A stretch of DNA of 63,923 nt. Source: Elsinoe ampelina (lineage: Eukaryota). How positions within the stretch are numbered: position 1 is the first letter of the stretch; every line of letters begins with the position of its first letter. Made by a program: the position numbers and the translations under genes. The notes under the pieces are model-generated. The model did no database searches, had not been told where the DNA came from, and saw only the letters and a program-made list of their open reading frames with translations. Positions 1-63,923 of this stretch are shown piece after piece. The stretch spans positions 975,196 through 1,039,118 of the forward strand of contig ML992506.1 in NCBI GenBank assembly GCA_010093995.1, in the 5' to 3' direction.

Positions 1-923
1 GAACTGACACAGTTTCCACAGGACATATCCGTACCTGGGACCGACCCAAGGAAGGCGCCCAAGATGAACTCTAATTCCCATATGAATGTATATTGCGGCT
101 CTGTAGATACAAACGGCCATGTATTCTTACCGCCACATCGGTCGTATCCTGAAAACCCTGACCCCTTGATGCAGATGGGAATTAGCTGGGAATGCGCTTC
201 AGCCCTACACAGATAAGCGCCGCCTTGAAAGCGTCGGGCCGACACGGTGCTGATTCTGGCTCGCGCGAACCACAAACGCTTGAAGGCTGGTGATCGGCTT
301 CTGACCCTCTTCTGAACTCTTCACCGCTCATGGTCTGGCTCTGGCGTCATGGCTGCTCTTGAGCATTTCCATGGTCGAGAGCATGCAGGATCGCGACATG
401 TGAAGGACGGTTCGTCGATGTGGTACATTGAATCAAGCATGACCTGCATAATCGCAATCAAATAAACAAGCATCTGGAACGCTCTTCCAATAGATATACC
501 GTATCGAAACATGTGAAACCGAGCGCTGTCCACCTCGTTATCCCAACCGGCAGAATTCCCGGTCTATTATCTTCAACCAAGATGGACTTGCTGACCTTAT
601 CGCGTTTGAAGGCTCTGCCCTTGTCACAGGGACCACATGGCGCCATCCATGCCAGAAATCTGTGCATTCGGCAAAGACCGAGAGATTTTCGGTGCATTTG
701 CATTGACGAAAGACTGATCCTTGCTGTACGGGTGGATCTTCAAAACGACGCAACCATTTGCCAAGGCTGCATCTGACTCTTTGTTCACTTTTGACCCTAC
801 TCCTACTCAGCTCACCTTGAAGGATCACTCTTATTGTATCTTGAAGAATACAGCCTTGCATGGGCTCTCAGTACTTCCACTCATTCATGCTACCATTGTA
901 ATATCTGCGACGAGCACATCGAA

Positions 924-3079
924 ATGCTGTCGCAACCAAACAGGCACAAGACGCAATTGGAAGTAATGTACGCCGACGTCACTACCCAAACACAAAAAAG
1001 TTGGTTCTTGCTAACATGCCACTACAGTCCCGAAACTCGTTTCGTGGTTTTTCATGGAGACGAGCATACAGCTCCTGTCGTCAAATTGCGAGGAATTGTC
1101 CGGCTCGATGCTGGAGAGTCCATGAGCATCAAGGGAGTGAGGGTACGACTCGAGGGGAAACGAAGAGTAGCGTAAGGATCATACCGGTGAAACTGCAGGA
1201 GGAGCGAGAGGCTGACCTGTGTCACAGATGGTTCTACTCAGGAGGTGTCTCCGCAGGCGAAGTCACTGACAAACAGACCTTCCACCACGACGTAAAGAAC
1301 CTCGGCACAACTGGCACACACAAGATCAAGGCAGGAGTCATAGAATGGCCCTTTGAGTTCACCCTGGATCCAAGCATGCCTGAGAGCGTCGAAGGCTACC
1401 CTAGCACATGGCTTGTCTACAACCTACACGCCGATGTGGAGCGACCGTCTTGGAATCAGAAGGACCTACACGCCAGCACACACATAAGGATTGTTAGGAC
1501 ATTAGGATCAGACCAGATGGAGACGACTAGGTCTCGGACCAACGCCGATATTTGGGCGAACAAGATCAGCTATTCTATCAGCATACCATCCGACGCTGTC
1601 GTGTTCGGCACATCCATCACGGCCGAGGTAGATCTTGCGCCGATCAGGAAAGGCATCACATTGGGCAAGGTGGAACTGCGACTGATGGAAAACGTGACGA
1701 AGCGGATATCGACAGGAGGACATGGCGACTTCCGCGGTGATCGGGTCAAGACCGACGAGATCGAGGTCGCTAAGGAAGAGATGGAGTTCCCAGAACACTC
1801 GCGGATACTATTTGACGACGAGTCGCCGGACAACCCCATGATGGAGGACGAGAGATACTCGTTCAAGGCGAAATTGCCCTTGCCAAAGTCGCTCAAGCAA
1901 TGTCGGCAGGACGTCGACAGCCATTCGATCAACATTACACACAAGTTCAAGTTGATGGTCAACATTCACAATCCGGAGGGTCACACATCGCAGGTCGGTC
2001 AGCCTGACAATAACTGTTCGGACCTAGCACTAACATCATCGCAGCTGGTTTGTAGATTACCCGTGAAGCTGTTCATTTCGCCCAATTTGCCCATCGATGA
2101 GTCGAACCAGGTCCTCAGCGGTGTCAGCACGCTCTCCGAGGAAGAACTAAACAACCAAGAAGCCACTGTTAATGCTCCTCCAACGTATGGCCAGCATCAA
2201 CTTGATGAGCTCTACAGCGACATCATGCCAAGTGGGTACCACACGACCGCACCATCTGGCTTCGCAACGCCCACGGCGGCACTCAGTCGGAGGGGGTCAA
2301 ATGAGAATCTGCCAGGTGCTGCTCATGCAAGCGGCACGCCTGATGGTATCAACGGCAACAGTATCAACTCTGCTCTACTTCGGTCGCGATTGGCTTCTCT
2401 GCAAGAAGGCAGCTTTGTCTCTCTAAACACGAGTGCGACATCTCACTCACCGCAGTATGCATCGTCAAGTCACGGCACGACGTCGCCTCGCCCGATCCCC
2501 ATGCACAGCTACAGTTCCGGCTATTCAAATCGTGTCACACCTCCTACGCGATCACCTCACAGCTCCTCATTACCGCAATCTCGTCGAGCATCTGACGAAG
2601 TGATTCTCGAAGCGCCAAGCAGGAATGGATATGACATGGCCGACCTCACCCGCACGCCAAGCTACGGCACTGCCCTACGAAGCGGCAACGTGACACCATA
2701 CACCGAGTACCCACCCAGCTACATGGAGGCTACCTCCCGCCCACCTTCCCCAGGCGGCCCTCGATCCCCACACGCTATTGGCAGCATACCACGGAGCGGC
2801 ACGGACTTGCCCATACGGACGAATAATCACGACACCAATACCAGCCAGCTAGGCAATAGAGTCGATAGCGGCATAGGCAGCGGCAGCGGCAACAACAGCG
2901 GCTACGCTAGCGCTCTCTCTGGTCTAAGCCCAGTACTCCGCGCCTCAGGCACAGGCTTCAGCAGTCCAAGGAGTGACGGTAGTGCGACCACAGTTGGTCA
3001 GCCATTGACGAGAGTCAACACCAGCACGCGGATTGATGAGGGAGAGGCGAGGTTGAGGATGCTTAGAGGGCGGTCGTGA
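924..3079 (+). CDS. Alpha-arrestin, CreD/Rod1-like HECT (Rsp5/HulA) ubiquitin-ligase adaptor; 4 exons
   Basis: Introns 968-1027, 1172-1227 and 1994-2044 (GT..CTAAC/CTGAC..AG) join MLSQPNRHKTQLEVIPETRFVVFHG... to arrestin N/C-domain sequence (WPFEFTL..PESVEG; IWANKISYSISIP..AVVFG; HKFKLMVNIHNPEGHTSQLVCRLP). The Ser/Pro-rich tail has PY motifs (PPTY, PPSY). Confidence 0.88.
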
Positions 3080-4003
3080 TTTGTTCTCAAAGACTGCATC
3101 AGAGATTGCTTCGATTTACATTGCATTGCGGACGGCGTTTTGGGGGAAATCATTCTTTACGGTCTCGCTGGGTTATAGGAGAGGGAGAGGGATGATACCA
3201 TATAGACTATTGCGCTTTCTTGGGCAAGAGGGAAGGAAGAGGTACACAGGACTGAACAAGAGCTGGACTGCAGCTGGGGCTGAATAGTGGCGTTTTCGGG
3301 AGTGGGATGGGGTGACGATCTCTACTCGACCATTGAATTATGAAGTCTTCTTTACGCTCCTCATCGTTGTCCAGATTCGTGCCATGTGGATCGATCCAGC
3401 TGTTGGGGAGGCGAGAGTGCATGTATATTGGGGAGAAGGAGCCAACCAGGTTGCTGGGTGTCATGCGGCTGAGGTCGCCAAGGGGGAGAAAGGCGTGCCA
3501 AGAGATGGGCGGACGACGTGGCTTGCATATTTGCCTTCGCAGCCGAGTTTTGTACAACCCTGGAGCTGAGTTCGGTGTGGTGAGTCTGTGCTTCGCAAAA
3601 GACTGTGGGCGCAGAATGTCAGACAGTCGCTTCGAGAGATACATGGCATAGTACGGCTGTCTCGAAGTGAACAGGAAGCCTGCATGGACGTGAGGCACGA
3701 GAACGACCAATGTAGACGCTACGCGTTCGACACAGCAGAGCGGGAGAGAGCAGCATGATGGTTGCTCAGCTGAGTATGCACAGCTTCGGAGCTAAGGCAG
3801 GCATGCGTGTTCTTGTGATGCACGATCTCAATATCGTGGTGCTGGCCACGATGTAGGGTCTTGTACCAGGATACAATGCGCAAATCAATCGTCCGCCATG
3901 TTTCCAGGCTTGAATGCGCGAAATTAAGTACGCATTGTTTTCGATCCGTCTCTTACCAGGTTCCGTGCACCTGCGAACTGCATAGTCGCATACTCGCCCC
4001 AAT

Positions 4004-5959
4004 ATGGCTTGCTTGTCAACAATTAGTAGCGACAATCTCATCACGAATTGTACCATCCCTTCCACGCCACAAACGCTCGTCTCGACCACACCGTCCACGT
4101 TCCTCTCGACGACAAGAAGTCCAAGTGCCAAAACACGATATCACCTCGTCAACACCATTCCTCCAGAGGGGATTCCACTTCCGCCTCTTCAGGGTGTCGA
4201 GAATGCTACCAACGGGACTGAGAGTAACTGCCTGGTTTTCTTCGGACTGCAAGCATGGTATACCTGGATTTCGAATCCGTCTTTGCCTACTGTCGGCACA
4301 GCCTTTGTGACGATGGATGTGACAAATCAGACAGTAGCAACATCCAGGATTTGTACACCGTCACTTTTGAGGCAGACATTCAGGAACAGTTTGGGAAATT
4401 ACTTTCCTCACGTAGAGGGGAAAGAGTTCGACGAATCATGCAACCAATTAGGCCCATATGTCGATGGTGCCACTTTGACCTTCGCAAGAGGAATTGATGG
4501 GCCTCAATCAGTGCTAGGTCTCAGCCAATACATGTCGGTGAGTTGGCAGAACTCTGCCACTGACCTGATCTTCGAGACGACATTTGACACTCCACGCTTC
4601 TACACAGGAGCTGTGAGTACTAATTCAGGTCTTTGGTTTGGTACCACTGTCTCGTGGCACGAGATGCCGGCTCTTGGACAATTATTTCCTGGTATATCTA
4701 CACTTCTGGACCGCTGTACGACCATTTACCCCGATGGGAGCCCCCAGACTCTCCTGGCCGCTAATTATCTGACGATCTACACCACTCAGACAACCAAAGC
4801 CGCAGTACTGACACAACCGACTGCGAAGGCAGTGTCAAGCGTCCAAGCTGTACGGACGATACCAAGTCCTGGTCTGGCGAAGCAAACCATAACCCCAGCT
4901 GCTGATGTCAAGAAAGAGCACGAGATAGGTGTTAGTATGGTCAATCCAGCTCAATCTGAGGTGCCATCCCCAGAACCGACGTGGCGTTCATCGGTGGATA
5001 CTGCAGGCGCCCATCCTCAGCTTTCGGGACACAACGATGTTAAGCCAGTCCCGCAGGCAGACCTCGATGACGAGAATGCTGCTGAATCACACGAGGATGA
5101 AGTTTCCCCGGGTCTGGCGGTCAGTGGCACCCAGACCCTCCATCAGGGAGGGCCAACCACCACCATCTCCGGCCACGAGATTTACCTCCCTCCTCCACCA
5201 TTCTCTACTCCCTCATATCCCGGTGATCCGTCCCCAGCCAGTCAACCAGAACTCAAAGTCGTCATCGACTCCTCAACCATCCCTCTCGCCTCTCTAGACG
5301 CTCACATTTCGACCGCTCTCCCCGATCTCCTACACGCAGGTCTCTCCGTTCTTCTCCCTACCGCTCCCTCGCCCAACACTCTTGCAGCTTCTGAACCCTC
5401 TCGTTCAAGCATCATCCCAGCACTCATCATCAATGGGGAAACCCTCGCTCGCGCGTCTCCACCCATGACCGTCAAGGGACACGTCATCTCCCTCCCTCCC
5501 CAACCCTCTCCTGCTCCCGGAACCGACTCACCTGGTGACGAGATGATGGTGGTCGTGGACGGAACAACCATGTCTCTCTCCCGAGCCACCGTCATACCAG
5601 ACCTCAAAGACACTGACGTGCGGCTCACCACCGTCCCAGCTCCCTCAGAATCAGAAGCCGGAGCAGGCGTCGCTGGGACTGAGTCGGGGGCAGAGTCGGG
5701 AGGTGAAGCAGGCGCGGGTACGGACACAGATGGTACCGCTGGAGGAAATGTAGCAGGATGGATCATGCGCGGCCTTGGGGCTTCTTCTGCTTCTGCTTCT
5801 GCTTCACCTGCTGGTAGTGCGGCTGGGAGCATCGCGCCACAGAGCGGTGGTAGAGCGAGGAACGGGACGGTGGTGTTCACTGGTCCTTCCACGAGGTTCA
5901 GACCTGTACTTGCGTTGGGGTTGGCGAGTCTTTGTGTTGCTATCGTGGCGAGCTTGTAG
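4004..5959 (+). CDS. Thr/Ser/Pro-rich putative cell-surface protein with GPI-anchor-like C-terminus
   Basis: 651-aa ORF with a Cys-containing N-terminal part, degenerate repeats (GTQTLHQGGPTTTISGHEIYL / NGETLARASPPMTVKGHVISL; VVIDSSTIPL / VVVDGTTMSL) and a hydrophobic C-terminus (NGTVVFTG...VLALGLASLCVAIVASL). No clear signal peptide. Confidence 0.65.
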   Translation: MACLSTISSDNLITNCTIPSTPQTLVSTTPSTFLSTTRSPSAKTRYHLVNTIPPEGIPLPPLQGVENATNGTESNCLVFFGLQAWYTWISNPSLPTVGTAFVTMDVTNQTVATSRICTPSLLRQTFRNSLGNYFPHVEGKEFDESCNQLGPYVDGATLTFARGIDGPQSVLGLSQYMSVSWQNSATDLIFETTFDTPRFYTGAVSTNSGLWFGTTVSWHEMPALGQLFPGISTLLDRCTTIYPDGSPQTLLAANYLTIYTTQTTKAAVLTQPTAKAVSSVQAVRTIPSPGLAKQTITPAADVKKEHEIGVSMVNPAQSEVPSPEPTWRSSVDTAGAHPQLSGHNDVKPVPQADLDDENAAESHEDEVSPGLAVSGTQTLHQGGPTTTISGHEIYLPPPPFSTPSYPGDPSPASQPELKVVIDSSTIPLASLDAHISTALPDLLHAGLSVLLPTAPSPNTLAASEPSRSSIIPALIINGETLARASPPMTVKGHVISLPPQPSPAPGTDSPGDEMMVVVDGTTMSLSRATVIPDLKDTDVRLTTVPAPSESEAGAGVAGTESGAESGGEAGAGTDTDGTAGGNVAGWIMRGLGASSASASASPAGSAAGSIAPQSGGRARNGTVVFTGPSTRFRPVLALGLASLCVAIVASL

Positions 5960-6268
5960 ACATGTCCAATCAGGAATGACCACATGATGATGACGGGCTG
6001 ATTGCAGAAAAGTCTACATCTGCTGATCAGCGATGATGGTAATGAGGGATGCATGGATTCGCAAAACAGTTGCAAATGATAAGATAAGAAGTGATATGGG
6101 GACAACTACCCACTGCTATGCTAGGAAAACCACAGGTCATAAGTCGTGTCTCGTATAATATTCCGCCCAGCAATCCCATCACAGACATGGAAAATCCACA
6201 CTTCCAGTTACGTTACCACAATAAACTCCCCTATCCATCTTTGGCCCCTCCATCTTCTTCATCCGACC

Positions 6269-9133
6269 TCACACATTCCCAATAACAACCATAAACCTCA
6301 ACCGTCCCTCATTCCTCTTGACAGGCCTCACCCCCTCCCCCTCCCCCTCTCCAAACCCGGTCCCAAATCCCATCACCCCACTCCCACCAGCATATCCCTG
6401 CCCCCACGCATCATCGTCTCCCAACCCTTCATCCAACATCAAGGTACTGCTCTTCCACCCCCAACTCTGACTGAAATTGAACCTGTCCGGGGCACTCTCG
6501 TAAACACTCAGCATCCGTCCGCCTTTGCTTGGAGAGTAGATCTTGAAGTACGTCTTGATGGTCGGACGGGCGTCGACATAGCCTGGTAGGGTGGGGACGT
6601 ACTCTTTGCTTAGACGGGCGACTTCGATGTCGTCGGTGGAGTCGTCGGGGTCATCGGAGGCGTTAGGAGGCTTGGGGCGTTCCAACGAGGAGGAATCGCG
6701 GCGTTTGGGGTCGAGGTCGGTGAGTTGACGGGTTTTGCGGTAGGGGATGTCGTTGAGCGTCGAGAGGTTGCGGGAGTTGGAGGCGTGAAGGGAGACGTCG
6801 ATGTCGGCGCTGCCGCTGCTTTCGTCATCCGGGGCGAGCGTGTCGAGGTCGGTGTCACGGCGGAGACGGCGGCGGGCGGTAAGGTGGTCGCGGCGGAGGA
6901 GCATTTCGCGTTCGAGTAGACCGATGCGTTCGTCTACACTGCCTTGGCCGAGACCAGAGGTGTTGACAAGGGCTTCCTCGGTCTCACGCTCTTTGGCACG
7001 GTGGAGGTAAACGCCAAGCTGTGGGTTCTTGGACGAGCGAACCTTCTGAATATAGATGTTCCATAGAGAGCCGGCATAGAAAATGGTTCTGGAGTAGACA
7101 CGTTTCTTCTCCTTGAGCAGACGGGGATTTGGAAACTCGGCTGCAAACCGGAAAGGTGGAAAGTGTGTGAAAGCCACAGGCTTCATCTCTGAACCTGAGG
7201 ACTGAGCGTGTGCTGATGACGGCCTGAGAGGTGGTAGTGGACGAGTGTCTGCAGACGCAGCACCAAAGTCAGATGCCCATTGGACATCTTCTGGCTGAAG
7301 TGTGCCTGACAGCCGAGAGGCATGACGCTGGACACCTGTCGGCGGTGAAGTCGCGATGACAGGATCAGCATTGCCGCCCATTACCATGTTGCAGTCTGCC
7401 GAAGGGATCCAGAACTTCCGGGGCCTGCCATTACCGTCCCATGAATTAGAAGGGAGGTCATCGTCCTCTCTCGACGAAGACGATAGGTTGCTCACTCTCT
7501 TCTTGCCTTTGCTACTCGTCATGTCGATCAGAAGCGGCTCTTCGACCGTTGGTGAGATTGGTTCCTCGGCTGCTTGGCTAAGTCCCAACTCCATGCTGGT
7601 GTCAGCAGCGTTCAACACACGCTGCCGCAGTTCAAGCTGCATCCATAGTGCTTCCGAGATGACCTTTTCGGGCATGAGCGGTAGTCCGAAGATGTCCGTG
7701 GCTTTGCGGATGTATTGAAGATGCTCGTAGTCCAGATGAACGTAATGTATGCCTTCGTCGAGCAGAACGAGTAGAGGCTCGATATCTGGATGCGTGTACA
7801 ACGATACCCACCGATGAGCGTTCTCGGGCAAATTGGACGCTGTCCGCACATGGTTTCTCCGGTAAACGGTGTCAAAGCGGACAGCCATCAGCTTGACCAC
7901 ATCGGGGGCTTCCAGAATTCTCCTTGTGCCTGGAACGACAAGTCCTGACTCGAGAGCGGCATTCCGTAGTCTGCGATTCAAGATTCGCTTGGCAAGAACC
8001 CATCTATCCCACTCACCGTTGACGTAAAAGCCATCGCCGCCAACAATCTCGCGGATGATGTCGGCCGGCACCCCATCCCAATTTCTTAGCGGCATTCTCC
8101 ATCCATCACGACAAAGCATGGCTTTGGCAGATGCCAATATCTTGTCCCCTGCCCGACCATAGTAGTTGCTGGTGACCAGTTTAATAAGAGGATTGAGGGT
8201 GCCAGGAGTCATATGGCGGAGCATGGCTTCGATACTTGAGTCTATTAAATCGTGCATCTCCAGCCAGCAACCGGTAGCGAAAAGTCCAATGGCTTCGGTG
8301 GCCTCTTCTTGGGGAACGCTGGCGCCGTACAAGCGCTTCAATGCTAGTTCGAAACATACTTGAGTGATGTTGTTGTCGACATCCTCTGGGTGTAGAGTGA
8401 TGTTGTTAGAAGTACTCTCGATCCACTGGCCAGATAAAGCGGTACTGAAGAACGGAGCTCGTGCCAGCATCAGGCGATGAAGACGGTAAGCACAACCAAA
8501 AGCGTTGACAGTGATGTCCGAGTGCTTTCCACTGAGTAATCCTTGGGTGTAGAGGTGACCAGCAAGTGATATAGGCTCGGTTGCAAGACTGCGTGGCTTG
8601 TACTCTATAGGCGCGTTAAAGGACGCGGATCTTGACTCGGCTGACGGAGCATGCACGGCGAAGAGGCGGTTGAGAGTGTTTGGGGTTGAATCAGGACGAG
8701 GGAATGGATCATGACTTTGAACGGGCGTGGAAGGGTCATCAACATCTTTTTCGACTCTTGGTATCCGCGGACGCTGAGAAGACGAAGACATCTGATCCGC
8801 AGCCTCGGATAGCTGATGTGCTTCTGGTGACTGCCTCCCAGCGAGCGTCGACAATGGTTGTGGTGAACTAATCGGTGCCGGGATCGACTCGGACATTACT
8901 GGTGAGTTGTTTGCTGCAGCAACAAGAGACGTGGGCAGTCCACCACGTATGGTAGCGGAAGACGAACCAGCACCATTGGAGAAGAGGGAAGGGCGATGGA
9001 GGGCGGAGCTGCCTGAAGGAGTGGCACTGTCGACAAAGGCATTCGAGACTCCGTCGTGGGCGTATGTTCCGTCAGCATCAGCATAGAATGTAAACTCGGA
9101 CGAGTAGGAATTGCGTTTGTCCATGGTGGTCAC
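6269..9133 (-). CDS. BTB/POZ-domain protein with C-terminal MATH-like region (fungal germ-cell-less-like family)
   Basis: 954-aa single-exon ORF with a BTB signature (SDITVNAFGCAYRLHRLMLARAPFFSTALSGQWIES...FELALKRLYG) and a conserved C-terminal PPFRFAAEF...YAGSLWNIYIQKV...FSQSWGWKS. Confidence 0.85.
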   Translation of the reverse strand: MTTMDKRNSYSSEFTFYADADGTYAHDGVSNAFVDSATPSGSSALHRPSLFSNGAGSSSATIRGGLPTSLVAAANNSPVMSESIPAPISSPQPLSTLAGRQSPEAHQLSEAADQMSSSSQRPRIPRVEKDVDDPSTPVQSHDPFPRPDSTPNTLNRLFAVHAPSAESRSASFNAPIEYKPRSLATEPISLAGHLYTQGLLSGKHSDITVNAFGCAYRLHRLMLARAPFFSTALSGQWIESTSNNITLHPEDVDNNITQVCFELALKRLYGASVPQEEATEAIGLFATGCWLEMHDLIDSSIEAMLRHMTPGTLNPLIKLVTSNYYGRAGDKILASAKAMLCRDGWRMPLRNWDGVPADIIREIVGGDGFYVNGEWDRWVLAKRILNRRLRNAALESGLVVPGTRRILEAPDVVKLMAVRFDTVYRRNHVRTASNLPENAHRWVSLYTHPDIEPLLVLLDEGIHYVHLDYEHLQYIRKATDIFGLPLMPEKVISEALWMQLELRQRVLNAADTSMELGLSQAAEEPISPTVEEPLLIDMTSSKGKKRVSNLSSSSREDDDLPSNSWDGNGRPRKFWIPSADCNMVMGGNADPVIATSPPTGVQRHASRLSGTLQPEDVQWASDFGAASADTRPLPPLRPSSAHAQSSGSEMKPVAFTHFPPFRFAAEFPNPRLLKEKKRVYSRTIFYAGSLWNIYIQKVRSSKNPQLGVYLHRAKERETEEALVNTSGLGQGSVDERIGLLEREMLLRRDHLTARRRLRRDTDLDTLAPDDESSGSADIDVSLHASNSRNLSTLNDIPYRKTRQLTDLDPKRRDSSSLERPKPPNASDDPDDSTDDIEVARLSKEYVPTLPGYVDARPTIKTYFKIYSPSKGGRMLSVYESAPDRFNFSQSWGWKSSTLMLDEGLGDDDAWGQGYAGGSGVMGFGTGFGEGEGEGVRPVKRNEGRLRFMVVIGNV

Positions 9134-9674
9134 GAAGGAGATAGCAGATGCCTTCTTTCACCGCCCGGAGGGGTATCGAGGATCCGAGGAATGGGGTCGA
9201 GGTCACGAGGGGTAAGAGTAGGAAGTGTCGCAGCCAGCCGACATGGCGTCCGTCGCAGGATATGAAGCAGGACTGTACAGGCTGAATGGTAGAATCAAAG
9301 TCGTAGTAATGTTAGGGCTGTAGCAAAGAACAGAGGTTGTGAGTAATCCTTGTTGCATCTGACGTGACTTCTTGGAGCTTGAGCCTTGAAAAGCTCAAAA
9401 GCTCTGGCAGGCTGATTGCTGATCTGCCTCTTCTTTGGATCTTCTGCCTCTTCTCCGGTTCACGACCCACACCGTCAACCTGTCAAACCACTCCCTTTCA
9501 TTCGTTCCGGGTCAAGCCCTACCGAAGCCCCATGCAGGGACTTTTCCGAATCTTTCCTTTTGCTGGCCATCGGCTTCATCATAGACTTGCCCTGCACCAC
9601 TGAGCCGCTCTTGAGCATCTGGATAGACCTCTTCTTTCTCCCGTCTTCCCGCGCTCACCACGCACGCACGCACG

Positions 9675-11189
9675 ATGCGAGCATCCACAGCCGCAGTCGG
9701 TATCCTCTTCAGATCGCCCCTCGTCCCTCGGGCAGGCAGCTTCGTGTGTCGCCGCTGTCTCCACTCCAAAGGTGCTTCGACCAAGACAATCAAGGCCGTA
9801 CGTGAGACGGCCTTCCTCAAGGCCTTCAAGACACCGACCCAAAGATCAATACGACATGTCTCTTCTGATATAGCAGCACCAGCATCGCCTCTGGCCAGTC
9901 TGAGCAGGAGTATAGGGGTGCGCAAGACTCCTAGGGCGAATAGCTTCCCGGAGACGAACAGTAAGAGCGTGGCATATTGGCTGCTTGGGAGTGCTGCCAG
10001 CGTCTTCGGTCTGGTCATTTTCGGAGGCCTCACCAGGCTCACAGAGTCTGGTTTAAGCATCACAGAATGGAGACCAGTAGCTGGCTCAGTGCCTCCCACC
10101 AACCAGGACATGTGGGAGTCTGAATTCGCCCTTTATCGAGCTTCGCCAGAATTCAAGCAGCTCAACTCAAGGATGACCCTCGAGGAATTCAAGCAGATCT
10201 ACTGGATGGAATGGATACACAGGATCTGGGGCCGAGTAGTTGGCGTCACCTTTCTGCTGCCCACAGCATACTTTATCATTCGCCGGCGAGTGACTGGAAG
10301 AATGGCCTTGAAATTGACAGGCATTTGTGGACTCATTGGTTTCCAAGGCTTCCTCGGCTGGTGGATGGTCAAGAGTGGTCTCAAGGATGATCTGTTCGCA
10401 CCGGGCTCTCATCCGCGAGTGAGTCAATACCGCTTGACAGCACATCTCGGCACGGCTTTCATCTGCTATTTGGCCATGTTCTGGAACGGCATCTCCATCT
10501 TGCGCGACAACAAGCTGCTTGCGGATCCAGCAAAGGCACAGCAACTACTCAATGCCAACTCTCACCCTGGGCTGAAGCTCTTTAGACGAAGTGTTGCCGG
10601 ACTGCTTGCCCTGGTTTTTGTCACGGCCATGTCTGGAGGACTTGTGGCCGGTCTCGATGCAGGTCTCATCTACAACGAGTTCCCGTACATGGGTCTCGGA
10701 CTCACACCGCCCAAGAAAGAGCTGTTTGACCCGTTCTACAGCCACGTCCCGGACCAGTCTGATCTGTGGTGGAGGAACATGCTCGAGAATCCCTCCCTTG
10801 TCCAACTCGATCACCGCATTCTGGCCACCACCACCTTTACCGCTGTCATGGGTATGTGGGCATACACAAAGTTCAATCCAAAGGTCAGATCTCTCATGAC
10901 TGGTCCCGCAAGAAGGGGTGTCACCGGAGTCGTGGGCCTCGTATGGATGCAAGTGATACTTGGAATCAGCACTTTGCTGTACTTGGTTCCAGTACCTGTA
11001 GCATCTGCCCACCAAGCAGGTGCTCTCGCCCTCTTGACCGGAACAATATTTCTTGGGAATAGAATCTGGATTTCAAGACGGCTCACGGCACAAATCGCAC
11101 AGCGTCTTGCCGTCGCAAAATCTGGAGCTATGAGAAGCACTCATAGGCTAGGAAGGGGTCACATCCAGCATCCCGTCACAACATTATGA
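9675..11189 (+). CDS. COX15: Heme A synthase (cytochrome c oxidase assembly protein COX15)
   Basis: Motifs GGLTRLTESGLSITEWRP, EWIHRIWGR, QGFLGWWMVKSGL, VSQYRLTAHL, VAGLDAGLIYNEFP, VQLDHR and HQAGAL; Arg-rich mitochondrial presequence. Confidence 0.97.
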   Translation: MRASTAAVGILFRSPLVPRAGSFVCRRCLHSKGASTKTIKAVRETAFLKAFKTPTQRSIRHVSSDIAAPASPLASLSRSIGVRKTPRANSFPETNSKSVAYWLLGSAASVFGLVIFGGLTRLTESGLSITEWRPVAGSVPPTNQDMWESEFALYRASPEFKQLNSRMTLEEFKQIYWMEWIHRIWGRVVGVTFLLPTAYFIIRRRVTGRMALKLTGICGLIGFQGFLGWWMVKSGLKDDLFAPGSHPRVSQYRLTAHLGTAFICYLAMFWNGISILRDNKLLADPAKAQQLLNANSHPGLKLFRRSVAGLLALVFVTAMSGGLVAGLDAGLIYNEFPYMGLGLTPPKKELFDPFYSHVPDQSDLWWRNMLENPSLVQLDHRILATTTFTAVMGMWAYTKFNPKVRSLMTGPARRGVTGVVGLVWMQVILGISTLLYLVPVPVASAHQAGALALLTGTIFLGNRIWISRRLTAQIAQRLAVAKSGAMRSTHRLGRGHIQHPVTTL

Positions 11190-11742
11190 TCAACGAATGA
11201 AATAGATGTAAAATAGTGTATCAATCGCCAATAGAATTGCATCTCTGCCCGGATTACGCCAATTCTTTCCCCACAGTGTCAGGGTCTCCTCACGTGTCAG
11301 TGGCGGGCCGCAGATTGTGGCGTGGCGCTATTGGGATCTAAGATCTTCTGGTTGCCAGCTCCCACGGCGATCTATCTCACACCATCTTCGGTTCTACAGT
11401 TCCATGGGTATCACAGTAACGGGATGCAAATGTGCAGTGCGCTGTCAATGGCACCATAACGGCGCTTCGGCCCTTGCGAGTCCTCTTGTGGCTCGCTACT
11501 GCATGCATCTCTCAGCCATGGCTTCATGTCACTAACACTTTGATACCACTTCTCGTACAGCTATTGTCGATCACCCTCTAGAATTTTTGCCGTGTGCCGT
11601 CTCACTTTCATATTACTGTGCAGCAATGGCAGATCCAACCATCCAGCAAGGTAAGAGTATCTATAATTCCCTTCTCCTCTTCTCCCTAGCATCTCATAGA
11701 CCCTCAATCACTCAATCCTCACTGCCTACTTGAGCCGCCAGC

Positions 11743-12605
11743 ATGAAGCTCTCTCTCATCTCCCTCCTGCCACTCACCCTCGCCTCCCCCCTCTCCCTCT
11801 CACGCCGACAGTCCGCCACCAAGTGCGGACTCTGGGACTCTGTCTCCTCCGGACGTTACACTATCTACGCCAACCACTGGGGCGCCTCGACCGCCGGCAC
11901 CACAGGCAGCCAGTGCTTCACCGTAACCTCGTCCTCCTCCGCCTCCTCTCTCGCATGGTACACCACCTGGACCTGGGCCAACAACCCCAACCAAGTCAAG
12001 ACCTACACCAACGTGCAGACCGTCGGCTTCCCCAAAAAAGCCGTGAGCCAATACACCAGCATGGCCACCAGCTGGACCTGGTCCTACACCGGGACCAACC
12101 TCGTCGCAAACGGTACGTCCCTTTCCCCTGACCCTCCTCCTCACCTCCCCCCTCGTTCACAGGCGACGCACAAACCCCAACCCCCGTCTTCCCAACAACA
12201 CTAATCCATCCAGTGGCATACGACGTCTTCCTCGGCGCCTCCCCCTCCTCCCCACACCAATTCGAAGTCATGATCTGGCTCGGCCTCTACGGCAACGCCT
12301 CCCCGCTCAGCGCAAACGGATACCCCTTCACCCCCATCGCCAACACGACCATTGCCGGGGTGGTGTTCGACCTCGCGTACGGCCTGAACGGCGACGTGAA
12401 GGTGTACAGCTTCGTGGCGCGGAGCAGGGCGCAGATGGCGTTTGCGGGGGATCTGAGGGATTTTTTCGCATTTTTGATACGGGGGTACGCGGGGAATGGG
12501 TTCTCGGGGGCGTTGGTGGTGCAGGATGTGCAGAGCGGGACGGAGGTTTTCACGGGGTCGCAGGGGAGGTTGGGTACGAGTGGGTATACGATGAACATCA
12601 CCTAG
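11743..12605 (+). CDS. Secreted GH12 (xyloglucan-specific) endo-beta-1,4-glucanase; 2 exons
   Basis: Signal peptide MKLSLISLLPLTLA. Intron 12113-12213 (GTACGT..CTAAT..CAG) joins LVAN/VAYDVF. Both catalytic glutamates are present (FEVMIWL and GTEVF). Confidence 0.93.
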
Positions 12606-12815
12606 GCACGGGAGGAAAGAGACATGGAGAAAGGCAAATGGACAAAACATACGAGTACAAGAATGGTATCAACCCCTTTTCCCCTCGCCCATACAACTAG
12701 CACCCCCCCTCCCCCCCTCCCCTCATCCTCCCCACCCCTCCCCTTCCTGCCCTCCACAACCATCCCGCTCCTTTCCCCCCACCACCATGCGAGACTCCTG
12801 GTGATGGTGAAAAAG

Positions 12816-14140
12816 TCACGCCGCCTCCTTCCTCTCATACATACTCGGACTACTCCCCAGACTCCCCCGGTCAAAACTAACCCTCGCCCCTCTCCCCATC
12901 CCCTCCTCCATGACCTGCACACTCACGTCCTTCCGCAACTCAATCTCGTCCACGCCCCTCTGCCTCTCCTCCTTGCCCCACCACCCCTTCTGCGATCGCG
13001 GCGAAGCAACCACGCTCGCGCGGCTGGCGTACGTGCTGGTCTCGTCCCCGCCGCCGCCGCCGCCGGTGGTGAACCACGATTTGTTGTTGTTCTTCTTGTT
13101 GCTCGCGCCGGACTTTTGCGTGGCCGACAGCTCGGTGGAGTCGAGGGGTGCGCCGGGGCGGAGCGGTTGGGAGGCGCGGCGGCCGCCGAGGATGCGTGAC
13201 CAGAGGCTGGACGGGGTGGAGGCGAGGGAGGGGGCGACGGCGATGAGGGCGGCTTTGACGGCGGGCAGGCAGATGATGATGAGCGCGAGGTGGTTTTCGA
13301 CTGTGCACCAGATGAGGAGGATGGCGTTGTAGTCTCGGGAGGGGTTAGTGGGGGTCAATGGAGAGGGGGAAGGGAGGGGACGTACAGAGGGAGTATAAGG
13401 GGACGGAGAAGAGGTTGTGGATGGCGATCATGCGGAGGCCCGAGGTGACGACGACGAGGAAGCCGAGGCCGAACAGGAGGTTCATGGCTGCGCGGCGGGC
13501 GCGGGAGAGCTGGACGCCGCGCACGATGATGATGGGGAGGATGTAGAGGATGATGTCGTTGAAGATCATAAAGGCACCGTTGGCGTAGTAAAAGGCCTCG
13601 AGGTTGATGCAGACGCCGGGGGTGGAGGAGTTCCAGACTTTGGAAATGGGGATGCAAGAAAGGGCGGCGGAGAGGATACTGCCGATGCCAAAGACGATGG
13701 CGATGCCGGCCATGAGGTAGAGGATCCAGTTGTAGCGATTGTCTGGGGCGAGCTTGCGGTAGAAGGCGAGAAGGGAGAGTTTGACGAACATGTTGCAGGC
13801 GAAGTAGGAGATGAAGAAAGCGATGTAGAGCTGGTGGGTGTCAGTCTGGTAGTGAATGTCTCTTGTGCTTCATGCTGACCTTGAAAAAGGTGTCGATATC
13901 ATGTTCTGAAAGGTTTCTAGGTTGGATCTGCTTGCTGAGACCGAGCCCGTACTTTGTGGCGACACATTGTAGTACAGCTTCTGTGACGCCGCAAACGAGA
14001 GCAGCTAATAGTAAGATGTCGTGGATCTGCAGCTTCTTCGTCTTTGCTACCGTCCTGTGTAACCGCGTCGAAGCCGTAGCAATGCTGAGTATGGAAAAGC
14101 CAACATTGACACCAATGACGGTAGCCTGTGTCGGATCCAT
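12816..14140 (-). CDS. PTH11-like (fungal rhodopsin-domain) integral membrane protein without CFEM; 3 exons
   Basis: Introns 13831-13879 and 13334-13385. Motifs HDILLLAAL, YGLG, KLSLLAFY, CIPISKVW, DIILYILPI and WCTVENHLALIIICLPA. Confidence 0.88.
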
Positions 14141-16132
14141 GGCTTAGAGTGAGGCTCTTGGACAAATGTTTAAAGCTTGTACAAGATAGAGGCCTAACGC
14201 ACACTGCAAGGACGGTGCGCAGAGACGGTGGTATTTGTCAATGAGCAGACCCGGTGGGTAAGAGACAGGGCATATATGAATCAAAGCAGAGAGGACAGAG
14301 CTTACAAACGGGCAGACATACCTCCCCGGGACGTGTATGGTCGAGGATGGGGTCTACTGCAGGTCCATCGCTTCAGTCCTCGCCTATCGCCCTAGTGTTT
14401 CCATCCCCCTGTCAAAGGACATTGCCGATCGCTCCATTTGACAGCGACGTGCCAAAAAGCATGGGCGAGGATGTGGTCAACGGGGTGTCATGGACTTGTC
14501 TAGTCCAGCTCGAGCTTTCATGCAGAAGAAGCAATGTCCAGGGATGGGCAGGGCAGACAGCTTGGCAACTGCAGTGACCCTGCTAGACAGGCGCCGCCTG
14601 GAGCTGGCTCAACGGGGGGAGAGAGCTCTGGTTGTTCCGTGCTGAAGCGTGCAGGAAAACTAAGCCGAGGAGGAGAGTCATTGGGTGAGAGGAGGGGGAA
14701 TGGTGCGAATGGGGATCTTGCTTTTTGGGGGGGATTCTGACGTGCATGAGGCTCCCGCGGTGGCGTAACAGGGGAAGCCAAAGGCATGTCAATTCGACCC
14801 GCCGCGGAGTTTCGTGTTCAAACGGGTGAGGGGTCGTCTGTTGCGAATGTGACTGTTACTCGTGTATTCTGAAAATGACCTTTCTAATTGGTGAGTCAAG
14901 GTATATGTGTTTAGGGGACATGATCTCGTCGTGAAGTGAGCTACCCAGGCTTGTAAAACCCACCTGCTCCTTCTCGACAGCGCCAGAGAGAAAAGGAAAC
15001 ACGCTCGTCGCTAGACATGTCGGGAGAAGAGAAATGCAAGCAAAGTGGGGAAAGGAAGGATGGTTGGGCTGCTGCACGTCGCTGCACGTCGTTCAGGGGG
15101 GGTTGGCCTGCTTTGGCCCCAAAGATCGGGCCGGGTCGGTCGATGGCGTCGCCGGCCTTTTGATTAAACTTCTGTCAAAAACGATCCCGCCGGGCGGAAA
15201 GTCAGACTATCTTCTCCGGCCGCCTCACACGGCAAGATATAGATTGATATTCATCTCGACAGGCCAATGGGAAGGCGACCGGAAGAAGATCCTGTCGTTT
15301 GCGAGGCTGATCGGGTACATGTCGGGTTGCACAGCAGAATGATATATCGTCGACATGGTTCATGACAGCAGGTGGATGTGATGGTGGTCTACAAAAACGC
15401 CAGCGTCCTCCTGTCACATCTCGACCTGTCACTGACGACAAAGCTCCCATCGATAAGCAACGTACCCCTCGAAGATCGACATGGCTGAATCGCTTGTCGT
15501 CGACGCCTCAGCTAGCACTATCGAGCAAAGAAATATCACATGCATGGCGCGAAAAGATGCTACTGTATACTACTGTACTTACATGTATCTCCCAGCGAGA
15601 TGGATTTGTCGGATGATCGACCACTTGCGATCCGTCCATCCTACGCCGAGGATCAATAAATGAATGAATCCCATGGATGCGGTTGGCTGATTCATGAACC
15701 GAATCGCCACTATTTGAATGTTCTGCATGTCCTCACCGCTAGATTTGACCAGGCACTTTTGCTTTTTCCACACTGTCCGGCTTGTCAATTCCGCCGTCAC
15801 CCAGTCGCATCCAGCAATTGCAATGATTTGCTTGCATATTGTTGAGCCTCTAGTCCAGTAGTATTCTTCATCCTCGCTTGTTCTGCCTGTGTTCATTGAC
15901 ACGTGCAACCCTCATCAAGCCGTGGCTGGCTAGACCTAATGAGGAGACTCGCAAGCAGTATGCATGCAGTATTGTGAAACCTGTTCCTGCGAGCTCTTCA
16001 CTGTTCTGCGCAGTCCCATGTGCAAGCTCTTGTCGTTCACGTGGAAGGCACCTTGTCATCTGCAGTGGTACCTGACCCAGCAACGATCGAGTCAGACAAG
16101 ATCTGCAAACGTGTGTGGGTATCATTGCAAGT

Positions 16133-16777
16133 CTATGCATACATATCGTCAAACTCTTCTTCATCGTCGTCCTGTTTCTCTTCCACCTTTGGCTTCTCTT
16201 TGACCAATCTTTGACGATCCATCGGACATGTTGGATTGACCTTGAGCCACGGTGTGATGCATTCGAGGTCGAAGATGTGATCTTTGTGACATGGCAGGCG
16301 GACAACCAGAGGGTATTTATCTTCCAAGAACTCGTTTGCGCAAATCGCACAACTCTCGCCCTGCTTGAGCTTCGCCTTTGGTATCCGCTCCAGGTCGGCG
16401 AGGAATGTATCCGACACGCCCTCCAGCTCCCTCGGCGGGTTTAGCGCCGTCTCGTCCAGAAACCCGATCAGTCCTTCGAGCGGATCCGTGTGATCTTCAG
16501 AATCCAGGACTCTTGCCGACCGTCGCACTCCGAATGCATCTGCTAGCATGCGAAGCGCAGCTGAGATCTCGCTTGGCTCAGGTAGAGAATGTACATTTTG
16601 AGGGCGTCTCTCGTGTGATGTGTCGACTCGATCTAATGCTGAGAAAAAGGACGAGAGATCTGGTCGGCGAGGTGTTTCTTCATCCTTCTTATCCGCCTTG
16701 ATGTCGTGCTCGACTGGTCTTGGTTAGCTTCGATGTTCGTACGCTACCACGATTTGCTCACCGTCATAACCTGACAT
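16133..16777 (-). CDS. Small RING-H2 finger protein (putative E3 ligase); 2 exons
   Basis: Exon 1 (16762-16777, MSGYD) is joined through intron 16714-16761 (GTGAG..CTAAC..CAG) to VEHDI...RRPDLSSFFS. RING-H2 motif CAICANEF...LPCHKDHIFDLECITPWLKVNPTCPMDR. Confidence 0.9.
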
Positions 16778-17007
16778 ATTTGGTAAAAGTGCAAACAGCA
16801 AAATGCATATTTAGGGACTTGAAGACAAGTTGAAGCTCTTGAAGATCGGAAGCTCCGCAGGCAGCGCATGAATACGTATTTGCGCGAGTCATGGTCACAC
16901 CCCACATGTTACCACCTTGCATGCACCAAATTGTCCATCACCGCATCACAACATGATATTACTCCCTGTAGTCCGATCATGGTAAATCTATACTTGCGGA
17001 TACAAGT

Positions 17008-19740
17008 ATGAGCTATGCTCAGGATGACCGCAAATCAGCCACAGATTCCGATGATAAATATGCTAATATACAACTTGCGACTCCTGCCCTGTCTCCCATA
17101 GCAGAGGCAGCACCTTTTGCCGGCCCACTCGAAGAGGCTTTGAAGCGCTCGACCGCGGAGAAAACGATAGACACAACTCAGGATCCTGCTACAGGTCGCA
17201 GATGTGCCGGATCCTTACGTACAAATGGACTTTCAAAACCTGGCAGCGAGGCTACATCGCCGCTTTCGAGTGCAAACGAATCGAGCAGGGTGTTCAAACT
17301 CTCTCCCATTCAGATACATGATCTGACAAACTCACCTGGATCTTTGCCACTTCGCTCGGTCGATACACCCACAGATGACATACCATCATTACAGGAGACG
17401 CTTGGCTCCCCTATCAATGGAGTATCTCGGAAGAACCTATTCAGTCCACCTCCATTCGCAGCCGAGAGCGCATCAGCGAGCGAGAATGACACCCAGCCGC
17501 ATGGCAAATCATTACCAGCGCCTCAAGTACCGGTCGCCTCAAACGGAACCATACGGCCTCAACATGCTCCCCGTTCCGTAACGTCGCCTCTCCTTCGACG
17601 ACGCGAGTCTGCATCTGCTCCACGGAATCCGAAAGCCGCTGGCGAAGGCTCTCGACCACGACCACCAAGTCTGACACCCATCAAGCTTGCAGATGAGCAT
17701 AGTCGCGAAGGCAACGGCGCATTGAAGCCAACCCCAGGAAGGGCTGGGCTCGCATCACCCATGCCACCTGTCATTCCTCTACCTCCCTTGTCTCTGCCGA
17801 CCTATCTTCATCTGGAACTGTCGTCAGAGAGACCATCGGCCCTGTACATCCATCGGCCCGTCAGTACTGAGTTTCCATATGAGTCTTCAAAGGTCAAGTT
17901 TGAACGTTTGCTCAACTTCTTGCGACTCCCACATCAGCTCGAACAAGTCCTCTGGTTCGGCACACTCGCCTGCCTGGACGCCTGGCTCTACAGTTTCACC
18001 ATTCTGCCTCTCCGCTTCCTGAAAGCCCTCGGATTGCTGGTCGGCTGGTGGGCATCAAGTCTGGCCAAGGAAGTGGTAGACATGTTCAGATATGTCATCG
18101 CAGGCACGCAACGGCACTGGAGACCAGACCCTAGAGCCACCAATGCTGTACGAAGGTCCCGGGGCGACAGTGCTGCAGTGCGATCTGCAGACGTTCGAGC
18201 ACCGATGAAGACGTCAACAGACGTTGATGGTAGCTCTGACGTCCCTCGAAGGTCGAGGAAGAGCTCATCAACATCGCGTGTGCGCCCTGCGAAAAGAGCT
18301 CCCTCGGGCCTCTCACCATATCACAAAGCCGACCTCCTCCACGGTTTACTTATCATCATCAGCTGCATGCTCCTCGTCCGATTCGATGCCAGCAGAATGT
18401 ACCACTCGATTAGAGGTCAAGCCGCCATCAAACTCTACGTAATCTACAACGTCCTCGAAGTCTGCGACCGCCTCTTCTCCGCCTTAGGGCAAGACGTCCT
18501 CGAATGCCTCTTCTCAAAAGAAACCCTCGAACGCAAACCCAACGGCCGCAGCAAAGTCATCCGCCCCATCTGGATGTTCCTCCTCGCCCTCATCTACAAC
18601 GTGATCCACGCCACCCTCCTGTTCTACCAAGTCGTCACCCTCAACGTCGCCGTCAACTCCTACTCCAACGCCCTCCTCACTCTCCTCATGTCCAACCAAT
18701 TCGTCGAAATCAAAGGCACCGTCTTCAAGAAATTCGAAAAGGAAAACCTCTTCCAGCTAACCTGCGCCGACGTCGTCGAGCGTTTCCAGCTCTGGCTCAT
18801 GCTCTCCATCATCGGCGCCCGCAACATCGTCGAAGTAGGCGGCTTCTCCCTGTCCAGCCTCACCAGCCCAACCCCTGGCCCCTCCCCCGCCGCCTCCGCC
18901 AACCCCGCCAACTCGACCGCCACTCCCTCCTTGCTCCCAGCTGCCTTCTCCCTCCTCCCTTCCCTCTCCCTCTCATCCCCTGTACTAGCGCCATTCCTCA
19001 TCGTCCTGGGCTCAGAAATGCTAGTCGACTGGCTCAAGCACGCTTACATCAACAAATTCAACTCTGTCAAGCCGAGCATCTACGGCCGCTTCCTGGACGT
19101 TTTGGCCAAGGACTACTACGCGCACGCCTTTGCCGATCAGAACCTCACGAAGCGCCTGGGGCTGCCCACGTTGCCGCTCGCGTGTCTGGTCCTCCGGGCT
19201 GGCAGCCAGGTGTGGGGCATGTTTGCCGCGACGGGATTCGCGGCGCCCGCGTCAGCAGCGGGGAGGAGTTTGAGCAGGGATGTGCACGAGGGTGGTGCGG
19301 TGGGGATGGGCAGGGTGGAGGGGGTGTTCCGCCGCGCGTTGGGGGCGGGGGAGTGGGGACGGGTATGGGAGTGGAGTGCGGACGACGCGATGGCGTTCGG
19401 GACAATGGTGGTGTTGGGGTTGTTGATGTATCTTGTTCTACTGGCGTTTAAGCTGGTGTTGGGGATGGTGTTGCTCTCGTTTGCCAGGAGGAGGTACAAG
19501 GGCATGAAGGAGAGGGAGAGGGAGGGGTATGATACCCATTCGAGGAGGGTGGGGGGTTGGGGCGTGACGGAGGTGGATGAGGATAAGAGGAGGTGGATTT
19601 ATGAGGATGATGCTGAGGGGTTGAGGAAGTTGAGGGAGAGGGAGCATAGGGATAAGGAGAAGAAGGAGGGGGGCGAGGGGAAGGGGTTGAAGTTGGAGGG
19701 GGTCGGGAGGTATATGATGGCTGCTAAGAGGATATGGTGA
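17008..19740 (+). CDS. EMP65: ER membrane protein 65 / TAPT1 family (DUF747)
   Basis: Motifs CLDAWLYSFTILPLR, DASRMYHSIRGQAAIKLYVIYNVLEV, TLNVAVNSYSNALLTLLMSNQFVEIKGTVFKKFEKENLFQ and EMLVDWLKHAYINKFN. Confidence 0.93.
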   Translation: MSYAQDDRKSATDSDDKYANIQLATPALSPIAEAAPFAGPLEEALKRSTAEKTIDTTQDPATGRRCAGSLRTNGLSKPGSEATSPLSSANESSRVFKLSPIQIHDLTNSPGSLPLRSVDTPTDDIPSLQETLGSPINGVSRKNLFSPPPFAAESASASENDTQPHGKSLPAPQVPVASNGTIRPQHAPRSVTSPLLRRRESASAPRNPKAAGEGSRPRPPSLTPIKLADEHSREGNGALKPTPGRAGLASPMPPVIPLPPLSLPTYLHLELSSERPSALYIHRPVSTEFPYESSKVKFERLLNFLRLPHQLEQVLWFGTLACLDAWLYSFTILPLRFLKALGLLVGWWASSLAKEVVDMFRYVIAGTQRHWRPDPRATNAVRRSRGDSAAVRSADVRAPMKTSTDVDGSSDVPRRSRKSSSTSRVRPAKRAPSGLSPYHKADLLHGLLIIISCMLLVRFDASRMYHSIRGQAAIKLYVIYNVLEVCDRLFSALGQDVLECLFSKETLERKPNGRSKVIRPIWMFLLALIYNVIHATLLFYQVVTLNVAVNSYSNALLTLLMSNQFVEIKGTVFKKFEKENLFQLTCADVVERFQLWLMLSIIGARNIVEVGGFSLSSLTSPTPGPSPAASANPANSTATPSLLPAAFSLLPSLSLSSPVLAPFLIVLGSEMLVDWLKHAYINKFNSVKPSIYGRFLDVLAKDYYAHAFADQNLTKRLGLPTLPLACLVLRAGSQVWGMFAATGFAAPASAAGRSLSRDVHEGGAVGMGRVEGVFRRALGAGEWGRVWEWSADDAMAFGTMVVLGLLMYLVLLAFKLVLGMVLLSFARRRYKGMKEREREGYDTHSRRVGGWGVTEVDEDKRRWIYEDDAEGLRKLREREHRDKEKKEGGEGKGLKLEGVGRYMMAAKRIW

Positions 19741-19881
19741 CCTCTTTAGCAGGGTGGTATTGATCACTATTTCATGCTCGGTTGTGCAAGCGTGCAAGTC
19801 TATCTGTATCGTGGTATCATGTCCGTCTCAACTCTGTTCATTCCCCCTTCATCCCCCTTCTTCACCTCCCCTTCCCCCCCC

Positions 19882-20552
19882 TCAAAACTCCACCAACCAC
19901 CCCTCCCCCCTCCTCTCCCTGTACGGCTCCCTCTCCAAACTCCTCAAAGACACATCAATATCCGTCCTGATATCCTCCACCAAACTCTCCAGACTCGTAT
20001 AATCATACTCCGGCCTAATGAAACCCAGAATCAACACCTTCATCCTCTTCCCGTAAAAATCCTTGGCAAAAGCATGCATGATATGTACCTCCACGCTGCG
20101 CTTTTCGTTCTTGTAATACGGGTTCCACCCGATGGACATCACCATGGGGAAAACACCGGCGGATTGCTCCGCGGGCGACTCCCCCGCGGGGGTTTGCGAA
20201 AGGGAGGTTTGCTGCGGCGTGTCCGCGCCGGTCGCGGGGAGGGAGTGGGATTTGCTTTGGTCCGCCGCAGAGGTGTACGAAGAGAGGGAGGCCCAGCCGT
20301 AGTAGACGCCTGATTGGAGGTCGTCGTGGCCGCCGACTGCGAGGCCGGAGATGGGGAGGTTGGCGGTGGGGATGCCGAGCTGGGGAGAGGTCAGATGGTT
20401 GAGGACGCTAGGGCGAAGGGGCCATCGTGGCTCACTTCTTTGCTGCCGCGGCCGAAGCCTTTGATCACTTCCCCGTCGAGGCGGATGGGGAAGGGTGGTT
20501 CGGGGCCCGTGTCGGGGCCTGCGATGGGGTCGCGGGGGCCGTCGGGGCGCAT
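19882..20552 (-). CDS. FMN1: Riboflavin kinase; 2 exons
   Basis: [20 protein letters not shown] is joined across intron 20380-20435. Also [28 protein letters not shown] and GFIRPE. Confidence 0.95.
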
Positions 20553-20993
20553 GGTGGTGGTGGAGATGGGTAGGGAGACGAGGTATTGCGGATCAGGGAG
20601 AGGATTGCGGGAGCTCGTGAGGAATAAGATGATTGACCGCTAGGAGGGAAATTATCAGAGGGGTAGTCAGCTTGCATGATGCTGATCGGCAAGTGAAGCT
20701 TCGAGACGTGATCGCGGCCCGCACCTTGTTTGGTGGAACCCGTGGTCTGTGAGGGCAGAGGCAAGGTCAGGTTTTGGGATGTTACGCACAAAGGCTTAAG
20801 AACAGAGGAGGAAATGGTGATTTAGATCGTGAGGTGGAAGAATCAACTTTTGAATGGCAGATATGTATGCTACAGTAATCGCCAGCACGAAGGAGACCCC
20901 GAGGATATCTTTTACAACACCATACTCCACTTGATTTTGAGCTCCACCGCACCCTACGAGTGTTCGAAGAGGAAAGTCTGAGACATCGCCAGC

Positions 20994-23178
20994 TCAAGGA
21001 ATGATAGGAAGGAACTGCACTCAGTCAGTATTCAGCCCAAGACTCACACAACACAGGCAGATACTCACGTTCATGACAATCATCATCGGGATATCAAATG
21101 TATCCCGCTTGACGGTATGACAAAACATCACATCGACCTTCCCATCCTTCTCGCCCAGCAGATTGATGCCTCCACCCATCCTGCCCATCTGCTGACCATC
21201 TCCGTTCCTGTCCCCGCCTGCGCCATCCATTCCCTCTGCCCATCCCGGATCATCCTTGGTCTTGTACTTCAGCAGCTTGCCTCTCCTCATCACACTACCT
21301 CTGCTGTCGCCAAATGCCATCTTCGCAAAGTCCTCGTAAAATTCGACTGCAGTGTCGTCGTCAAGCAGCTCGGCCACGAACACGGGCTGTGGCCTGCCAG
21401 GCTCGATCTCGGCTCCGTTGTTGAGTTGCTTGGGAGTCGCTTGGCCTCTCGAAGTGCTTCCTGTCCCATCCCCTCCTCCACCGCCATAGTTGACGTTCAG
21501 ATTCGGCTCTTTCCCTAACAACACGTCCTTCTTCCACCCTGTCAAAAGACTAAACTCTTTACTCACCGCGGCAATCTCCCCTGTTCTCCTAATGATGAGC
21601 GTCGGACATCCATAGGCGTTCAAGAAATCATCGTAAAGCAATAAATTCCGCTGAAAGCCTTTCTCCATGAAAATCAGATCATCCCTGGACAATTCCCGGG
21701 TACATGAAATAAAACTGGGTCGGATCGAGGCGAGGGCTTTGGCGATACGCAGCGTCTTGTCCTTGCTGAATCGTTTGGCTAGGAACGCGGTTAGGAGGTG
21801 GAATCCTGTAGTGTAGGAGTAGGGCTCTTTCACGGACTGGTAGATGATGCTTGGGTCGCGGCGTCGGCGTCGGTCGGTGTCCGGGAGGCGGGAGGTGGCG
21901 AACGGGTTGTTGGTGCTTGTCGGGGCTTGTTGCGCGGAGGAATGGGCGGTTGAGGAGGGGTTCGTGAAGTCTGGTTGGGACCGGCGAGGGGCGTACATGT
22001 TGTGTTGGGCGGCGGATACGGGAGAAGAGTTGTATGCATTCATGTCGATGCCAGTGTTGCCAGGTGAAGCTGATGAGATTGAACCTGTACCTTCACCAAT
22101 AGCAAAGGCACCAGGGTAGATCTCATTGCCTTGCATGTTGAAGCCGTGGCTGGTACTGTTTTGACGAGAGGTAGACTGATTGCCTTGCCAATTCGAGAAC
22201 GCATTGTTGCCGTATTGAAAGTTGTTACCCATGGGTGAATACCCCGCCGTGAGATCGTAATTCATGCCAGATCCCATCGTGTTCATCATGCCTGTCGTGT
22301 CGTCCGGCGATTCACCAAAGTTTCCAGTCATGTGTCCTAAGATCCCGAATTCTTGAGCTCCGTAATGGTTGCCGAAGCCGGAGATATCAAAGTTGAAGAA
22401 GTGGGGATCGGATGGATCAAAGGGCATGGTGAATGACTGGCTGTTTTGGCGCATCCTCGTTGGATCTTGATCATTCGTCGGTGGAGGTGGCATGGATGAA
22501 ATGGCGGGTCCCTCTGTGGAGAAACTACCACGACCAGTAGATGAAAATGCATCTGTGATGGATGCCTCCCTTGCTTGTGGTGACTGAGACTGACCGCCCA
22601 TACCTCCTTGCTGAAGCCCGCTGAACTCAGATGTCGGCGTCCTGGTAGGAAAGTACGCACCAGGGCCGGGCTGAGTCAGTGGCGAAGCAGTACTACCCGT
22701 TCGCTGCTCCTTCGCCCCTCCCTTCTGGGGGCCACTGTTCGGATTGTAAGTGCCACCCATGCCTGGAACAAGTGCCTCTGAAGGCGCATCGTGGAGATAC
22801 TTTGCTTTCTTGCGGTGACCATCTGTGCAGCTGTCTTGCAAGCCGCGCTTGACGCACCGAAGGCAAGGCCTCTCGTCGCCTACAGCTGTCAGTTTACGCC
22901 CAACGGTGCAAATAGATCAATGACTTACCGCAGGTCAGATGAGCACGCTGGCAAGCGAAGCACGCCCTTCGAGCCTTCTTCCTACGAGGTCTCGAAGGAT
23001 CTTTGGCATTCTTCTTTGCTGGTGTCTCATCATTTGAACCATTGTGCGAATTTGAGGGCGACTTGCCATCACTGCCTTCTCCGTCTCGAATATCAGTCAT
23101 GGTGGAATCGTCAACGTGGTGATCGGTGTCTTCCTCGTGAAGATGGGGTGACCCTCCATCATCAGAGTCGGCAGCCAT
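20994..23178 (-). CDS. acuK: Zn2Cys6/PAS transcription activator of gluconeogenesis (AcuK/Ert1/AOD5 family); 3 exons
   Basis: Zinc cluster [31 protein letters not shown] spans intron 22880-22928. PAS region [10 protein letters not shown]...IRPSFI...[11 protein letters not shown]...RRTGEI. Final intron 21015-21068 gives the family ending [20 protein letters not shown]. Confidence 0.9.
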
Positions 23179-24545
23179 GATTTATGTATGCTCCCCGCGT
23201 CGCACACCGCGTTGACCCAAATTCCACCTGATCAGGATTCGAGGCGGGCAGTTGATGGCGTTCGGTATCCACTTTTCCTTGCTCGGTGTATCTTGGGAGC
23301 AGTTGTCCCAGGGCGACGGATCACCAATGATTGCTGTCCCAGAGACTCAACGTTGCAGCAAAGGTGTCATGCGAGTATGCGTGTACGGTGGTACAATCGA
23401 ATATATCGGGCGCTATGTCCACCTCGCATTCGCCAAGGGAGACCGGATTGAGATTGGGCGTGTGTGACCTCGAGGACCAATAGGTCGACTTCCAATCTTC
23501 CCCGATGGACGGTTAATGACAGACTGGGTCGTCGATTGGTGTAGAAATGGTCGGCAGGGGTCGAAGGCGACTTCTCTGTTGGGACAGCATGCCAATTCAG
23601 GCTCGCAAACTTGTGCCACGGACGATCAATGCTCTTGCGCCAGCCACAGTCCACATTCCTCGGAGGACGCGAAAGGCTGGTAGGACAGAAGGGCAGATCT
23701 GCCAGGGGAAAAGGTGTCGATTGGCCACGTTGCTGTGCGCTCTCAGCAAGAGAAAGGAGTTGAGAATGCGCGCTGCCTTCCGACGGTCAAATTCACCACA
23801 GACGGGCGAGCTTTGGCGAGGTGGAAACAACGCTTGTGCTGTTGGAGAATGATGAGATGCAGGTCGAAAGAGAGTTCCCCGCCCTCGGTGCTTCACGGAC
23901 CACTGGACGTCGTCTCCAAGAAACGGAGTACAGTTTAGGTAGCGACTCGCCGTCGCGCCGAGCCGTGACCTTGGGCGCTCGAACGGGGCAGCGGCAGGGT
24001 CTTGGTTGAAATGGACCCAGCCCGTTGGCGCCTGCATACAGCTAGGCCATCTGTCCTGCCTCTATGACAAGTCTAGCAAATACGCACGGCATGTACTCGT
24101 CACAAGCATGTTGAATGATCCACTTTGCTGCAGAATTGGTATGTCTGGAGGCGTCCTCTCGCTTCTTCCATGGCAATCATGGGTGATCATTTGATTCTGT
24201 GCCCCCGTTCGCTTCCCAAAACCTGCTGGTGGTGCAGGCCTTGCATGCTTGGACCCCTTTCGTCCAAAACTGATCGTCCGTACTCCAAGAAGAGTGACAT
24301 TGCAAGCTCGATTTGTTAATCTACCACATCCGATTTTGGATACCGAGGTACACTAGCTTATCCGGAAGATCTGAGTGGCTTCCGCTGATGGTGTGGTGGT
24401 ACAGAGATCTGTGATGACGGTATCACGTGGATGAGAAATGGTTCACTAAGGAATGTTGATTTGTGCGACGTCGCTTGACCGTTGGGTGTCATGTACTGCC
24501 ATGCCATAGTCCGCCCCTTGCCCAGCTCGACTTGCATCTGAGACC

Positions 24546-26883
24546 CTATGGTGCTTGCGCAAACCGGCTAGTTCCTCTTATCCGCTTACCATACTTGAAG
24601 AAGATGTACGCTAGCAGAAGTCGTCAGTGGAATGCCGTGGTGCCACAGCATTGGGTCCAGCCAAGGGACCCGAAACTTACGGAAAGGCATGAGGACCAGC
24701 GCCATGCCCGCAAGAATGAAACTTGCCCATTGATATCCTAGACCTGTTGTAAATGCAGTGTCAGTGACCTCTTTCTGATCGGAATTGTAGGCATCGACAC
24801 CCACGATTATACATTTGCACCCCAAACAATGGAAACGCCGCTGCGAACGATGACCGTGAGAAGGAATTTGCGGCAAGCGCCGAAGCCTACACCGCAAGTC
24901 TTAGTAAGTGTGACCGGTATGCAGTGCTCATGCCGACATACAGCGTATAGCGGATACTGGAGCCGCGTTAGTCAAATTCTTTAGGACCGGCCAGGGTGTC
25001 GCAAAGACACGTCAAACGAGCGGTCTTTGGGTAGGACAGCAGGTACGTACCGTTTCGACATGATTCGTGAAGATACCGCCATAACAGAATATGTTCCTGC
25101 GCATTTTAAGCATGCGTCAAATGATTTGTAGAGGACCTTGTCTTACCCAAGTCCAAAGAAGCCGCTGAAAATTATGGGAACTATACAAGTATCAGCATTG
25201 AGTGATACGGAGATGCTCCGTCTGGACCCTTGGGGGCGGAGGGTGGAGGTGTGGATCCCATGCATGAGCAGCAAACTATCACAACGCCGGGTGGGGGCAC
25301 TGACCAATCCAATGAACCTGATGTCAAGTCAGTTTCTACAGAAGAAGCGGTCTGTAATGTCTCTGTAACTTACAGAACGGTATGTTGTAAATGCAAAGCC
25401 TGTGGAAAATCATGTTAGCTTGTCAAGAAACGCGGTAAGAGACGTGATGCAATACCTATCAGAGAAAATGGCACAACGATAGCTCCTCTACACATTGTCA
25501 GCCCATACGATCTAGATCATGTGGTGGGTGAGTAGGCGCATGGCAGCGCTGACGGCTAATCAGGCATACTTACACAATGGTGGGTGGGAGGCGGAATTCA
25601 GGTTCTGATACCCCATTGTTCTTCCGTACCAATCGCTGATAGTTCCGTCTCCAAAGAGGATCGCAGCATACGCCAATAATCATGCCAACAAAGATACCTA
25701 AGAAGGCCATGCCAATCTGGCTTTGCGAGAAGCCGTGGTTATTTCCGAAGATTAACTGAAACGCGCCAAAGAACAAGTACAAGATGCCGAGCAAGATTGA
25801 TGAAATAAGGCAAAGAGCCAGACACATTGGTTCCAGTAAGAGCAGCTGGAACGGTCTGATGCAACTCCAAAGGACCGTCTTGGTCACCGATTTGTTCAAG
25901 ACCTCCATGGGGGCGTACCACTGGTCGTTGCCAGTTTCCTTTCTCAGCTTCTTCGCTTTCTGTTTGAGAACCACAGGATGGTAGGTTTCGGGGACGAAGA
26001 AAAAGATCAGAGTGAGTTCGACGCCGGCCCAGATGAGCAAGACATAAAATGTCCATCGCCAGTAGGTGTATTGGTTGATAAATCCACCAATCACTGGACC
26101 TACTTCAGGTCCAATGAAAGGGCTTGCTGTATAGACCATCATCGGTAGTGACAACTCATCCCTGTCGAATAGGTCGCCCACGGTACCACCAGCCACACTA
26201 AGGAAAGCACTGCCAGATATTCCATCCAGGAAGCGTCCTACCAGAAGAGTCTGAATGTTCGGTGCAACTGCACATGGAATGAGCCAAATGAGGAAAAAAG
26301 AGAAGGAGGCGAGATATATCGGCCTTCGTCCATAGAACTCGGATAGTGGTCCCAGAAACATCGGCCCGATGCCCAACCCCATGATGTACAGAGACAGTCC
26401 CAAGGTTGCAACGATTCGACTCACTCCTAGCTCGCGCTCAAGTTGGGGATATGACTGAGTGTAAACGGCTGCGGTGCAGGTGGTACATAGCGAACCGCAG
26501 CTGAGGATGAGGTTTATGAGCCATTTCTGTGCCTTCCTGCGACTTCGGGGATTCATTGGGTCTGTGGGACCGTCGAATTTGACTTCGTATTCTTTCGGGC
26601 GTCTTCCCTCAGTATCATGCTCGAGTTCTTGCTCTTGCTGATCATGGTCCTCGTGTACAGAGTATCCATCATGACCTCCGTATGACTTTTGTGATCGCGT
26701 AGATTGCCTGGACTTGATTTTTGCCAGAGTCTCGGGTTGTAATGCGTCTCTTGATGCCTTTGGGTGCTTCGATTGTGAAGAATGCGAGCTCGAACTCCCC
26801 GGCCGGTAGTCGACTTCCTCCTTTGGCACGTCATCCATGTCGTTTCTCGAGCATGTCGTGCTCGGTATTGATTTCTCCTCCAT
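24546..26883 (-). CDS. MFS drug:H+ antiporter (DHA1 family); 10 exons
   Basis: Motifs GPLSEFYGRRPIY, GGTVGDLF, WRWTFY, PETY and PEFRLP. Exons 25574-26883, 25456-25487, 25374-25399, 25305-25317, 25147-25180, 25051-25096, 24942-24956, 24805-24886, 24681-24743 and 24546-24610 splice in frame to ...VHWIVPII...YPLYAASALAANSFSRSSFAAAFPLF...YGKRIRGTSRFAQAP*. Confidence 0.92.
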
Positions 26884-29129
26884 GGCCGCGGTCCACCGAT
26901 TGCGTCCTGATTTAGTGTGCGCGTGCGGGTTTGAAAGCCATGAAATTTGAGAATTGCAAAACAGTTGCAGTACCTACTGTTATTGCGACATTATGGAAGA
27001 TTGGAAATCAGTAAACCTGACATTGCTATCGGACGGAAATAGCGGCAATGCGAAAGTCCTTCAAAAGTCAAATGGGTGACATCACAGAGTTTTGCAGGGG
27101 CCTCCGGCGCTCTCACCAAAACTGTTTCCCCAATGGTTTCCGGCGCTCCACCCATTTCGCCTTGTTCTTGGCCCCACGGCCCGAGGCCGAACCAGAAGCG
27201 GGGTTCCTCCGCATGTTGTGCCTCTCCACCAAAAGGCATCCCCACACATCAGGGCTCCTTTTCGCTCCCTCCATGCGTTCACCAGGTTTGTACTTGGCCA
27301 TTGACCGCTATACGCTGCTCATAAATGCTGATACTTTTCTCAGAACCACTTGTATGCCGTCGGATCTCCGGAAATACACGAATAAGACTGACGCCTCTCC
27401 GCACGCCCTCAGGGAAGCCTCGCATTCAGTCAGGTGCCTGCGACCGTACGATACGTGCAGCTTGCCAGACTCGAGCAGAGAGCGACTGGCATTCCAACAT
27501 GGCCAGCACTACTTGCAGACTCATTGCTAGCCTATCCCGAGTCTCCTGGTAATGGAAAAGCAATGTTGCATCGACACAGTGGTTACTGCGAATGGGGAGG
27601 CAGACTGGGACACAGAATCCACCAAACAGTCGAATGTTGGGTCGGCGTGTATCCTCGCATTCAACCACTTTATAACGGTGAACTGACAGTCTTCCCGCAA
27701 CTGGACGCTGCAAAGCTGTTTACCGGCAATCATATGGATTGCTGCCTCCATGATTGGCGTCCTTGGCCTGGCTGATACTCCAGGTCCGCGGTGCTCATCA
27801 GACTCAGAATTCATGGTGGAAGAGTGCAGCAATGGTGCCGTTTTTCTTACCAGGCGGCCCATCAGAATTATTGGCATCACCGGAATCAGCCTGGGTTGAA
27901 TGATTGGTAAATGTTGTCTCGCCGAGAGGTAAAACACCACTGTCTGTTGATCGCCCTTACTTCCTTAGAGACCAAACGCCATGACGATTTCAGGAAGACC
28001 TCGGACTAAGGTCACCTGCCGGCCTAGGAGGATGTTTCGAACATGCTGGAAGCAGTGTTGTCGGACTCGAATCGTTCCTCGTCAGCCATCTTATAGACAT
28101 CGGCTATCCTATCTGGAGCGGCTCTCGGAACAGTTTTAGCTTTTACCAAAGACTGGCTTTGCTGGAGACACTTTCCAGAGGACGAGTCAGAATCTATGAT
28201 CACCACAATTACTAGGTGGAGAATCTGTACTCCTGACTCCCCACCGGCTGATCACAAGCTACCACGTTGGGTGCCGGAGAATATCTTCCAATTAGCTCGG
28301 AATAACTTAGGCAATCCCTCTCGGTCCTCGGTCCTTCTGTGACTGCTGGTGTTCGACAGGATGACGTCGATAGAATTTTACTGCGATAACGGGAGGTGTC
28401 TTAGGGCTTCAAAGCAGGACACCGCATCAATCATCGTGAACATCTCATCTGGTCACGGCGATAGCAAGGTAGGCGCAATTGGCAACTGGTGAGCGTATTG
28501 ATGGCACTGGCCATGGTTGGCAATGTTACTGTATTTCCGGCAGGTTCTTGTCTCATCTCGTTGTAAAAATTTTGAAAATTGCGGCCCGGGTGTTTTCGGA
28601 ACCGCCGCGACGTACCAGCTCAGCTCGGACCTCAGGCCATCCTGACCACTCACACCTCCGAGACCTGTTGACGCGGTCAGCATACATGCCTCTACGGATG
28701 ACTGTGGATGCATTCCTTCATCGTGGGACATTACGAGCTAGCGCTCGCGACAACAGGACGATAGAATGAGTCACCCCAGACAAATGTCCCACGAAAGTCG
28801 ATGCTCTGCCTTACAGTATAAGAAAGACAGAACAACCTTTCCGGAACCTGGCCTGTGGGTACGACCCGTTAAAAAGAGCGTAGGCCATCCGCTGGCGTTT
28901 TACTTGGTCACGACAATTTCTGAGGCTCCACCAGTCAATGCCAGCGATCAAGTCACGGCCGCTGGGACAACCGCCTATCAGCCCCTTTGTCCACCCGAGG
29001 TAAAAATTTTCTACCTCACCCCCATCTCCTTCGTACTATCTTTCCTACCCTTCAATCACTGGTTCAATCATTGATTCCATCATCATCAACCTCATCTCCA
29101 CTCCCTAATCACCAATTCCATCCATCACA

Positions 29130-29647
29130 ATGGCATCCAGGATCATTGCCCCCAAGATGGCCTCCATGGTCGCCCAGAGCACCATCAAGGCCTCGAGGCC
29201 AGCTTTCCGTGCCAGCTTCAAGCCCCAGCAGCTCCAGGCCCGTACCTTCTCGAGTGAGCTCTATCGTCGATACCATCTACGTGAACAAATCTGATATCTC
29301 CCCTCCCAGGCCTCAAGCAATCCACCCCCTTCCAGCCCGTCAAGCGCACTCAGTCATCAATCCTCTCCCAGACCACCAAGCTCCAGGGCCAAAAGCGCAT
29401 GTACTCCTCTGAGATGGCCAACGCCCTCGTCCAAGTCTCCCAGAACCTCGGTATGGGCAGCGCCGCCATCGGTCTCGGTGGCGCCGCTGTTGGCATCGGC
29501 ATAGTCTTCGCCGCCCTGCTCAACGGTACCGCCCGCAACCCAGCTCTCCGCGGCCAGCTCTTCTCCTACGCCATTCTGGGCTTCGCCTTCGTTGAGGCCA
29601 TGGGTCTCTTCGACCTGATGATTGCCATGATGTGCAAGTACGTCTAA
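29130..29647 (+). CDS. ATP9: Nuclear-encoded mitochondrial ATP synthase subunit 9 (subunit c) precursor; 2 exons
   Basis: Basic presequence MASRIIAPKMAS... with intron 29254-29309. Cleavage-like KRM/YSSEMA, then GLGGAAVGIG, ARNP and the proton-binding Glu in GFAFVEAMGLF. Confidence 0.96.
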
Positions 29648-31759
29648 ATCCAGCACCGGGGATATCAATCGGTGGATAATGCATAGGGGAGAAAACAGCA
29701 GTTTTCGGACAGCCAGCAGCGTGTGAACATATCAGAGCTCTAGACTGTACTCTAGCATAGAAATCATAGAATCGTCATAGAACGGGGTCTGGCATCTCCC
29801 TATCGCGTCTTTTATTGCCGAATGGCAGGCGCTGTACAGTATCGATCGCATTGGGGCCACGGGTGCAATGGAAAATCATTCTCCACTCTACCACTATCGT
29901 ATCTGATAACGCGATGCAGCTGGTGCGTCAAGCAGGCGTCTGTGCAATTGACTTTTTTGCCCACCCCGGCCATCAGTGACGGCCCGGCGCCTTTGAAGCC
30001 ATGATAGGTCGCGATATCGCTGGCACGCCCGCAAGCACACGACGGCGAATAGGCGCAGAGGAAAAATCTGAATCTGGCCTCTTGTGACGAGTGCTTTTGG
30101 TACAGGTGGTCAGAGCGACTGACGTCGGGCGCGGATTTTTTCCTGGGTGGAGCTTGGACCGGCGACGTCAAGAGAGAACTGGGTCGTCCCGATGCAGATC
30201 TCATTTCGAGAAGCGCTGGGAAGAGGCAGGTTTTGGTGATGAGCTTGCGGCTCTTCGGGTTTCGGTGATGGGACCAGCAGGGTTGGGTTGGGATGTGTTG
30301 GTGGACGTGGGATGGTTGGGTGGCCGAAGAGAGACCGGTGGGTGAGGCTCTGTTTTGTTGGCGTGGGGGTGACTTTCATCTTTCGTTACAGGCCCGGGGG
30401 ACATTTTGTTGTGCAATCGCTTTAGCAAGTCGCTCTCACGGGATGATATTGCAATGCTTGCATATCCATGCGTGTACGTCGAAGGCCCAAGCACTTGGAC
30501 GTCTCAAAGGAGGCCTGTCAAAGCCGCATTCTCACCTCAAGCTCCACGCGAGGCTCTACCTTCCAGACTCTTCAATGACAACAACGACAAGGTATGCTCA
30601 GTCAGCTATGCACCAAGTCGTGCATCAGGTTTGTAGGTCGTGTCGCCGCCTTCGTCAATAATAACAACGGAGCCCGGTGCCTCGTCTCACCTCGAAGATC
30701 ATGATGCCCGCCATGTGGAATAGCAGCCATGCCGATATCAGATGCCGGTGCGGCTGAACATCCTCACAGCGTCACTGATATAGCAAGTAAAGTCAGAGAC
30801 TAAGTACGCAAGCTCTTGCAGCTTCGACACCACCGGAGATCAAGAATACAAGTTTCATGCACAGCAGAAACAGCTCGGCAAAAGGTCACCCCGCATTCGC
30901 ACCTTATCCACCAATCCAGGTACACCACCTCTGGCGCAATTTCTCGCCTACATAGCACGTGGTCACGGTGCTAGTGCAGCTACTGAAACACGATGGCTGA
31001 TGGCTGACAGCACAGCAGCATGCCAAAACGTATACATTCTGCGTCGTAGCCTGGCTAGGCTGAACAGGTCGGTGGCCGACAAAGCCACAATTCAGCTAGC
31101 CACTGAGTTGATAGGCACACGCTGTTCTTCCTGTCATCCATCGCAGCTTACCAGGTTTCCGACTGCAGCAAAATCGATCTCGGGCCTTGTTTCACCATCT
31201 TCTGCATGGCACTAGGCTGGAGAACAGGATTTACACCATTTCCCCTTCAGGAAGCTGAAGTGGACAACCTCAACTTTACACATTCAAGCTTTTTGATGTA
31301 GAATTCTCCGGATCACTGGCAGGCAGTATTCGCATGCAATACGACGTAACAATACCAATTCTGAGCTCAACTCGCAAGAAAGAAGGCTCAATCGCAAGAC
31401 CACCATGGCGACCGCACAATTGATCTAGCATGACCACACGGCACAGAATAGATGGGAATCATGGGATATAGGATGTGCCGCTCAACCGAATGGTCGATCT
31501 CTGACGACCAGACCGTTCCGCTCGCGTGCTATTGAGTCTAGCGAAGCCACCATATCCCCGGATTTCAACAGGTGTGGCACGCAGGGGTGCTCTTGGAACG
31601 ACAGATTGATGCTGGACCTGATGCCTCCGTTCCTGCGTTTCTGTACCCCTCGGATGGTCTGCCGCGATACGCGACAACGTATTTAGCGACCCAATCCCCT
31701 GTCTGTCGCCATGCAAAGTCAATGCCAACCCTGTCGTCTAAATACACACCCACAGATCC

Positions 31760-33026
31760 ATGGCTGTAGTGATACCTCCCAAAGTAGTCGCTTCTTGGCC
31801 ACCACCAAACCTCGTTGATCCGGAGATTCGAGGCCCATCATATGTCGTTAGCAGCAGCATCTTCTTCTCATTATCCGTCATTGTAGTCTCTACGCGCCTG
31901 TGGTATCGACATACGAAGAAGCAACTCTGGTGGGATGACCTGCTTGCGGTCCTTGCATTGGTAGGTTGCGCCGTGCATATGATTAACGCCGTGCTAATGC
32001 AGCCATAGGTCTTTACTGCAGCGCTGACTATAGTTGTCGGCTTCGCTGCTTACCGAGGCGGCTGGCGGCAACATCTGTGGGACGTCATATACGACAAGAA
32101 GACACTGAGCAGGTCTCTCAGGTTCGCCTATGTCGCATACATCCTGTACGGCATCGCAGCGACCCTGAGCCGATGCGCCTCTCTGGTCTTTTTCTACCGA
32201 CTGTTCGGTCGCCGAGGTGGTAGCAATGCATGGAAGTGGACGTTACATGGCTGCATCGGTGGCATCATCCTCTGTAACCTCATCTTCGCGTGCCTGACTG
32301 CGCTTGGCTGCAGGTAAGACAGATGAATGTAGCCATGCGACCTCACGCTGACACAGTTCTAGGCCCATCAAACTATTCTGGACCCTCCCAGCACCGAAGG
32401 ACATCAGGGAGAAATGTGTCGACGTGGATACTATCGTCCTCGCTTTCAGCATCATCAACGTCATTCAGGATCTTATGACAATGCTACTTCCAATCCCGAT
32501 TGTATACAAGCTACAGATGCCACTCCGGGAGCGCATTGGCGTGATCGTCACCCTGACTATCGGTTCGGCGGCAACCATATCCGGAGCGATCAAATCCTAC
32601 TATATCTGGCTCACGTTCTTCGGCGGGCAGTATGATCGAACCTGGTGGATCTTGACTGGCTGGATCGCCGGTCTCGCTGAAATCAACGTCATCATTGTAC
32701 GCACATCAACTTCACCCTTTCTTTCTGCAGTCACTGACATCTCACAGATCTGCTCATGCGCTCCCGCCCTCAAGCCCCTTCTCTATCCTTTCGCCAAAAA
32801 GACCTTGACCAGGATGGGCATCACTTCCGGAGGAGACGGTACCCTCATGAACTCGATTCGGAAGGTAAAAGTAGGATCGGGTAGCAAGCACACTCGACTC
32901 GGATCGCTTGACGGTGCTATGCTTGAGCGAGGAGAAAGCAGGGGAGGAATTAATAGAGGCGATTTGGGCAAGGACGACCGCACAGTGGTAGTCACGAGGT
33001 CTTATGAGGTCGATCGGAGAGGTTGA
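31760..33026 (+). CDS. PTH11-like (fungal rhodopsin-domain) integral membrane protein; 4 exons
   Basis: N-terminal SWPPPNLVDPEIRG; WWDD, HLWDV, CRPIKLFW, DLMTMLLPIPIVYKLQM and EINVII/ICSCAPAL. Introns 31961-32008, 32314-32362 and 32697-32747. Confidence 0.88.
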
Positions 33027-33200
33027 GGGTCTTGTAATTATCACGGCTGGAGTCTATGTAATCTTCATCTGAATGAGTTCGTTAATGATTCTATCTATAC
33101 AACAGTCTATCCAGACTTAATCTGTGATGTATCTTCATGGGAACCTCCACTGCGGTCCATCTATCTCTAAAATCTAGCTATATCATCACTCGTAACAACG

Positions 33201-34391
33201 TCAACGACTCCAGAAGTCTACTATGTGCGCCACCACTTCCTTAGCCTTTACGATAGGTAAGTCATGACCCGCTTCTACTGTCCGTACCTCAAGACCATCT
33301 GCTCCCAAACACTCTCTCGCATCCTCCTCCACCTCGTCCTTTACAATCACCCCATCCTCGGTTCCAAGCACCATCAACACCTTTCCACCCTTCAGGCTAT
33401 CCTTCTGCCTGGAAATCCTCCTCCACGACTCATGCTGCTCGGAGATAGGCGCGTGCTGAATGCTACTCACAAAAGCCGGCAAGAACCCCTCATGCTTCTC
33501 CAACTGCCACCGCACGGCATCCGCCACCGAGATCCCTGGTCTATCCTCAAACAGCGGCGCCTGCGAATCTGGCATCAATGCAGGGTGCTCCCCTCCCTCC
33601 CCATCCGGCACCTCCGCCACCACCGCCCCCGCCGGCGTCGCCTCCGGGTTCCCGTCCTTTGCCCCCTTCTCCACCGGCGCCGCACCCCCACCCAACCTCC
33701 TCCCCACAAACCAATGCACCAACCCCCTCGGCACAAGCCCACTGTACAACACTCTCGAACTCCTCGCTATCCTCCCCGCCCTCAACAACCCCGACGGCGC
33801 AACCAACACCAACCCCTCCACCATGTGCGGAAACCAAGCCGCGAACCCGGCCGCGATGCCCCCTCCCAACGAATACCCCACGATACTAAACCTCCTCTCC
33901 CCCGTCCAACTCACCTCAGACGACGTCAGCGCCAGCAGGATCTGCGTCGTCCAAAGCTGCATGTTCTGCGGATTCGTCCTCGGGTCCGGCGCGTCGGAGT
34001 AGCCTCGCCCGAAGAGGTCGAAGAGCATGACGCGGTGGCCGTTTGCGGCTAGTTCCTTGGCGACGCCGGCGAGGGAGATGCACGGGGTGCTGATGCCGTG
34101 GATGAGGAGGACGCGGGGCCCGGTGGGGGGCCCGAATTCGTAGATGCGGATGCTGCCGTAGGGGGTGGGAAGGGTGCGGGCGCCGGGGAGGGAGGTGGGG
34201 GGGTAGGGGAGGGTGGCGAGGGTGGATGGGGGGAGGGAGGAGACGTGGGGTAGGGGAGAGGGGAGGATGCCTGGGACGCTCCAGTTGGGGGTCGTGGGGC
34301 GGAGGAGGTGGTAGAGGGCGAAGAGGGTGAGACCGATGGGGAGGGTGCGGCGGAGGGGGTCGGAGGTGAGGAGGTCTGAGAGGCGGTCCAT
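33201..34391 (-). CDS. Alpha/beta-fold hydrolase with N-terminal hydrophobic segment
   Basis: Probable start MDRLSDLL at 34391. Oxyanion HGIS, FDLFGRGYSD, nucleophile elbow GYSLGG, acid GTED and catalytic AGHD. Confidence 0.88.
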   Translation of the reverse strand: MDRLSDLLTSDPLRRTLPIGLTLFALYHLLRPTTPNWSVPGILPSPLPHVSSLPPSTLATLPYPPTSLPGARTLPTPYGSIRIYEFGPPTGPRVLLIHGISTPCISLAGVAKELAANGHRVMLFDLFGRGYSDAPDPRTNPQNMQLWTTQILLALTSSEVSWTGERRFSIVGYSLGGGIAAGFAAWFPHMVEGLVLVAPSGLLRAGRIARSSRVLYSGLVPRGLVHWFVGRRLGGGAAPVEKGAKDGNPEATPAGAVVAEVPDGEGGEHPALMPDSQAPLFEDRPGISVADAVRWQLEKHEGFLPAFVSSIQHAPISEQHESWRRISRQKDSLKGGKVLMVLGTEDGVIVKDEVEEDARECLGADGLEVRTVEAGHDLPIVKAKEVVAHIVDFWSR

Positions 34392-34548
34392 GGTGGTGGA
34401 TGGCACCCGCGACCAGATACTGCTATAATAGCAATGCAAAGACACAGCTGCAGTTAGATGAAGGTCTTGATGTGAATGACCTGTGCCGAGGTTGTGCATG
34501 GTGGGCTGCGGAGCCGCATCGGAGTTTGGACGAGCAAACGCCGAGCAT

Positions 34549-34558
34549 GGAAATTTTT
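34549..34558 (+). promoter_or_regulatory. RRPE-like motif upstream of UTP4
   Basis: GGAAATTTTT lies ~120 bp upstream of a ribosome-biogenesis gene and resembles the yeast RRPE core AAAWTTTT. It is short and could be chance. Confidence 0.25.
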
Positions 34559-34674
34559 AGAGATGGTCAGCGGGAAAAAAGTCCACCGCAAGCTTCACTT
34601 CCACGGTTTGACAGTTTCGTACGGTCAGCATGATGGCTGCGACGATAGACCGGTAACACCTCCGACTTCACATC

Positions 34675-37404
34675 ATGGACGTCCACCGCTCGAGGTTCGT
34701 CCCTTACCCAGCCTCCCCGATCAGCGCCATCGCTTTCTCCAGGACGAACGACAACGATGTACCGGATCCCAAGCCCGCTTTGAAACTTGCCATCGGGCGC
34801 GCAGACGGAAGTATCGAGCTATGGAACCCAGGAAAAGCGAATTGGGTGCAAGAGGTGGTCTTTCCTGGTAGTGAAGGAAGCAGCATCGAAGGACTGGTAT
34901 GGACGCAAGATCCAAACGAAGTCGACCCTAGTGGCAATGCCATAGTAGGGCAGCTGCGGCTGTTCAGCATCGATTCGACTGCTGCGGTGACGGAATGGAA
35001 CTTGAGTACTGGAAGACCTCAAAGGATCTCCACTGGCAACTTCTCGGAGGTGTGGTGCATTGCGGCGCAACCCCGACAGAGACTGGATTATGCCGCGAAG
35101 GGGGGAGAATGGACTGGCCAGGATATTGTTGTGGGATGTGGTGACGGCACGTTGGCTCTTTTAACGACGGCGGAGGATGACTTGACATTCAAGAGATTCC
35201 TTGCGAGATCGGGATCGAAGAAGACGAGGTGCATGAGCGTGGCGTGGCAGAACAGAGATACCGTGGTTGCTGGGTTCTCTGATAGCTCTGTCAGAATCTA
35301 TGACGTGCGGAGTGGATCGATCGTGAGAACCATGAGTCTAGGAACTGGTGTGCCAGGAGCGTCCAAGAATGTTCTGGTCTGGAGAATCAAGTGTCTACCA
35401 AACGGCGACATTGTCTCTGCAGACTCGAATGGACAGGTCATCTTCTGGAACGGCAAGACATACAGCATGTCCCAACGGATAGCTGGCCATGATTCGGACT
35501 GTCTGGACATTGTCACAAGCACGGATGGACAGACAGTCTTTTCTGGAGGTATCGATGGAAAGGTGGCAGTCTACAAGGTGACTGACAAGGATGGAAACAA
35601 GCGCAAATGGGCCAAACTCAGTCACCGACGGATACATCAAGGTGATCTCAAATCCATGGCCGTGTACGACTCGAAACAGATGAGTGTTGTTGTAACTGGA
35701 GGTGCTGATACGGTGCCGTCTGTCATGCCACTCAAACAGCTCAACAAGGAGAACCATCGAAGACTGCCTGGACTACCACAACGCCAGCCGCTAGTTAGTG
35801 CACCCCACGTCCGCCTTTTGGTTTCGTGGTGGGAGCGAAGCGTGTCAATCTGGCGTATCGGACCCCAAGAGTCGTTCTCGCTTGCTCCATCTGTTCAAAG
35901 CAGGAAGCTTGTGGGTGGTGTCACCATCAAGGGCGAAGACAACGTGGCAGCAGTTGCAATCTCCGCCGACGGCCGAGTCTTGTCAGTAGCCACGGCGACA
36001 GCTACGAAGCTCTTCCAGTTGCGCTCGTCCCGAGATCCAGCTGACCCTCGCCTTCGCTGTCGGTCGGTGACACTACCAGCAGATATCAGCAGCACCGGGT
36101 CTCGTCTGCTGAATATCTCACCCGACGGCAGATGGCTTACGCAGATCACGATGGCAAACGAGATCTTGGTTCATCGCATCATTCCATCGGCGGAGAATCC
36201 GAAACATATTGCTGTTGTCCCCCAACATGCAGAGCTCGCACGCGTCTTTCGCAAGAAGACTTCGCAGTGTGGTCTCGGCAAGTATGAAAGCACCATTACG
36301 CAAGCAGTGTTTGCGCCTGATACCTCCCTATTCTGTGTTGCCGATCTTGCTGGGCACGTTGAGACATTTGCACTGAACGGCGAGTTATCCGCGTCTGCTG
36401 CTCCAGCTGAACGTGTGAAACCCATCAAAGCACGCGGCAAGAAGACGCCAGTCAAGAAGCGACCGAACGATTCGGACAGCGATGACAGTTCATCTTCATC
36501 AGAGGACGAAGACGATCTGCCACTCGCATTCTATGGACAAAGTTGGACCACTCATCCATCAGCTGAGAAACTACCCAAACTGGACTCACAAGCATTGATC
36601 ATGGCATTCCATCCGGAAGCCGGTCTCGAGAGCTTACTTTTCGTAGTCACGCAGCATCACCAAGTGTATGAGCTAGACATTCAGAAGGGCAAGCTCAGCG
36701 ACTGGAGCAGACGAAACCCAACAAGCGTTTTCCCACCAGAGTGGAGGGGCATCAAAGACAGAGCAATGGGACTAGTATGGGACTTTGATTCTACCGGCGC
36801 GGCCAAAGAAACCTCGGGCAAACGGCAAGCACGCGCATGGCTCTACGGCAGTTCGTGGCTTGGGATGCTAGACATTAGCCAAGAATTCGCCTCAACGCAA
36901 GTCGCCGCTGCAAATGGACCGACATCGACTGAGCTTGTGGCAAGTGGCAAGAGGAAGCGCCTCGTAGAAGAATTGCCATGGGCATCACGAACGGGCGACC
37001 GCCGGAGCAAGAAAGGCAGAAGCGGCGCCGGTGATCAAGTGCGAGATGCGGAGAAGGGCGGCTTCGTGGCACCAATTGCTGAAGCTGCCAAGTCTGAAGA
37101 CGAAGACGTTGATGCTATGGATGTGGATGAGGACTTGGGGCCATTGAGAAGAATTGATGAGAGCGAAGCTGAGGATAGCTCAAGCAAAGAGACGGACGAG
37201 AAGCAGAGGCGGAGATGGTGGTGTACTTATAAGTATCGGCCGATACTGGGCGTTGCTCCATTGAGTAGAGAGGCTCCCATCATGGATGGCATAGATGGTG
37301 GAAATGCGCTGCAGAAGAGGCGAGTGAAGGGCTTCGAGCGCGAGCCCATGGAAGTGGTGTTGGTGGAGAGACCGCACTGGGATCTGGAGCATTTGCAGAG
37401 ATAG
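34675..37404 (+). CDS. UTP4: U3 snoRNA-associated protein 4 (WD40, SSU processome t-UTP)
   Basis: Diagnostic N-terminus MDVHRSRFVPYPASPISAIAFS, LAIGRADGSIELWNP, WD repeats, LSDWSRRN, and C-terminal YKYRPILG...VVLVERP. Confidence 0.95.
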   Translation: MDVHRSRFVPYPASPISAIAFSRTNDNDVPDPKPALKLAIGRADGSIELWNPGKANWVQEVVFPGSEGSSIEGLVWTQDPNEVDPSGNAIVGQLRLFSIDSTAAVTEWNLSTGRPQRISTGNFSEVWCIAAQPRQRLDYAAKGGEWTGQDIVVGCGDGTLALLTTAEDDLTFKRFLARSGSKKTRCMSVAWQNRDTVVAGFSDSSVRIYDVRSGSIVRTMSLGTGVPGASKNVLVWRIKCLPNGDIVSADSNGQVIFWNGKTYSMSQRIAGHDSDCLDIVTSTDGQTVFSGGIDGKVAVYKVTDKDGNKRKWAKLSHRRIHQGDLKSMAVYDSKQMSVVVTGGADTVPSVMPLKQLNKENHRRLPGLPQRQPLVSAPHVRLLVSWWERSVSIWRIGPQESFSLAPSVQSRKLVGGVTIKGEDNVAAVAISADGRVLSVATATATKLFQLRSSRDPADPRLRCRSVTLPADISSTGSRLLNISPDGRWLTQITMANEILVHRIIPSAENPKHIAVVPQHAELARVFRKKTSQCGLGKYESTITQAVFAPDTSLFCVADLAGHVETFALNGELSASAAPAERVKPIKARGKKTPVKKRPNDSDSDDSSSSSEDEDDLPLAFYGQSWTTHPSAEKLPKLDSQALIMAFHPEAGLESLLFVVTQHHQVYELDIQKGKLSDWSRRNPTSVFPPEWRGIKDRAMGLVWDFDSTGAAKETSGKRQARAWLYGSSWLGMLDISQEFASTQVAAANGPTSTELVASGKRKRLVEELPWASRTGDRRSKKGRSGAGDQVRDAEKGGFVAPIAEAAKSEDEDVDAMDVDEDLGPLRRIDESEAEDSSSKETDEKQRRRWWCTYKYRPILGVAPLSREAPIMDGIDGGNALQKRRVKGFEREPMEVVLVERPHWDLEHLQR

Positions 37405-37575
37405 TCACGAATCAAGAGATGCTGATGATTCTGTTCGACGAGCAGGCCCGTAGATCCGCGTATCATACTGTAGATCGATTGCAAAGATGTCAACAGTGAT
37501 GCTGGGTATGGTGTTGACTTGTGTGGGGGAGGAAAAAGGATTGATTACTGCCTGATCCACCAAACTGAGGTGGAT

Positions 37576-37770
37576 TGTAACTACATAAATACTTAACCAG
37601 ATAAACTAAGAGATAGATAAATCAATAGAACTCCTAAGTAACAACAGATTAAGACAATAATTATCTAATTTAATCATAGATTAGTAAAATGGTAAGATAG
37701 TGTTTAGTTCAACCTTAGGATAAACTAAATTAGGGTCTTCTTAGCGCTCTAGCTTATGCCTCGGTTGACA
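37576..37770 (-). repeat. 3' LTR (~195 bp) of the Copia element
   Basis: Bounded by TGTAAC...GTTGACA and starts at the GC/AT boundary. A polypurine tract (minus strand TAAAGGGGTA, 37771-37780) sits directly before it. Confidence 0.7.
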
Positions 37771-39556
37771 TACCCCTTTACTAAGTAGCTATAACTCTAT
37801 AATAGCTAGTTAGTGGACTACTAACTCGAGGGATAGCTATTATAAGAAGGCCTTATACCTTCTAGGTAGTAATAACTTAGTTAATCTATTAGCTAAGGTG
37901 TCTACTAATAGTGTCTATGTCACTAAGATAGGGCTAGATAGATCTCTAGCTAGATTGATCTCTTGTCTTAGCTAGTAATAATAAATATTAACATAGTAAA
38001 GGCGTATATTTAGCTTCTTAATTAGAGTAGTAATAAGACTAATAGTTTACTAATTGTTATACTAAATACTAACATGTTTAAGGGGATAAATAGAGGCTAT
38101 TAGCCTCCTCTACTATATAGCTTGCTTAGTAGTCTCTACAAGAGTAAGTAATTTAGCTTCTATGCTTAAGGTTATAACTATTAGCTACTTAGTAGCCTTC
38201 TAGTTAATTAAGCCTTAGAACATCTTAAATAGATAGCCTTAAAGGCTCTTCCTTAAAGAGTAACTACTAAAGCTAGCATCTAATAAGGCTTAGAAGATTA
38301 GAGGTAGCATTAAGCTATTAAAGGTAAGAGCTAGATCTTTAGTTTTATAGAGATACTAGATTACTCTATTTACTAGCCTCTAGTAAGTTAGTAATAGATT
38401 AGTTAAGTGCTCTAACAATCTAGAAGTAGTAAAGGCAACATTAGGCCTTATAATAACAGCTATAAAGTTAATAGATCTAATCTTCTACTAGTATAGATAG
38501 ATCTCTTATAGTAATACTTAGCCTTTATAAGGCTAGAGTATCTTAATTAAAAGTAGTATTAATATTAGCCTTATTAGCTCTATAATAAACTTACTATATA
38601 TCTACTATATATACTAGGCTTAACTAAGCTATAGCTTCTTAGTTGCTCTATCCCTTATAACTTAGATAGCTAGAAACTAGCTTAGATCTCTAAGTACCTT
38701 TATCTTATATTTAGTATAGAGAGCTATAATAACAAAATTAGCCTTCTCCTTATACTTCTTAAGATATATAATAGTAATATTATCTACAAAGAAGAAGATT
38801 ATTACTTTAGAGGTTAGCTAGAGATAAGAAGCCTTAGGAGCCTAAGTAAAACTAATACTCTTTAGAGTAGTAGTAAATTTAGTATACTAGAGAGCTAGAG
38901 CTTATTTAAGACTATATAAGGCTTTATTAAGCAAGAGGATTATATCTAATAGAGTAATACTAGAGTAGTCCTTTATAAGCTCCTCTATAACTAACTTAAA
39001 TCTAGAAGGGATAGTATAGTAGGTAGTCTTATTAATAGAGCTATTAATATAGGCATTAATAATATCTATCTAGACAGCCTCTATATCTTTATAAGCAAGT
39101 AGAGCTATAAGCATTCTAAAGATCTTAGCTGCTAGAGTTACTATATAAGTCTTAGATTTTGTTAATTAGAGATTACTCCTTATATAGACTTTTACTTTAT
39201 ACTTTATAACCTCTCCTTTATTATTAACTTTATAGGTAAATACCTATATTAAAGGAATAAGCTTACTAGTAGCTTAAGCTACTAGTATAATAGTCTATAT
39301 ATACTTTAAGTATAAAGTAAGTAATTTAGCCTTTATAGCCTCTTAAAATTACTTCTTATAAGAATAAGCCTTAAGTTCTCTAATATTAGCTAGTAGTAGT
39401 AGGAGATTGTCCCTTAATTCTAGCTAAGGCTAAGTTAGTGTTATTAATAGATAAGCATTAAAGGCTTAGTAATATCTAGAAGCCTTATTAGTTTATATAA
39501 GGGTAGTAATATATACTTACCTTCTTAGTTTTCTTATTCTTTTTATTATAAGGATA
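37576..39556 (-). mobile_element. Ty1/Copia LTR retrotransposon, RT-RNaseH and 3' LTR part (RIP-inactivated)
   Basis: De-RIPed minus-strand motifs: RDNLPPPP (~39400), WVFTYK (~39235), DIVNAY (~39055), LNKALYGLKQAP (~38915), FFVDD (~38785), and RNaseH HVDIHHHWLRQE...ADGLTK (~37875-38005). Confidence 0.9.
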
Positions 39557-39586
39557 CGTTATAAAAGTCCTAAGCGTAGAGAGTTA
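39557..39586 (+). repeat. Left terminal inverted repeat
   Basis: CGTTATAAAAGTCCTAAGCGTAGAGAGTTA versus the reverse complement of the right end, TATTATAAAATCCCTAACGCTAGAGAGCTA: 22/30 identical, and 4 of the 8 mismatches are transitions. Confidence 0.75.
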
Positions 39587-39638
39587 GAATATTAGGTTTC
39601 TCTATATTAAACTAAGTTTAACTACGTTAGGTTACTAC

Positions 39639-39709
39639 AAACGCACCGTACCTACCTAAATTTAGTTAAACACACTATACCTATCTAATTTTAGTTAAAC
39701 GTACTATAC
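39639..39709 (+). repeat. Subterminal 29-bp tandem repeat (~2.5 copies)
   Basis: AAACGCACCGTACCTACCTAAATTTAGTT / AAACACACTATACCTATCTAATTTTAGTT / AAACGTACTATAC. Confidence 0.85.
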
Positions 39710-39756
39710 GTGCCTTAGATTAGATAAACGCTCTACTTGCCGCGACTAGAATAGAT

Positions 39757-40515
39757 ATAGAAATTAATAAGTATCTTCCGGAGAGAGCCCTCTAAGCTAG
39801 TGTTATTATAGATCTTGTCTACTAGATAGAGGAGAAGTATATACTCTATATTATTAGAGCTTAGTATAGAAGCGCTTTTGCTATAATAGGAAAGTAGACA
39901 TTATACGCCTTATTCTTTAGCTTACAACATAAAACCCTAAACTAATATATACTTATTCTAACTCTATTTTATCGTCTCTACTTAGTTGTCTATTAAGGTA
40001 TTAGATGTCTCTAAAGATAAGTACTTTCGCGTAACTATATAGCTAGCGACAAAGGTTAATACTAACAAAAAGCGCCTCTATCGCTCTATAGCCTATAAGT
40101 TCTACTATCTAGCGGCCTATATCGTTAACAATGTAAAACAAGCTTATAGAGGGGCATTTATAACTTAGACTTATAGATATAAGGAAGCTTTTCCCGAGAA
40201 GAACTTAATTATTATAGCTAAGCACAGTTATAACATTAAGTATAAATACCTATAGACCTGTTCTAGTACTTAGAAGTCGTTAGTAACGTAGGAAGAGAAT
40301 AACGATAGGAGCTAGATATACTATATTAATAGTAGCTATAGTAGTAAGGCTATAGCCTATTCTAAGAAGATTAATACTAATATAGACAGGTACGGGAAAT
40401 GTAATAGATATTTAGTTTAGGCTAAGCTAATCCCTTGTCTACTAACACGGAATAGTATACCTACTAGAAGAATAATTCTAGAGCTACAAAAGACTACCTA
40501 GAAAAGTAAGGTCTA
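39757..40515 (+). pseudogene. SprT-like (GCNA/ACRC-type) zinc metalloprotease, RIP-mutated
   Basis: gcc tat aag ttc tac tat cta gcg (40091-40114) reverts by transitions to AHEFCHLA (HExxH). It is followed by HGGAFxxW, KHSYxIxYKYLWTC and the zinc ribbon HSKKIDxxxDRCGKCxGxLVQxKP (~40355-40430). Confidence 0.8.
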
Positions 40516-41335
40516 ATAGACATTAGTATAGTGTCTAAGTAGCCCCGGAAATAGTACTAAGGATATAGTAGTCTAAATAACAGCTTAAAGGCAGTTATAG
40601 CGGAGAAGTAAATACTCTTTCTAGGAAGTTTAAGATCTACCCTAACTGCCTATCTACGAGGTTATTAGTAAGGAGGTAATTAGTAATAATAAGAGACTTC
40701 TTCCGCTTCTTACTCTTCTCCTTTGCCTTACCGAGCTTAATACTAGCACGGCTATAGACATAGACGAAGGTAGGGGTAGTACGCTTCTTGCCTTACTAGC
40801 TCTTAGCGCTAGTTATAGCAGTTGTCGGAGAGGTAATAGAGGCAGTGTTTAGGTTAAGATCGCGGTACTTTATTGCTATATATTAAAGATAAGGTTACCT
40901 CGACGTGCACTAAGCTTCTAGTAATAACCTATAGTTATAGCTATATACGAGCAATAGTAGTTATAGAGGGAGTAGTAGTAGTAGCTTCGGTTATAGTATA
41001 CCTTACTATAGTAGAGAGCAAGAAGGAAGATATAGAGGAGAAAGAGAGTATTTCTCTCTCGGAGGTAGATATAATAACACTTTTTCCTACTATATTCCGC
41101 CGCCCTACTATTACTACTACTAAGTAGTAGTTATAGTAATAGCGCATGTAGGATAATCTAGTATATAATCTTATAGACAGGATTTGTTATATATATATTA
41201 TATACTAATAATCTTACAAGGAAATACTTACGATCTATATAGATATAAAGGAGACTTTAGAGGACAAGGAAGAGGCTACTTGCTATACTAAAGGGTAGCT
41301 TCTTCCTCGACTTGTTTCTTACGCATAGTATATAT

Positions 41336-42070
41336 ATAGAGATTAACAAGAATATTCCCTAGTAGGTCTTCTAAGCTAGTATTATTATAGATCTTGTCCG
41401 TTAGATAGAAAGGAATAAGTCCTTAGTAACTACTCTAGTAGTATCGAGTAGATCTCTACGATATAATAGTAAATAGAGTAAAGCACTATCGTCTATATCG
41501 GAGTCTTATTAGTAAACTTATTATAGAGAATAAACTTTCCTCTTAGACTACTAACTCCGTTAGTAAAACTAACCTAAAGATAACTTACTAACCTAAGCCT
41601 TTTACCGCTATTACTAAATACTTAGGGTATATCTTAAGTATCTTAAAGACTAACTTCTATAACGCCTCGCTATAATTTCCTAAGCTATTATAATTAGTAA
41701 AGGAATAGACTAACTCTTTAGCGTAAAAACTATATAAGGCACCTTAGGCTATAAACCCTATATAGTTTAGGGACTAACTTAATAATATACAGGTATAAAC
41801 TAACTAGTTAGAGTAATACCTACGAAAGTTATTATAACTTGCCTACCTAATATAGTCTAGTAGTTAACCTAAGTGTACCTAAGCGTTAGGCTGTTAACGT
41901 AAGAGATAATTATTCTAGCTACGAAAGGAGTACTCTAGCTTCGTTAATGCCTACTACGCTTACTAACTATACCTAGGGATCTTAACCTTTCTTATTTTAA
42001 AGCCTTAGCTAGGTAGAGCTATTTAGACTTCTATAACTTATTCTATAGCATGTTATATGTGTCGAAGTTA
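41336..42070 (+). pseudogene. Orphan ORF relic sharing its N-terminal ~25 codons with the SprT-like locus
   Basis: De-RIPed start MEINKNIPQQVFQAGIIMDLVRQME resembles MEINKHLPERALQAGVIMDLVHQME at 39757. Its stops are RIP-type TAA/TAG. Confidence 0.45.
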
Positions 42071-44720
42071 GCTATGTTATTAATATATATCCGGCTGTAT
42101 AGTTTTATTTTATCTACTAGCACGACGTAGATACTATAGTAGATTTACGAGGTAGAGTAGACACGCCTACTAGTAAGGGCATTCTATCTAGCTCGCGCGC
42201 GTCGATTTGTCTAAGGCTTAATTAGTGTTATACTATACTCTTAATTAGCTACTCTATTCGGCCGAGTAGGCTAATATAGATCTACTAGCGCTCCTATATA
42301 GTATAGGCATTAACGCCGGCCCGATCTACTAGACTAGAAGCTATTCTCTATAGTTATTATAAATATAATACAAGCTAGTAACTTACCTTATAGGCTATTA
42401 GGTAATGCTTCGTTAGTGCCTTTATTGTTTGTTGTTTATTCTTATACCTAGAGCTAGTCTTACCTCTTATTACTACGTATCCTCTACTATTTAGTTATAC
42501 ACTAGATAAAGTCTTATTCGTCTATATTAGGATCATTAGGATTATAGTTAGATAGTTTTCTACACTTTAAAGAATAGTAGAACTTAACGTAGAGGTTACT
42601 TACCTAGGAAGAATCTAGTTCGAGTCTATCGGGATCTAGTTTAGTATCGAACTAATTAGAGTATTTAGTTCTCGAGTTAGAGCCTATATTAGCTATACCT
42701 TAACGAGCCTCGCGAATAAACACCGCTATTACTTACTATAGTAATAGCCTAGGTAGCATATTAATAAGCGCCTCTAGTTCTCTTACTATACGCTATATAG
42801 CCTCTCTCTTAGTACTAGACTAGCTAAACTAAGAAGTGATATTCACTGCATTACTTATGCCAACTAGCGTACTCTAGATCTTAATTAGTTTAGTAGCCGA
42901 TAGCCTAACTAACTTCGAGAGGTTGTCGAATACTACTAATATATTTACTAGTTTAGTGTTATAAGTAGTAACCTAGTCTTTCTATCTAGCCTTCTTATTC
43001 GTAAGTTTAAAGGCGTCCTTAATAAAGCGTACATAATTATGCTTTAAATAATTAGAATCGAGGCTAGTAACTACTTCGAAATTATAGATAGCCTTTAAAA
43101 AATGTATTATTAAGTACTATTTCGGAAAGTTAAAGTCGCTCTCTTCTTTCCTGTTACTATAATAGGCCTAGAAGATTTCTTTATACTTGTTTATCCTAAA
43201 GAGCGCAAGGTTAATATACTAGAGTATATCGTCGTTATAGGTCTTATAGTTTACTAGTAATATAAAGTTAACTAGTACGCGTATAAACTTAATAGCTTAA
43301 GGCGCCTTAACCTTCTCGAGTAGCGGCATAAATACTAGAAGTATCTAGCGTATAATACTCTTCTACTCTTAACCTGTCTATTACTTAATAGCTAAGTAGT
43401 GTAAGAAGTGTTAGATGCTAGGAAATACTAGTATACTATCGAAATGCTTGTCAATAATATTAAGTATAATCTTCTTTGCCGAGCGCTAGTAGCCTATTTG
43501 CTATATAGTCTCTCTAGCCTTTATATACCGTAGTAATCTCTATATAGGTATTAAATCCTAGAGTAATTTTCGAGTCTAGTATAAGACGTGTATTAAAACG
43601 CCTTTAAGAAGTTAGTATAGAATATCTAGTACTATCGCGTAGTAAATATTAATATACGAAAGATCCTACGCGAAGTAACTAACTATATAAACCTAAGAGC
43701 TTATATCTATCTTCTTGCTCTGCTACTAACTCTTATGTGCTTCTCTCTATAAGCGCTATTATCGCTACGTAGAGTAGTAAGTTTAGAATAGCATAGTAAC
43801 TACTAGGTTCTCTCTTTTATCTTTACTAATTAGGCAACTTATATAATAATATAGTAACTTTACACTAGTTATAGTAACCTATTCGGCGTAATCTATAGGT
43901 ATAGCGGCAAGTATAGGAAAGTACCTCTACCTCTTTCTATCCGTATAGGAGATTATTTTACTCTCTCTCGAGTAGTAATTAATAATAGCGTTAAAGATTT
44001 TCTTTATATAAGTATAGTAGGTCTTCTCCTTAATAATATTACTACTATCTTTAATAATAGGAAGTAAGCTAATTAGTAACTACTCTAGCTAGTAGTTACT
44101 ATTACGTGCTTCTACCTTTAGGTTGCCTAATAATAGATAGACAGTATATACTATAAGATCTCCTTAATAGTTTATTACCTAGGTCTAATTACTTATAACA
44201 ATTAATAGAATAATAGTAGCCCCTAGTATCCTAAGTCGCTTTTGTGTGTCTTATTACTAGTTACTGCTTGCTATTTCGATATATACTTATTATAGCAGCT
44301 TACTCTCGACAGCTTCTATAAAGACTCTATATAGGCTATAGTCTATGTCTACTACGAAACTGCAATAGCCAAGTAAGAAGTATATTACTATAAGAATATC
44401 TAGATGCTAAAATATGTATCTTTTAGGCCTACGATTAGTATTTAGTATAAAGCTTAAGGTCTGCTAGCCGTTAATACCCCCGCCTATATCTAAATTCTCT
44501 ATCTTCTCTATTAGTTCATTCGTAGTTCGCTAACTAAGGCTCTCTACTAGAGGTTATATACGTAGGTCTTTAAGCAATTACATAATTATAGCTCTACTAA
44601 GTTTCTCCTTTATAAGCTACTAGGTAAGACCTACGTCTATACTACTAATAAAGGCTTACTTTAGTTAAGTCTTGCCTAACTAATTGTGATTTAGTTTATC
44701 GTTAGTGTCGGTGTATATAT
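42043..44720 (-). pseudogene. Plavaka (CACTA/EnSpm-related) transposase, RIP-mutated
   Basis: De-RIPed motifs: WWWDTQKRL..GATIIPLIVMSDQT (~44180-44260), VYLSLGNL, CxDGKRRRCFPILAA..DYAEQ (~43880-43950), PDILHQLLKGV (~43600-43630), FPGIRHF..KQWTGQEQK, FNFPKWH, KDAFKLTNKK, and C-terminal IHVVP...YINN..DFDTY. Confidence 0.88.
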
Positions 44721-45144
44721 TATAGACTTAGAGAGATCTAGACAAGATTAGTTAACGCGAACTAAGAATAAACTATGTCTATAACTAACTCTTCGCTACT
44801 AGCTAGTATACTAGTAGCTATCTCGAACGTAGTATAATTAGATATAGCTCTACTAGATAAGGACAACCTCCTAGCACTCTACCCTATAGATATACTACTA
44901 GTTGTACTTACTATAATTACTTACTCTTTCTTATGCGTGCCTTCTATTATAACCTTATCTATGCCCTCCTCTTCCTCGTGTACGTCGCTATCGAGCCTAC
45001 TATTACTATTACTGTCTGTTCTATATGCTAGAGGTCGAGAGTTAAGGTTAGTAAAGAGACTAAGAGAATTATCCGCTATACTATACTATATAGTAGGTAA
45101 AGGGGAAAGGACACTCTCCGCTAGCTATAGACTTTCGTTTCTAC
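44719..45144. repeat. Direct repeat block A (copy 1; copy 2 at 52071-52496)
   Basis: ~426 bp colinear with 52071-52496 at an offset of 7352; differences are mostly transitions. Confidence 0.92.
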
Positions 45145-45169
45145 TCTAGTGTTTAGTTCGATTCTTAGT

Positions 45170-48100
45170 TACTATTATTCGTAGCGGAGTAAAGTAAACT
45201 AGTAAGTTATTTAGCGTCGGCGAACTATGTTGTACATTACTAGTAATACTACCTCGTTAGCCTTTATTAGATAGTAAGTACTCTCTCTTATTAAACAAGC
45301 AAGGATTATTACTAGCGTTGTCTCTATATAGATGTCTATCGCTACGTTACTCTAGTAAGACTTATACTATGTTACTTATTAGTAGCTCTCTTCTCTAGCA
45401 ATATAGTAGATATTAGACAAGGCCTCTACTAGATTATATAATCTTCCTATAGGCCGAGCATTTACTAATTTGCCTTAGTATATCTATGTTTGTTACTTAA
45501 GATCTAAATTCGTAGTTAGAGTTAGCTAGCTAAATTTTAGTAATAGTAGGAAGTAGAAAACGTTTAGATACTACATTATATTAGGTAACCTAAAAGATAG
45601 TTTAATATGCACGGGGAACTAAATTAGTCCGCTAAACTAAAGAATTATATTTTTAAGTAATATAGTTAGACTATTATCTAGTAATCTTAATTATTATCTA
45701 TAACAATTGTGTTCTTCTTTGCTATAGCTTATTAAAGTTTCTAGATCTTTACTTTCTACTTCTCTATTTCCTTGTAGATAACCTTCTATATTATTAATAG
45801 CCTACCCTGTCTACTATTAAGCTATTCTAGAGGCCTATAGAACGGAGCTATTAGCTTTATTATAAACGCCTCTATATAGTTAAATTTCTAAGACTTAATG
45901 TTCCTATAGACCTAAGCTAGACACTAAAGGATAGATTATAATACTAACGCTATATTAAGTAAGATTATAGTATCGAAGCAGTTTAGATTAAGACTAGTCT
46001 TAATAGCTCTACCCTAGGCAATTAAGATCCTTAAGCCTTTTAGCCTATTAGGTTCGATAAATGTATTGTTAGATATAGCTATATTAATAATGTTTATATA
46101 GGTAGGTATAGATGTTATTCTATAGTAGACAATAACTATATTAGCATCCTTATCGATCCTAATTGCTTTACTGTCTAGGTGCTTCTCGAGCTATTTTAGA
46201 TACTATACCCTTATTAGTAATAACCTAAATAGACTAAATAGACTAAACTAACTATTGTAGCAACTACTAGTACTAATAGTATAAACGTATAGATAATTAC
46301 TTACCTCTTTAGCTCCTTCGAATAGGAGATATTCTACTTAATAATCTTAGAAATAACACTATAAAGGACCTTTATCTAAGGACTAGTATAGATCTTGTCT
46401 ATGTACTACTATAGCACTATCTCCGAGGGGTTATATATAATTTCGTAGGCAAACTTAATAGTAAAGTCGCTAAACTCTTCTATAACTATAGAATTGTCCT
46501 AGAATATATCTATAAGAGCGAAGAATATAGAGAAAAGTAGTAGCGGCGCGACTAGGCTTAGTATTTACTTCTTAGTCTTCTTATTAAGGATTATCTCTAA
46601 TGTTACTTCGGGCTTATCGGATTTGTCCTTTTACCTATCGATTACCTCTTATATACTCTTATCTATATCTCGTTTAATTTTCTTCTATGTATTTATAAGA
46701 CTATAAAGATACTTATTCTCGATAGTAATCTCTAGGTCGAAGATAGAATACAGTAGAACTCTAATAGCTAGTAGACTAGGAGTAGTATCGAAAGGTTTCT
46801 AGATATAGTCTACGTTTATCTTAATAAGAATGTTCGTAAGGATAGTACTCTATTTGCTAACTGTTACTATAATCTCTTCTATAAACTATATACTTCTCTT
46901 TTTATTAAACTTACTAGAGTTGTTGTTTGCCTTATACTATTTGTCAATTACGAAGGCATAGTCTAATACTATTTAAAAGTTAAGCTTATTAGCGATAGCT
47001 TGTTAAGTCTTATCTAGTATTGTCTTTAGTATTACTTAACGTTTATTGTCCTTAGCCTTAGTTAGCTCCTACTTAGATTTATAGATGTAGTTCTTGTTAA
47101 ATTCTCCTATTCTACTTCTATTTGCATTAAGCTTTTCTAATTTAAAGTCCTTATATATAGCCGCTATTAAGAATGCTACTACGTTTAAGTACTTAATAAA
47201 TAGTATCCCGCTTATGCCTAGTATAAAAGGCCTCCCCGGTAGTATTCCTAGACAAAACTAGGTCTACGTCTTCTAGCTAGTAACCTAATAGAACTTATTA
47301 AAGATAATAGCGGTCTAGTTTATAGGCGTAGACCCTAGCTTTCTTTCTTGTCCCTTAGGAACAAAGTTCTAATCCTTAGCGTTTATATTATTCTTACTAA
47401 GGAAGTAGTAGATTATAGTGTCGTAAGTAGTAAAGAAGAACTAATTATTCATCTATAAGGTCTAGGGGTGTTACTTATATATATTAACTAGTTATAAGAC
47501 TATAATAGTGTCGATAGGCTTACTAGACTTATTTATTAGCTAAGACTCCTATTAGCGGTAGCCTATAGGTAGATTCTCTTTGCAAATTAAAGTATCTATA
47601 TTATATACGTTGCTATACTTATCTTCTCGTATAGCTTAGAATATTCTTCCCTAGTATAGAACGACCTTTATATTAGGTATAAACTTCTATATCTCCTACG
47701 CTTACTATTTTATTATATTTAATCCGCTAACAATTAGATTATAGCTAATAGTATCCGTAGAAGCGATATCTAGCTATAGCTTATTAACTAGTGTCTTTAC
47801 CTTCCGGTACTTACTCTACTTGTCCTTAGGTATAGTAGCATAGTTAGTATTCTAGATAACCTTTTTATTTAAGTTCTAAATTAGTAAGAGAAAGAAGAGT
47901 TCTATTAGAGTCTTTCTAAATTCTATCTTATATATAAACATAAATACTAGGTAGCCTTTAAGGTATTTCTTAAGTATAATAAGCGCTAAGTATATCTATG
48001 CTACCTCGACTAGATACTTCTTATTTTAACTAAAACACTATACACTAGCGTTTAGTAAGTAGATGTCTTTCTTAAAGCCTATAAAGTTATAAACTCTCTC

Positions 48101-49850
48101 CTAGAACTCTTTAGACTAGTAATTAATTCTAGTGCCTATAGGGATAAAGCTTTAGTTAGCTAGATTATTACTAGTTTACTTGTTATTATTGTTATTTATA
48201 GTATAAAGTTTAACGAAGTTCGAGCTACTAAGAGTCTTATTAAATATACAAGTTGTAAGCGCTAGAATAGGTATAGATAGCGTCTTAGGGACTAACGGAA
48301 TATAGTACCTTACTTACTCCTTACTAGGTATAATTATAAAGAAATACTAATTACTGTCTCGGTATTACTTATAGTATTTGTCTTCTGTTACTCGAGTAGG
48401 ATAATAGTCAATAGTAGTATTATTCTCGTTAGGCAGTAGAGAGCTAGGTTACTTCTTAGAGGTAGATTTACGTAGTAGTAGATACTTAGCTAGAGATAGA
48501 GAGGCTAGAGGTTCCTCTTTCTCTTCCTCCTAGACTAGAGTTGATAGCTTCTAACTATTACAATACTAAAGAGAGTTAACTAAGTATATTAGTATACACC
48601 TAAGTCGAACTAAGTGTTAAACTTATAAAGTACTTCTTCGGGGAGCTTCTTAACTAGATCTATACTAGGCGTAAGATAGACAAAGATTATATTACTACCT
48701 TTAACTAGGGAGTTAATATAGTTAATTATAGCAGTATATAGGTCGTAGTTATCTAAGATAGGTAGGATGTTATATAGCTCTATATAATTTATCTATATAA
48801 GGATAATATTATTACTAACTAACTTCTTCTCCTTTAGGAATAGCCTAATGTTATTAAGGCTATATTTATTCGAATTATAATTCTCTAGATGTGACCTTAA
48901 AATTCTTAGACTAAATACCTATAGACGACACAAATATCCTCTCTTTATAATTATACCTAGGCTAATGTCTAATTACTTAACAATTATAAAGTTAATAATA
49001 GTTTTATTAATAATGCTCTAGACTAAACGAGACATGTCCTCTAGTATTTACTACTAATATATAAGCTAACTAGTATAGTAATTAATATCTATACCTATAA
49101 GTCCGCTACTAAGTATAGAAGTCTCTAATCTTTTAGAGAGTCTACTATTAAACTAGATAGCAGAGAGGCGCTTTCTAATATGCTTCTTAGGATAAGCCTT
49201 CTTATCTACTTTAGTCTAATTCTTCTTATTTCTAAGCTCTTACGCCTTAATAGTAAGGATAAAATCTTTAATAATATTATAACTAGATATATCGTTATAG
49301 TTTCTAATATTCCTCTTAAACTAGTCTTAGTCTTAATAGTATAGTCTTTAAAAGAAGATCTTCGTATAGTTATCCTAAGAGTATTATAGAGAAGTTTTAA
49401 TATTATTTATAATTATAGTTATATTAACGTTACTATCCTAAGGTTCCTTATATTTAAGTCCTAGAACTATATAGGTATTCTTATATTCTTCCTACGCTCT
49501 TATATATATAGCGGCGTACTAGTTGTTATTCTAGTTAAAGAATTTAAGGAAGAATCTCTTAATCTTAAGGTTTTTATTAAGCTATACTTAAATTTCTATA
49601 GGAGGTCTTTCGTAAAGTAGAATGTTATTAGTAGCTATACTAGCGCTATTAGGCTAATTCTTAGACATATTATATATGTCTATAAGCTTAGTATATGCTA
49701 CAAATAAAGCTTAGAATAATATCTAGTAAATAGGTTAAGTAGGTATAGTAGATGTTAAAGAAGAGATTCTATAAAGGTGTTACGTATTTATAAGTTTAAA
49801 AGAATTAAGGAGAGAATTTATTAACGTAGTAGGTCTATATACTTCGTGAT
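45170..49850 (-). pseudogene. SNF2-like superfamily-2 helicase/ATPase, copy 1, RIP-mutated
   Basis: De-RIPed motif I LCLHEMGFGKT (~47908-47945), motif Ia LIVxG..QWAQEIRKFxPDxKVVLYQG (~47650-47740), TTYD, motif II WTAIIFDEFH (~47288-47320), motif III GMSGTP (~47200-47220), and HELICc RILIA..AIKTGLNL..D..ILLD....Q.LARVHR (~45905-46035). Boundaries are approximate. Confidence 0.8.
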
Positions 49851-50591
49851 ATATGCCTAACTAAGACTTAACTAAAGAGGAGATATTTAAGTAAAGAGCG
49901 CTTAAAAGAGAGATTAAAGAGGTTAAAGAAATACTAGAGAGCTATATAAGTTATTTGTTTATATATAAGAGAGTATAAATAAAAGTAAACTAAAGCAATT
50001 AAGGAGAGAAGTAACCTAAATTTAGTTAACTTAGGTTAGGCCCTAAACTAAGCACGTAGTAGTATACTAGATATAGCATATATATAATAGTAAATTACTT
50101 AGTTTAGACACTAAACTAAGAGTAACTATAGTCTATATACTTAGTTACCTTTTATTTTACATGCTATATATACTAAGGATACTATTGTTATATTTAGGGT
50201 AGATCTTAAGGAATAATAGTCTAATAAATAGAGGGAATATAGTAGTAGTTAATGTAAAATAATTAAACAATATTTTAATAGCGAAACTAGTATTTGTATA
50301 TAAAGGACAATAGTAATAGAACATAAATAGAAGGTAGTTAGTAGCCTATAGCGGAATAAAGAGTATAGTATGTATAGCGTATAGTATAGCTTATAGATGC
50401 TAGTAAAGGAACAAAGAAAGTAATATACTACTATCTAATTATCTAGACTTTATAATTGCTATATACGGAATTAAGTAGCAGAGTAAAGTAAAGGCTATAC
50501 ATTCCGTAGAACGGGCAGTTAATAGTATATTCTACATAATTATAAATACGCTTTATTCCTCGCCTAGCCCTGCTAGGAAGGCAATAGCAAG

Positions 50592-51368
50592 AGAGAATAC
50601 TACTAGTATAGCTCTACCTATAATGCTCTCTATAGTAAGCTACTATCTAGTAGGAGGTAGTAGATATATCTTTACCTATAATATTCCTCCGTCTCTTCCT
50701 CTTTGTTATACTAGTTATTCCTCTATAATTCTCCCCTTAATATCTTTATACTATAAGGCAAGTAATCCCTAGTAGACGCTAGCTTCTCTACTCTCTTTAT
50801 ATACGCTAGAACTCCTAGTAGTACTATCTATAAGATTAAGAGATACTCCGTAATAGATTTACTTAGTCGTAGCTACTAGGTAGAGACAGTAGCTAGTCCT
50901 ACTAATAATACGTAGCTAGTATAAAGGAAGCTATAGAGGGCAGTAGTAGCGGAGAAAGAGAAAGAGGTATTAGAGTCTCCTTACGCACCCTTAAGCCTAT
51001 AGCGGCATAGTAGGCAAGATAGAGAGGTATACTATAATAGATTTGCTCTAGCGTAACTACTAGGTACTAGTAGTAGTTAATTCTATAAATACGACATAGC
51101 TAGTATAGAGGATACTATTAGAAGTAGTAGTAATAGTAAGGTAGGAGTAAATGTTAGAGTCGCTATTATATATATAGTAATAGATAATTGTAGTGTACTA
51201 GGCGGGGGATCCGCTATAATAGATAGCTAGCTATTATCGAGGTTAGATAGAGAGGAGAGAAAAGGTTATACTAGGGATATTAACGCCTACGTTTAGGTTA
51301 GTATAAGCGGAAGGCGTAAACTAAGACGTTATAGTAAATTATATCTACAATGTAGTTATGTTACTATA
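50592..51368. repeat. Direct repeat block B (copy 1; copy 2 at 57763-58540)
   Basis: ~780 bp colinear with 57763-58540 at an offset of ~7171; differences are almost all C/T and G/A. Confidence 0.93.
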
Positions 51369-51493
51369 AACAGAGTTTATAACGCGTTTATAATGCTATA
51401 AAGATTATAAGTCTCTAAACATATAATACTTAACTTTAGAGAAGAACATAATTAGATAGTATTACATAATTAAGTTTCGAGGAGTGCTTAATC

Positions 51494-51693
51494 TAGTTAG
51501 GTCGAAATTTTAGATCATCCTTAAACTTCGAGAGAGAGGACTAAGACATTATTAGTTTAACGTAATAAACTACTAGCTGTCCTCTACCGGCCGTAGTTAG
51601 GTCGAAATTTTAGATTATCTTTAAACTTCGAGAGAGAGAACTAAGAAATTATTAGTTCGACGTAATAAACTACTAGCCGTCCCCTGCCGGCTG
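51494..51693 (+). repeat. 100-bp tandem duplication
   Basis: Two units starting TAGTTAGGTCGAAATTTTAGAT at 51494 and 51594, located between the two helicase units. Confidence 0.9.
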
Positions 51694-52070
51694 CCCTCTA
51701 CTACTGCTATATATAACATACTAGAGATAGAGTAAAGCGACGATTTACACTACTAAATTTAAGTCGAGTAAGCTTCCTACTAGTAAACACTATTTTGCTA
51801 TTAGTTAGACTACTATAGCCTTTACGTATGTAACTTAGACATATCTTTAGTACTCTTACGTAGGTAGAAGTAGATTTATTAGAACATTATATAGAGGCTA
51901 ATAGTCCGCGGCGAGTGTATCCTACTAGAAGGCGCTTCTACTATAACGACCTAACTCGAATTAAAATTATCTATCTAAGTTAGTAGCTTGCCTTTTATTA
52001 AACGTTAGAGCGCCGAGCCGAGGGTCCCTAGCTAAGCTATATCTTATTAATCGCTCGGGGCAAAGGATGT

Positions 52071-52496
52071 ATTATAGACTTAGGGAGATCTAGATAAGAT
52101 TAGTTAATATAAACTAAGGATAAACTATATCTATTACTAACTCCTCGCTACTAGCTAGTATACTAGTTACTATCTCGAACGTAGTATAATCGAATATAGC
52201 TCTACTAGATAAGGACAACCTCCTAGTACTCCGCCCTATAGATGTGCTACTAGTTGTACTTACTGTAATTACTTACTCTTTCTCGTGCGTGCTTTCTATT
52301 ATAACCTTGTCTATGCTCTTCTCTTCCTCGTGTACGTTGCTATTAAGCCTACTATTACTATTACTATCCGTTCTACGTGCTAAAGTTCGAGAGTTAAGGT
52401 TAGTAAAGAGACTAAGAGGATTATCTACTATACTATACTATATAGTAGGCAAAGGGGGAAGGACACCTTACGCTAGCTATAGGCTATCGTTTCTAC
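52071..52496. repeat. Direct repeat block A (copy 2)
   Basis: Colinear with 44719-45144. Confidence 0.92.
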
Positions 52497-52519
52497 CTTA
52501 TTACTTAGTTTAGTTCTTA

Positions 52520-55500
52520 TTTACTATAATTCGTAGTAGAGCTAATAGGACTAAGCTATTATATAGCGTCGGCGGACTAAAGCTAAAATTATATCTACGC
52601 TATAGTACTAGACATGTTAAGATAGAGTTTGCTCTAATATATCTAGGCGACAGAGTTTGTTAGCTGTTTCTTACTTAAGGACAATATTAAATACTATACT
52701 TAATTAGCTATTATCGCGCTATTGTCCTTAGTAGAGACTTTTATAGCAAGTATAAAATAGAGAGCGCTACGTAGGCATAATAATTTTAGCTAGTAAACGA
52801 TTTATAGCTCTTACTATCTCGTGTCTTAACTTGTCGCTAGTATTATAATAAGTTAGTTATAAATAGCCTCTACGAAAAAATAGTAATAGTAGTATACGAA
52901 GATGCCTCGGCTATATAATATTAGGTCGTTTATGCCTATAGTTAATCTATTAGAGGTAGTCGATTAGTTCGCTAAACTAAAACTAGTACTTTTTAGGTGA
53001 AAATTGTAGGCGTTCCCTTAACCGATCTTAATAAGGATAAACTAATAATTTACTATTACTCCTCTATTAGTTTAAATAACTACGCTTTTAGTTTGTCCGC
53101 TTTGCTATATTGTCTTATATAACCTTCTATATTATTATTAGTGTATCGTAGCTATAGTTAACTTACTTCTTTAGCTAATAGGATAGTATAGTTAGCTTAA
53201 GTGTAAATACTATTATTATATCTATACTAGCGAATGTTATATTCTCTAAGGCACTATCGGAAGTCTACTATAATAATTAGATCTATATACTAACTTCGTA
53301 TTAAGCGAAGTTACACTATTAAGGCGGAAGTACTAGTACTCTACTCGTTATAGGACTATATACTATTCCTAGTTACAAACTAACTAGTATAGCCTTCTCG
53401 AAGTAAGTTTACTTTAATATAGCTACTCTAATAATGCCTACGTAGCTTACTATAGACTTCTCTTTATAATCGACAATAACGACTTTAGTGCCCTTACTAA
53501 TCCTAATAGCTTAGCTATTCGGGATTCTCTTAAGTCTCGTAGATATAGCTCTCTTATTAGTAACAACCGAACTAGACTAACTAAGTCGAACTAACTACTA
53601 TAGCTACTACTAGCGCTATAGAGTTATACGTACGAATAATCCCTTACTACCTCTTAGTCTTCTAACTATAGGCTTTCTATTCTATAATCTTAGGGATAAT
53701 AATACAAAGGCCTTATATTTCTAATCTAGTATAGCGCTAGCTATATACTTATCTACTACTTCAGCTCGAAGTACAAAGTCTAAGGAGTGTCTATAGCCCT
53801 TACTATAATGTTAGTCGTTGTTATTGCTCTTCTTATACTAGTAGAGCGGCGGAGTAAATAAAGTAAGCTTATAATAACATCTAGTATAATTACCTCTAGG
53901 TTCCTTTTGCTTATCAAATATAGATATTATCCCGTGCTACTCTCTCCTATATAGCGTCTCTATAATTGTAGTTAAGGTATACTCCCCTATACGCGAAGCG
54001 ATTTATATATATAGTGCTACTAAAGAAATAAGATATCTATTCTTAATTAAAACTTTAGAGTCCTAGTTAAAAATATCTCGAACCTAATAAGACATAAAAG
54101 TAGGTATAGCTACTAAATGTTTTATAATTAGGTTAAGATACATGTTAAGAGGAATAAATAGAAGTCTAGCTATCTATATAGGGACTAATATAAAGATTTT
54201 AAACTAGAAACAAGAAGTAACTATTATATTTACGAAAAGGGGGCCGTAATAGGCTTTAACTATTCTTATATTACCTTTATATAGGCGAAGAGCTATCTCT
54301 TATTATATTATATAGCAATATTAAGTTAAATTATGTCTAGTTTATTCTCTCTTATTCTTTGTAATAGGTACGTCTTTGCCGCCTATAGATAGAGACTAGC
54401 TCTACTATATTAAAGCTGCCTTTATTAAGTAGTAGGTATCTAATTCCTTTCTCTTAGTATAATTAACCTTATATTAAATATTAAGCTTAATACTAAACCT
54501 ACGTATGTAGTTAGTAGAGCTATACTAATACCGAGTAGTAATTACCTAACAAGGAGAGGTATAAGATAGCTAGGCGTTATAGCGTTCCCTTAAAGAACTT
54601 ATTCGCTCTAATATAAAATAAGTTTATTTCTAGTTTTAGGCTAACCGAACTAACTTAAGTTTATACTTAGTTAAGAGGCGTAACCTAACCTAAAGCGTCT
54701 CTACTATTTATTAGGAGGTAGTAGCTAGAACTAATAATAGTTAGCGAGAATTCTTTATTAACTTCTAAGTATACTACGTATAAACCTCGCTAGTATATAA
54801 GGGTAAAGCCTAATAACTATATTAGTAGTGACGCCTATACGCTTCTTTATAGCACTATACTATTCTTATTTAATTTAGTTAACTCTAAGTTCGGTATAGA
54901 ACTAAAACTTGTACTATTACTTCTACTATAATAGGGGACAAGATCCTATCCCGCTAACTTGTTTTACTTATTATTAAACGCTCTAGTCTATTATATCTAT
55001 AGTAGTATCGCTTCGTTTCTATTGTTAATAATATTAAGAATATATTACTTTTTTAATACTAATATTAATCTCGTGTTAGTAGAAGTAAGTCGTTATCTTC
55101 TTAGACTTACTCTCTTTGCTCTAATATATTATAGCATACTAGGCGAGCTATAGGAAGTTACTAGTAACAAAGTAGAACTTAGGAGAGGTATTAGAGAGCT
55201 CCGAGAGATTATATTTATCTAGATAGATAGCCGGCCTTAGGTGTATAGTAGCTTATATAATATCCTTTAAGCTATTAAAGCAGTAGGAATATAGATAGCG
55301 CCTCGGCGGCATATACTATAGTCTAAATAGGCTATGTTCTTCTAGCGGGGGAGAAGGAGCTATATTCTTCTAAAACTATATAAAGTAAGACTATACCCCG
55401 AACTAAGTCGCTAGGTTAGTTAGAATCTGTCTAGCTATAGTTATAGGACTATTAAGCAAGTTTACTTCTAATAATAATAATAGAAATTATAGGATTTATA

Positions 55501-57000
55501 GGGGCTATAGTCTCTTAGGGGTAGAACGAGCTAAATAAAACTTTATTAGTTAAGAACTAAATAGTTTTATAAATAACATAATAGCAAATAAAATATAGTA
55601 GTATTACTACTCTTGCCTTTAGCAGTTTAGTTGCTATTACGGGTATTAAACGTTCTATATTATAATATTCTCTTTCTACTAATCTTCTTTACGCTTCTTA
55701 TTAGTATTAATGTCTATAAAGTAAAGCTTCTTAGGAGTAAAAAACACTTCCGAGTCCTCTTCTATAGTAGCCTCGGCTATAGGAAGTAGTTACTAGCTAC
55801 TATAATATTAATAAGAGTTATCTATAAGTGTTAGTATATATAGATAAATAGGGAAGAGGTAAACTTACTTTATATAAAGTCGAGAAGATCTTTAATAGAT
55901 GCTATAGAAGAAGCAAAATAGAGAAAGATCTTATAGGCACTAGGGATAAGAGTTGTAACATGCTCGGTAATAGTAGTATCTAGATCGAAAGAGTCTTTAA
56001 TAGCGAAGACTTATACGGAGTTATACGTGTTAAGCTAGTAGAGTTAGAGGTAATTACCTCTAATATTAAGGATCTACCTAAGCTTACTAATATAGTAATT
56101 AACATAACAATTCTTATCCTTGCTAGTACTAGGCTTTCTTAAGTTATAGACGCAAATATTCTTTCTTAATGTTAGATACGAGATAGTGTCTACTTTAATA
56201 ACCTCTATAATCTAGATCGTAGTAAATTCAATGTTAATTTAGACACGATTAGACACTAGCCCCTAGTTAAAGCTAAACATTCTATAATAAGGCTATATAT
56301 ACAAATCTAATCTCTTATCGCCTGTCTTTATACAAGTTGTACGTCTCTCTAAGGATAGTATTCTTACTTAGGAGAGTATTAGTATCTATATAGACGAGGT
56401 AGCTAAAGGATATAGACTCTAGGTGCCTCCTTTACCTAGCGATGTTATTCTTTCCCTTTTAACTAACGGGAGATTTACCCTTATTAATTATATAGTATTT
56501 TAGAATAATCGCTATATAGCTTTTATCTTGTTAATATTAACTATAGTCTATAAGTTCTCCTTAAACTAGTCTAGATCTTTCCGATCTAGTTAGTTAACGA
56601 AGAGCTAGAAATTGTTAGGCGTGCTATTTAGTAGCCTAGTTTTAATTTTAAGGCGTGCTTTAAGCACTTTAGAATTACGTAACTCGCTTCTATCTTGTTT
56701 CTTAATTTTAATATTAGATTCTATAAAGACTTTTAAGATTATTTTCTTTATTCTTGCGAACGTAGTAGAGTATTACTAGTTATCCTAATTAAAGAAGAAT
56801 TAGATAAATTTCTTATTAATATTGTTATTACAAAGCGTATTCTTAATAAGAGCTAGTATAAGGTTATTAAGTAGAATCTTTTTTATAGGTTTAGTAGCGA
56901 CCTTTAGCTTCTTTATCTTCGGTAGTATAGTACTATTATATGTATTTAATAAGTATAAGAATATCTACTAGTAAAGGCGTCGTATAAGGTAGGTAAGGTT
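52520..57000 (-). pseudogene. Highly diverged paralog of the SNF2-like gene (copy 2), RIP-mutated
   Basis: Colinear peptide-level similarity to copy 1 (PNSQAIGIGKGTKVVIV vs PDSKAIGIDKDANIVIV; shared aat aat ata gaa ggt tat = DDIEGY; a GTP motif near 54585). It has the same position between blocks B and A. Boundaries are approximate. Confidence 0.65.
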
Positions 57001-57762
57001 AGAGGGGTTAAGATTATATAGCTAGGAACTAAGCGTAGTAAGTTAAGCACTATAGAGCAAATAGCAGCAATTATAAATACCTACTACTTAGTATAATATT
57101 AAAATGCTACGCGGAAAGTAGGTAGTAACTTCTTAAATATAATAAAATTTGTATTTAAGATAGTATACTAAAGTAAGTAGTATACTTATAACTAAGATCT
57201 AGTTCGGGCCTCGACCTAAAAGTAAACTAGATTAACTAAGTCTATATTTCGCACGTGCTAATAGTAACACGTAATAATTACTAATATTAGGTTAATACTA
57301 GAACTAAAAGTAAATAAGTTAGTTTACTACTAACAAATATTATAGGGCGTAAATTAGGTAAGCAAACAAAACGTAGCTATCGGAGAATATTATAAGTGCT
57401 AATTATTGTAGAAAATTAGTGTTAAAGCAATTAACTATACTAAACACTTATATGTTAGTACTATATACAAAGTTATATATACTTCGAATAGCTAGTAGAC
57501 TATTTAACAAAGAGTATTATCGTATAAAGCAATAACCTTAATATCTTTATAGTAGATAGAAGACAAGATAAATAACAAGAAATAAAGAAAGATATATAGT
57601 ATACTTATATATATTAAATAAGGAGATTTTATTTACTAGTTAGAGGAGAGAGATTAAAGCGATAGGTATATAATCTATATAGAAAGAAGTGTATTACTAA
57701 CGCGAGGAAGTTATAACAAAGTACTACTAATAACGAAACTCTACTATAAAAGCAATTATAAA

Positions 57763-58540
57763 AGAGAATACTACTAATATAGCTCCGCCTATAACGCTCT
57801 CTATAGTAAGCTACTATCTAGTAGGAGGTAGTAGATGTATCTTTACCTACGATATTCCTCTATCTCTTTCTCTTTATTATACTAGTTATTCCTTTACAAT
57901 TCTCCCCTTAATATTCTTATACTATAAGGTAGATAATTCCTAGTAGACGCTAGCTTCTCTACTCTCTTCGCGTACGCTAGAACCCCTAGTAGCGCTATCT
58001 ATAAGATCAAGAGATACTCCGCGATAGATTTGCTTAGTTATAGCTACTAGGTAAAGATAGTAGCTAGTCCTACTAATAATACGTAGCTAGTATAAAGGAA
58101 GCTATAGAGGGCAGCAGTAGCGGAGAGAGAGAAAAAGGTGTCGGAGTCTCCTTATACACCCTTAAGCCTATAGCGGCGTAGTAGGTAAGATAGAGAGGTA
58201 TACTATAATAGATTTGCTCTAGCGTAACTACTAGGTACTAGCAGTAGTTAATTCTACAAACATAATATAGCTAGTATAGAGAAAACTATTAGAAGTAGCA
58301 GCGACGGCAAGGCAAAAGTAAATATTAGAGTTGCTATAGTATATATAACAATTGATAATTATAGTGTACTAGGCGCAGAAATCCGCTATAATAGATAGCT
58401 AGCTATTATTAAGGTCGGATAGAGAGAAGAGAAAAGGTTACACCGGGGACGCTAACATCTATATTTAGGTTAGTATAAGTAGAGAGTACAAACTAAGGCG
58501 TTATTACGAATTGTATTTATAATGTAGTTATATCGCTATA
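57763..58540. repeat. Direct repeat block B (copy 2)
   Basis: Colinear with 50592-51368. Confidence 0.93.
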
Positions 58541-58805
58541 TAATAAGTATACGACAAAACTAAGAGGAGATAAAGTTTAGCGTATTAAACTTTATAGTTC
58601 TATAAGTGTTAGTTTAGACTAACTAATTATAACTAAGCATAATTCTAGTATGCCTCTCTCGTAAGTAAACTAAGATCTAAGGCTTATCTATCGTAAGTAA
58701 CACTCGCACCGAATTACTACCTATACTACTGCTCTCTTACCTCTATCTCTCTCTTCTCTTCTCCTCTCTATAGCTACACCTATATCTACTTCTTATTAAC
58801 TAGCG

Positions 58806-59540
58806 ATGTGCTTAATCGAAGCTATTAAGCAAGCTCTCGCTCTTAATAATAAAGGCTATAGAGACTTATATAGTCTCTTAGAGGATATTATAATAGGTAA
58901 AGGCATAGTTAGAAGAACATTTAGGTCGATTTCTAATAGGAGAAGGTTAGAGAAGGAGGTACTTCTAGTAGCACTAGATAGTAATAATATTCGGTGTATA
59001 TTTCGGCGTACAATAGAGCTCTTAGAGAGCGGCGATAGTTAAGCTACCTTCTATACTCTCGTCTATAAGATAAGTACTAATTTTAGACGTTAGTAGGTAT
59101 AATTACACTTAAGATTATATAAGCCTAGAGGAGCGTAGAATAGTGCTAATACGCTTGCCTCGAATAAATCCTTAGATTACTAATTACAATTATAAGTGCC
59201 TTTACTCTCTAATCGACTAGACGACATACTATTAGTAGTTTATAAGGATAGAGAGATATATCCTATCTACTCGATTAGAGATCTTCTACTTGCATATTAT
59301 AAAGCTATAACTGCCGTGTCTAAGGAGAATATAGATATTAAGTTCGATTAGCTAAGAGTAATATTAATTATAACAGACCACTATATATATAACAAGTAAA
59401 GCAATGTTATAGGTTAGAAGGACGATAGAACGCTATATTTCGCTACAATAGAGAATGCTATCTAGTTTAAGGCTATTATCTTATCTAAGATATTATATAG
59501 TTTACCTCTTTATATCCTAATAAGGCGACAAGATTAAGGA
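58806..59540 (+). pseudogene. Orphan cargo ORF relic (~240 codons)
   Basis: The ATG at 58806 follows a CT-rich leader, and the frame continues past RIP-type stops. No family recognised. Confidence 0.4.
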
Positions 59541-60939
59541 AAGTATCTAGCCGAAGCAAGTATAAAGGAGAATAGTCTAGTAGTAGACTAAGTTAAACTA
59601 AAAAGTAGTAGGGCAATCTACGCTAAGCTATACCTACTACTAAACCCTAGAGTTTTAGTTCGTTTACTACGCTTTATTCTTCCTTACCTTTTAACTAAAT
59701 TGCCCTTTAGAATTACTTATCTATCCTTCTACTATTAATCTATCAAGTTTATTAGTATCTTTCGGCTAGGCTCCTAAGTATAGATATTAATTATACTAAC
59801 CTTGTTTCTCTAGCGGCTAATATCTAGACTATAGAATTAAGTATATAGGCTTCTCTTATCTGTTTAGGTATTAAAGTATAGTCTTCTAACAGTCTCCCTA
59901 ACTAGCTAGAGGCTTAAATTAGAAGCTCTCTACTATATATACACGGAGAAGAGTATAATTACGTTAGTAGCTAGTAAAAGCGATATAGGACCTAGTAGCC
60001 TAAATAGCTTAATAGATAGTAACTCCTAGAGAAAGACATTACACTTATTTAGTAGAAAGTAGGCTAATTATAATTAATAGCGGAGGAGAATGTAAGCTTA
60101 ATTAGATAACTCTAGCGAGAGAATAATATACTTAGAAAGTACATTAGTAAAGCTTTTTACGCGTTTAGCATTGCCTCTATAGACCTTACTAGTAGAGTAT
60201 TAAGGGGCTTATTCGGATTAAATAAGAGTATATAACGCTACACTAATAGTGCTACTCTACTATTACTATGTATAGTTACTAATAGCTAATTAACACCTAC
60301 TCTCTATTACGACATAATTAGTAGAAGATAAGCTACTCTATCTAGCGTGTCTTATTTAGACACCCTAGATAGCGAGATAGTAAGCAATTAATACTTTTAG
60401 CACTTAGAAGATATACTACTTAGTAAAGGGGGGACTACTAACGTAATTAATAAGGGAGCTACTACATAAATTGTACTACCTATCTATATATATAATAGCT
60501 AGTTCCTATAGTCTTTCGAATTAGTATATAATTGCTTAGTTTAAGTTTAATCTACAATTTCTCTCTATATATTTCTACTCTAATTGTTGCTTAACCTAAT
60601 AACAAATGCTATATTTAGTTCGAGTATTTAGTCTAAGTAAGTTCGAGTAGCTTTCTTTTTTAGTTTAGCTTCTAGCAATTAGCACTCCGCGAGTTAGACC
60701 TAGCTATAAGTCTAATTTAATACTCTTACTAGTTAAGATTACCTTAGGGTATAGGTAGATATAACTAATTCTAATTAGAAGAAAGTTACGTACTCTAAAC
60801 ACCTAACTAAGTTATTATCTAACTTAAACTAACGCTAAGTCACTATAACGTATATAAGATAACTATCTATCCCTCTTATAGTATGTATTATTCTAGCCTA
60901 CCTTACTAACTCTCTTATACCTATATACCTCTTTATTAG

Positions 60940-62500
60940 AACTATTACGAACTAAGATGTCTTAGGCACGTTAGCGCTTATATAGCTCGGACTATAAGAC
61001 TAATAAGTATTCTAAAGATAACAATTTAGGTTATTTCGACTAGGATAAAGCAGAGTAAGGCTTTAGTATTAAGGGAGACTAAGCTAACTATATAGGCTAT
61101 AAATATAACATCGAAGATAAAGAAGAAAGTATAAATTAGACATTACTACTCTCGATCTAAGTTTAAGAGAGCTATAACCTAACGAGAATAGCCTAATATT
61201 AGCCTCTATACCGGTTAAGATAGTAAAGCGGAGGTAATAGAACGTACTAAACTAGTATCTTAACATTTTTAAGGCAGTATATAACGATCTACGTGCAAGT
61301 ATAGCTATTAAAGTAAATTATAATACAATATTACTAACATTAGACAATTAATAGCTACTTCTACGAATTATATAGTACTAGCGCTCGGTCCGTAACTAGC
61401 TACTAGTACTTTATCTATAGAGAACTATAGGCGAATACTCTTCCGTAGTTATAGCTAGTAAGGTAAGTTACGTAGCTAAAGCTAATTACTTATTAATATA
61501 TATATAGCTCCGAGAGGCGCTCTACTATAGTTATAATAATATTACACGAATAGTAAGCGAGATACTCCACTACGAATAGCTAGCTAAAGGGCTAGAGAAT
61601 AGTAAGCTACCGAATTAGGTATATAGGCTACTAGAGGAAAGAAAGTACTAATATAAGGACGGCGATTTAGTACGCGCTAGATGTACTTATTAATTAATTA
61701 CTTACATATAGTAGCGTAAATGCTTTAGGAGTCCTTTAATATATAAAGCCTTCTAAGTAGCCTTTATCGGACATGTAGGCTTAGCTATAATAGCTAGTAC
61801 TTACTATTACTTTAACGAACTAATACTCTTTCTTATTTCCTCTCTCCTAGTAACGATTTATATACTCTTAGTTAAGTAAGTAGATAGAGTTAAGTCCTAC
61901 TTACCTAAGGGAATATTAGTATTTAAATATATAGAACCTTTAGAACTTAATTATATCTAACTAAGTATTTAGAATAACTTTCTAGCGTAGATTAGCCCGA
62001 GATAGGTTCTTATCCTTCGTTAGCTAAAACTTAGCTTTACTAAGTGCATCGAGAGAAATAGACTTACTATTGTAGTAGTAGTGTTAAATATATCTCTTTA
62101 CGCTAATACTATAGAGAGACTATTAGATAGAGAAGATACAAGGGAAAGGTACATATATACCTTCTCGTTTTAGTTCGGCCTACCTAACTTTAAACTAACT
62201 TATAGAGAAGTTAGGCATGTAATAATAGGCCTAATAGCAGGAGTAATAGCTATTATATAGCACTAGTACAAAATGCTTCTACTAAGCACCTTTTAAGAGG
62301 TAAGCTCGATTCTCCTATTAGCTTCTTAAGTTTAATACTAATAGATTAAGAAGAGCGTCTAATTAAGGCTAAATGCTCTATTATAGCGTATTAAGGTACT
62401 ACTTAGTTCGCGTATAGGAGCGAAGTACTAAATTGCTCTATAGTAACTCTTACGATAGAAGTATAGCTAGCGTAGATACCTAATATAGATAGCGACCTTA
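60940..62500 (+). pseudogene. Cargo ORF relic with possible DUF6532-like domain
   Basis: A long frame broken only by RIP-type stops. De-RIPed CFRSPLIHEAFQAAF...YFDELTP.LIS..LATIY....EWADG (~61720-61890) resembles my recollection of the fungal DUF6532 pattern (F..P.I.....F....EW..G); unverified. Confidence 0.4.
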
Positions 62501-63291
62501 TTGTAACTTTAACTACTACTAAACTAAGTTAGGTTATAGTTAGTATATACAAGAATTAATAGACTTAATAGCGACATCTACCCGGGCTACTTAATTATAC
62601 ACGTGCTATACTGTCCTAAGATGGACAACTTAATAGCGATTTACTAGCGGTCGAGGCGTAGTAGAAGGATTTCTTAGGTACATAGACGTAGATAAACTTT
62701 TTGTCCTTCGCATATAAGAAGTTTAGAGGCCTACTACGTAAACTAGTCTTATAGTACTAAATCGGCCTAAAGTATAGTAGCAGTATCTTAGACATTAAGG
62801 AGGACAGACATTCGCTAGATAGAGATACTTTTATAGAACTAAGGGATAAGGATATAGAATTACAAGAAGATAGTATATATATTATTATCGAGAGTAGTAT
62901 TAGGTAGAACGTAAAGCAATATATGTATTCTAGCGACCTTATATAATTTTCTAAACGTAGTAGACGAATTATAAGGTCTATATAATATATAGATATATAT
63001 AATATATACTACGAGGTAAGCTACGTAATAGGATATTTCTATAATTAATATTGTTAAGCTTATAGAGTAGACACGAACTAATTACTTTGCGAACTAAGAA
63101 ACGCTTAAACTAAGATAAGGGATACACGTAGTACGCTATCTACTATTAGGCCGTCTCTGTTTGCTACGCATTAGAGGTTTTTAGATTTCTACGGGGAAAA
63201 ACTATATTACTTCTAAGTAGGACCTAGGGGTAACTAGGGAATTACATCGAACTAAGTTAAACTAAGTTAGTTACTTAGAAGTAGTCTAACG

Positions 63292-63321
63292 TAGCTCTCT
63301 AGCGTTAGGGATTTTATAATA
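63292..63321 (-). repeat. Right terminal inverted repeat
   Basis: The reverse complement matches 39557-39586 at 22/30. The overlapping CTAACGTAG (63286-63294) is the reverse complement of CTACGTTAG at 39622-39630. Confidence 0.75.
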
Positions 63322-63923
63322 TATATTTAGAAAGAAGGTTAGTTAACCTTATAGTAATTCTTTAAGGGGTTTACTTAGGCTAAGCTTTAACTATCTCTTT
63401 AGTCTAAACTTCTATCTTATCTCTCTTAGCTTTATCTCCTCCTATTAGTAAAGGAGATAGCTATACTACTATAGGTAGTAATAAGACTAGAGCATTAAAG
63501 AACTATTTATCTAGTAAAGATTCCTAGATCTAAGCTAGGTTTAGATCTAGAATAGCCTTATCTAATTAGTCTAATAGAGATAGTAACTAATCTAGTATAA
63601 TAGGGTAACTCTTATCTAGCTACTAAGATAGGCTTAGCTCTTAATCTAGATTGCTTTAACTTAGAGTCTAAGATAGTATCTAGTTTAGCTACTAAACTAG
63701 ATTCTAAACTAGATTCTAAACTAGATACTAAACTAGATACTAAACTAGATACTAAACTAAATTCTAAACTAGATTTAGTTTAGTTATTCCCTCTACTTTA
63801 TGTACCTCTTTAGATTTATTAACCTCCTATAAGAGCCTTAGTAGATTAAGTAATCTAATTAGTTTTAGCTAAGGTTGTTCCTCTAGCTTATAGAACTAAG
63901 TTTTATTAAATCTAATATCTCTT
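63322..63923 (-). mobile_element. Upstream continuation of the same Copia pol (integrase-RT linker), running off the window
   Basis: Minus strand aga gat att aga ttt aat aaa reverts to RDVRFDE, the Copia post-integrase motif. The frame joins in phase to the 39556 side. Confidence 0.82.
63692..63776 (+). repeat. 12-bp minisatellite (~7 copies) in the Copia linker
   Basis: Units of CTAAACTAGAT(A/T), in frame as a 4-aa repeat (approximately PVQ[N/H]) on the minus strand. Confidence 0.88.

Follow-up and report, generated by a model that had tools for sequence, protein, structure and literature searches.

What is the long AT-rich block that splits a Copia retroelement on contig ML992506.1 of Elsinoe ampelina: one very large DNA transposon, or several elements brought together? 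In the window analysed here, a stretch of 63,923 nucleotides, a Copia pol gene is interrupted by an insertion of 23,765 bp at positions 39557-63321, which a sequence-only reading had taken for a giant cargo-carrying transposon of the Plavaka type. The insertion is flanked by TA, has inverted ends, contains a transposase domain, bears a RIP signature and is multi-copy over 39.9-56.6 kb. On balance we think it probable that 39557-63321 is one dead copy, about 23.8 kb long, of a cut-and-paste DNA transposon of the Plavaka family, within the EnSpm/CACTA-like DDE group.

Interruption of a Copia pol gene

The left flank, 37843-39556 on the minus strand, is the downstream half of a Copia pol relic, running from the reverse transcriptase to the C-terminus up to the insertion site. 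It contains a Pfam RVT_2 match at 38587-39267 (minus strand, E 2.7e-11), and residues 999-1561 of protein P0001, whose domains are Pol_BBD, gag_pre-integrs, rve, SH3_retrovirus and RVT_2, align with 39555-37843 (E 1e-77). In the library, 9,924 proteins match the Copia query at E<=1e-3, the best at 5e-99; among the 150 proteins listed, none has a match starting before query residue 200 (39558-39556), and 13 have matches starting at residues 200-210. In the best matches homology ends at residue 200-203 (39558-39547), yet the proteins extend about 1000 aa further in the N-terminal direction. Protein homology ends within one codon of the junction 39556|39557.

The right flank, 63324-63923 on the minus strand and cut by the window end, is the upstream half of the relic, comprising the end of the integrase SH3-like domain and a low-complexity linker. 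Here 63922-63803 (minus strand) corresponds to P0001 residues 815-853, with E 0.16 in a wide search and 3e-5 in a focused search; the stretch RDIRFNKT*FYKLEEQP, of the RDVRFDE type, aligns there with RDVRFDETAFYKAHEEP. The SH3_retrovirus domain of P0001 occupies residues 754-825, and its end corresponds to this match. The flanks show the Ty1/Copia pol order, integrase before reverse transcriptase, with RVT_2 present, and the presence of Copia pol on either side, which the sequence-only reading had proposed, is borne out by RVT_2 on the left and the P0001 815-853 match on the right.

Both flanks lie on the same strand, and the right flank is in frame p1, as predicted. Only an inserted length equal to 1 modulo 3 restores the Copia frame, and 23,765 bp together with the 2-bp TA duplication fits this (frame shift p0 to p1). 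The linker has 160 aa here versus 144 aa in P0001, and the distance separating the motif from the first residue of the Pfam RVT_2 match is 297 aa here versus about 272-283 aa in P0001. The linker itself, 63322-63802, gives no alignment, and the right boundary is not fixed by Copia homology and not base-resolved.

The transposase relic and the search for carried genes

The transposase relic lies at 41700-44520 on the minus strand. Purine/pyrimidine periodicity shows a single codon phase, p0, over about 41.7-44.4 kb, or some 2.7 kb, within which the Pfam Plavaka domain PF18759, an EnSpm/CACTA-like DDE transposase, matches at 43585-44520 (minus strand; E 1.1e-21; 77.8 bits, the cut-off being 26.3; profile positions 5-321 of 325), in agreement with the transposase of about 2.7 kb that the sequence-only reading described. 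The element combines this domain with terminal inverted repeats and a 2-bp target-site duplication, three marks of Plavaka, and the duplication supports the assignment because duplications of 2 bp are reported for Plavaka in passages of PMC12730594 and PMC12581995.

When the six read-through frames of 36001-63923 were compared with Pfam, Plavaka and RVT_2 were the only families found at E<=0.01, in one of 12 translations. These two serve as positive controls, being detected at the same RIP level as the remainder. RIP converts His and Cys codons to Tyr, and short or weak domains, the short SprT domain for example, could escape the Pfam searches through it. Inside the element the six frames gave no reverse transcriptase, integrase or further transposase domain. 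The sequence-only reading had also placed a SprT protease and two SNF2-like genes here, as a toolkit acting on DNA and chromatin, and had called for a profile search: that search recovered Plavaka, whereas SprT-like, SNF2-rel_dom and Helicase_C gave no match in any of the six frames at E<=0.01 or in 25 targeted translations, and PDB sequence searches with three ORF relics all came back without a match at E<=10. The toolkit has left no detectable trace. The 25 frame-targeted translations, taken to E<=5 or 10, produced a single noise match (HupE_UreJ, E 0.16). Likewise, DNA methylase (PF01555), SET (PF00856), ParB-like and 2OG oxygenase domains were absent from the six frames at E<=0.01 and from the 25 targeted translations at E<=5-10, and neither TET_JBP nor DUF3435 or any other recombinase family matched in any frame, which sets aside identity with a Starship.

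Interior, copy number and ends of the element

Besides the transposase, the element carries several ORF relics, which may once have been functional genes. Codon periodicity scored in purine/pyrimidine letters, a RIP-proof measure, reaches RNY >= 0.10 in 26 of 77 windows; 200 simulations of the null gave 1.9 such windows on average and never more than 10. One relic, at 46200-48200 (phase p1; RNY 0.11-0.20), is assigned to the minus strand from the protein-like look of its translation alone and has no match in Pfam, PDB or the protein database; 46027-46400 is weakly repeated at 53371-53743 (68% nucleotide identity over 342 bp). Another, at 48300-49700 (phase p0, minus strand; RNY 0.12-0.24), has no match in Pfam or PDB and is a distant paralogue of a frame at 55.7-56.8 kb (55756-56829, at 24% identity across 370 aa; E 1e-9). 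In the right arm, 58556-63291, three stretches look weakly coding (58.4-59.0, 59.7-60.5 and 61.8-62.1 kb; RNY 0.09-0.12), and the arm has no Pfam match in six frames or in the targeted translations.

The interior contains two collinear units, A at 44646-51385 and B at 51998-58555, which share four blocks at offsets of 7352, 7344, about 7245 and 7171. Block X1 (44646-45254) recurs at 51998-52606 (offset 7352), with 86% identity over a 513-bp core at 44715-45227 and, for the entire block written in R/Y letters, 0.91. Block Y1 (50575-51385), which is non-coding and contains an internal 184-bp repeat, recurs as Y2 at 57746-58555 with about 86% identity; a de-RIPed version built from the two copies retains at least 14 stops in every one of the six frames. 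Between Y1 and X2 the spacer includes a 100-bp tandem duplication (51494-51691; TRF, 2.0 copies, 90%). Y1 and Y2 flank 6.4 kb as direct repeats, much as the long terminal repeats of a nested element would, and this arrangement sits awkwardly with a single transposon. An LTR retrotransposon at Y1-Y2 finds no support in the Pfam searches, there being no RVT, rve, RNase_H or gag match in the 51.4-57.7 kb between them.

Depth was taken as summed contig depth in two runs of one sample over 39,936-56,600, a quantity that is not a copy number, from contigs of 150-450 nt, none of which shows the gene order or ends of other copies. RIP-diverged paralogues cover 39.9-56.6 kb of the element evenly, at about 57-70 times unique depth (24 bins; run X1, mean 57x, CV 0.13; run X2, 70x, CV 0.11). 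The Copia flank stands at about 240-330x, some five times the element depth, and the step falls within the bin containing 39557. The bin of Y1 is twice as deep as those beside it, which is expected with Y2 lying outside the measured stretch, and this fits other copies with two Y blocks. CpA and TpG are nearly erased in the element, and the RIP index is 0.25, 0.25, 0.26 and 0.25 across its four parts, as against 0.48 and 0.08 in the flanks. The depth, known for 39.9-56.6 kb only, favours one long amplified unit; together with the uniform RIP index, it suggests that the whole 23.8 kb was probably mobile as a single unit.

The same blocks could instead be read as an ordinary Plavaka element of about 10 kb (roughly 39557-44640 plus 58556-63321) into which an unrelated X...Y repeat inserted once or twice, with Y as its long terminal direct repeat, after which either the composite was amplified or the copy numbers came to be similar by chance. 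Such an invasion would account for 810-bp direct repeats, near-identical before RIP and differing almost only by transitions, on either side of 6.4 kb, for an X1 border just 126 bp or so upstream of the Plavaka domain, and for units that are collinear while their interiors cannot be aligned at the DNA level (random-level identity, many transversions); the doubled depth at Y suits it too, but is equally explained by the position of Y2. Neither unit, however, contains a reverse transcriptase, integrase, gag or other transposase domain in any frame, the unit borders have neither terminal inverted repeats nor clear duplications, and three independent families would all need depths of about 57-70x with a CV of 0.11-0.13. 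We regard this composite origin as unlikely.

The single transposon that we prefer is bounded by TA at 39555-39556 and 63322-63323 and by inverted termini at 39557-39586 (plus strand) and 63292-63321 (minus strand), which read CGTTATAAAAG and TATTATAAAAT and are identical at 22 of 30 positions, with four of the eight mismatches being transitions; the 30-bp imperfect termini and flanking TA of the sequence-only reading are thus both recovered. A subterminal array on the left (39639-39735, plus strand; TRF, 29-nt unit x 3.3) contains TTAGTTAAAC twice, and TTAGTTTAAC lies inverted at 63256-63265, beside the right terminal repeat, such that the two ends share a motif in opposite orientations. A scan of the window for this motif gave five matches versus 0.49 expected, and a second genomic copy has additional array units (joint 39675->39640).

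Could such ends have arisen by chance, with several independent insertions and rearrangements having split Copia in an AT-rich transposon graveyard? Without an anchor, the AT-rich block offers about 950 inverted pairs of 30-mers that score 22/30 or better, an equally good local alignment occurs in 3.4% of 2,874 random window pairs, inverted pairs of at least 20 nt number 301, and the right Copia junction is the one without base resolution. Alone, the inverted repeat is no better than chance, and it gains meaning because the Copia break gives independent evidence for its left end, lying within one codon of where the repeat starts. Once the left 30-mer is fixed, 63321 is the top inverted match among 24,223 positions, a lone outlier at 22/30 with the runner-up at 19. 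Exactly these ends, with the 2-bp duplication, restore both the Copia frame and the linker length, and the uniform depth and RIP index and the shared subterminal motif also speak against coincidence, which we judge improbable. Still less credible is a large segmental or satellite-like repeat merely containing a Plavaka relic, which would account for flat multi-copy depth over 17 kb, the internal duplication of about 7.3 kb and a joint 50645->42375 in another copy that hints at a head-to-tail arrangement, but not for the precise break in the Copia ORF, the TA on both sides, the inverted ends and the frame restoration.

The termini (CGTTAT.. / TATTAT..) match none of the Plavaka end motifs printed in passages of PMC12730594 and PMC12581995 (TGT..ACA, CATCA..TGATG and CATAC); the original letters cannot be read because RIP has nearly erased CpA and TpG, and RIP may lie behind the mismatch. 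These unmatched motifs, the weakness of the inverted repeat when taken alone, TA flanks that are trivial in view of their low specificity in AT-rich DNA, and the unequal RIP indices of the Copia flanks (0.48 versus 0.08) are observations that run against a single transposon.

If 39557-63321 is nevertheless one Plavaka element, its transposase would have recognised the terminal inverted repeats of about 30 bp and probably bound the subterminal repeats containing TTAGTTWAAC as well. The element, bearing several extra frames that include the distant paralogue pair inside the internal duplication, would have excised and inserted into the integrase-reverse transcriptase linker of Copia, duplicating TA. 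The family would have expanded to roughly 60 copies in the genome, all of which, because they were repeated, would then have been mutated by RIP until CpA and TpG were almost lost and every reading frame was destroyed.

Relation to other large elements

Starships of the Pezizomycotina resemble the element in large size and in genes beyond the mobilising enzyme, but most are far larger, and in place of a DUF3435 tyrosine recombinase we find a DDE transposase, inverted ends and a 2-bp duplication. The sequence-only reading was right to set this 23.8-kb insertion, with its Plavaka transposase relic, apart from Starships. ToxhAT is a hAT-type element with inverted ends, of a transposase superfamily other than Plavaka. 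This 14-kb cargo-carrying ascomycete transposon of wheat pathogens is named apart from the Starships that carry it and is in that respect like the element here; it is shorter and has an identified cargo, ToxA.

Plavaka is placed in the EnSpm/CACTA-like 'CMCT' clade (Iyer 2014, as cited). Passages of PMC12581995 describe Plavaka with 2-bp duplications in the ascomycete Tuber, and passages of PMC12730594 describe basidiomycete Plavaka carrying TET/JBP. The element shares the PF18759 domain, inverted ends and 2-bp duplication with fungal Plavaka; it differs in that the published end motifs are not seen as such and no TET/JBP gene is detected, and 23.8 kb is not a size reported in the main-text passages of either paper. 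A closer parallel in size is the giant Plavaka of the red alga Bostrychia, 17.4-19.1 kb with the DNA- and chromatin-modifying accessory genes PAG1-3, as described in part of bioRxiv 10.1101/2025.02.11.637652. Both are very long, with a Plavaka transposase, extra frames, tandem repeat arrays and massive amplification; the element here is longer, lacks any N6-adenine methylase, SET, ParB-like or 2OG-oxygenase signal (domains that RIP may hide), is mutated in each copy seen, and resides in what appears to be a RIP-active fungus. Since the preprint already describes giant Plavaka elements that carry accessory genes, the earlier suggestion of a new class of large gene-carrying DNA transposon fails. 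A tentative possibility is that this locus is the first sighting, in a filamentous fungus competent for RIP, of a giant multi-gene Plavaka family (about 24 kb), amplified as a unit to about 60 copies before RIP and bearing a lineage-specific accessory cassette that includes the paralogue pair, perhaps with anti-silencing or DNA-handling roles, analogous to the red-algal PAG and basidiomycete TET/JBP genes but unrelated to them in sequence.

The practical value is limited, as all copies seen are dead and this copy does not allow the extra genes to be named. The locus is a worked example for RIP-saturated DNA, in that purine/pyrimidine patterns outlast RIP and an interrupted host element fixes transposon ends where repeat statistics alone cannot. 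Should all 23.8 kb form a single unit, then DDE cut-and-paste transposons, and not tyrosine-recombinase Starships alone, can become giant and abundant in a RIP-active fungus, and a family of this kind at about 60 copies would by itself contribute roughly a megabase of AT-rich, gene-poor DNA beside gene-rich regions.

The interrupted Copia gene and the ends of the insertion

Up to ~37.1 kb the window is gene-rich, with ~54% G+C, and from there to its end it is an AT-rich block of ~30% G+C. The block bears the marks of repeat-induced point mutation (RIP): TpA/ApT ratios are 1.8-2.2 (0.56 in the gene-rich part), (CpA+TpG)/(ApC+GpT) ratios are 0.08-0.48 (1.28 in the gene-rich part), and TGA and TCA triplets are nearly missing, such that CpA and TpG are near exhaustion. 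These RIP marks suggest that the host is an ascomycete. All frames of the block contain 5-40 stops per 200 codons, and frames were read through with X placed at stops.

A read-through minus-strand translation of 37300-40155, extending 600 nt beyond the claimed junction of Copia and element, was compared by HMMER with 1.84 billion representative proteins and gave 9,924 matches at E<=1e-3, the top one being P0001 (1577 aa, E 5e-99, 38% identity). None of the best 150 of these matches begins upstream of query residue 200, and 13 of the 150 begin at residues 200-210 (P0145 at 200, P0001 and P0008 at 201, P0078 at 202, and P0109 at 203). Residue 200 corresponds to 39558-39556, and since homology begins there although the matched proteins extend ~1000 residues more N-terminally, the break in the Copia pol gene lies no more than one codon from 39556|39557. 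We note that P0002, a 2851-aa protein, was matched in 10 separate stretches (E 8.6e-88), and is probably a gene call spanning tandem or nested Copia copies in another genome.

The sequence-only reading was right in placing Copia pol on both sides of the element. In local tblastn searches P0001 residues 999-1561 align with 39555-37843 (E 1e-77) and residues 815-853 with 63922-63803 on the same strand, the latter with an E value of 0.16 when 72 long proteins are compared with the whole window and 3e-5 for the right flank alone. The right-hand segment covers the point where the SH3_retrovirus domain of P0001 (754-825) finishes, a domain that lies between rve and RVT_2 (1087-1321), and the alignment of this segment (RDIRFNKT*FYKLEEQP versus RDVRFDETAFYKAHEEP in P0001) includes V>I, D>N, and E>K substitutions of the type that RIP produces. 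The Copia codon phase is 0 to the left and 1 to the right of the element, a shift that fits removal of the 23,765-bp element together with a single copy of a 2-bp duplication, because 23,767 is 1 modulo 3; the phase is thus restored. The low-complexity, unalignable Copia linker is 160 aa in the window versus 144 aa in P0001. The shared strand, the predicted phase, and the linker length agree with one another, and 39557-63321 is inserted DNA that interrupts Copia pol.

Two features of the Copia sequence are recorded here in their own right. At 63692-63775 a 12-nt unit is repeated seven times (94%) in frame within the integrase-RT linker, giving a 4-residue protein repeat in a region that is also of low complexity in the closest homologue. 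The RIP index of the split halves is unequal (0.48 for 37300-39556 versus 0.08 for 63322-63923), which may be noise, the right flank being 600 bp with tandem repeats, but is still unexpected in a single copy whose halves share their history.

The ends are as first described, with an inverted match of 22/30 and TA on either flank. Inverted ends alone are not evidence, because the AT-rich block contains 301 inverted pairs of at least 20 nt and ~950 inverted 30-mer pairs as good as 22/30 (scaled from 271 among 101 million sampled pairs), and 3.4% of 2,874 random window pairs align locally as well as, or better than, the two ends (score 33; random mean 24.7, sd 3.7). The left end is, however, fixed by the Copia break without a repeat search, and of the 24,223 positions that could serve as a right end, 63321 is the sole top match to its 30-mer, with 22 identities and four transitions; the runners-up have 19 identities (one position), 18 (four), and 17 (19). 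A right end at ~51,390, where the first copy of an internal repeat (block Y) finishes, was rejected: its inverted similarity to the left terminus extends over just ~10 nt, and it falls outside the top 15 of the 24,223. Near the left end a 29-nt unit is repeated 3.3 times (39639-39735), and its core, TTAGTTWAAC, is present there in two plus-strand copies, with a minus-strand copy 56-65 nt inside the right end; the window as a whole has five, versus 0.49 expected from whole-window shuffles. These subterminal repeats lend the ends modest, post hoc, support.

Internal duplication and the probable unity of the element

Four collinear blocks tie 44.6-51.4 kb to 52.0-58.6 kb. Block X (44646-45254 and 51998-52606) is 86% identical over a 513-bp core and 0.91 over 609 bp in the R/Y alphabet; the second block (46.03-46.40 and 53.37-53.74 kb) is 68% identical, the third is a 370-aa stretch with 24% identity, and block Y (50575-51385 and 57746-58555) is ~810 bp with about 86% identity. 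The copies of X and of Y differ nearly only by transitions and were therefore near-identical before RIP. Two-copy de-RIPing opened no frames in either: X retains four stops in its best frame, and all six frames of Y stay closed, such that block Y looks non-coding. The interiors of the two X...Y units (44646-51385 and 51998-58555) show random-level identity with many transversions in a global alignment, and in a dot plot they remain unalignable in the R/Y alphabet, which RIP cannot alter.

Near-identical blocks around unrelated interiors could reflect gene conversion, recombinant units, or the terminal regions of a nested element. The last of these, in which the X...Y units are nested repeats and Y serves as their long direct terminal repeat, is kept alive by this arrangement, but RT, integrase, and a second transposase all went undetected in the units. 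Since the interiors cannot be aligned, the simple idea that the units represent a single 7-kb transposon present twice was abandoned.

Six public sequencing runs match part of 34001-44000, and four were aligned to 36601-56600 at 80% likeness; runs X1 and X2 are from one sample of organism A, possibly the source of the window. In these two runs a unique contig with a depth of ~187 ends at 37538, and 14,988 (X1) and 10,355 (X2) short contigs spread over the AT-rich block. These contigs are 80-99% alike and differ nearly entirely by transitions, and are thus RIP-diverged paralogues. Summed depth, which the tool warns should not be read as a copy number, lies at 45-62 thousand in the Copia part, drops to 27.7 thousand in the bin containing 39557, and is flat through 24 bins from 39,936 to 56,600 (mean 10,723, CV 0.13, and 57x unique in run X1; 13,224, 0.11, and 70x in run X2). 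The sole exception is the bin of the first Y copy, at double level, as expected if other copies have two Y blocks, since the second lies beyond the aligned stretch; both copies of block X lie within it and each has single depth. Four parts of the element have RIP indices of 0.25, 0.25, 0.26, and 0.25. Equal copy number of three unrelated families would be a coincidence, and one long amplified unit is therefore favoured, with the reservation that the depth is from 39,936-56,600 and that contigs of 150-450 nt are too short to reveal whether other copies have a common order or common ends. An early reading of the region as a mosaic of unrelated transposons with a chance inverted repeat was overturned by the depth, the match at 63321, and the Copia break and frame.

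In both organism A runs some contigs connect 50645 with 42375 through 14 intervening letters; such a connection would be the head-to-tail junction of a ~8.3-kb internal segment in another copy, a size that resembles the ~7.3-kb internal duplication of the element, or it may be an artefact. Runs X3 and X4, from organism B, cover 36601-37624 alone, at a depth of 4-10. One organism B contig matches 36601-37523 with one difference, and others match 37510-37624 at ~85-88% and then run leftward into G+C-rich sequence unlike the window. Organism B is thus a close relative in which the Copia-end sequence adjoins un-RIPed-looking DNA elsewhere.

Relic reading frames and gene content

Because RIP makes transitions only, purine-N-pyrimidine (RNY) codon bias outlives it. 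RNY scores of at least 0.10 were found in 26 of 77 900-nt windows in the element, compared with a mean of 1.9 and a maximum of 10 in 200 first-order Markov simulations, and 13 windows reach at least 0.13, where the simulations average 0.23 such windows; for comparison, the recognised Copia RT and Plavaka regions give 0.13-0.17. Relic ORFs are marked by sustained runs at 39.8-40.8, 44.4-45.2, 45.6-46.2, 46.2-48.2, 48.3-49.7, and 55.5-56.8 kb, with weaker runs to the right of 56.8 kb, and a run at 41.7-44.4 kb agrees with the ~2.7 kb previously assigned to the Plavaka transposase.

A Pfam scan of all six read-through frames of 36001-63923 (12 translations, E<=0.01) identified two families, both within one translation: Plavaka (PF18759; 43585-44520, minus strand, E 1.1e-21, profile 5-321 of 325) and RVT_2 (38587-39267, minus strand, E 2.7e-11). 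A further 25 translations, whose frames were selected on stop density or codon periodicity and for which the threshold was relaxed to E<=5 or 10, gave nothing except HupE_UreJ at E 0.16, which is noise. Three ORF relics had no matches among all PDB sequences at E<=10, and a word-indexed protein search with the Plavaka region, its domain, and 46100-48199 (minus strand) found no match, a blank that carries no weight because the RIP-skewed translations have mainly low-complexity words in common. Neither the SprT protease nor the two SNF2-like genes proposed as cargo were confirmed by the Pfam scans (six frames and 25 targeted translations) or PDB searches. Plavaka and RVT_2 serve as positive controls at an equal RIP level, and an SNF2 domain of ~300 residues should leave some trace; the short SprT domain might not, and could escape such searches.

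Relationship to known Plavaka transposons

According to PMC12730594, Plavaka is an EnSpm/CACTA-like lineage with 2-bp or 2-3-bp duplications and ends of TGT..ACA or CATCA..TGATG, and some basidiomycete families carry TET/JBP. Other reports describe Plavaka elements with CATAC ends and 2-bp duplications in the ascomycete Tuber (PMC12581995), and the use of PF18759 to define autonomous Plavaka in Marasmius (PMC8290104). The element has this domain, a duplication, and an inverted repeat; its original end motif is unreadable against the published ends, because RIP rewrote CpA and TpG. A preprint (bioRxiv 10.1101/2025.02.11.637652) describes giant Plavaka elements, 17.4-19.1 kb long, that account for one third of the genome of a red alga, their three accessory genes encoding a DNA adenine methylase with SET, a ParB-like protein with a 2OG oxygenase, and one product without known function; giant Plavaka in Chondrus is mentioned too.

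The anatomy given by the sequence-only reading is essentially right, and the element is not a Starship; its named cargo is unsupported, and giant multi-gene Plavaka elements were already known. Rather than forming a new class, the element belongs with these giant, multi-gene Plavaka transposons, here in a RIP-active fungus.

Follow-up and report, generated by a model that had tools for sequence, protein, structure and literature searches.

Does the SprT-like sequence that lies just inside the left end of a large fungal transposon encode a protease serving the element, or is it a piece of a host gene carried along? This question is raised by a stretch of DNA of 63,923 nucleotides (hereafter, the window), which corresponds to positions 975196-1039118 of contig C6 in the 28.3-Mb assembly of Elsinoe ampelina. 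The preliminary description placed here, at 39757..40515, a protease of DNA-protein crosslinks, considered to be captured from the host and potentially capable of removing transpososomes or repair/silencing proteins. The feature is real and represents a new instance of a known process. In our opinion, with a probability of about three in four, it is a captured host-gene fragment (transduplication) in a Plavaka element and not a working transposon protease.

Gene-bearing DNA with 50–60% GC extends up to ~37.5 kb of the window, and beyond this point the GC content is ~30% and RIP indices are near +1.7. In the interval 39757-40515, the ratio TpA/ApT is 1.86 and (CpA+TpG)/(ApC+GpT) is 0.30. The element occupies positions 39557 to 63321 and its length in the window copy is 23,765 bp. 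It is bordered by a 2-bp TSD (TA) at 39555..39556 and, as comparison of paired ends indicated, at 63322..63323; a 2-bp TSD was found in 15 of the 15 paired copies (TA in 10, TT in 2, and GA, CT and AC in one each). The left end (39557..39731, plus strand) consists of an imperfect TIR and subterminal repeats and has a boundary common to 28 of 29 aligned left ends. When the two ends were compared, ~30 bp of the left TIR gave the best match, and the right TIR was located by end alignment at 63292..63321 on the minus strand. DNA searches of the genome revealed ~20 near-full copies with 90–94% identity at the left and right ends, and 14 of 15 copies with both ends assembled have a size of 23.6–24.3 kb. 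Two subfamilies can be distinguished: A, which includes the window copy (~21 copies), and B, which has 4 copies with an identical layout.

The transposase domain PF18759 was recognised at 43585..44523 on the minus strand (E 6.5e-23, 84.6 bits, over the cut-off). It is RIP-inactivated and interrupted by 24 stops, and every one of the 28 genome matches to PF18759 contains many stops; six intact relatives (38–42% identity) all have PF18759. With this transposase, TIRs and a 2-bp TSD, the element is a Plavaka DNA transposon, as had been proposed. It resembles PlavakaA and PlavakaB of the CMCT clade in PF18759, TIRs, the 2-bp TSD and large size with extra genes (PMC12730594), and 2–3 bp TSDs are reported for the Plavaka lineages described there. 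The least mutated termini open with CGTCAC at both ends, i.e., CGTCAC..GTGACG, in contrast to TGT..ACA in PlavakaA and CATCA..TGATG in PlavakaB, according to the main-text description (PMC12730594). Because of this difference, the element was filed under neither of the two. Termini of the CGTCAC..GTGACG type in two distant Plavaka families possibly mark an undescribed lineage.

An internal direct duplication takes up 44675..58644 (44675-51471 versus 52027-58644) and predates the A/B split. This ~7-kb duplication is old, and one of its units has been lost from the B copy C1:2551139-2567698 (16.6 kb); a 100-bp tandem unit with a variable copy number is situated at 51494-51691. DNA searches for a host source of the other cargo gave none with 44600-51600 (22 of 81 candidates scored) and none with 58600-62300 (26 of 26 candidates scored).

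The SprT-like piece itself is found at 40004..40592 on the plus strand and corresponds to residues ~107-304 of the 369 residues of H2, a SprT/GCNA-like paralogue of the host. It is RIP-inactivated and spans the last strand, the HExxH helix, the third His, the zinc-binding part and the start of the HMG-like helices. The location just inside the left TIR was described correctly, since the TIR starts at 39557 and the fragment begins 450 bp inside the left element end. The boundaries 39757..40515 need correction: homology starts at 40004, and the likeness of 39757-40003 to the SprT N-half did not exceed that of 200 shuffles (p=0.38). This interval holds most of a non-SprT duplicate (39747..39898, plus strand) of the internal segment 41326-41477, with 71% identity over 156 columns; the duplicate occurs in subfamily A only, and subfamily B has a gap at the same place.

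Over 588 columns (40005-40592), 427 positions are identical between the fragment and H2 and 126 differ by RIP-direction transitions, the remaining differences being 10 opposite transitions, 25 transversions and one 4-nt gap. The alignment score was 878 with H2 and 57–135 with the other host SprT loci. The score, identities and RIP-direction changes taken together put this homology far above chance. By context, mutations were found at 71 of 87 CpA, 38 of 73 CpG, 9 of 82 CpC and 7 of 75 CpT sites.

By a RIP-tolerant reading, the HEFCH position (YKFYY in the window copy) was located at 40094..40108 and HGxxFxxW, the probable third metal ligand, at 40145..40168, both on the plus strand. They are followed at 40223..40402 (plus strand) by the zinc-binding part or SprT zinc ribbon, HxYxIxYKYxWxC...HSKxID...RCGKC, assigned from PF17283 on the host gene; its motifs start at 40223 (HxYxIxYKYxWxC), 40358 (HSKxID) and 40388 (RCGxC). 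All of them lie in one plus frame and RIP-direction transitions suffice to reach them. The early statement that the motifs stand in the correct order and are reachable by transitions only was borne out by this and by the match to host H2; as to its wording, the order and identity stood, and 'HSY' must be replaced, as the host has HGY. On both strands of the 26.4-kb RIP block, such a reading allows 2 occurrences of HEFCH, 5 of HGxxFxxW and 1 each of HxYxIxYKYxWxC and HSKxID; loose motifs are frequent there (HExxH at 32 and RCGxC at 48 places). An HMM built from 89 fungal GCNA-type proteins, host H2 included, matched the raw translation with iE 4.5e-21 (positions 76-195 of 246), and Pfam gave 0 families at E≤1 on the raw X-read translation.

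Of 21 copies, 7 keep the Glu codon and 3 the Cys codon. At both His codons all 21 have Tyr, so the His ligands of the fragment are inferred from the host gene; HExxH and the third His can be attributed to the pre-RIP state only, on the grounds that the host has both and the differences are RIP-type. The window copy contains 7 stops in the 144 codons upstream of the frameshift, and none of the 20 A copies scored is open (6–8 stops per 144 codons).

The search of the genome with the PF10263 profile gave only 4 matches, all of them intact host loci, and the host SprT gene had been presumed single-copy. These are a canonical long GCNA with a long IDR on C5 (759-aa open frame) and three intact tandem short paralogues without the long IDR on C1 (C1:1354683-1358772, minus strand; L031:3683-7772). 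GCNA is usually single-copy and retains the IDR (PMC5098910). The source of the fragment is H2, the middle paralogue of the C1 trio; H1 is strongly divergent, and H3 is divided between two frames by either an intron or a frameshift. The zinc ribbon PF17283 of H2 scores 18 bits, below the cut-off of 28.1. Orthologues of H2 are known in E. batatas (75% identity), E. fawcettii and Sphaceloma murrayae, those of the last two being full-length. In two species, public annotations of H2 (P0002, P0003) begin at an internal Met past the HExxH helix and give 211 aa; this is probably a gene-calling error, as the upstream frame is open. Contigs from two sequencing runs, guessed to be RNA from a spliced joint in the neighbouring gene, overlap parts of H2, but too weakly to be relied on. 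In the contigs of 4 of 11 sequencing runs, compared with the host trio at 80% likeness, no unmutated transposon copy was found.

In the protein tree (20 rows; fast-evolving H1 and 6 GCNA rows omitted), the short-paralogue clade (97/94) contains a group (100/99) made up of H2, the batatas protein and the A and B pieces. This grouping and the orthologues in other Elsinoaceae indicate that the gene is of host origin. The comparison of the piece with host SprT genes therefore agrees with the SprT/GCNA origin and capture from the host proposed earlier, and the direction, as read from the sequences, is from host to element.

The designation 'protease' covers more than the element contains: of the domain it holds the C-terminal part alone, and the reading frame is lost at ~40436. 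With the 369-aa H2 protein as a query, 62 matches were obtained, of which 25 mutated ones begin at residue 107-108 and one at 113, and none begins earlier. The N-half of H2 matched only the 4 intact host loci as a protein query and only itself as a DNA query. RIP-tolerant alignment of the N-half upstream of the fragment gave scores of 29.5 and 22 (p=0.38 and 0.93; positive control 465), and scores were at noise level elsewhere in the three elements aligned (one each of A, B and C) and for an alternative N-terminal exon upstream of the fragment, such searches for a RIP-mutated N-half being less sensitive than those for intact DNA. The ≤450 bp upstream within the element showed no homology to a long N-terminal IDR. 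As a rule, the N-half is retained in this family (87 of 88 homologues); for the N-half (residues 1-106), columns conserved in ≥90% of the 89 family members number 15/51, or 14 without the start Met.

The AlphaFold model of H2 (mean pLDDT 77) has human SPRTN as its best match (Foldseek E 3.8e-6), and its residues 38-183 are superimposed on SPRTN 35-156 (6MDW) with Z 13.6 and rmsd 2.5 over 114 aligned residues; a sequence search of solved structures with H2 gave 2 chance matches and no SPRTN. Host H2 is thus predicted to fold like the protease domain of SPRTN, whose canonical metalloprotease subdomain comprises residues 26-166 (PMC9240642). Residues 38-106 of the domain 38-183, or about half of the protease domain, are absent from the transposon piece. 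According to the model, it has lost helix 33-62, helix 65-73 and strands 76-81 and 89-95, i.e., two helices and two of the three strands preceding the HExxH helix. A fragment without the N-half would, judging from this model, be unable to cut proteins.

Another damage older than RIP is a 4-nt deletion relative to H2 and subfamily B at 40433..40440 (plus strand), which was found in 20 of the 20 A copies covering the site and in 0 of 4 B copies. Being common to all these A copies, it was fixed before subfamily A multiplied. As a result, the HMG-like helices are out of frame in 20/20 A copies, and they are in frame in 4/4 B copies. Subfamily B keeps the frame over 189 codons, but His180, which all 89 sequences share, and the near-invariant Cys218 were altered in it by changes not of the RIP type. 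The zinc-finger residues are compatible with the C2C2 type in A and incomplete in B after these two losses, and even in host H2 PF17283 stays below its cut-off.

A third group, family C, is a distant Plavaka of ~21.6 kb with similar termini (C4:898626 and 920275). Its piece covers only H2 residues ~260-359 (HMG-like helices and acidic tail), and the protease part is absent; such pieces were found at C4:915719-916015, C2:2139411-2139704 and C87:1496-1783, that is, in two elements and a small contig. The C piece sits 15 kb from its transposase, and the same host gene was picked up or kept twice. Because the N-half is gone, A was frameshifted before multiplying, B lost His180 and Cys218, and C has no protease part, an enzymatic role is unsupported. 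In particular, residues 1-106 are missing from every copy found, and the idea that an element protease clears transpososomes or silencing proteins is not supported. Such an enzyme would require an entire domain as well as a substrate. DDE transposases and transpososomes involve no covalent protein-DNA bond. The role shown for GCNA is to limit DNA-protein crosslinks in germ cells (10.1101/570804). A co-occurrence of SprT with Plavaka was sought by HMM at 10 metagenome loci, and 0 of 10 matched, sufficient flank being available in only 1 of 10.

The history of the pieces in A and B is probably a mosaic, as far as their sequences indicate. Transversions between A and B amount to ~1% in the transposase and, for the most part, to 4–11% in the remaining DNA, which suggests that the transposase segment was exchanged between them recently; in 41957-44957, the A/B transversions over this segment amount to only 0.5–2%. 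Non-RIP differences from H2 number 42/588 in A and 94/569 in B. In B and C, 9 transversions in 105 columns are common against H2 and A, and the two pieces jointly cover residues 107-359, so the common source of B and C would have been longer than either piece. The quartet sites are mixed: those uniting the host and A against B and the outgroup number 2, 4 and 4, and those uniting A and B 2, 2 and 1. At decisive sites, A agrees with H2 at 13 and with batatas at 1, and B at 8 and 8. The raw-sequence tree unites A and B (99/99) with a composition flag on the A row, and this clade was distrusted because RIP alters both alike. Along the backbone, B accumulated 213 changes versus 111 in A and is ~2 times faster; the B:A proportion in the fragment (45:15) does not differ from this one (213:111; Fisher p=0.18). 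A re-capture of A from H2 was considered, but the backbone rate difference made it unnecessary. One capture predating the A/B split, with the constraint of B acting on the element, may be compatible with these rates.

At C7:1039161-1053658 (L036, L037), the likeness of the fragment to the window is 76% as far as 40334 and 91% past a 13.5-kb interruption, and in the first part some states agree with A and others with B; this copy is likely a recombinant. A weak match at C7:636208 proved to be an unrelated acidic ORF.

Selection was scored on transversions, which RIP cannot cause. Pairwise pN/pS values were 0.36 for A versus H2 (p=0.021), 0.33 for B versus H2 (p=0.0002) and 0.39 for A versus B (p=0.001). 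By branches, the value was 0.22 in the host (p=0.035) and 0.36 in B (p=0.002), a synonymous bias, and that in A was 0.49, indistinguishable from neutral (p=0.18) at the low power of 15 transversions. On the B branch, the third codon position received 22 of 45 transversions (p=0.022). Conserved codons account for 5/43 of the amino-acid changes in B versus 25% expected (p=0.02) and for 2/22 in A (p=0.05). Copy-specific transversions among A copies in the pre-frameshift tract number only 4, with none at third positions. The constraint on the B branch is at variance with a passenger that is neutral throughout, and so with the reading preferred here. A capture limited to this copy without any selection does not describe the data either: there are ~25 copies, and some codon-level constraint exists on the longer branch. 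With a single capture as the origin of A and B, the element would be where the constraint on the B branch acted. The host would be its place if the pieces of B and C derive from an H2 allele that was older or foreign, or if H2 converted A at a later time. Any constraint was probably over before the bursts, as suggested by the conserved ligands lost in B and the frameshift in A.

The sequence of events that we prefer is as follows. A Plavaka (CMCT-clade) cut-and-paste transposon would have taken up an internal piece of H2 of ~590 bp beside its TIR. The most likely route, as general knowledge of transduplication suggests, is template switching while the excision gap was being repaired. A partial host CDS between TIRs and an intact, older chromosomal source are both present. 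Encoding no complete protease in any copy now in the genome, the piece would have been carried passively through two bursts, those of A (~21 copies, with the frameshift already present) and B (4 copies). RIP would then have mutated every transposon copy and left host H2 intact, either by selection or since the mutated copies may have soon diverged. The synonymous bias would be mostly inherited from host evolution before the capture or from later exchange between host and element, and on the element the fragment was presumably neutral. H2 has no RIP signature over the tract shared with the element (1 of 6 host-branch transitions in CpA), i.e., the host gene escaped RIP despite ~21 transposon copies that were ~93% alike over 588 bp before mutation.

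We consider it unlikely that selection once maintained, in a Plavaka lineage of Elsinoaceae, a gene derived from GCNA, either whole or as its zinc-binding and HMG-like half. As an equally doubtful part of the same reading, such a gene could have stripped proteins from the element's own ends or blunted the expanded short GCNA paralogues of the host, which would in that case serve as a defence against transposons. If this were true, the pieces in three transposon groups would be relics of a host-transposon conflict, the expansion of GCNA paralogues would be tied to this conflict in a testable way, and the case would be the first SprT/GCNA transposon accessory in the literature searched.

The whole-gene form, in which selection retained a full-length H2-like protease on an ancestral Plavaka as an accessory that removed protein-DNA complexes from the element ends or from repair sites, and the present pieces are remnants trimmed before the last bursts, is quite improbable. 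It would explain the constraint on the B branch in pN/pS, third positions and conserved codons, as well as the transversions shared by B and C and their joint span of 107-359, and the asymmetry of backbone rates permits a single old capture. However, the N-half is on none of the elements examined, only ~335 bp separate the left terminus of B from the fragment, about half of them terminal repeats, and all three families transposed without the whole gene. The quartet sites lean to the host with A, which fits host-allele inheritance or exchange. Moreover, SPRTN-type enzymes act on covalent crosslinks, so the proposed DDE substrate would be unusual.

Still harder to accept is the usefulness of the truncated piece itself, as a zinc-binding and HMG-like DNA-binding module or as a dominant-negative or RNA decoy against GCNA-like proteins. 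The 5' boundary is identical in A and B, B is in frame and has a synonymous bias, the zinc-binding subdomain of SPRTN binds DNA (PMC9240642), and public gene callers give the 211-aa C-terminal product at the host locus of two species; but B lost His180, Cys218 and the start Met of this annotated product, the frameshift removed the HMG-like part from A, candidate upstream in-frame start codons are unlike between A and B, and the shared tract of H2 lacks a RIP signature. Finally, a derivation of host H2 or its 3' half from the transposon is hardly credible: A is nearer to H2 than B, which a conversion from transposon to host could produce, but full-length orthologues occur in other Elsinoaceae, H2 has an aminotransferase as a neighbour in a gene region of normal GC content, and it branches with GCNA-type proteins outside the transposon pieces.

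The closest known case of such a captured host-gene fragment comes from Pseudocercospora fijiensis and other Dothideomycetes, in which a hAT transposon has transduplicated histone H3 (Dhillon et al. 2019, PMC6710886). As described there, a host piece, mostly truncated, lies in a TIR element with a transposase, a mutation shared before amplification is present, all copies are RIP-mutated and the original gene is intact, as in our material. In contrast to the 8-bp TSD and 784 copies of hAT-H3, the present element is a Plavaka with a 2-bp TSD and ~25 copies, the source is a lineage-specific SprT paralogue without RIP signature in the host copy, and different pieces of one gene are found in two transposon families (PMC6710886). 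Unlike hAT-H3 (PMC6710886), the captured tract is intronless, and capture through RNA or DNA is indistinguishable. Fungi thus offer a second clear example of a TIR transposon that captured part of a gene and then underwent RIP, the transposon in this instance being a Plavaka and the gene one of DNA repair.

The fragment is homologous to the GCNA branch of SprT/Wss1/Spartan in the HEFCH helix, third His, zinc-finger motifs and HMG-like helices (Carmell et al. 2016, PMC5098910), and differs from GCNA of that description in having no IDR and lacking about half of the metalloprotease domain, with A frameshifted; H2 itself, unlike canonical GCNA, has no long IDR (PMC5098910). The described cargo of Plavaka is TET/JBP, as distinct from the SprT/GCNA fragment here, and 'SprT' is absent from the main text of that paper (PMC12730594). 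C48/Ulp1-type and OTU proteases are named among transposon accessory domains (PMC5751038), and the present case resembles them as a protease-family sequence within a DNA transposon. They are, however, whole domains distributed superfamily-wide, whereas here the sequence is partial and its protease part is missing from the related family C; SprT is absent from the text and one supplement of that source (PMC5751038). The literature searched, which excludes subscription papers, contained no description of a DNA transposon with SprT, and our finding adds no SprT to the transposon accessory enzymes. Plant Pack-TYPE and Pack-CACTA elements likewise have host coding fragments between the TIRs of CACTA-related elements (PMC8903248, PMC1947982), but Pack-TYPE elements are non-autonomous, and the element considered here has its own transposase gene.

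The element is nested in an LTR-like repeat (37527-39556 and 63322-63923). A 246-bp direct repeat at 37527..37772 (plus strand) recurs with 92% identity at C6:1041554-1041799, on the opposite side of the RIP block, and on this ground it is regarded as a putative LTR-like end of another repeat that received the insertion. At least three other copies (L003, L009, L047) are situated in the same repeat family, and that of L047 adjoins nearly the same sequence reversed; a target bias or survival in gene-poor DNA are possible reasons for these shared surroundings. The flanking repeat holds a 12-bp tandem array at 63657-63775. At C10:312791 (L063, L068), two copies of the element abut tail to tail, with their right ends joined.

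Follow-up and report, generated by a model that had tools for sequence, protein, structure and literature searches.

The window, a stretch of 63,923 nucleotides of the Elsinoe ampelina genome, contains a RIP-destroyed Plavaka-type DNA transposon of 23,765 bp that is oriented along the minus strand and extends from position 39557 to 63321. Its ends are formed by 17-bp terminal inverted repeats (TIRs) with adjoining 2-bp target site duplications (TSDs), located at 39555–39573 on the transposase side (TSD at 39555–39556) and at 63305–63323 on the other (TIR at 63305–63321). Copying over the full span was found at about 20 other places in the genome, and the other full-length copies comprise 18 at 91–92% and four at 78–80%. 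Among the 19 copies examined for target duplications, five of which have one readable end only, the 2-bp flanks match in all 14 copies read at both ends, five of these not being TA. The element measures 23,757–24,327 bp in 13 of those 14 copies and 16,560 bp in the remaining one. The least mutated TIRs read CGTCA..TGACG, and a single copy ends in TGATG.

Genes, introns and RIP of fungal type are seen in the element and the window. The 15 copies of family A, one of three families (A, B and C) in this genome, each depart from their consensus by 1,282–1,837 C>T and 1,245–1,758 G>A changes, with at most 38 changes of any other kind in 13 of the 15. RIP-positive repeat DNA lies at 31 of 32 insertion flanks, a pattern that is explained equally well by selection against insertions in genes. 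Every one of the 15 copies carries the mutation at 202 of 596 sites, and the parent copy may therefore have been RIPped before it spread; since the transposase is as rich in fixed stops as the SNF2 gene described below, these shared sites do not single out the ATPase. RIP has killed the SNF2 gene along with the transposase.

The main exon of the Plavaka transposase occupies 41900–44800 on the minus strand, its 3' end being approximate, with the Pfam core (PF18759, E 7e-23) at 44520–43585. Its consensus is 36% identical over 936 columns to the intact transposase of L100, the best match among 62 metagenome loci carrying Plavaka transposases, and the exon could be aligned down to 42025. A probable 5' exon at 44830–45470 (minus strand) would begin with a zinc-finger-like CxxC..H..C motif at 45469. 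It resembles the N-terminus of the transposase of another of these loci, L102 (weak zf-C2H2 match, E 0.045), and is the highest-scoring window of the element for the 5' exon of L100. About 220 bp upstream of this exon ends a gene for an SNF2-like ATPase on the same strand, in agreement with the preliminary description, which had placed such a gene directly upstream of, and co-oriented with, the transposase. Its extent has to be corrected, as 45170–45686, then counted with the SNF2 region up to 49850, comprises the intergenic gap and what is probably the first transposase exon.

The SNF2 gene runs on the minus strand from about 49668 to 45687 and is split by two short introns into three exons that lie in different frames, giving a model of 1,294 codons that include 92 stops, every one TAA or TAG. 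It is therefore no single relic ORF of about 4.5 kb, as first described. Exon 1 (48627–49668, start tentative) encodes an N-terminal domain of about 347 aa that has no Pfam match, keeps its frame between families A and B and is homologous to 57000–55870 (score 139 against a shuffle maximum of 59). The putative intron 1 (48580–48626, 47 nt, minus strand) has a branch point and an acceptor; RIP has damaged its donor in each of the 25 copies readable there, a canonical donor is present at the homologous position (55868) of a paralogue within the element, and its removal puts exons 1 and 2 in one frame. Exon 2 (46253–48579, minus strand) holds the ATPase N lobe with motifs I, Ia, II and III, a presumably helical insertion and motif IV, and is followed by intron 2 (46203–46252, 50 nt, minus strand) with a donor in 25 of 26 copies, a branch point and an acceptor. 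At the site of intron 2, the intact homologue P0001 reads into an intron-like stretch and the intronless L100 joins the same residues. Exon 3 (45687–46202, minus strand) encodes the helicase C lobe with motifs V and VI. The spliced relic C lobe is 21% identical over 176 aa to the intact C lobe of L100 (33.5 bits; maximum of 21.9 in 200 shuffles).

Seven helicase motifs, six of them (all but IV) previously noted, follow one another in order on the minus strand (I at 47932–47909, Ia at 47716, II at 47308–47288, III at 47221, IV at 46300, V at 46004 and VI at 45929–45903). The strings quoted for them earlier (HEMGFGKT, DEFH, SGTP, TGLNL and QxxARVHR) are acceptable as inferred pre-RIP forms and do not stand in the window, which itself reads YKIEFRKT, FNKFY, ISGIL, KTSLNL and L*CLA*VYR. 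Across 26 copies, the H, E, G and G of motif I are kept in 1, 1, 2 and 2 and the D, E and H of motif II in 4, 2 and 2, respectively, while in all 26 motif I lacks its M, motif III its P, motif V its G and motif VI its Q. The 'H' of motif VI is R in 11 copies, Y in 13 and C in one. Three translations of the raw SNF2 region gave no SNF2 or helicase match in Pfam. Roughly 300 codons separate motifs III and IV and align with P0001, which points to a long helical insertion of the SNF2 type.

A profile built from six relic copies, with stops written as X, matched a single protein, P0001, among 1.84 billion (E 1.1e-4), and the motif series is thus more than chance. P0001 carries the Pfam SNF2-rel_dom above cut-off (47.8 against 24.9 bits) and aligns colinearly to the relic along 521 columns (hhalign probability 97, E 1e-10), so that the relic, too, appears to possess an SNF2-type N lobe (PF00176). 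The C lobe with motifs IV–VI likewise appears most SNF2-like, as the intact L100 C lobe matches Helicase_C (PF00271, 28.8 bits above a cut-off of 23.5) and has INO80, ISWI and Chd1 as its best PDB matches (E 3e-4 to 8e-3). The gene accordingly belongs to the SNF2 family and is predicted to have encoded a divergent ATPase of about 1,290 aa, by family a dsDNA translocase. SNF2 proteins of the host fall into subfamilies such as Snf2, ISWI, Chd1, INO80, Rad54, Rad5/16 and others. Against the relic, P0001, itself an orphan SNF2 protein, scores 39–49 bits and 27 host SNF2 domains score at most 6.5. In a tree the relics and P0001 form a clade (support 0.954) on a long separate branch, neighboured by two divergent sequences of the host genome, possibly through long-branch attraction. 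With neither the 27 host domains nor the tree yielding an assignable subfamily, the relic appears by these comparisons to be unrelated to the SNF2 subfamilies of its host. P0001 had no match in the E. ampelina genome, in metagenome and viral contigs or among PDB sequences. A word-index homologue search confirmed none of 7,996 candidates with the six-copy alignment and, with P0001, retrieved P0001 alone; the AlphaFold model of this protein has a pLDDT of 31.

The association of this gene with the transposase is general in the genome. All 28 Plavaka matches, each dead with 18–26 stops, are preceded by an SNF2 relic. Of these, 26 fall in copies related by blastn; the other two, without a blastn match, constitute family C, whose transposase is 36–39% identical and which has a co-oriented upstream SNF2 relic with recognisable motifs, matching at 23–25% along roughly 700 aa (E 5e-38 and 5e-30). 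An SNF2 C lobe also lies upstream of, and co-oriented with, the intact L100 transposase, a cross-genome link that rests on this single contig carrying the C lobe alone. The linkage between SNF2 gene and Plavaka transposase is hence conserved across three families of this genome and shared by an intact relative. Plavaka elements as a whole do not show it, L100 being the only one of the 62 loci with SNF2, although just 28 of these loci have at least 2.2 kb upstream. At L101 and L102, an intact 961-aa SF1 helicase (AAA_11/AAA_12, IGHMBP2/Upf1-like) is located directly upstream and co-oriented; the two helicases are 99.5% identical and represent one lineage. Near the remaining 59 Plavaka loci no helicase turned up.

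Several comparisons bear on the age of the gene and the constraint acting on it. Between families A and B, all seven indel clusters in the SNF2 gene preserve the frame, whereas 7 of 12 in the flanking non-coding DNA shift it, although five of the clusters in the gene are +1/−1 pairs and perhaps alignment artefacts. Compatibility with P0001 in A and C alike is seen at 17 of 28 motif columns, which were picked by eye, and at 117 of 553 others. Clear codon-level purifying selection between A and B is seen for the transposase (N/S 0.36, p 0.0015), whereas it is not clear for the SNF2 gene (N/S 1.19 in exon 1, 0.89 in exon 2 with p 0.35 and 0.39 in exon 3 with p 0.067), whose transversions, at 6.0%, are no lower than those of intergenic DNA (4.2–7.5%). 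The linkage in all families, its presence in L100 and the distance from host SNF2 proteins nevertheless argue for an old conserved gene of the element and against a recent capture. The finding foreseen in the preliminary description as speaking against its proposal, namely homologues that are ordinary host genes never linked to Plavaka transposases, was not obtained, given the linkage at 28 of 28 matches and in L100 and the lack of a close host SNF2 gene in this genome. What that description called a transposon-encoded SNF2 remodeller can therefore be retained as an SNF2 gene within a multicopy element bounded by TIRs and TSDs; the role in chromatin access or anti-silencing that went with it we only infer.

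Similar elements have been mentioned before. Entons (Kapitonov) are fungal multi-gene complex DNA transposons derived from En/Spm that carry an SNF2 helicase, according to a brief mention in a meeting report (PMC3520738) and a single sentence elsewhere (PMC3627910). The present element is likewise fungal, has an EnSpm-related transposase (as Plavaka is classified in the main text of PMC12730594) and encodes SNF2; where Entons are described with five to six conserved proteins, it shows three regions common to families A and C besides the decayed paralogue of the SNF2 gene. Identity with Entons is likely, the comparison being one of descriptions and not of sequences. Because SNF2 in fungal 'Enton' transposons was thus already in print in 2012–13, the novelty is smaller than the preliminary description implied. 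In the literature covered, which lies outside subscription journals and Repbase Reports, no detailed account of a Plavaka- or EnSpm-borne SNF2 gene was found beyond these two mentions, and the pairing of SNF2 with a transposase in a giant fungal element has apparently never been described in detail. With PlavakaB (PMC12730594) the element shares the transposase domain PF18759 and, at 2 bp, the 2- or 3-bp TSD, and the published termini CATCA..TGATG differ by one transition per end. In contrast to the PlavakaB families in that main text, which are from Agaricomycotina, carry TET/JBP or no such gene and are presented with no occurrence of the words 'SNF2' or 'Enton', the present element is 23.8 kb long, has SNF2 genes and resides in a RIP-active genome.

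X3X3R8 of Parastagonospora (Stagonospora) nodorum is a RIPped 26-kb repeat with two tandem diverged Rad5/SNF2-like helicase units followed by a third unit (PMC3017866), and by this description resembles the present element in its RIP and its tandem SNF2-like units. It differs in its published interpretation, an endogenous gene cluster that was duplicated and includes a Rad6-like gene, with no transposase, TIR or TSD reported in the accessible text of that study; it is probably an earlier record of such an element. Giant Plavaka elements of red algae (17–19 kb) also have three conserved accessory genes, whose products act on DNA or chromatin, but as described in the preprint (bioRxiv 10.1101/2025.02.11.637652) this cargo is PAG1-3 (adenine methylase/SET, ParB-like/oxygenase) and includes no SNF2 motor. 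As in the cellular remodellers INO80, ISWI and Chd1 (PF00176 and PF00271), there are two RecA-like lobes, ordered motifs I–VI and a long insertion between the lobes; the relic differs from them in its high divergence, its pre-RIP DEFH in motif II, its uncharacterised N-terminal domain and its lack of a subfamily.

Cut-and-paste transposons mostly encode one or two proteins, and a lineage that has retained an SNF2 motor of its own through long divergence would point to chromatin as a barrier which the element has to overcome unaided. The explanation favoured here, with moderate confidence, sees in the relic the dead remnant of an old accessory gene from one Plavaka (EnSpm-related, CMCT) sublineage, a gene encoding an SNF2 translocase motor that acted with the transposase. 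Such an element would supply its own ATP-driven motor, which the N-terminal domain would recruit either to the transposase or to the DNA of the element. Tracking along DNA, the motor would shift nucleosomes or other proteins bound there; the transposase could then get to its two ends, 24 kb apart, and pair them, or engage a target in silent chromatin. This does not sit easily with the SF1 helicase of L101/L102, which is not a nucleosome remodeller, nor with the fact that all copies in E. ampelina are dead. A rather unlikely alternative is that the conserved gene is an anti-silencing or transcription factor that opens the promoter of the element or counters heterochromatin or methylation and takes no part in cut-and-paste. 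It would fit the chromatin-modifying cargo of other Plavaka, TET/JBP in the main text of PMC12730594 and the methylase/SET and oxygenase genes of Bostrychia as given in the preprint, as well as the rapid divergence of the protein around conserved motifs, as in an arms race, and the direct repeats upstream of the gene, which could serve as putative binding sites. Yet the family is not protected from RIP, and the SF1 helicase at the same position elsewhere fits this proposal less well.

That same helicase suggests a more general motor role. Quite unlikely, all the same, is a generic nucleic-acid motor of transposition, SNF2 or SF1, serving in transpososome disassembly, target scanning or the steering of gap repair with no involvement of nucleosomes; the absence of a chromatin-reader Pfam domain from P0001 and the Academ elements reported with RecQ, in the accessible literature, speak in its favour, whereas L101 and L102 form one lineage with no termini established, their helicase being known as a neighbour of the transposase, and the lack of a helicase near the other 59 loci argues that a motor is not obligatory. 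An improbable reading is that of a passively captured host gene hitch-hiking without function: exons 1 and 2 lack a significant synonymous excess, the tandem paralogue has decayed and the like repeat of P. nodorum was interpreted as a duplicated endogenous cluster (PMC3017866, accessible text), but position, orientation, intron site and motifs are shared by families with transposases only 36–39% identical, and by L100 too, the SNF2 frame was retained, and neither the genome search with P0001 nor the 27 host domains revealed a close host gene. An origin of the block from a virus with a giant-virus-like SNF2 gene, or as a segmental duplication and not a transposon, is highly improbable and, as regards the element, largely refuted by the TIRs, the 2-bp target duplications, the Plavaka transposase and the spliceosomal introns. 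The language-model neighbours of P0001 include NCLDV SNF2 clusters (0.94) alongside a eukaryotic one (0.95), but no relative on viral contigs emerged from the P0001 search or from the Plavaka alignment (0 of 112 pattern matches confirmed). The gene itself may have a remote viral ancestry.

Beyond the favoured reading of an accessory SNF2 motor, it may be speculated, with considerable doubt, that a giant ascomycete Plavaka lineage has a dedicated, exchangeable upstream motor gene (SNF2 or Upf1/IGHMBP2-like SF1) acting directly in transposition, by clearing chromatin at the ends or by steering insertion into silent repeats, and that Entons, X3X3R8 and the present elements are one overlooked group. 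If true, a eukaryotic cut-and-paste system would bring along an ATP-driven cofactor of its own, for which Tn7 TnsC and phage Mu MuB are analogues. Irrespective of this, the 2012 mention of Entons is made concrete by a gene model, termini, TSDs, three families and an intact relative; the Enton kind is tied to Plavaka, and the 'endogenous cluster' of X3X3R8 may be such an element. The present copy itself is dead, and a function for the host is not evident.

The remainder of the element contains a non-coding block upstream of the SNF2 gene (50568–51691) with direct repeats of 184 and 100 nt, of which 50568–51367 recurs at 57739–58539 (94%), and a duplicate of part of the 5' region of the transposase (52046–52533, minus strand; 90% identical to 44694–45181). 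The degenerate paralogue at 53000–57000 (minus strand) combines an N-domain and SNF2 and has unrecognisable motifs I/II and many frameshifts, with 11 of 20 A/B indel clusters shifting the frame; its C lobe is recognisable (33.5% over 173 aa, E 4e-15; HMM matches in families A and B). The suggestion of yet another helicase C lobe, the third, at 58010–57849 (tblastn E 0.004) was rejected, as it is not conserved in family B and was missed by the HMM. No further gene was identified at 59700–63000 or 39800–41600, where further genes may lie; a scan for codon-position periodicity of transversions yielded no window at p<0.01, and a search of the E. ampelina genome for DUF6532 gave no match and was uninformative. 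A kinship of the N-terminal domain with gene X, described next, or with an ORF neighbouring the transposase of L102 found no support (scores of 33–38, within shuffles), and the best ESM Atlas hit of that ORF (0.78) was uninformative. On the opposite strand, 'Gene X' (58740–59560, plus strand) encodes an uncharacterised protein of about 260 aa that is conserved in families A, B and C (39.6% over 250 aa with family C, E 3e-36). It scores 53 against the L102 ORF at 2241–3089, higher than every one of 1,000 and of 500 shuffles, though another window of the element scores better, and a relationship between the two is suggestive only.

The SNF2-like gene is encoded by a transposon, as the preliminary description had proposed, since it lies between 17-bp inverted repeats with 2-bp flank duplications in a multicopy element. 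Similarity between copies extends to window positions 39557 and 63321, where the inverted repeats form the termini, and the two flanking bases are identical on both sides in all 14 copies readable at both ends (19 assembled copies; TA in nine, the others TC, CT, AG, GT and AA). Over the SNF2 region, family A counts, besides the window copy, 18 full-length copies at 91-92% identity and four partial ones, and family B has four copies at 78-80% identity. Relative to the consensus, each of 15 family-A copies has between 1,282 and 1,837 C>T substitutions and between 1,245 and 1,758 G>A substitutions; in 13 of them substitutions of other kinds number at most 38, the remaining two being partly misaligned in this comparison. 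Because the mean transversion distance among 13 family-A copies is 0.1%, this family has undergone a recent burst followed by RIP.

The earlier observation of an SNF2-like ATPase is real, while its gene structure required correction. All seven helicase motifs occur in order on the minus strand (I at 47932, Ia at 47716, II at 47308, III at 47221, IV at 46300, V at 46004 and VI at 45929), but the motif strings quoted as window sequence are reconstructions of what the window holds in RIP-altered form. Among 26 copies, the key motif I residues H, E, G and G survive in 1, 1, 2 and 2, and D, E and H of motif II in 4, 2 and 2; none of the 26 retains M in motif I, P in III, G in V or Q in VI, and the raw relic translation has no SNF2 Pfam match. 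A profile built from six element copies, with X placed at stops, matched a single protein among 1.84 billion searched, P0001 (E 1.1e-4), which contains SNF2-rel_dom above the Pfam cut-off and aligns colinearly with the relic over 521 columns (probability 97). Judged through intact homologues, the relic gene is a member of the SNF2 family and its product may be likened to an SNF2 translocase.

Instead of a single relic ORF of ~4.5 kb, we find three exons (49668-45687) comprising 1,294 codons with 92 stops, every one TAA or TAG. Intron 2 (46252-46203, minus strand) has donor, branch point and acceptor, and is absent from the intact metagenomic relative L100, where the same residues are joined. 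Intron 1 (48626-48580, minus strand) is inferred because a paralogue in the same element keeps a canonical donor at this place and splicing restores the frame, bringing an N-terminal exon of no recognised domain in frame with the ATPase; the relic's own donor is damaged in 25 of 25 readable copies. The stretch 45170-45686, formerly assigned to SNF2, consists of a ~220-bp gap and what is probably the first exon of the Plavaka transposase, with a zinc finger.

From its far end, the element contains 3.7 kb without a characterised gene, gene X (58740-59560, plus strand; conserved across all three families, A-C), the decayed paralogue of the N-domain and SNF2 gene (57000-53000, minus strand), a second copy of part of the transposase 5' region (52046-52533 vs 44694-45181), the SNF2 gene and the transposase. 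The first unit is missing from one family-B copy of 16,560 bp. The flanks of the tandem units are 90-94% identical (50568-51367 vs 57739-58539; 44694-45181 vs 52046-52533) whereas the proteins of the intervening genes share only ~33% identity, a pattern suggestive of homogenisation or of a composite origin. Examination of 59700-63000 and 39800-41600 identified no genes, though at 62900-61500 most A/B indels preserve the frame and near 41000 there is a proline-rich stretch with few stops, either of which may represent a further gene. Repeats of 184 and 100 nt lie upstream of the SNF2 gene; in L100, two direct repeats of ~190 nt (860-1250) were seen by eye between SNF2 stop and transposase.

The element is Plavaka-type. 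Plavaka elements are EnSpm-related, and in PlavakaB the TSDs measure 2-3 bp and the ends read CATCA..TGATG, according to PMC12730594, whose main text contains neither "SNF2" nor "Enton". [quoted passage not shown] By its described features, ours is most likely Enton-type. In PMC3017866, the RIPped 26-kb repeat X3X3R8 of P. nodorum, in which Rad5/SNF2-like helicase units stand in tandem, is interpreted as an endogenous cluster. Giant Plavaka of red algae carry cargo other than SNF2 (preprint), and the available portions of PMC10799480, a Spirogyra preprint and PMC13547354 do not contain the SNF2-Plavaka pairing. Enton-type elements are a kind already known, though barely described; no fuller description was found in the literature covered, which excluded subscription journals and Repbase.

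All 28 Plavaka matches in the genome carry 18-26 stops, and 26 were assigned by coordinates to family A/B copies, one of them partial. The other two form a third, far more divergent family, C (C2:2124256 and C4:900580; L192-L195), with transposases 36-39% identical and no blastn similarity to A/B. In both, SNF2 lies upstream of the transposase and co-oriented with it (E 5e-38 and 5e-30; 23-25% over ~700 aa), and the reading frame changes at the position of the same intron. Family C retains gene X (39.6%, E 3e-36) and motifs that are still recognisable; the family A/B terminus pattern found no termini.

The linkage also extends beyond this genome. A metagenome scan with the intact transposase P0002 yielded 62 loci, of which the un-RIPped L100 best matches the relic transposase (36% over 936 columns). 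It starts with a 5'-truncated, co-oriented 210-aa ORF upstream of the transposase, an SNF2 C lobe (Helicase_C) that shares 59% identity with P0001 across 39 aa and is closest in the PDB to INO80, ISWI and Chd1. In L101 and L102, which are one lineage, the position of SNF2 is occupied by an intact, co-oriented 961-aa SF1 helicase (AAA_11/AAA_12, IGHMBP2-like; L101:1471-4353, L102:5783-8668) just upstream of the transposase; no termini were found there. Near the other 59 loci there is no helicase in 140 of 141 ORFs of at least 165 aa, one being omitted for size; at no more than 28 of the 62 loci does the upstream sequence extend for 2.2 kb or further. The SNF2 gene is thus characteristic of one sublineage and not of Plavaka as a whole. 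Further upstream in L102, on the opposite strand, are an ORF without assigned function (2241-3089) and a weak DUF6532 ORF (539-1270); DUF6532 (E 1e-5) also lies beside a distant Plavaka transposase at L119:4933-5475. Gene X is weakly similar to L102:2241-3089 (minus strand), in the same position and orientation, with a score of 53 that exceeds all shuffles, yet is not the top window of the element.

The SNF2 gene is, with high confidence, an old and conserved part of the element. Indel clusters between A and B shift the frame in 0 of 7 cases in this gene (five being +1/-1 pairs), against 7/12 in flanking non-coding sequence and 11/20 in the ATPase part of the paralogue. The transversion-based N/S counts against this reading: it stands at 0.36 in the transposase (p 0.0015) but at 0.89 (p 0.35), 0.39 (p 0.067) and 1.19 in SNF2 exons 2, 3 and 1. 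We regard a passive passenger as improbable. Outside its motifs the protein changes rapidly, with transversions at 2.5-3.5% near motifs I, II-III and V-VI, 8.9% in the linker and 7% at Ia. Against P0001 the relic N lobes reach 39 and 49 bits, and none of 27 host SNF2 domains (30 matches minus three short fragments) gives more than 6.5 bits. In the comparison with host subfamilies that the preliminary description had suggested, the relics are distant from all 27; they form a group with P0001 (support 0.954) whose branch is long. The 192 columns of this tree assign the clade to no SNF2 subfamily or donor. Two divergent host-genome SNF2 domains, L187 (C7:857257) and L188 (C10:498389; two stops), adjoin the clade. 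A viral origin seems highly improbable.

Proteins of the SNF2 family translocate along dsDNA and shift nucleosomes or remove proteins bound to it. The proposed transposon-encoded remodeller stands as an element gene; for its function, we slightly favour a motor produced by the element itself that would open its own ends or target DNA to the transposase. We consider unlikely a generic transposition motor, for which either an SNF2 protein or an SF1 helicase such as that of L101/L102 would serve; an anti-silencing role is also unlikely, though somewhat less so. RIP-positive repeat DNA at 31 of 32 element flanks fits access to silent DNA, but selection predicts the same.

In the window, taken from contig C6 of the 28.3-Mb genome, ordinary fungal genes occupy 1-37,400 (GC ~0.54) and heavy RIP begins at ~38,000 (GC ~0.30, composite RIP index +1.5 to +1.85). 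The element sits within other RIPped repeats (63324-63923 and 37400-39554), its right flank being a ~600-bp repeat that recurs in many locations; a 12-nt tandem array occupies 63657-63775 of this flank. At C10:312790-312820 two copies (L077, L082) stand head to head, one apparently inserted within the other's terminal repeat, with the remainder of that terminus at the far end. An MFS transporter (MFS_1; weak TRI12; 25570-26973, minus strand) is encoded among the ordinary host genes, at a distance of 12.6 kb from the element.
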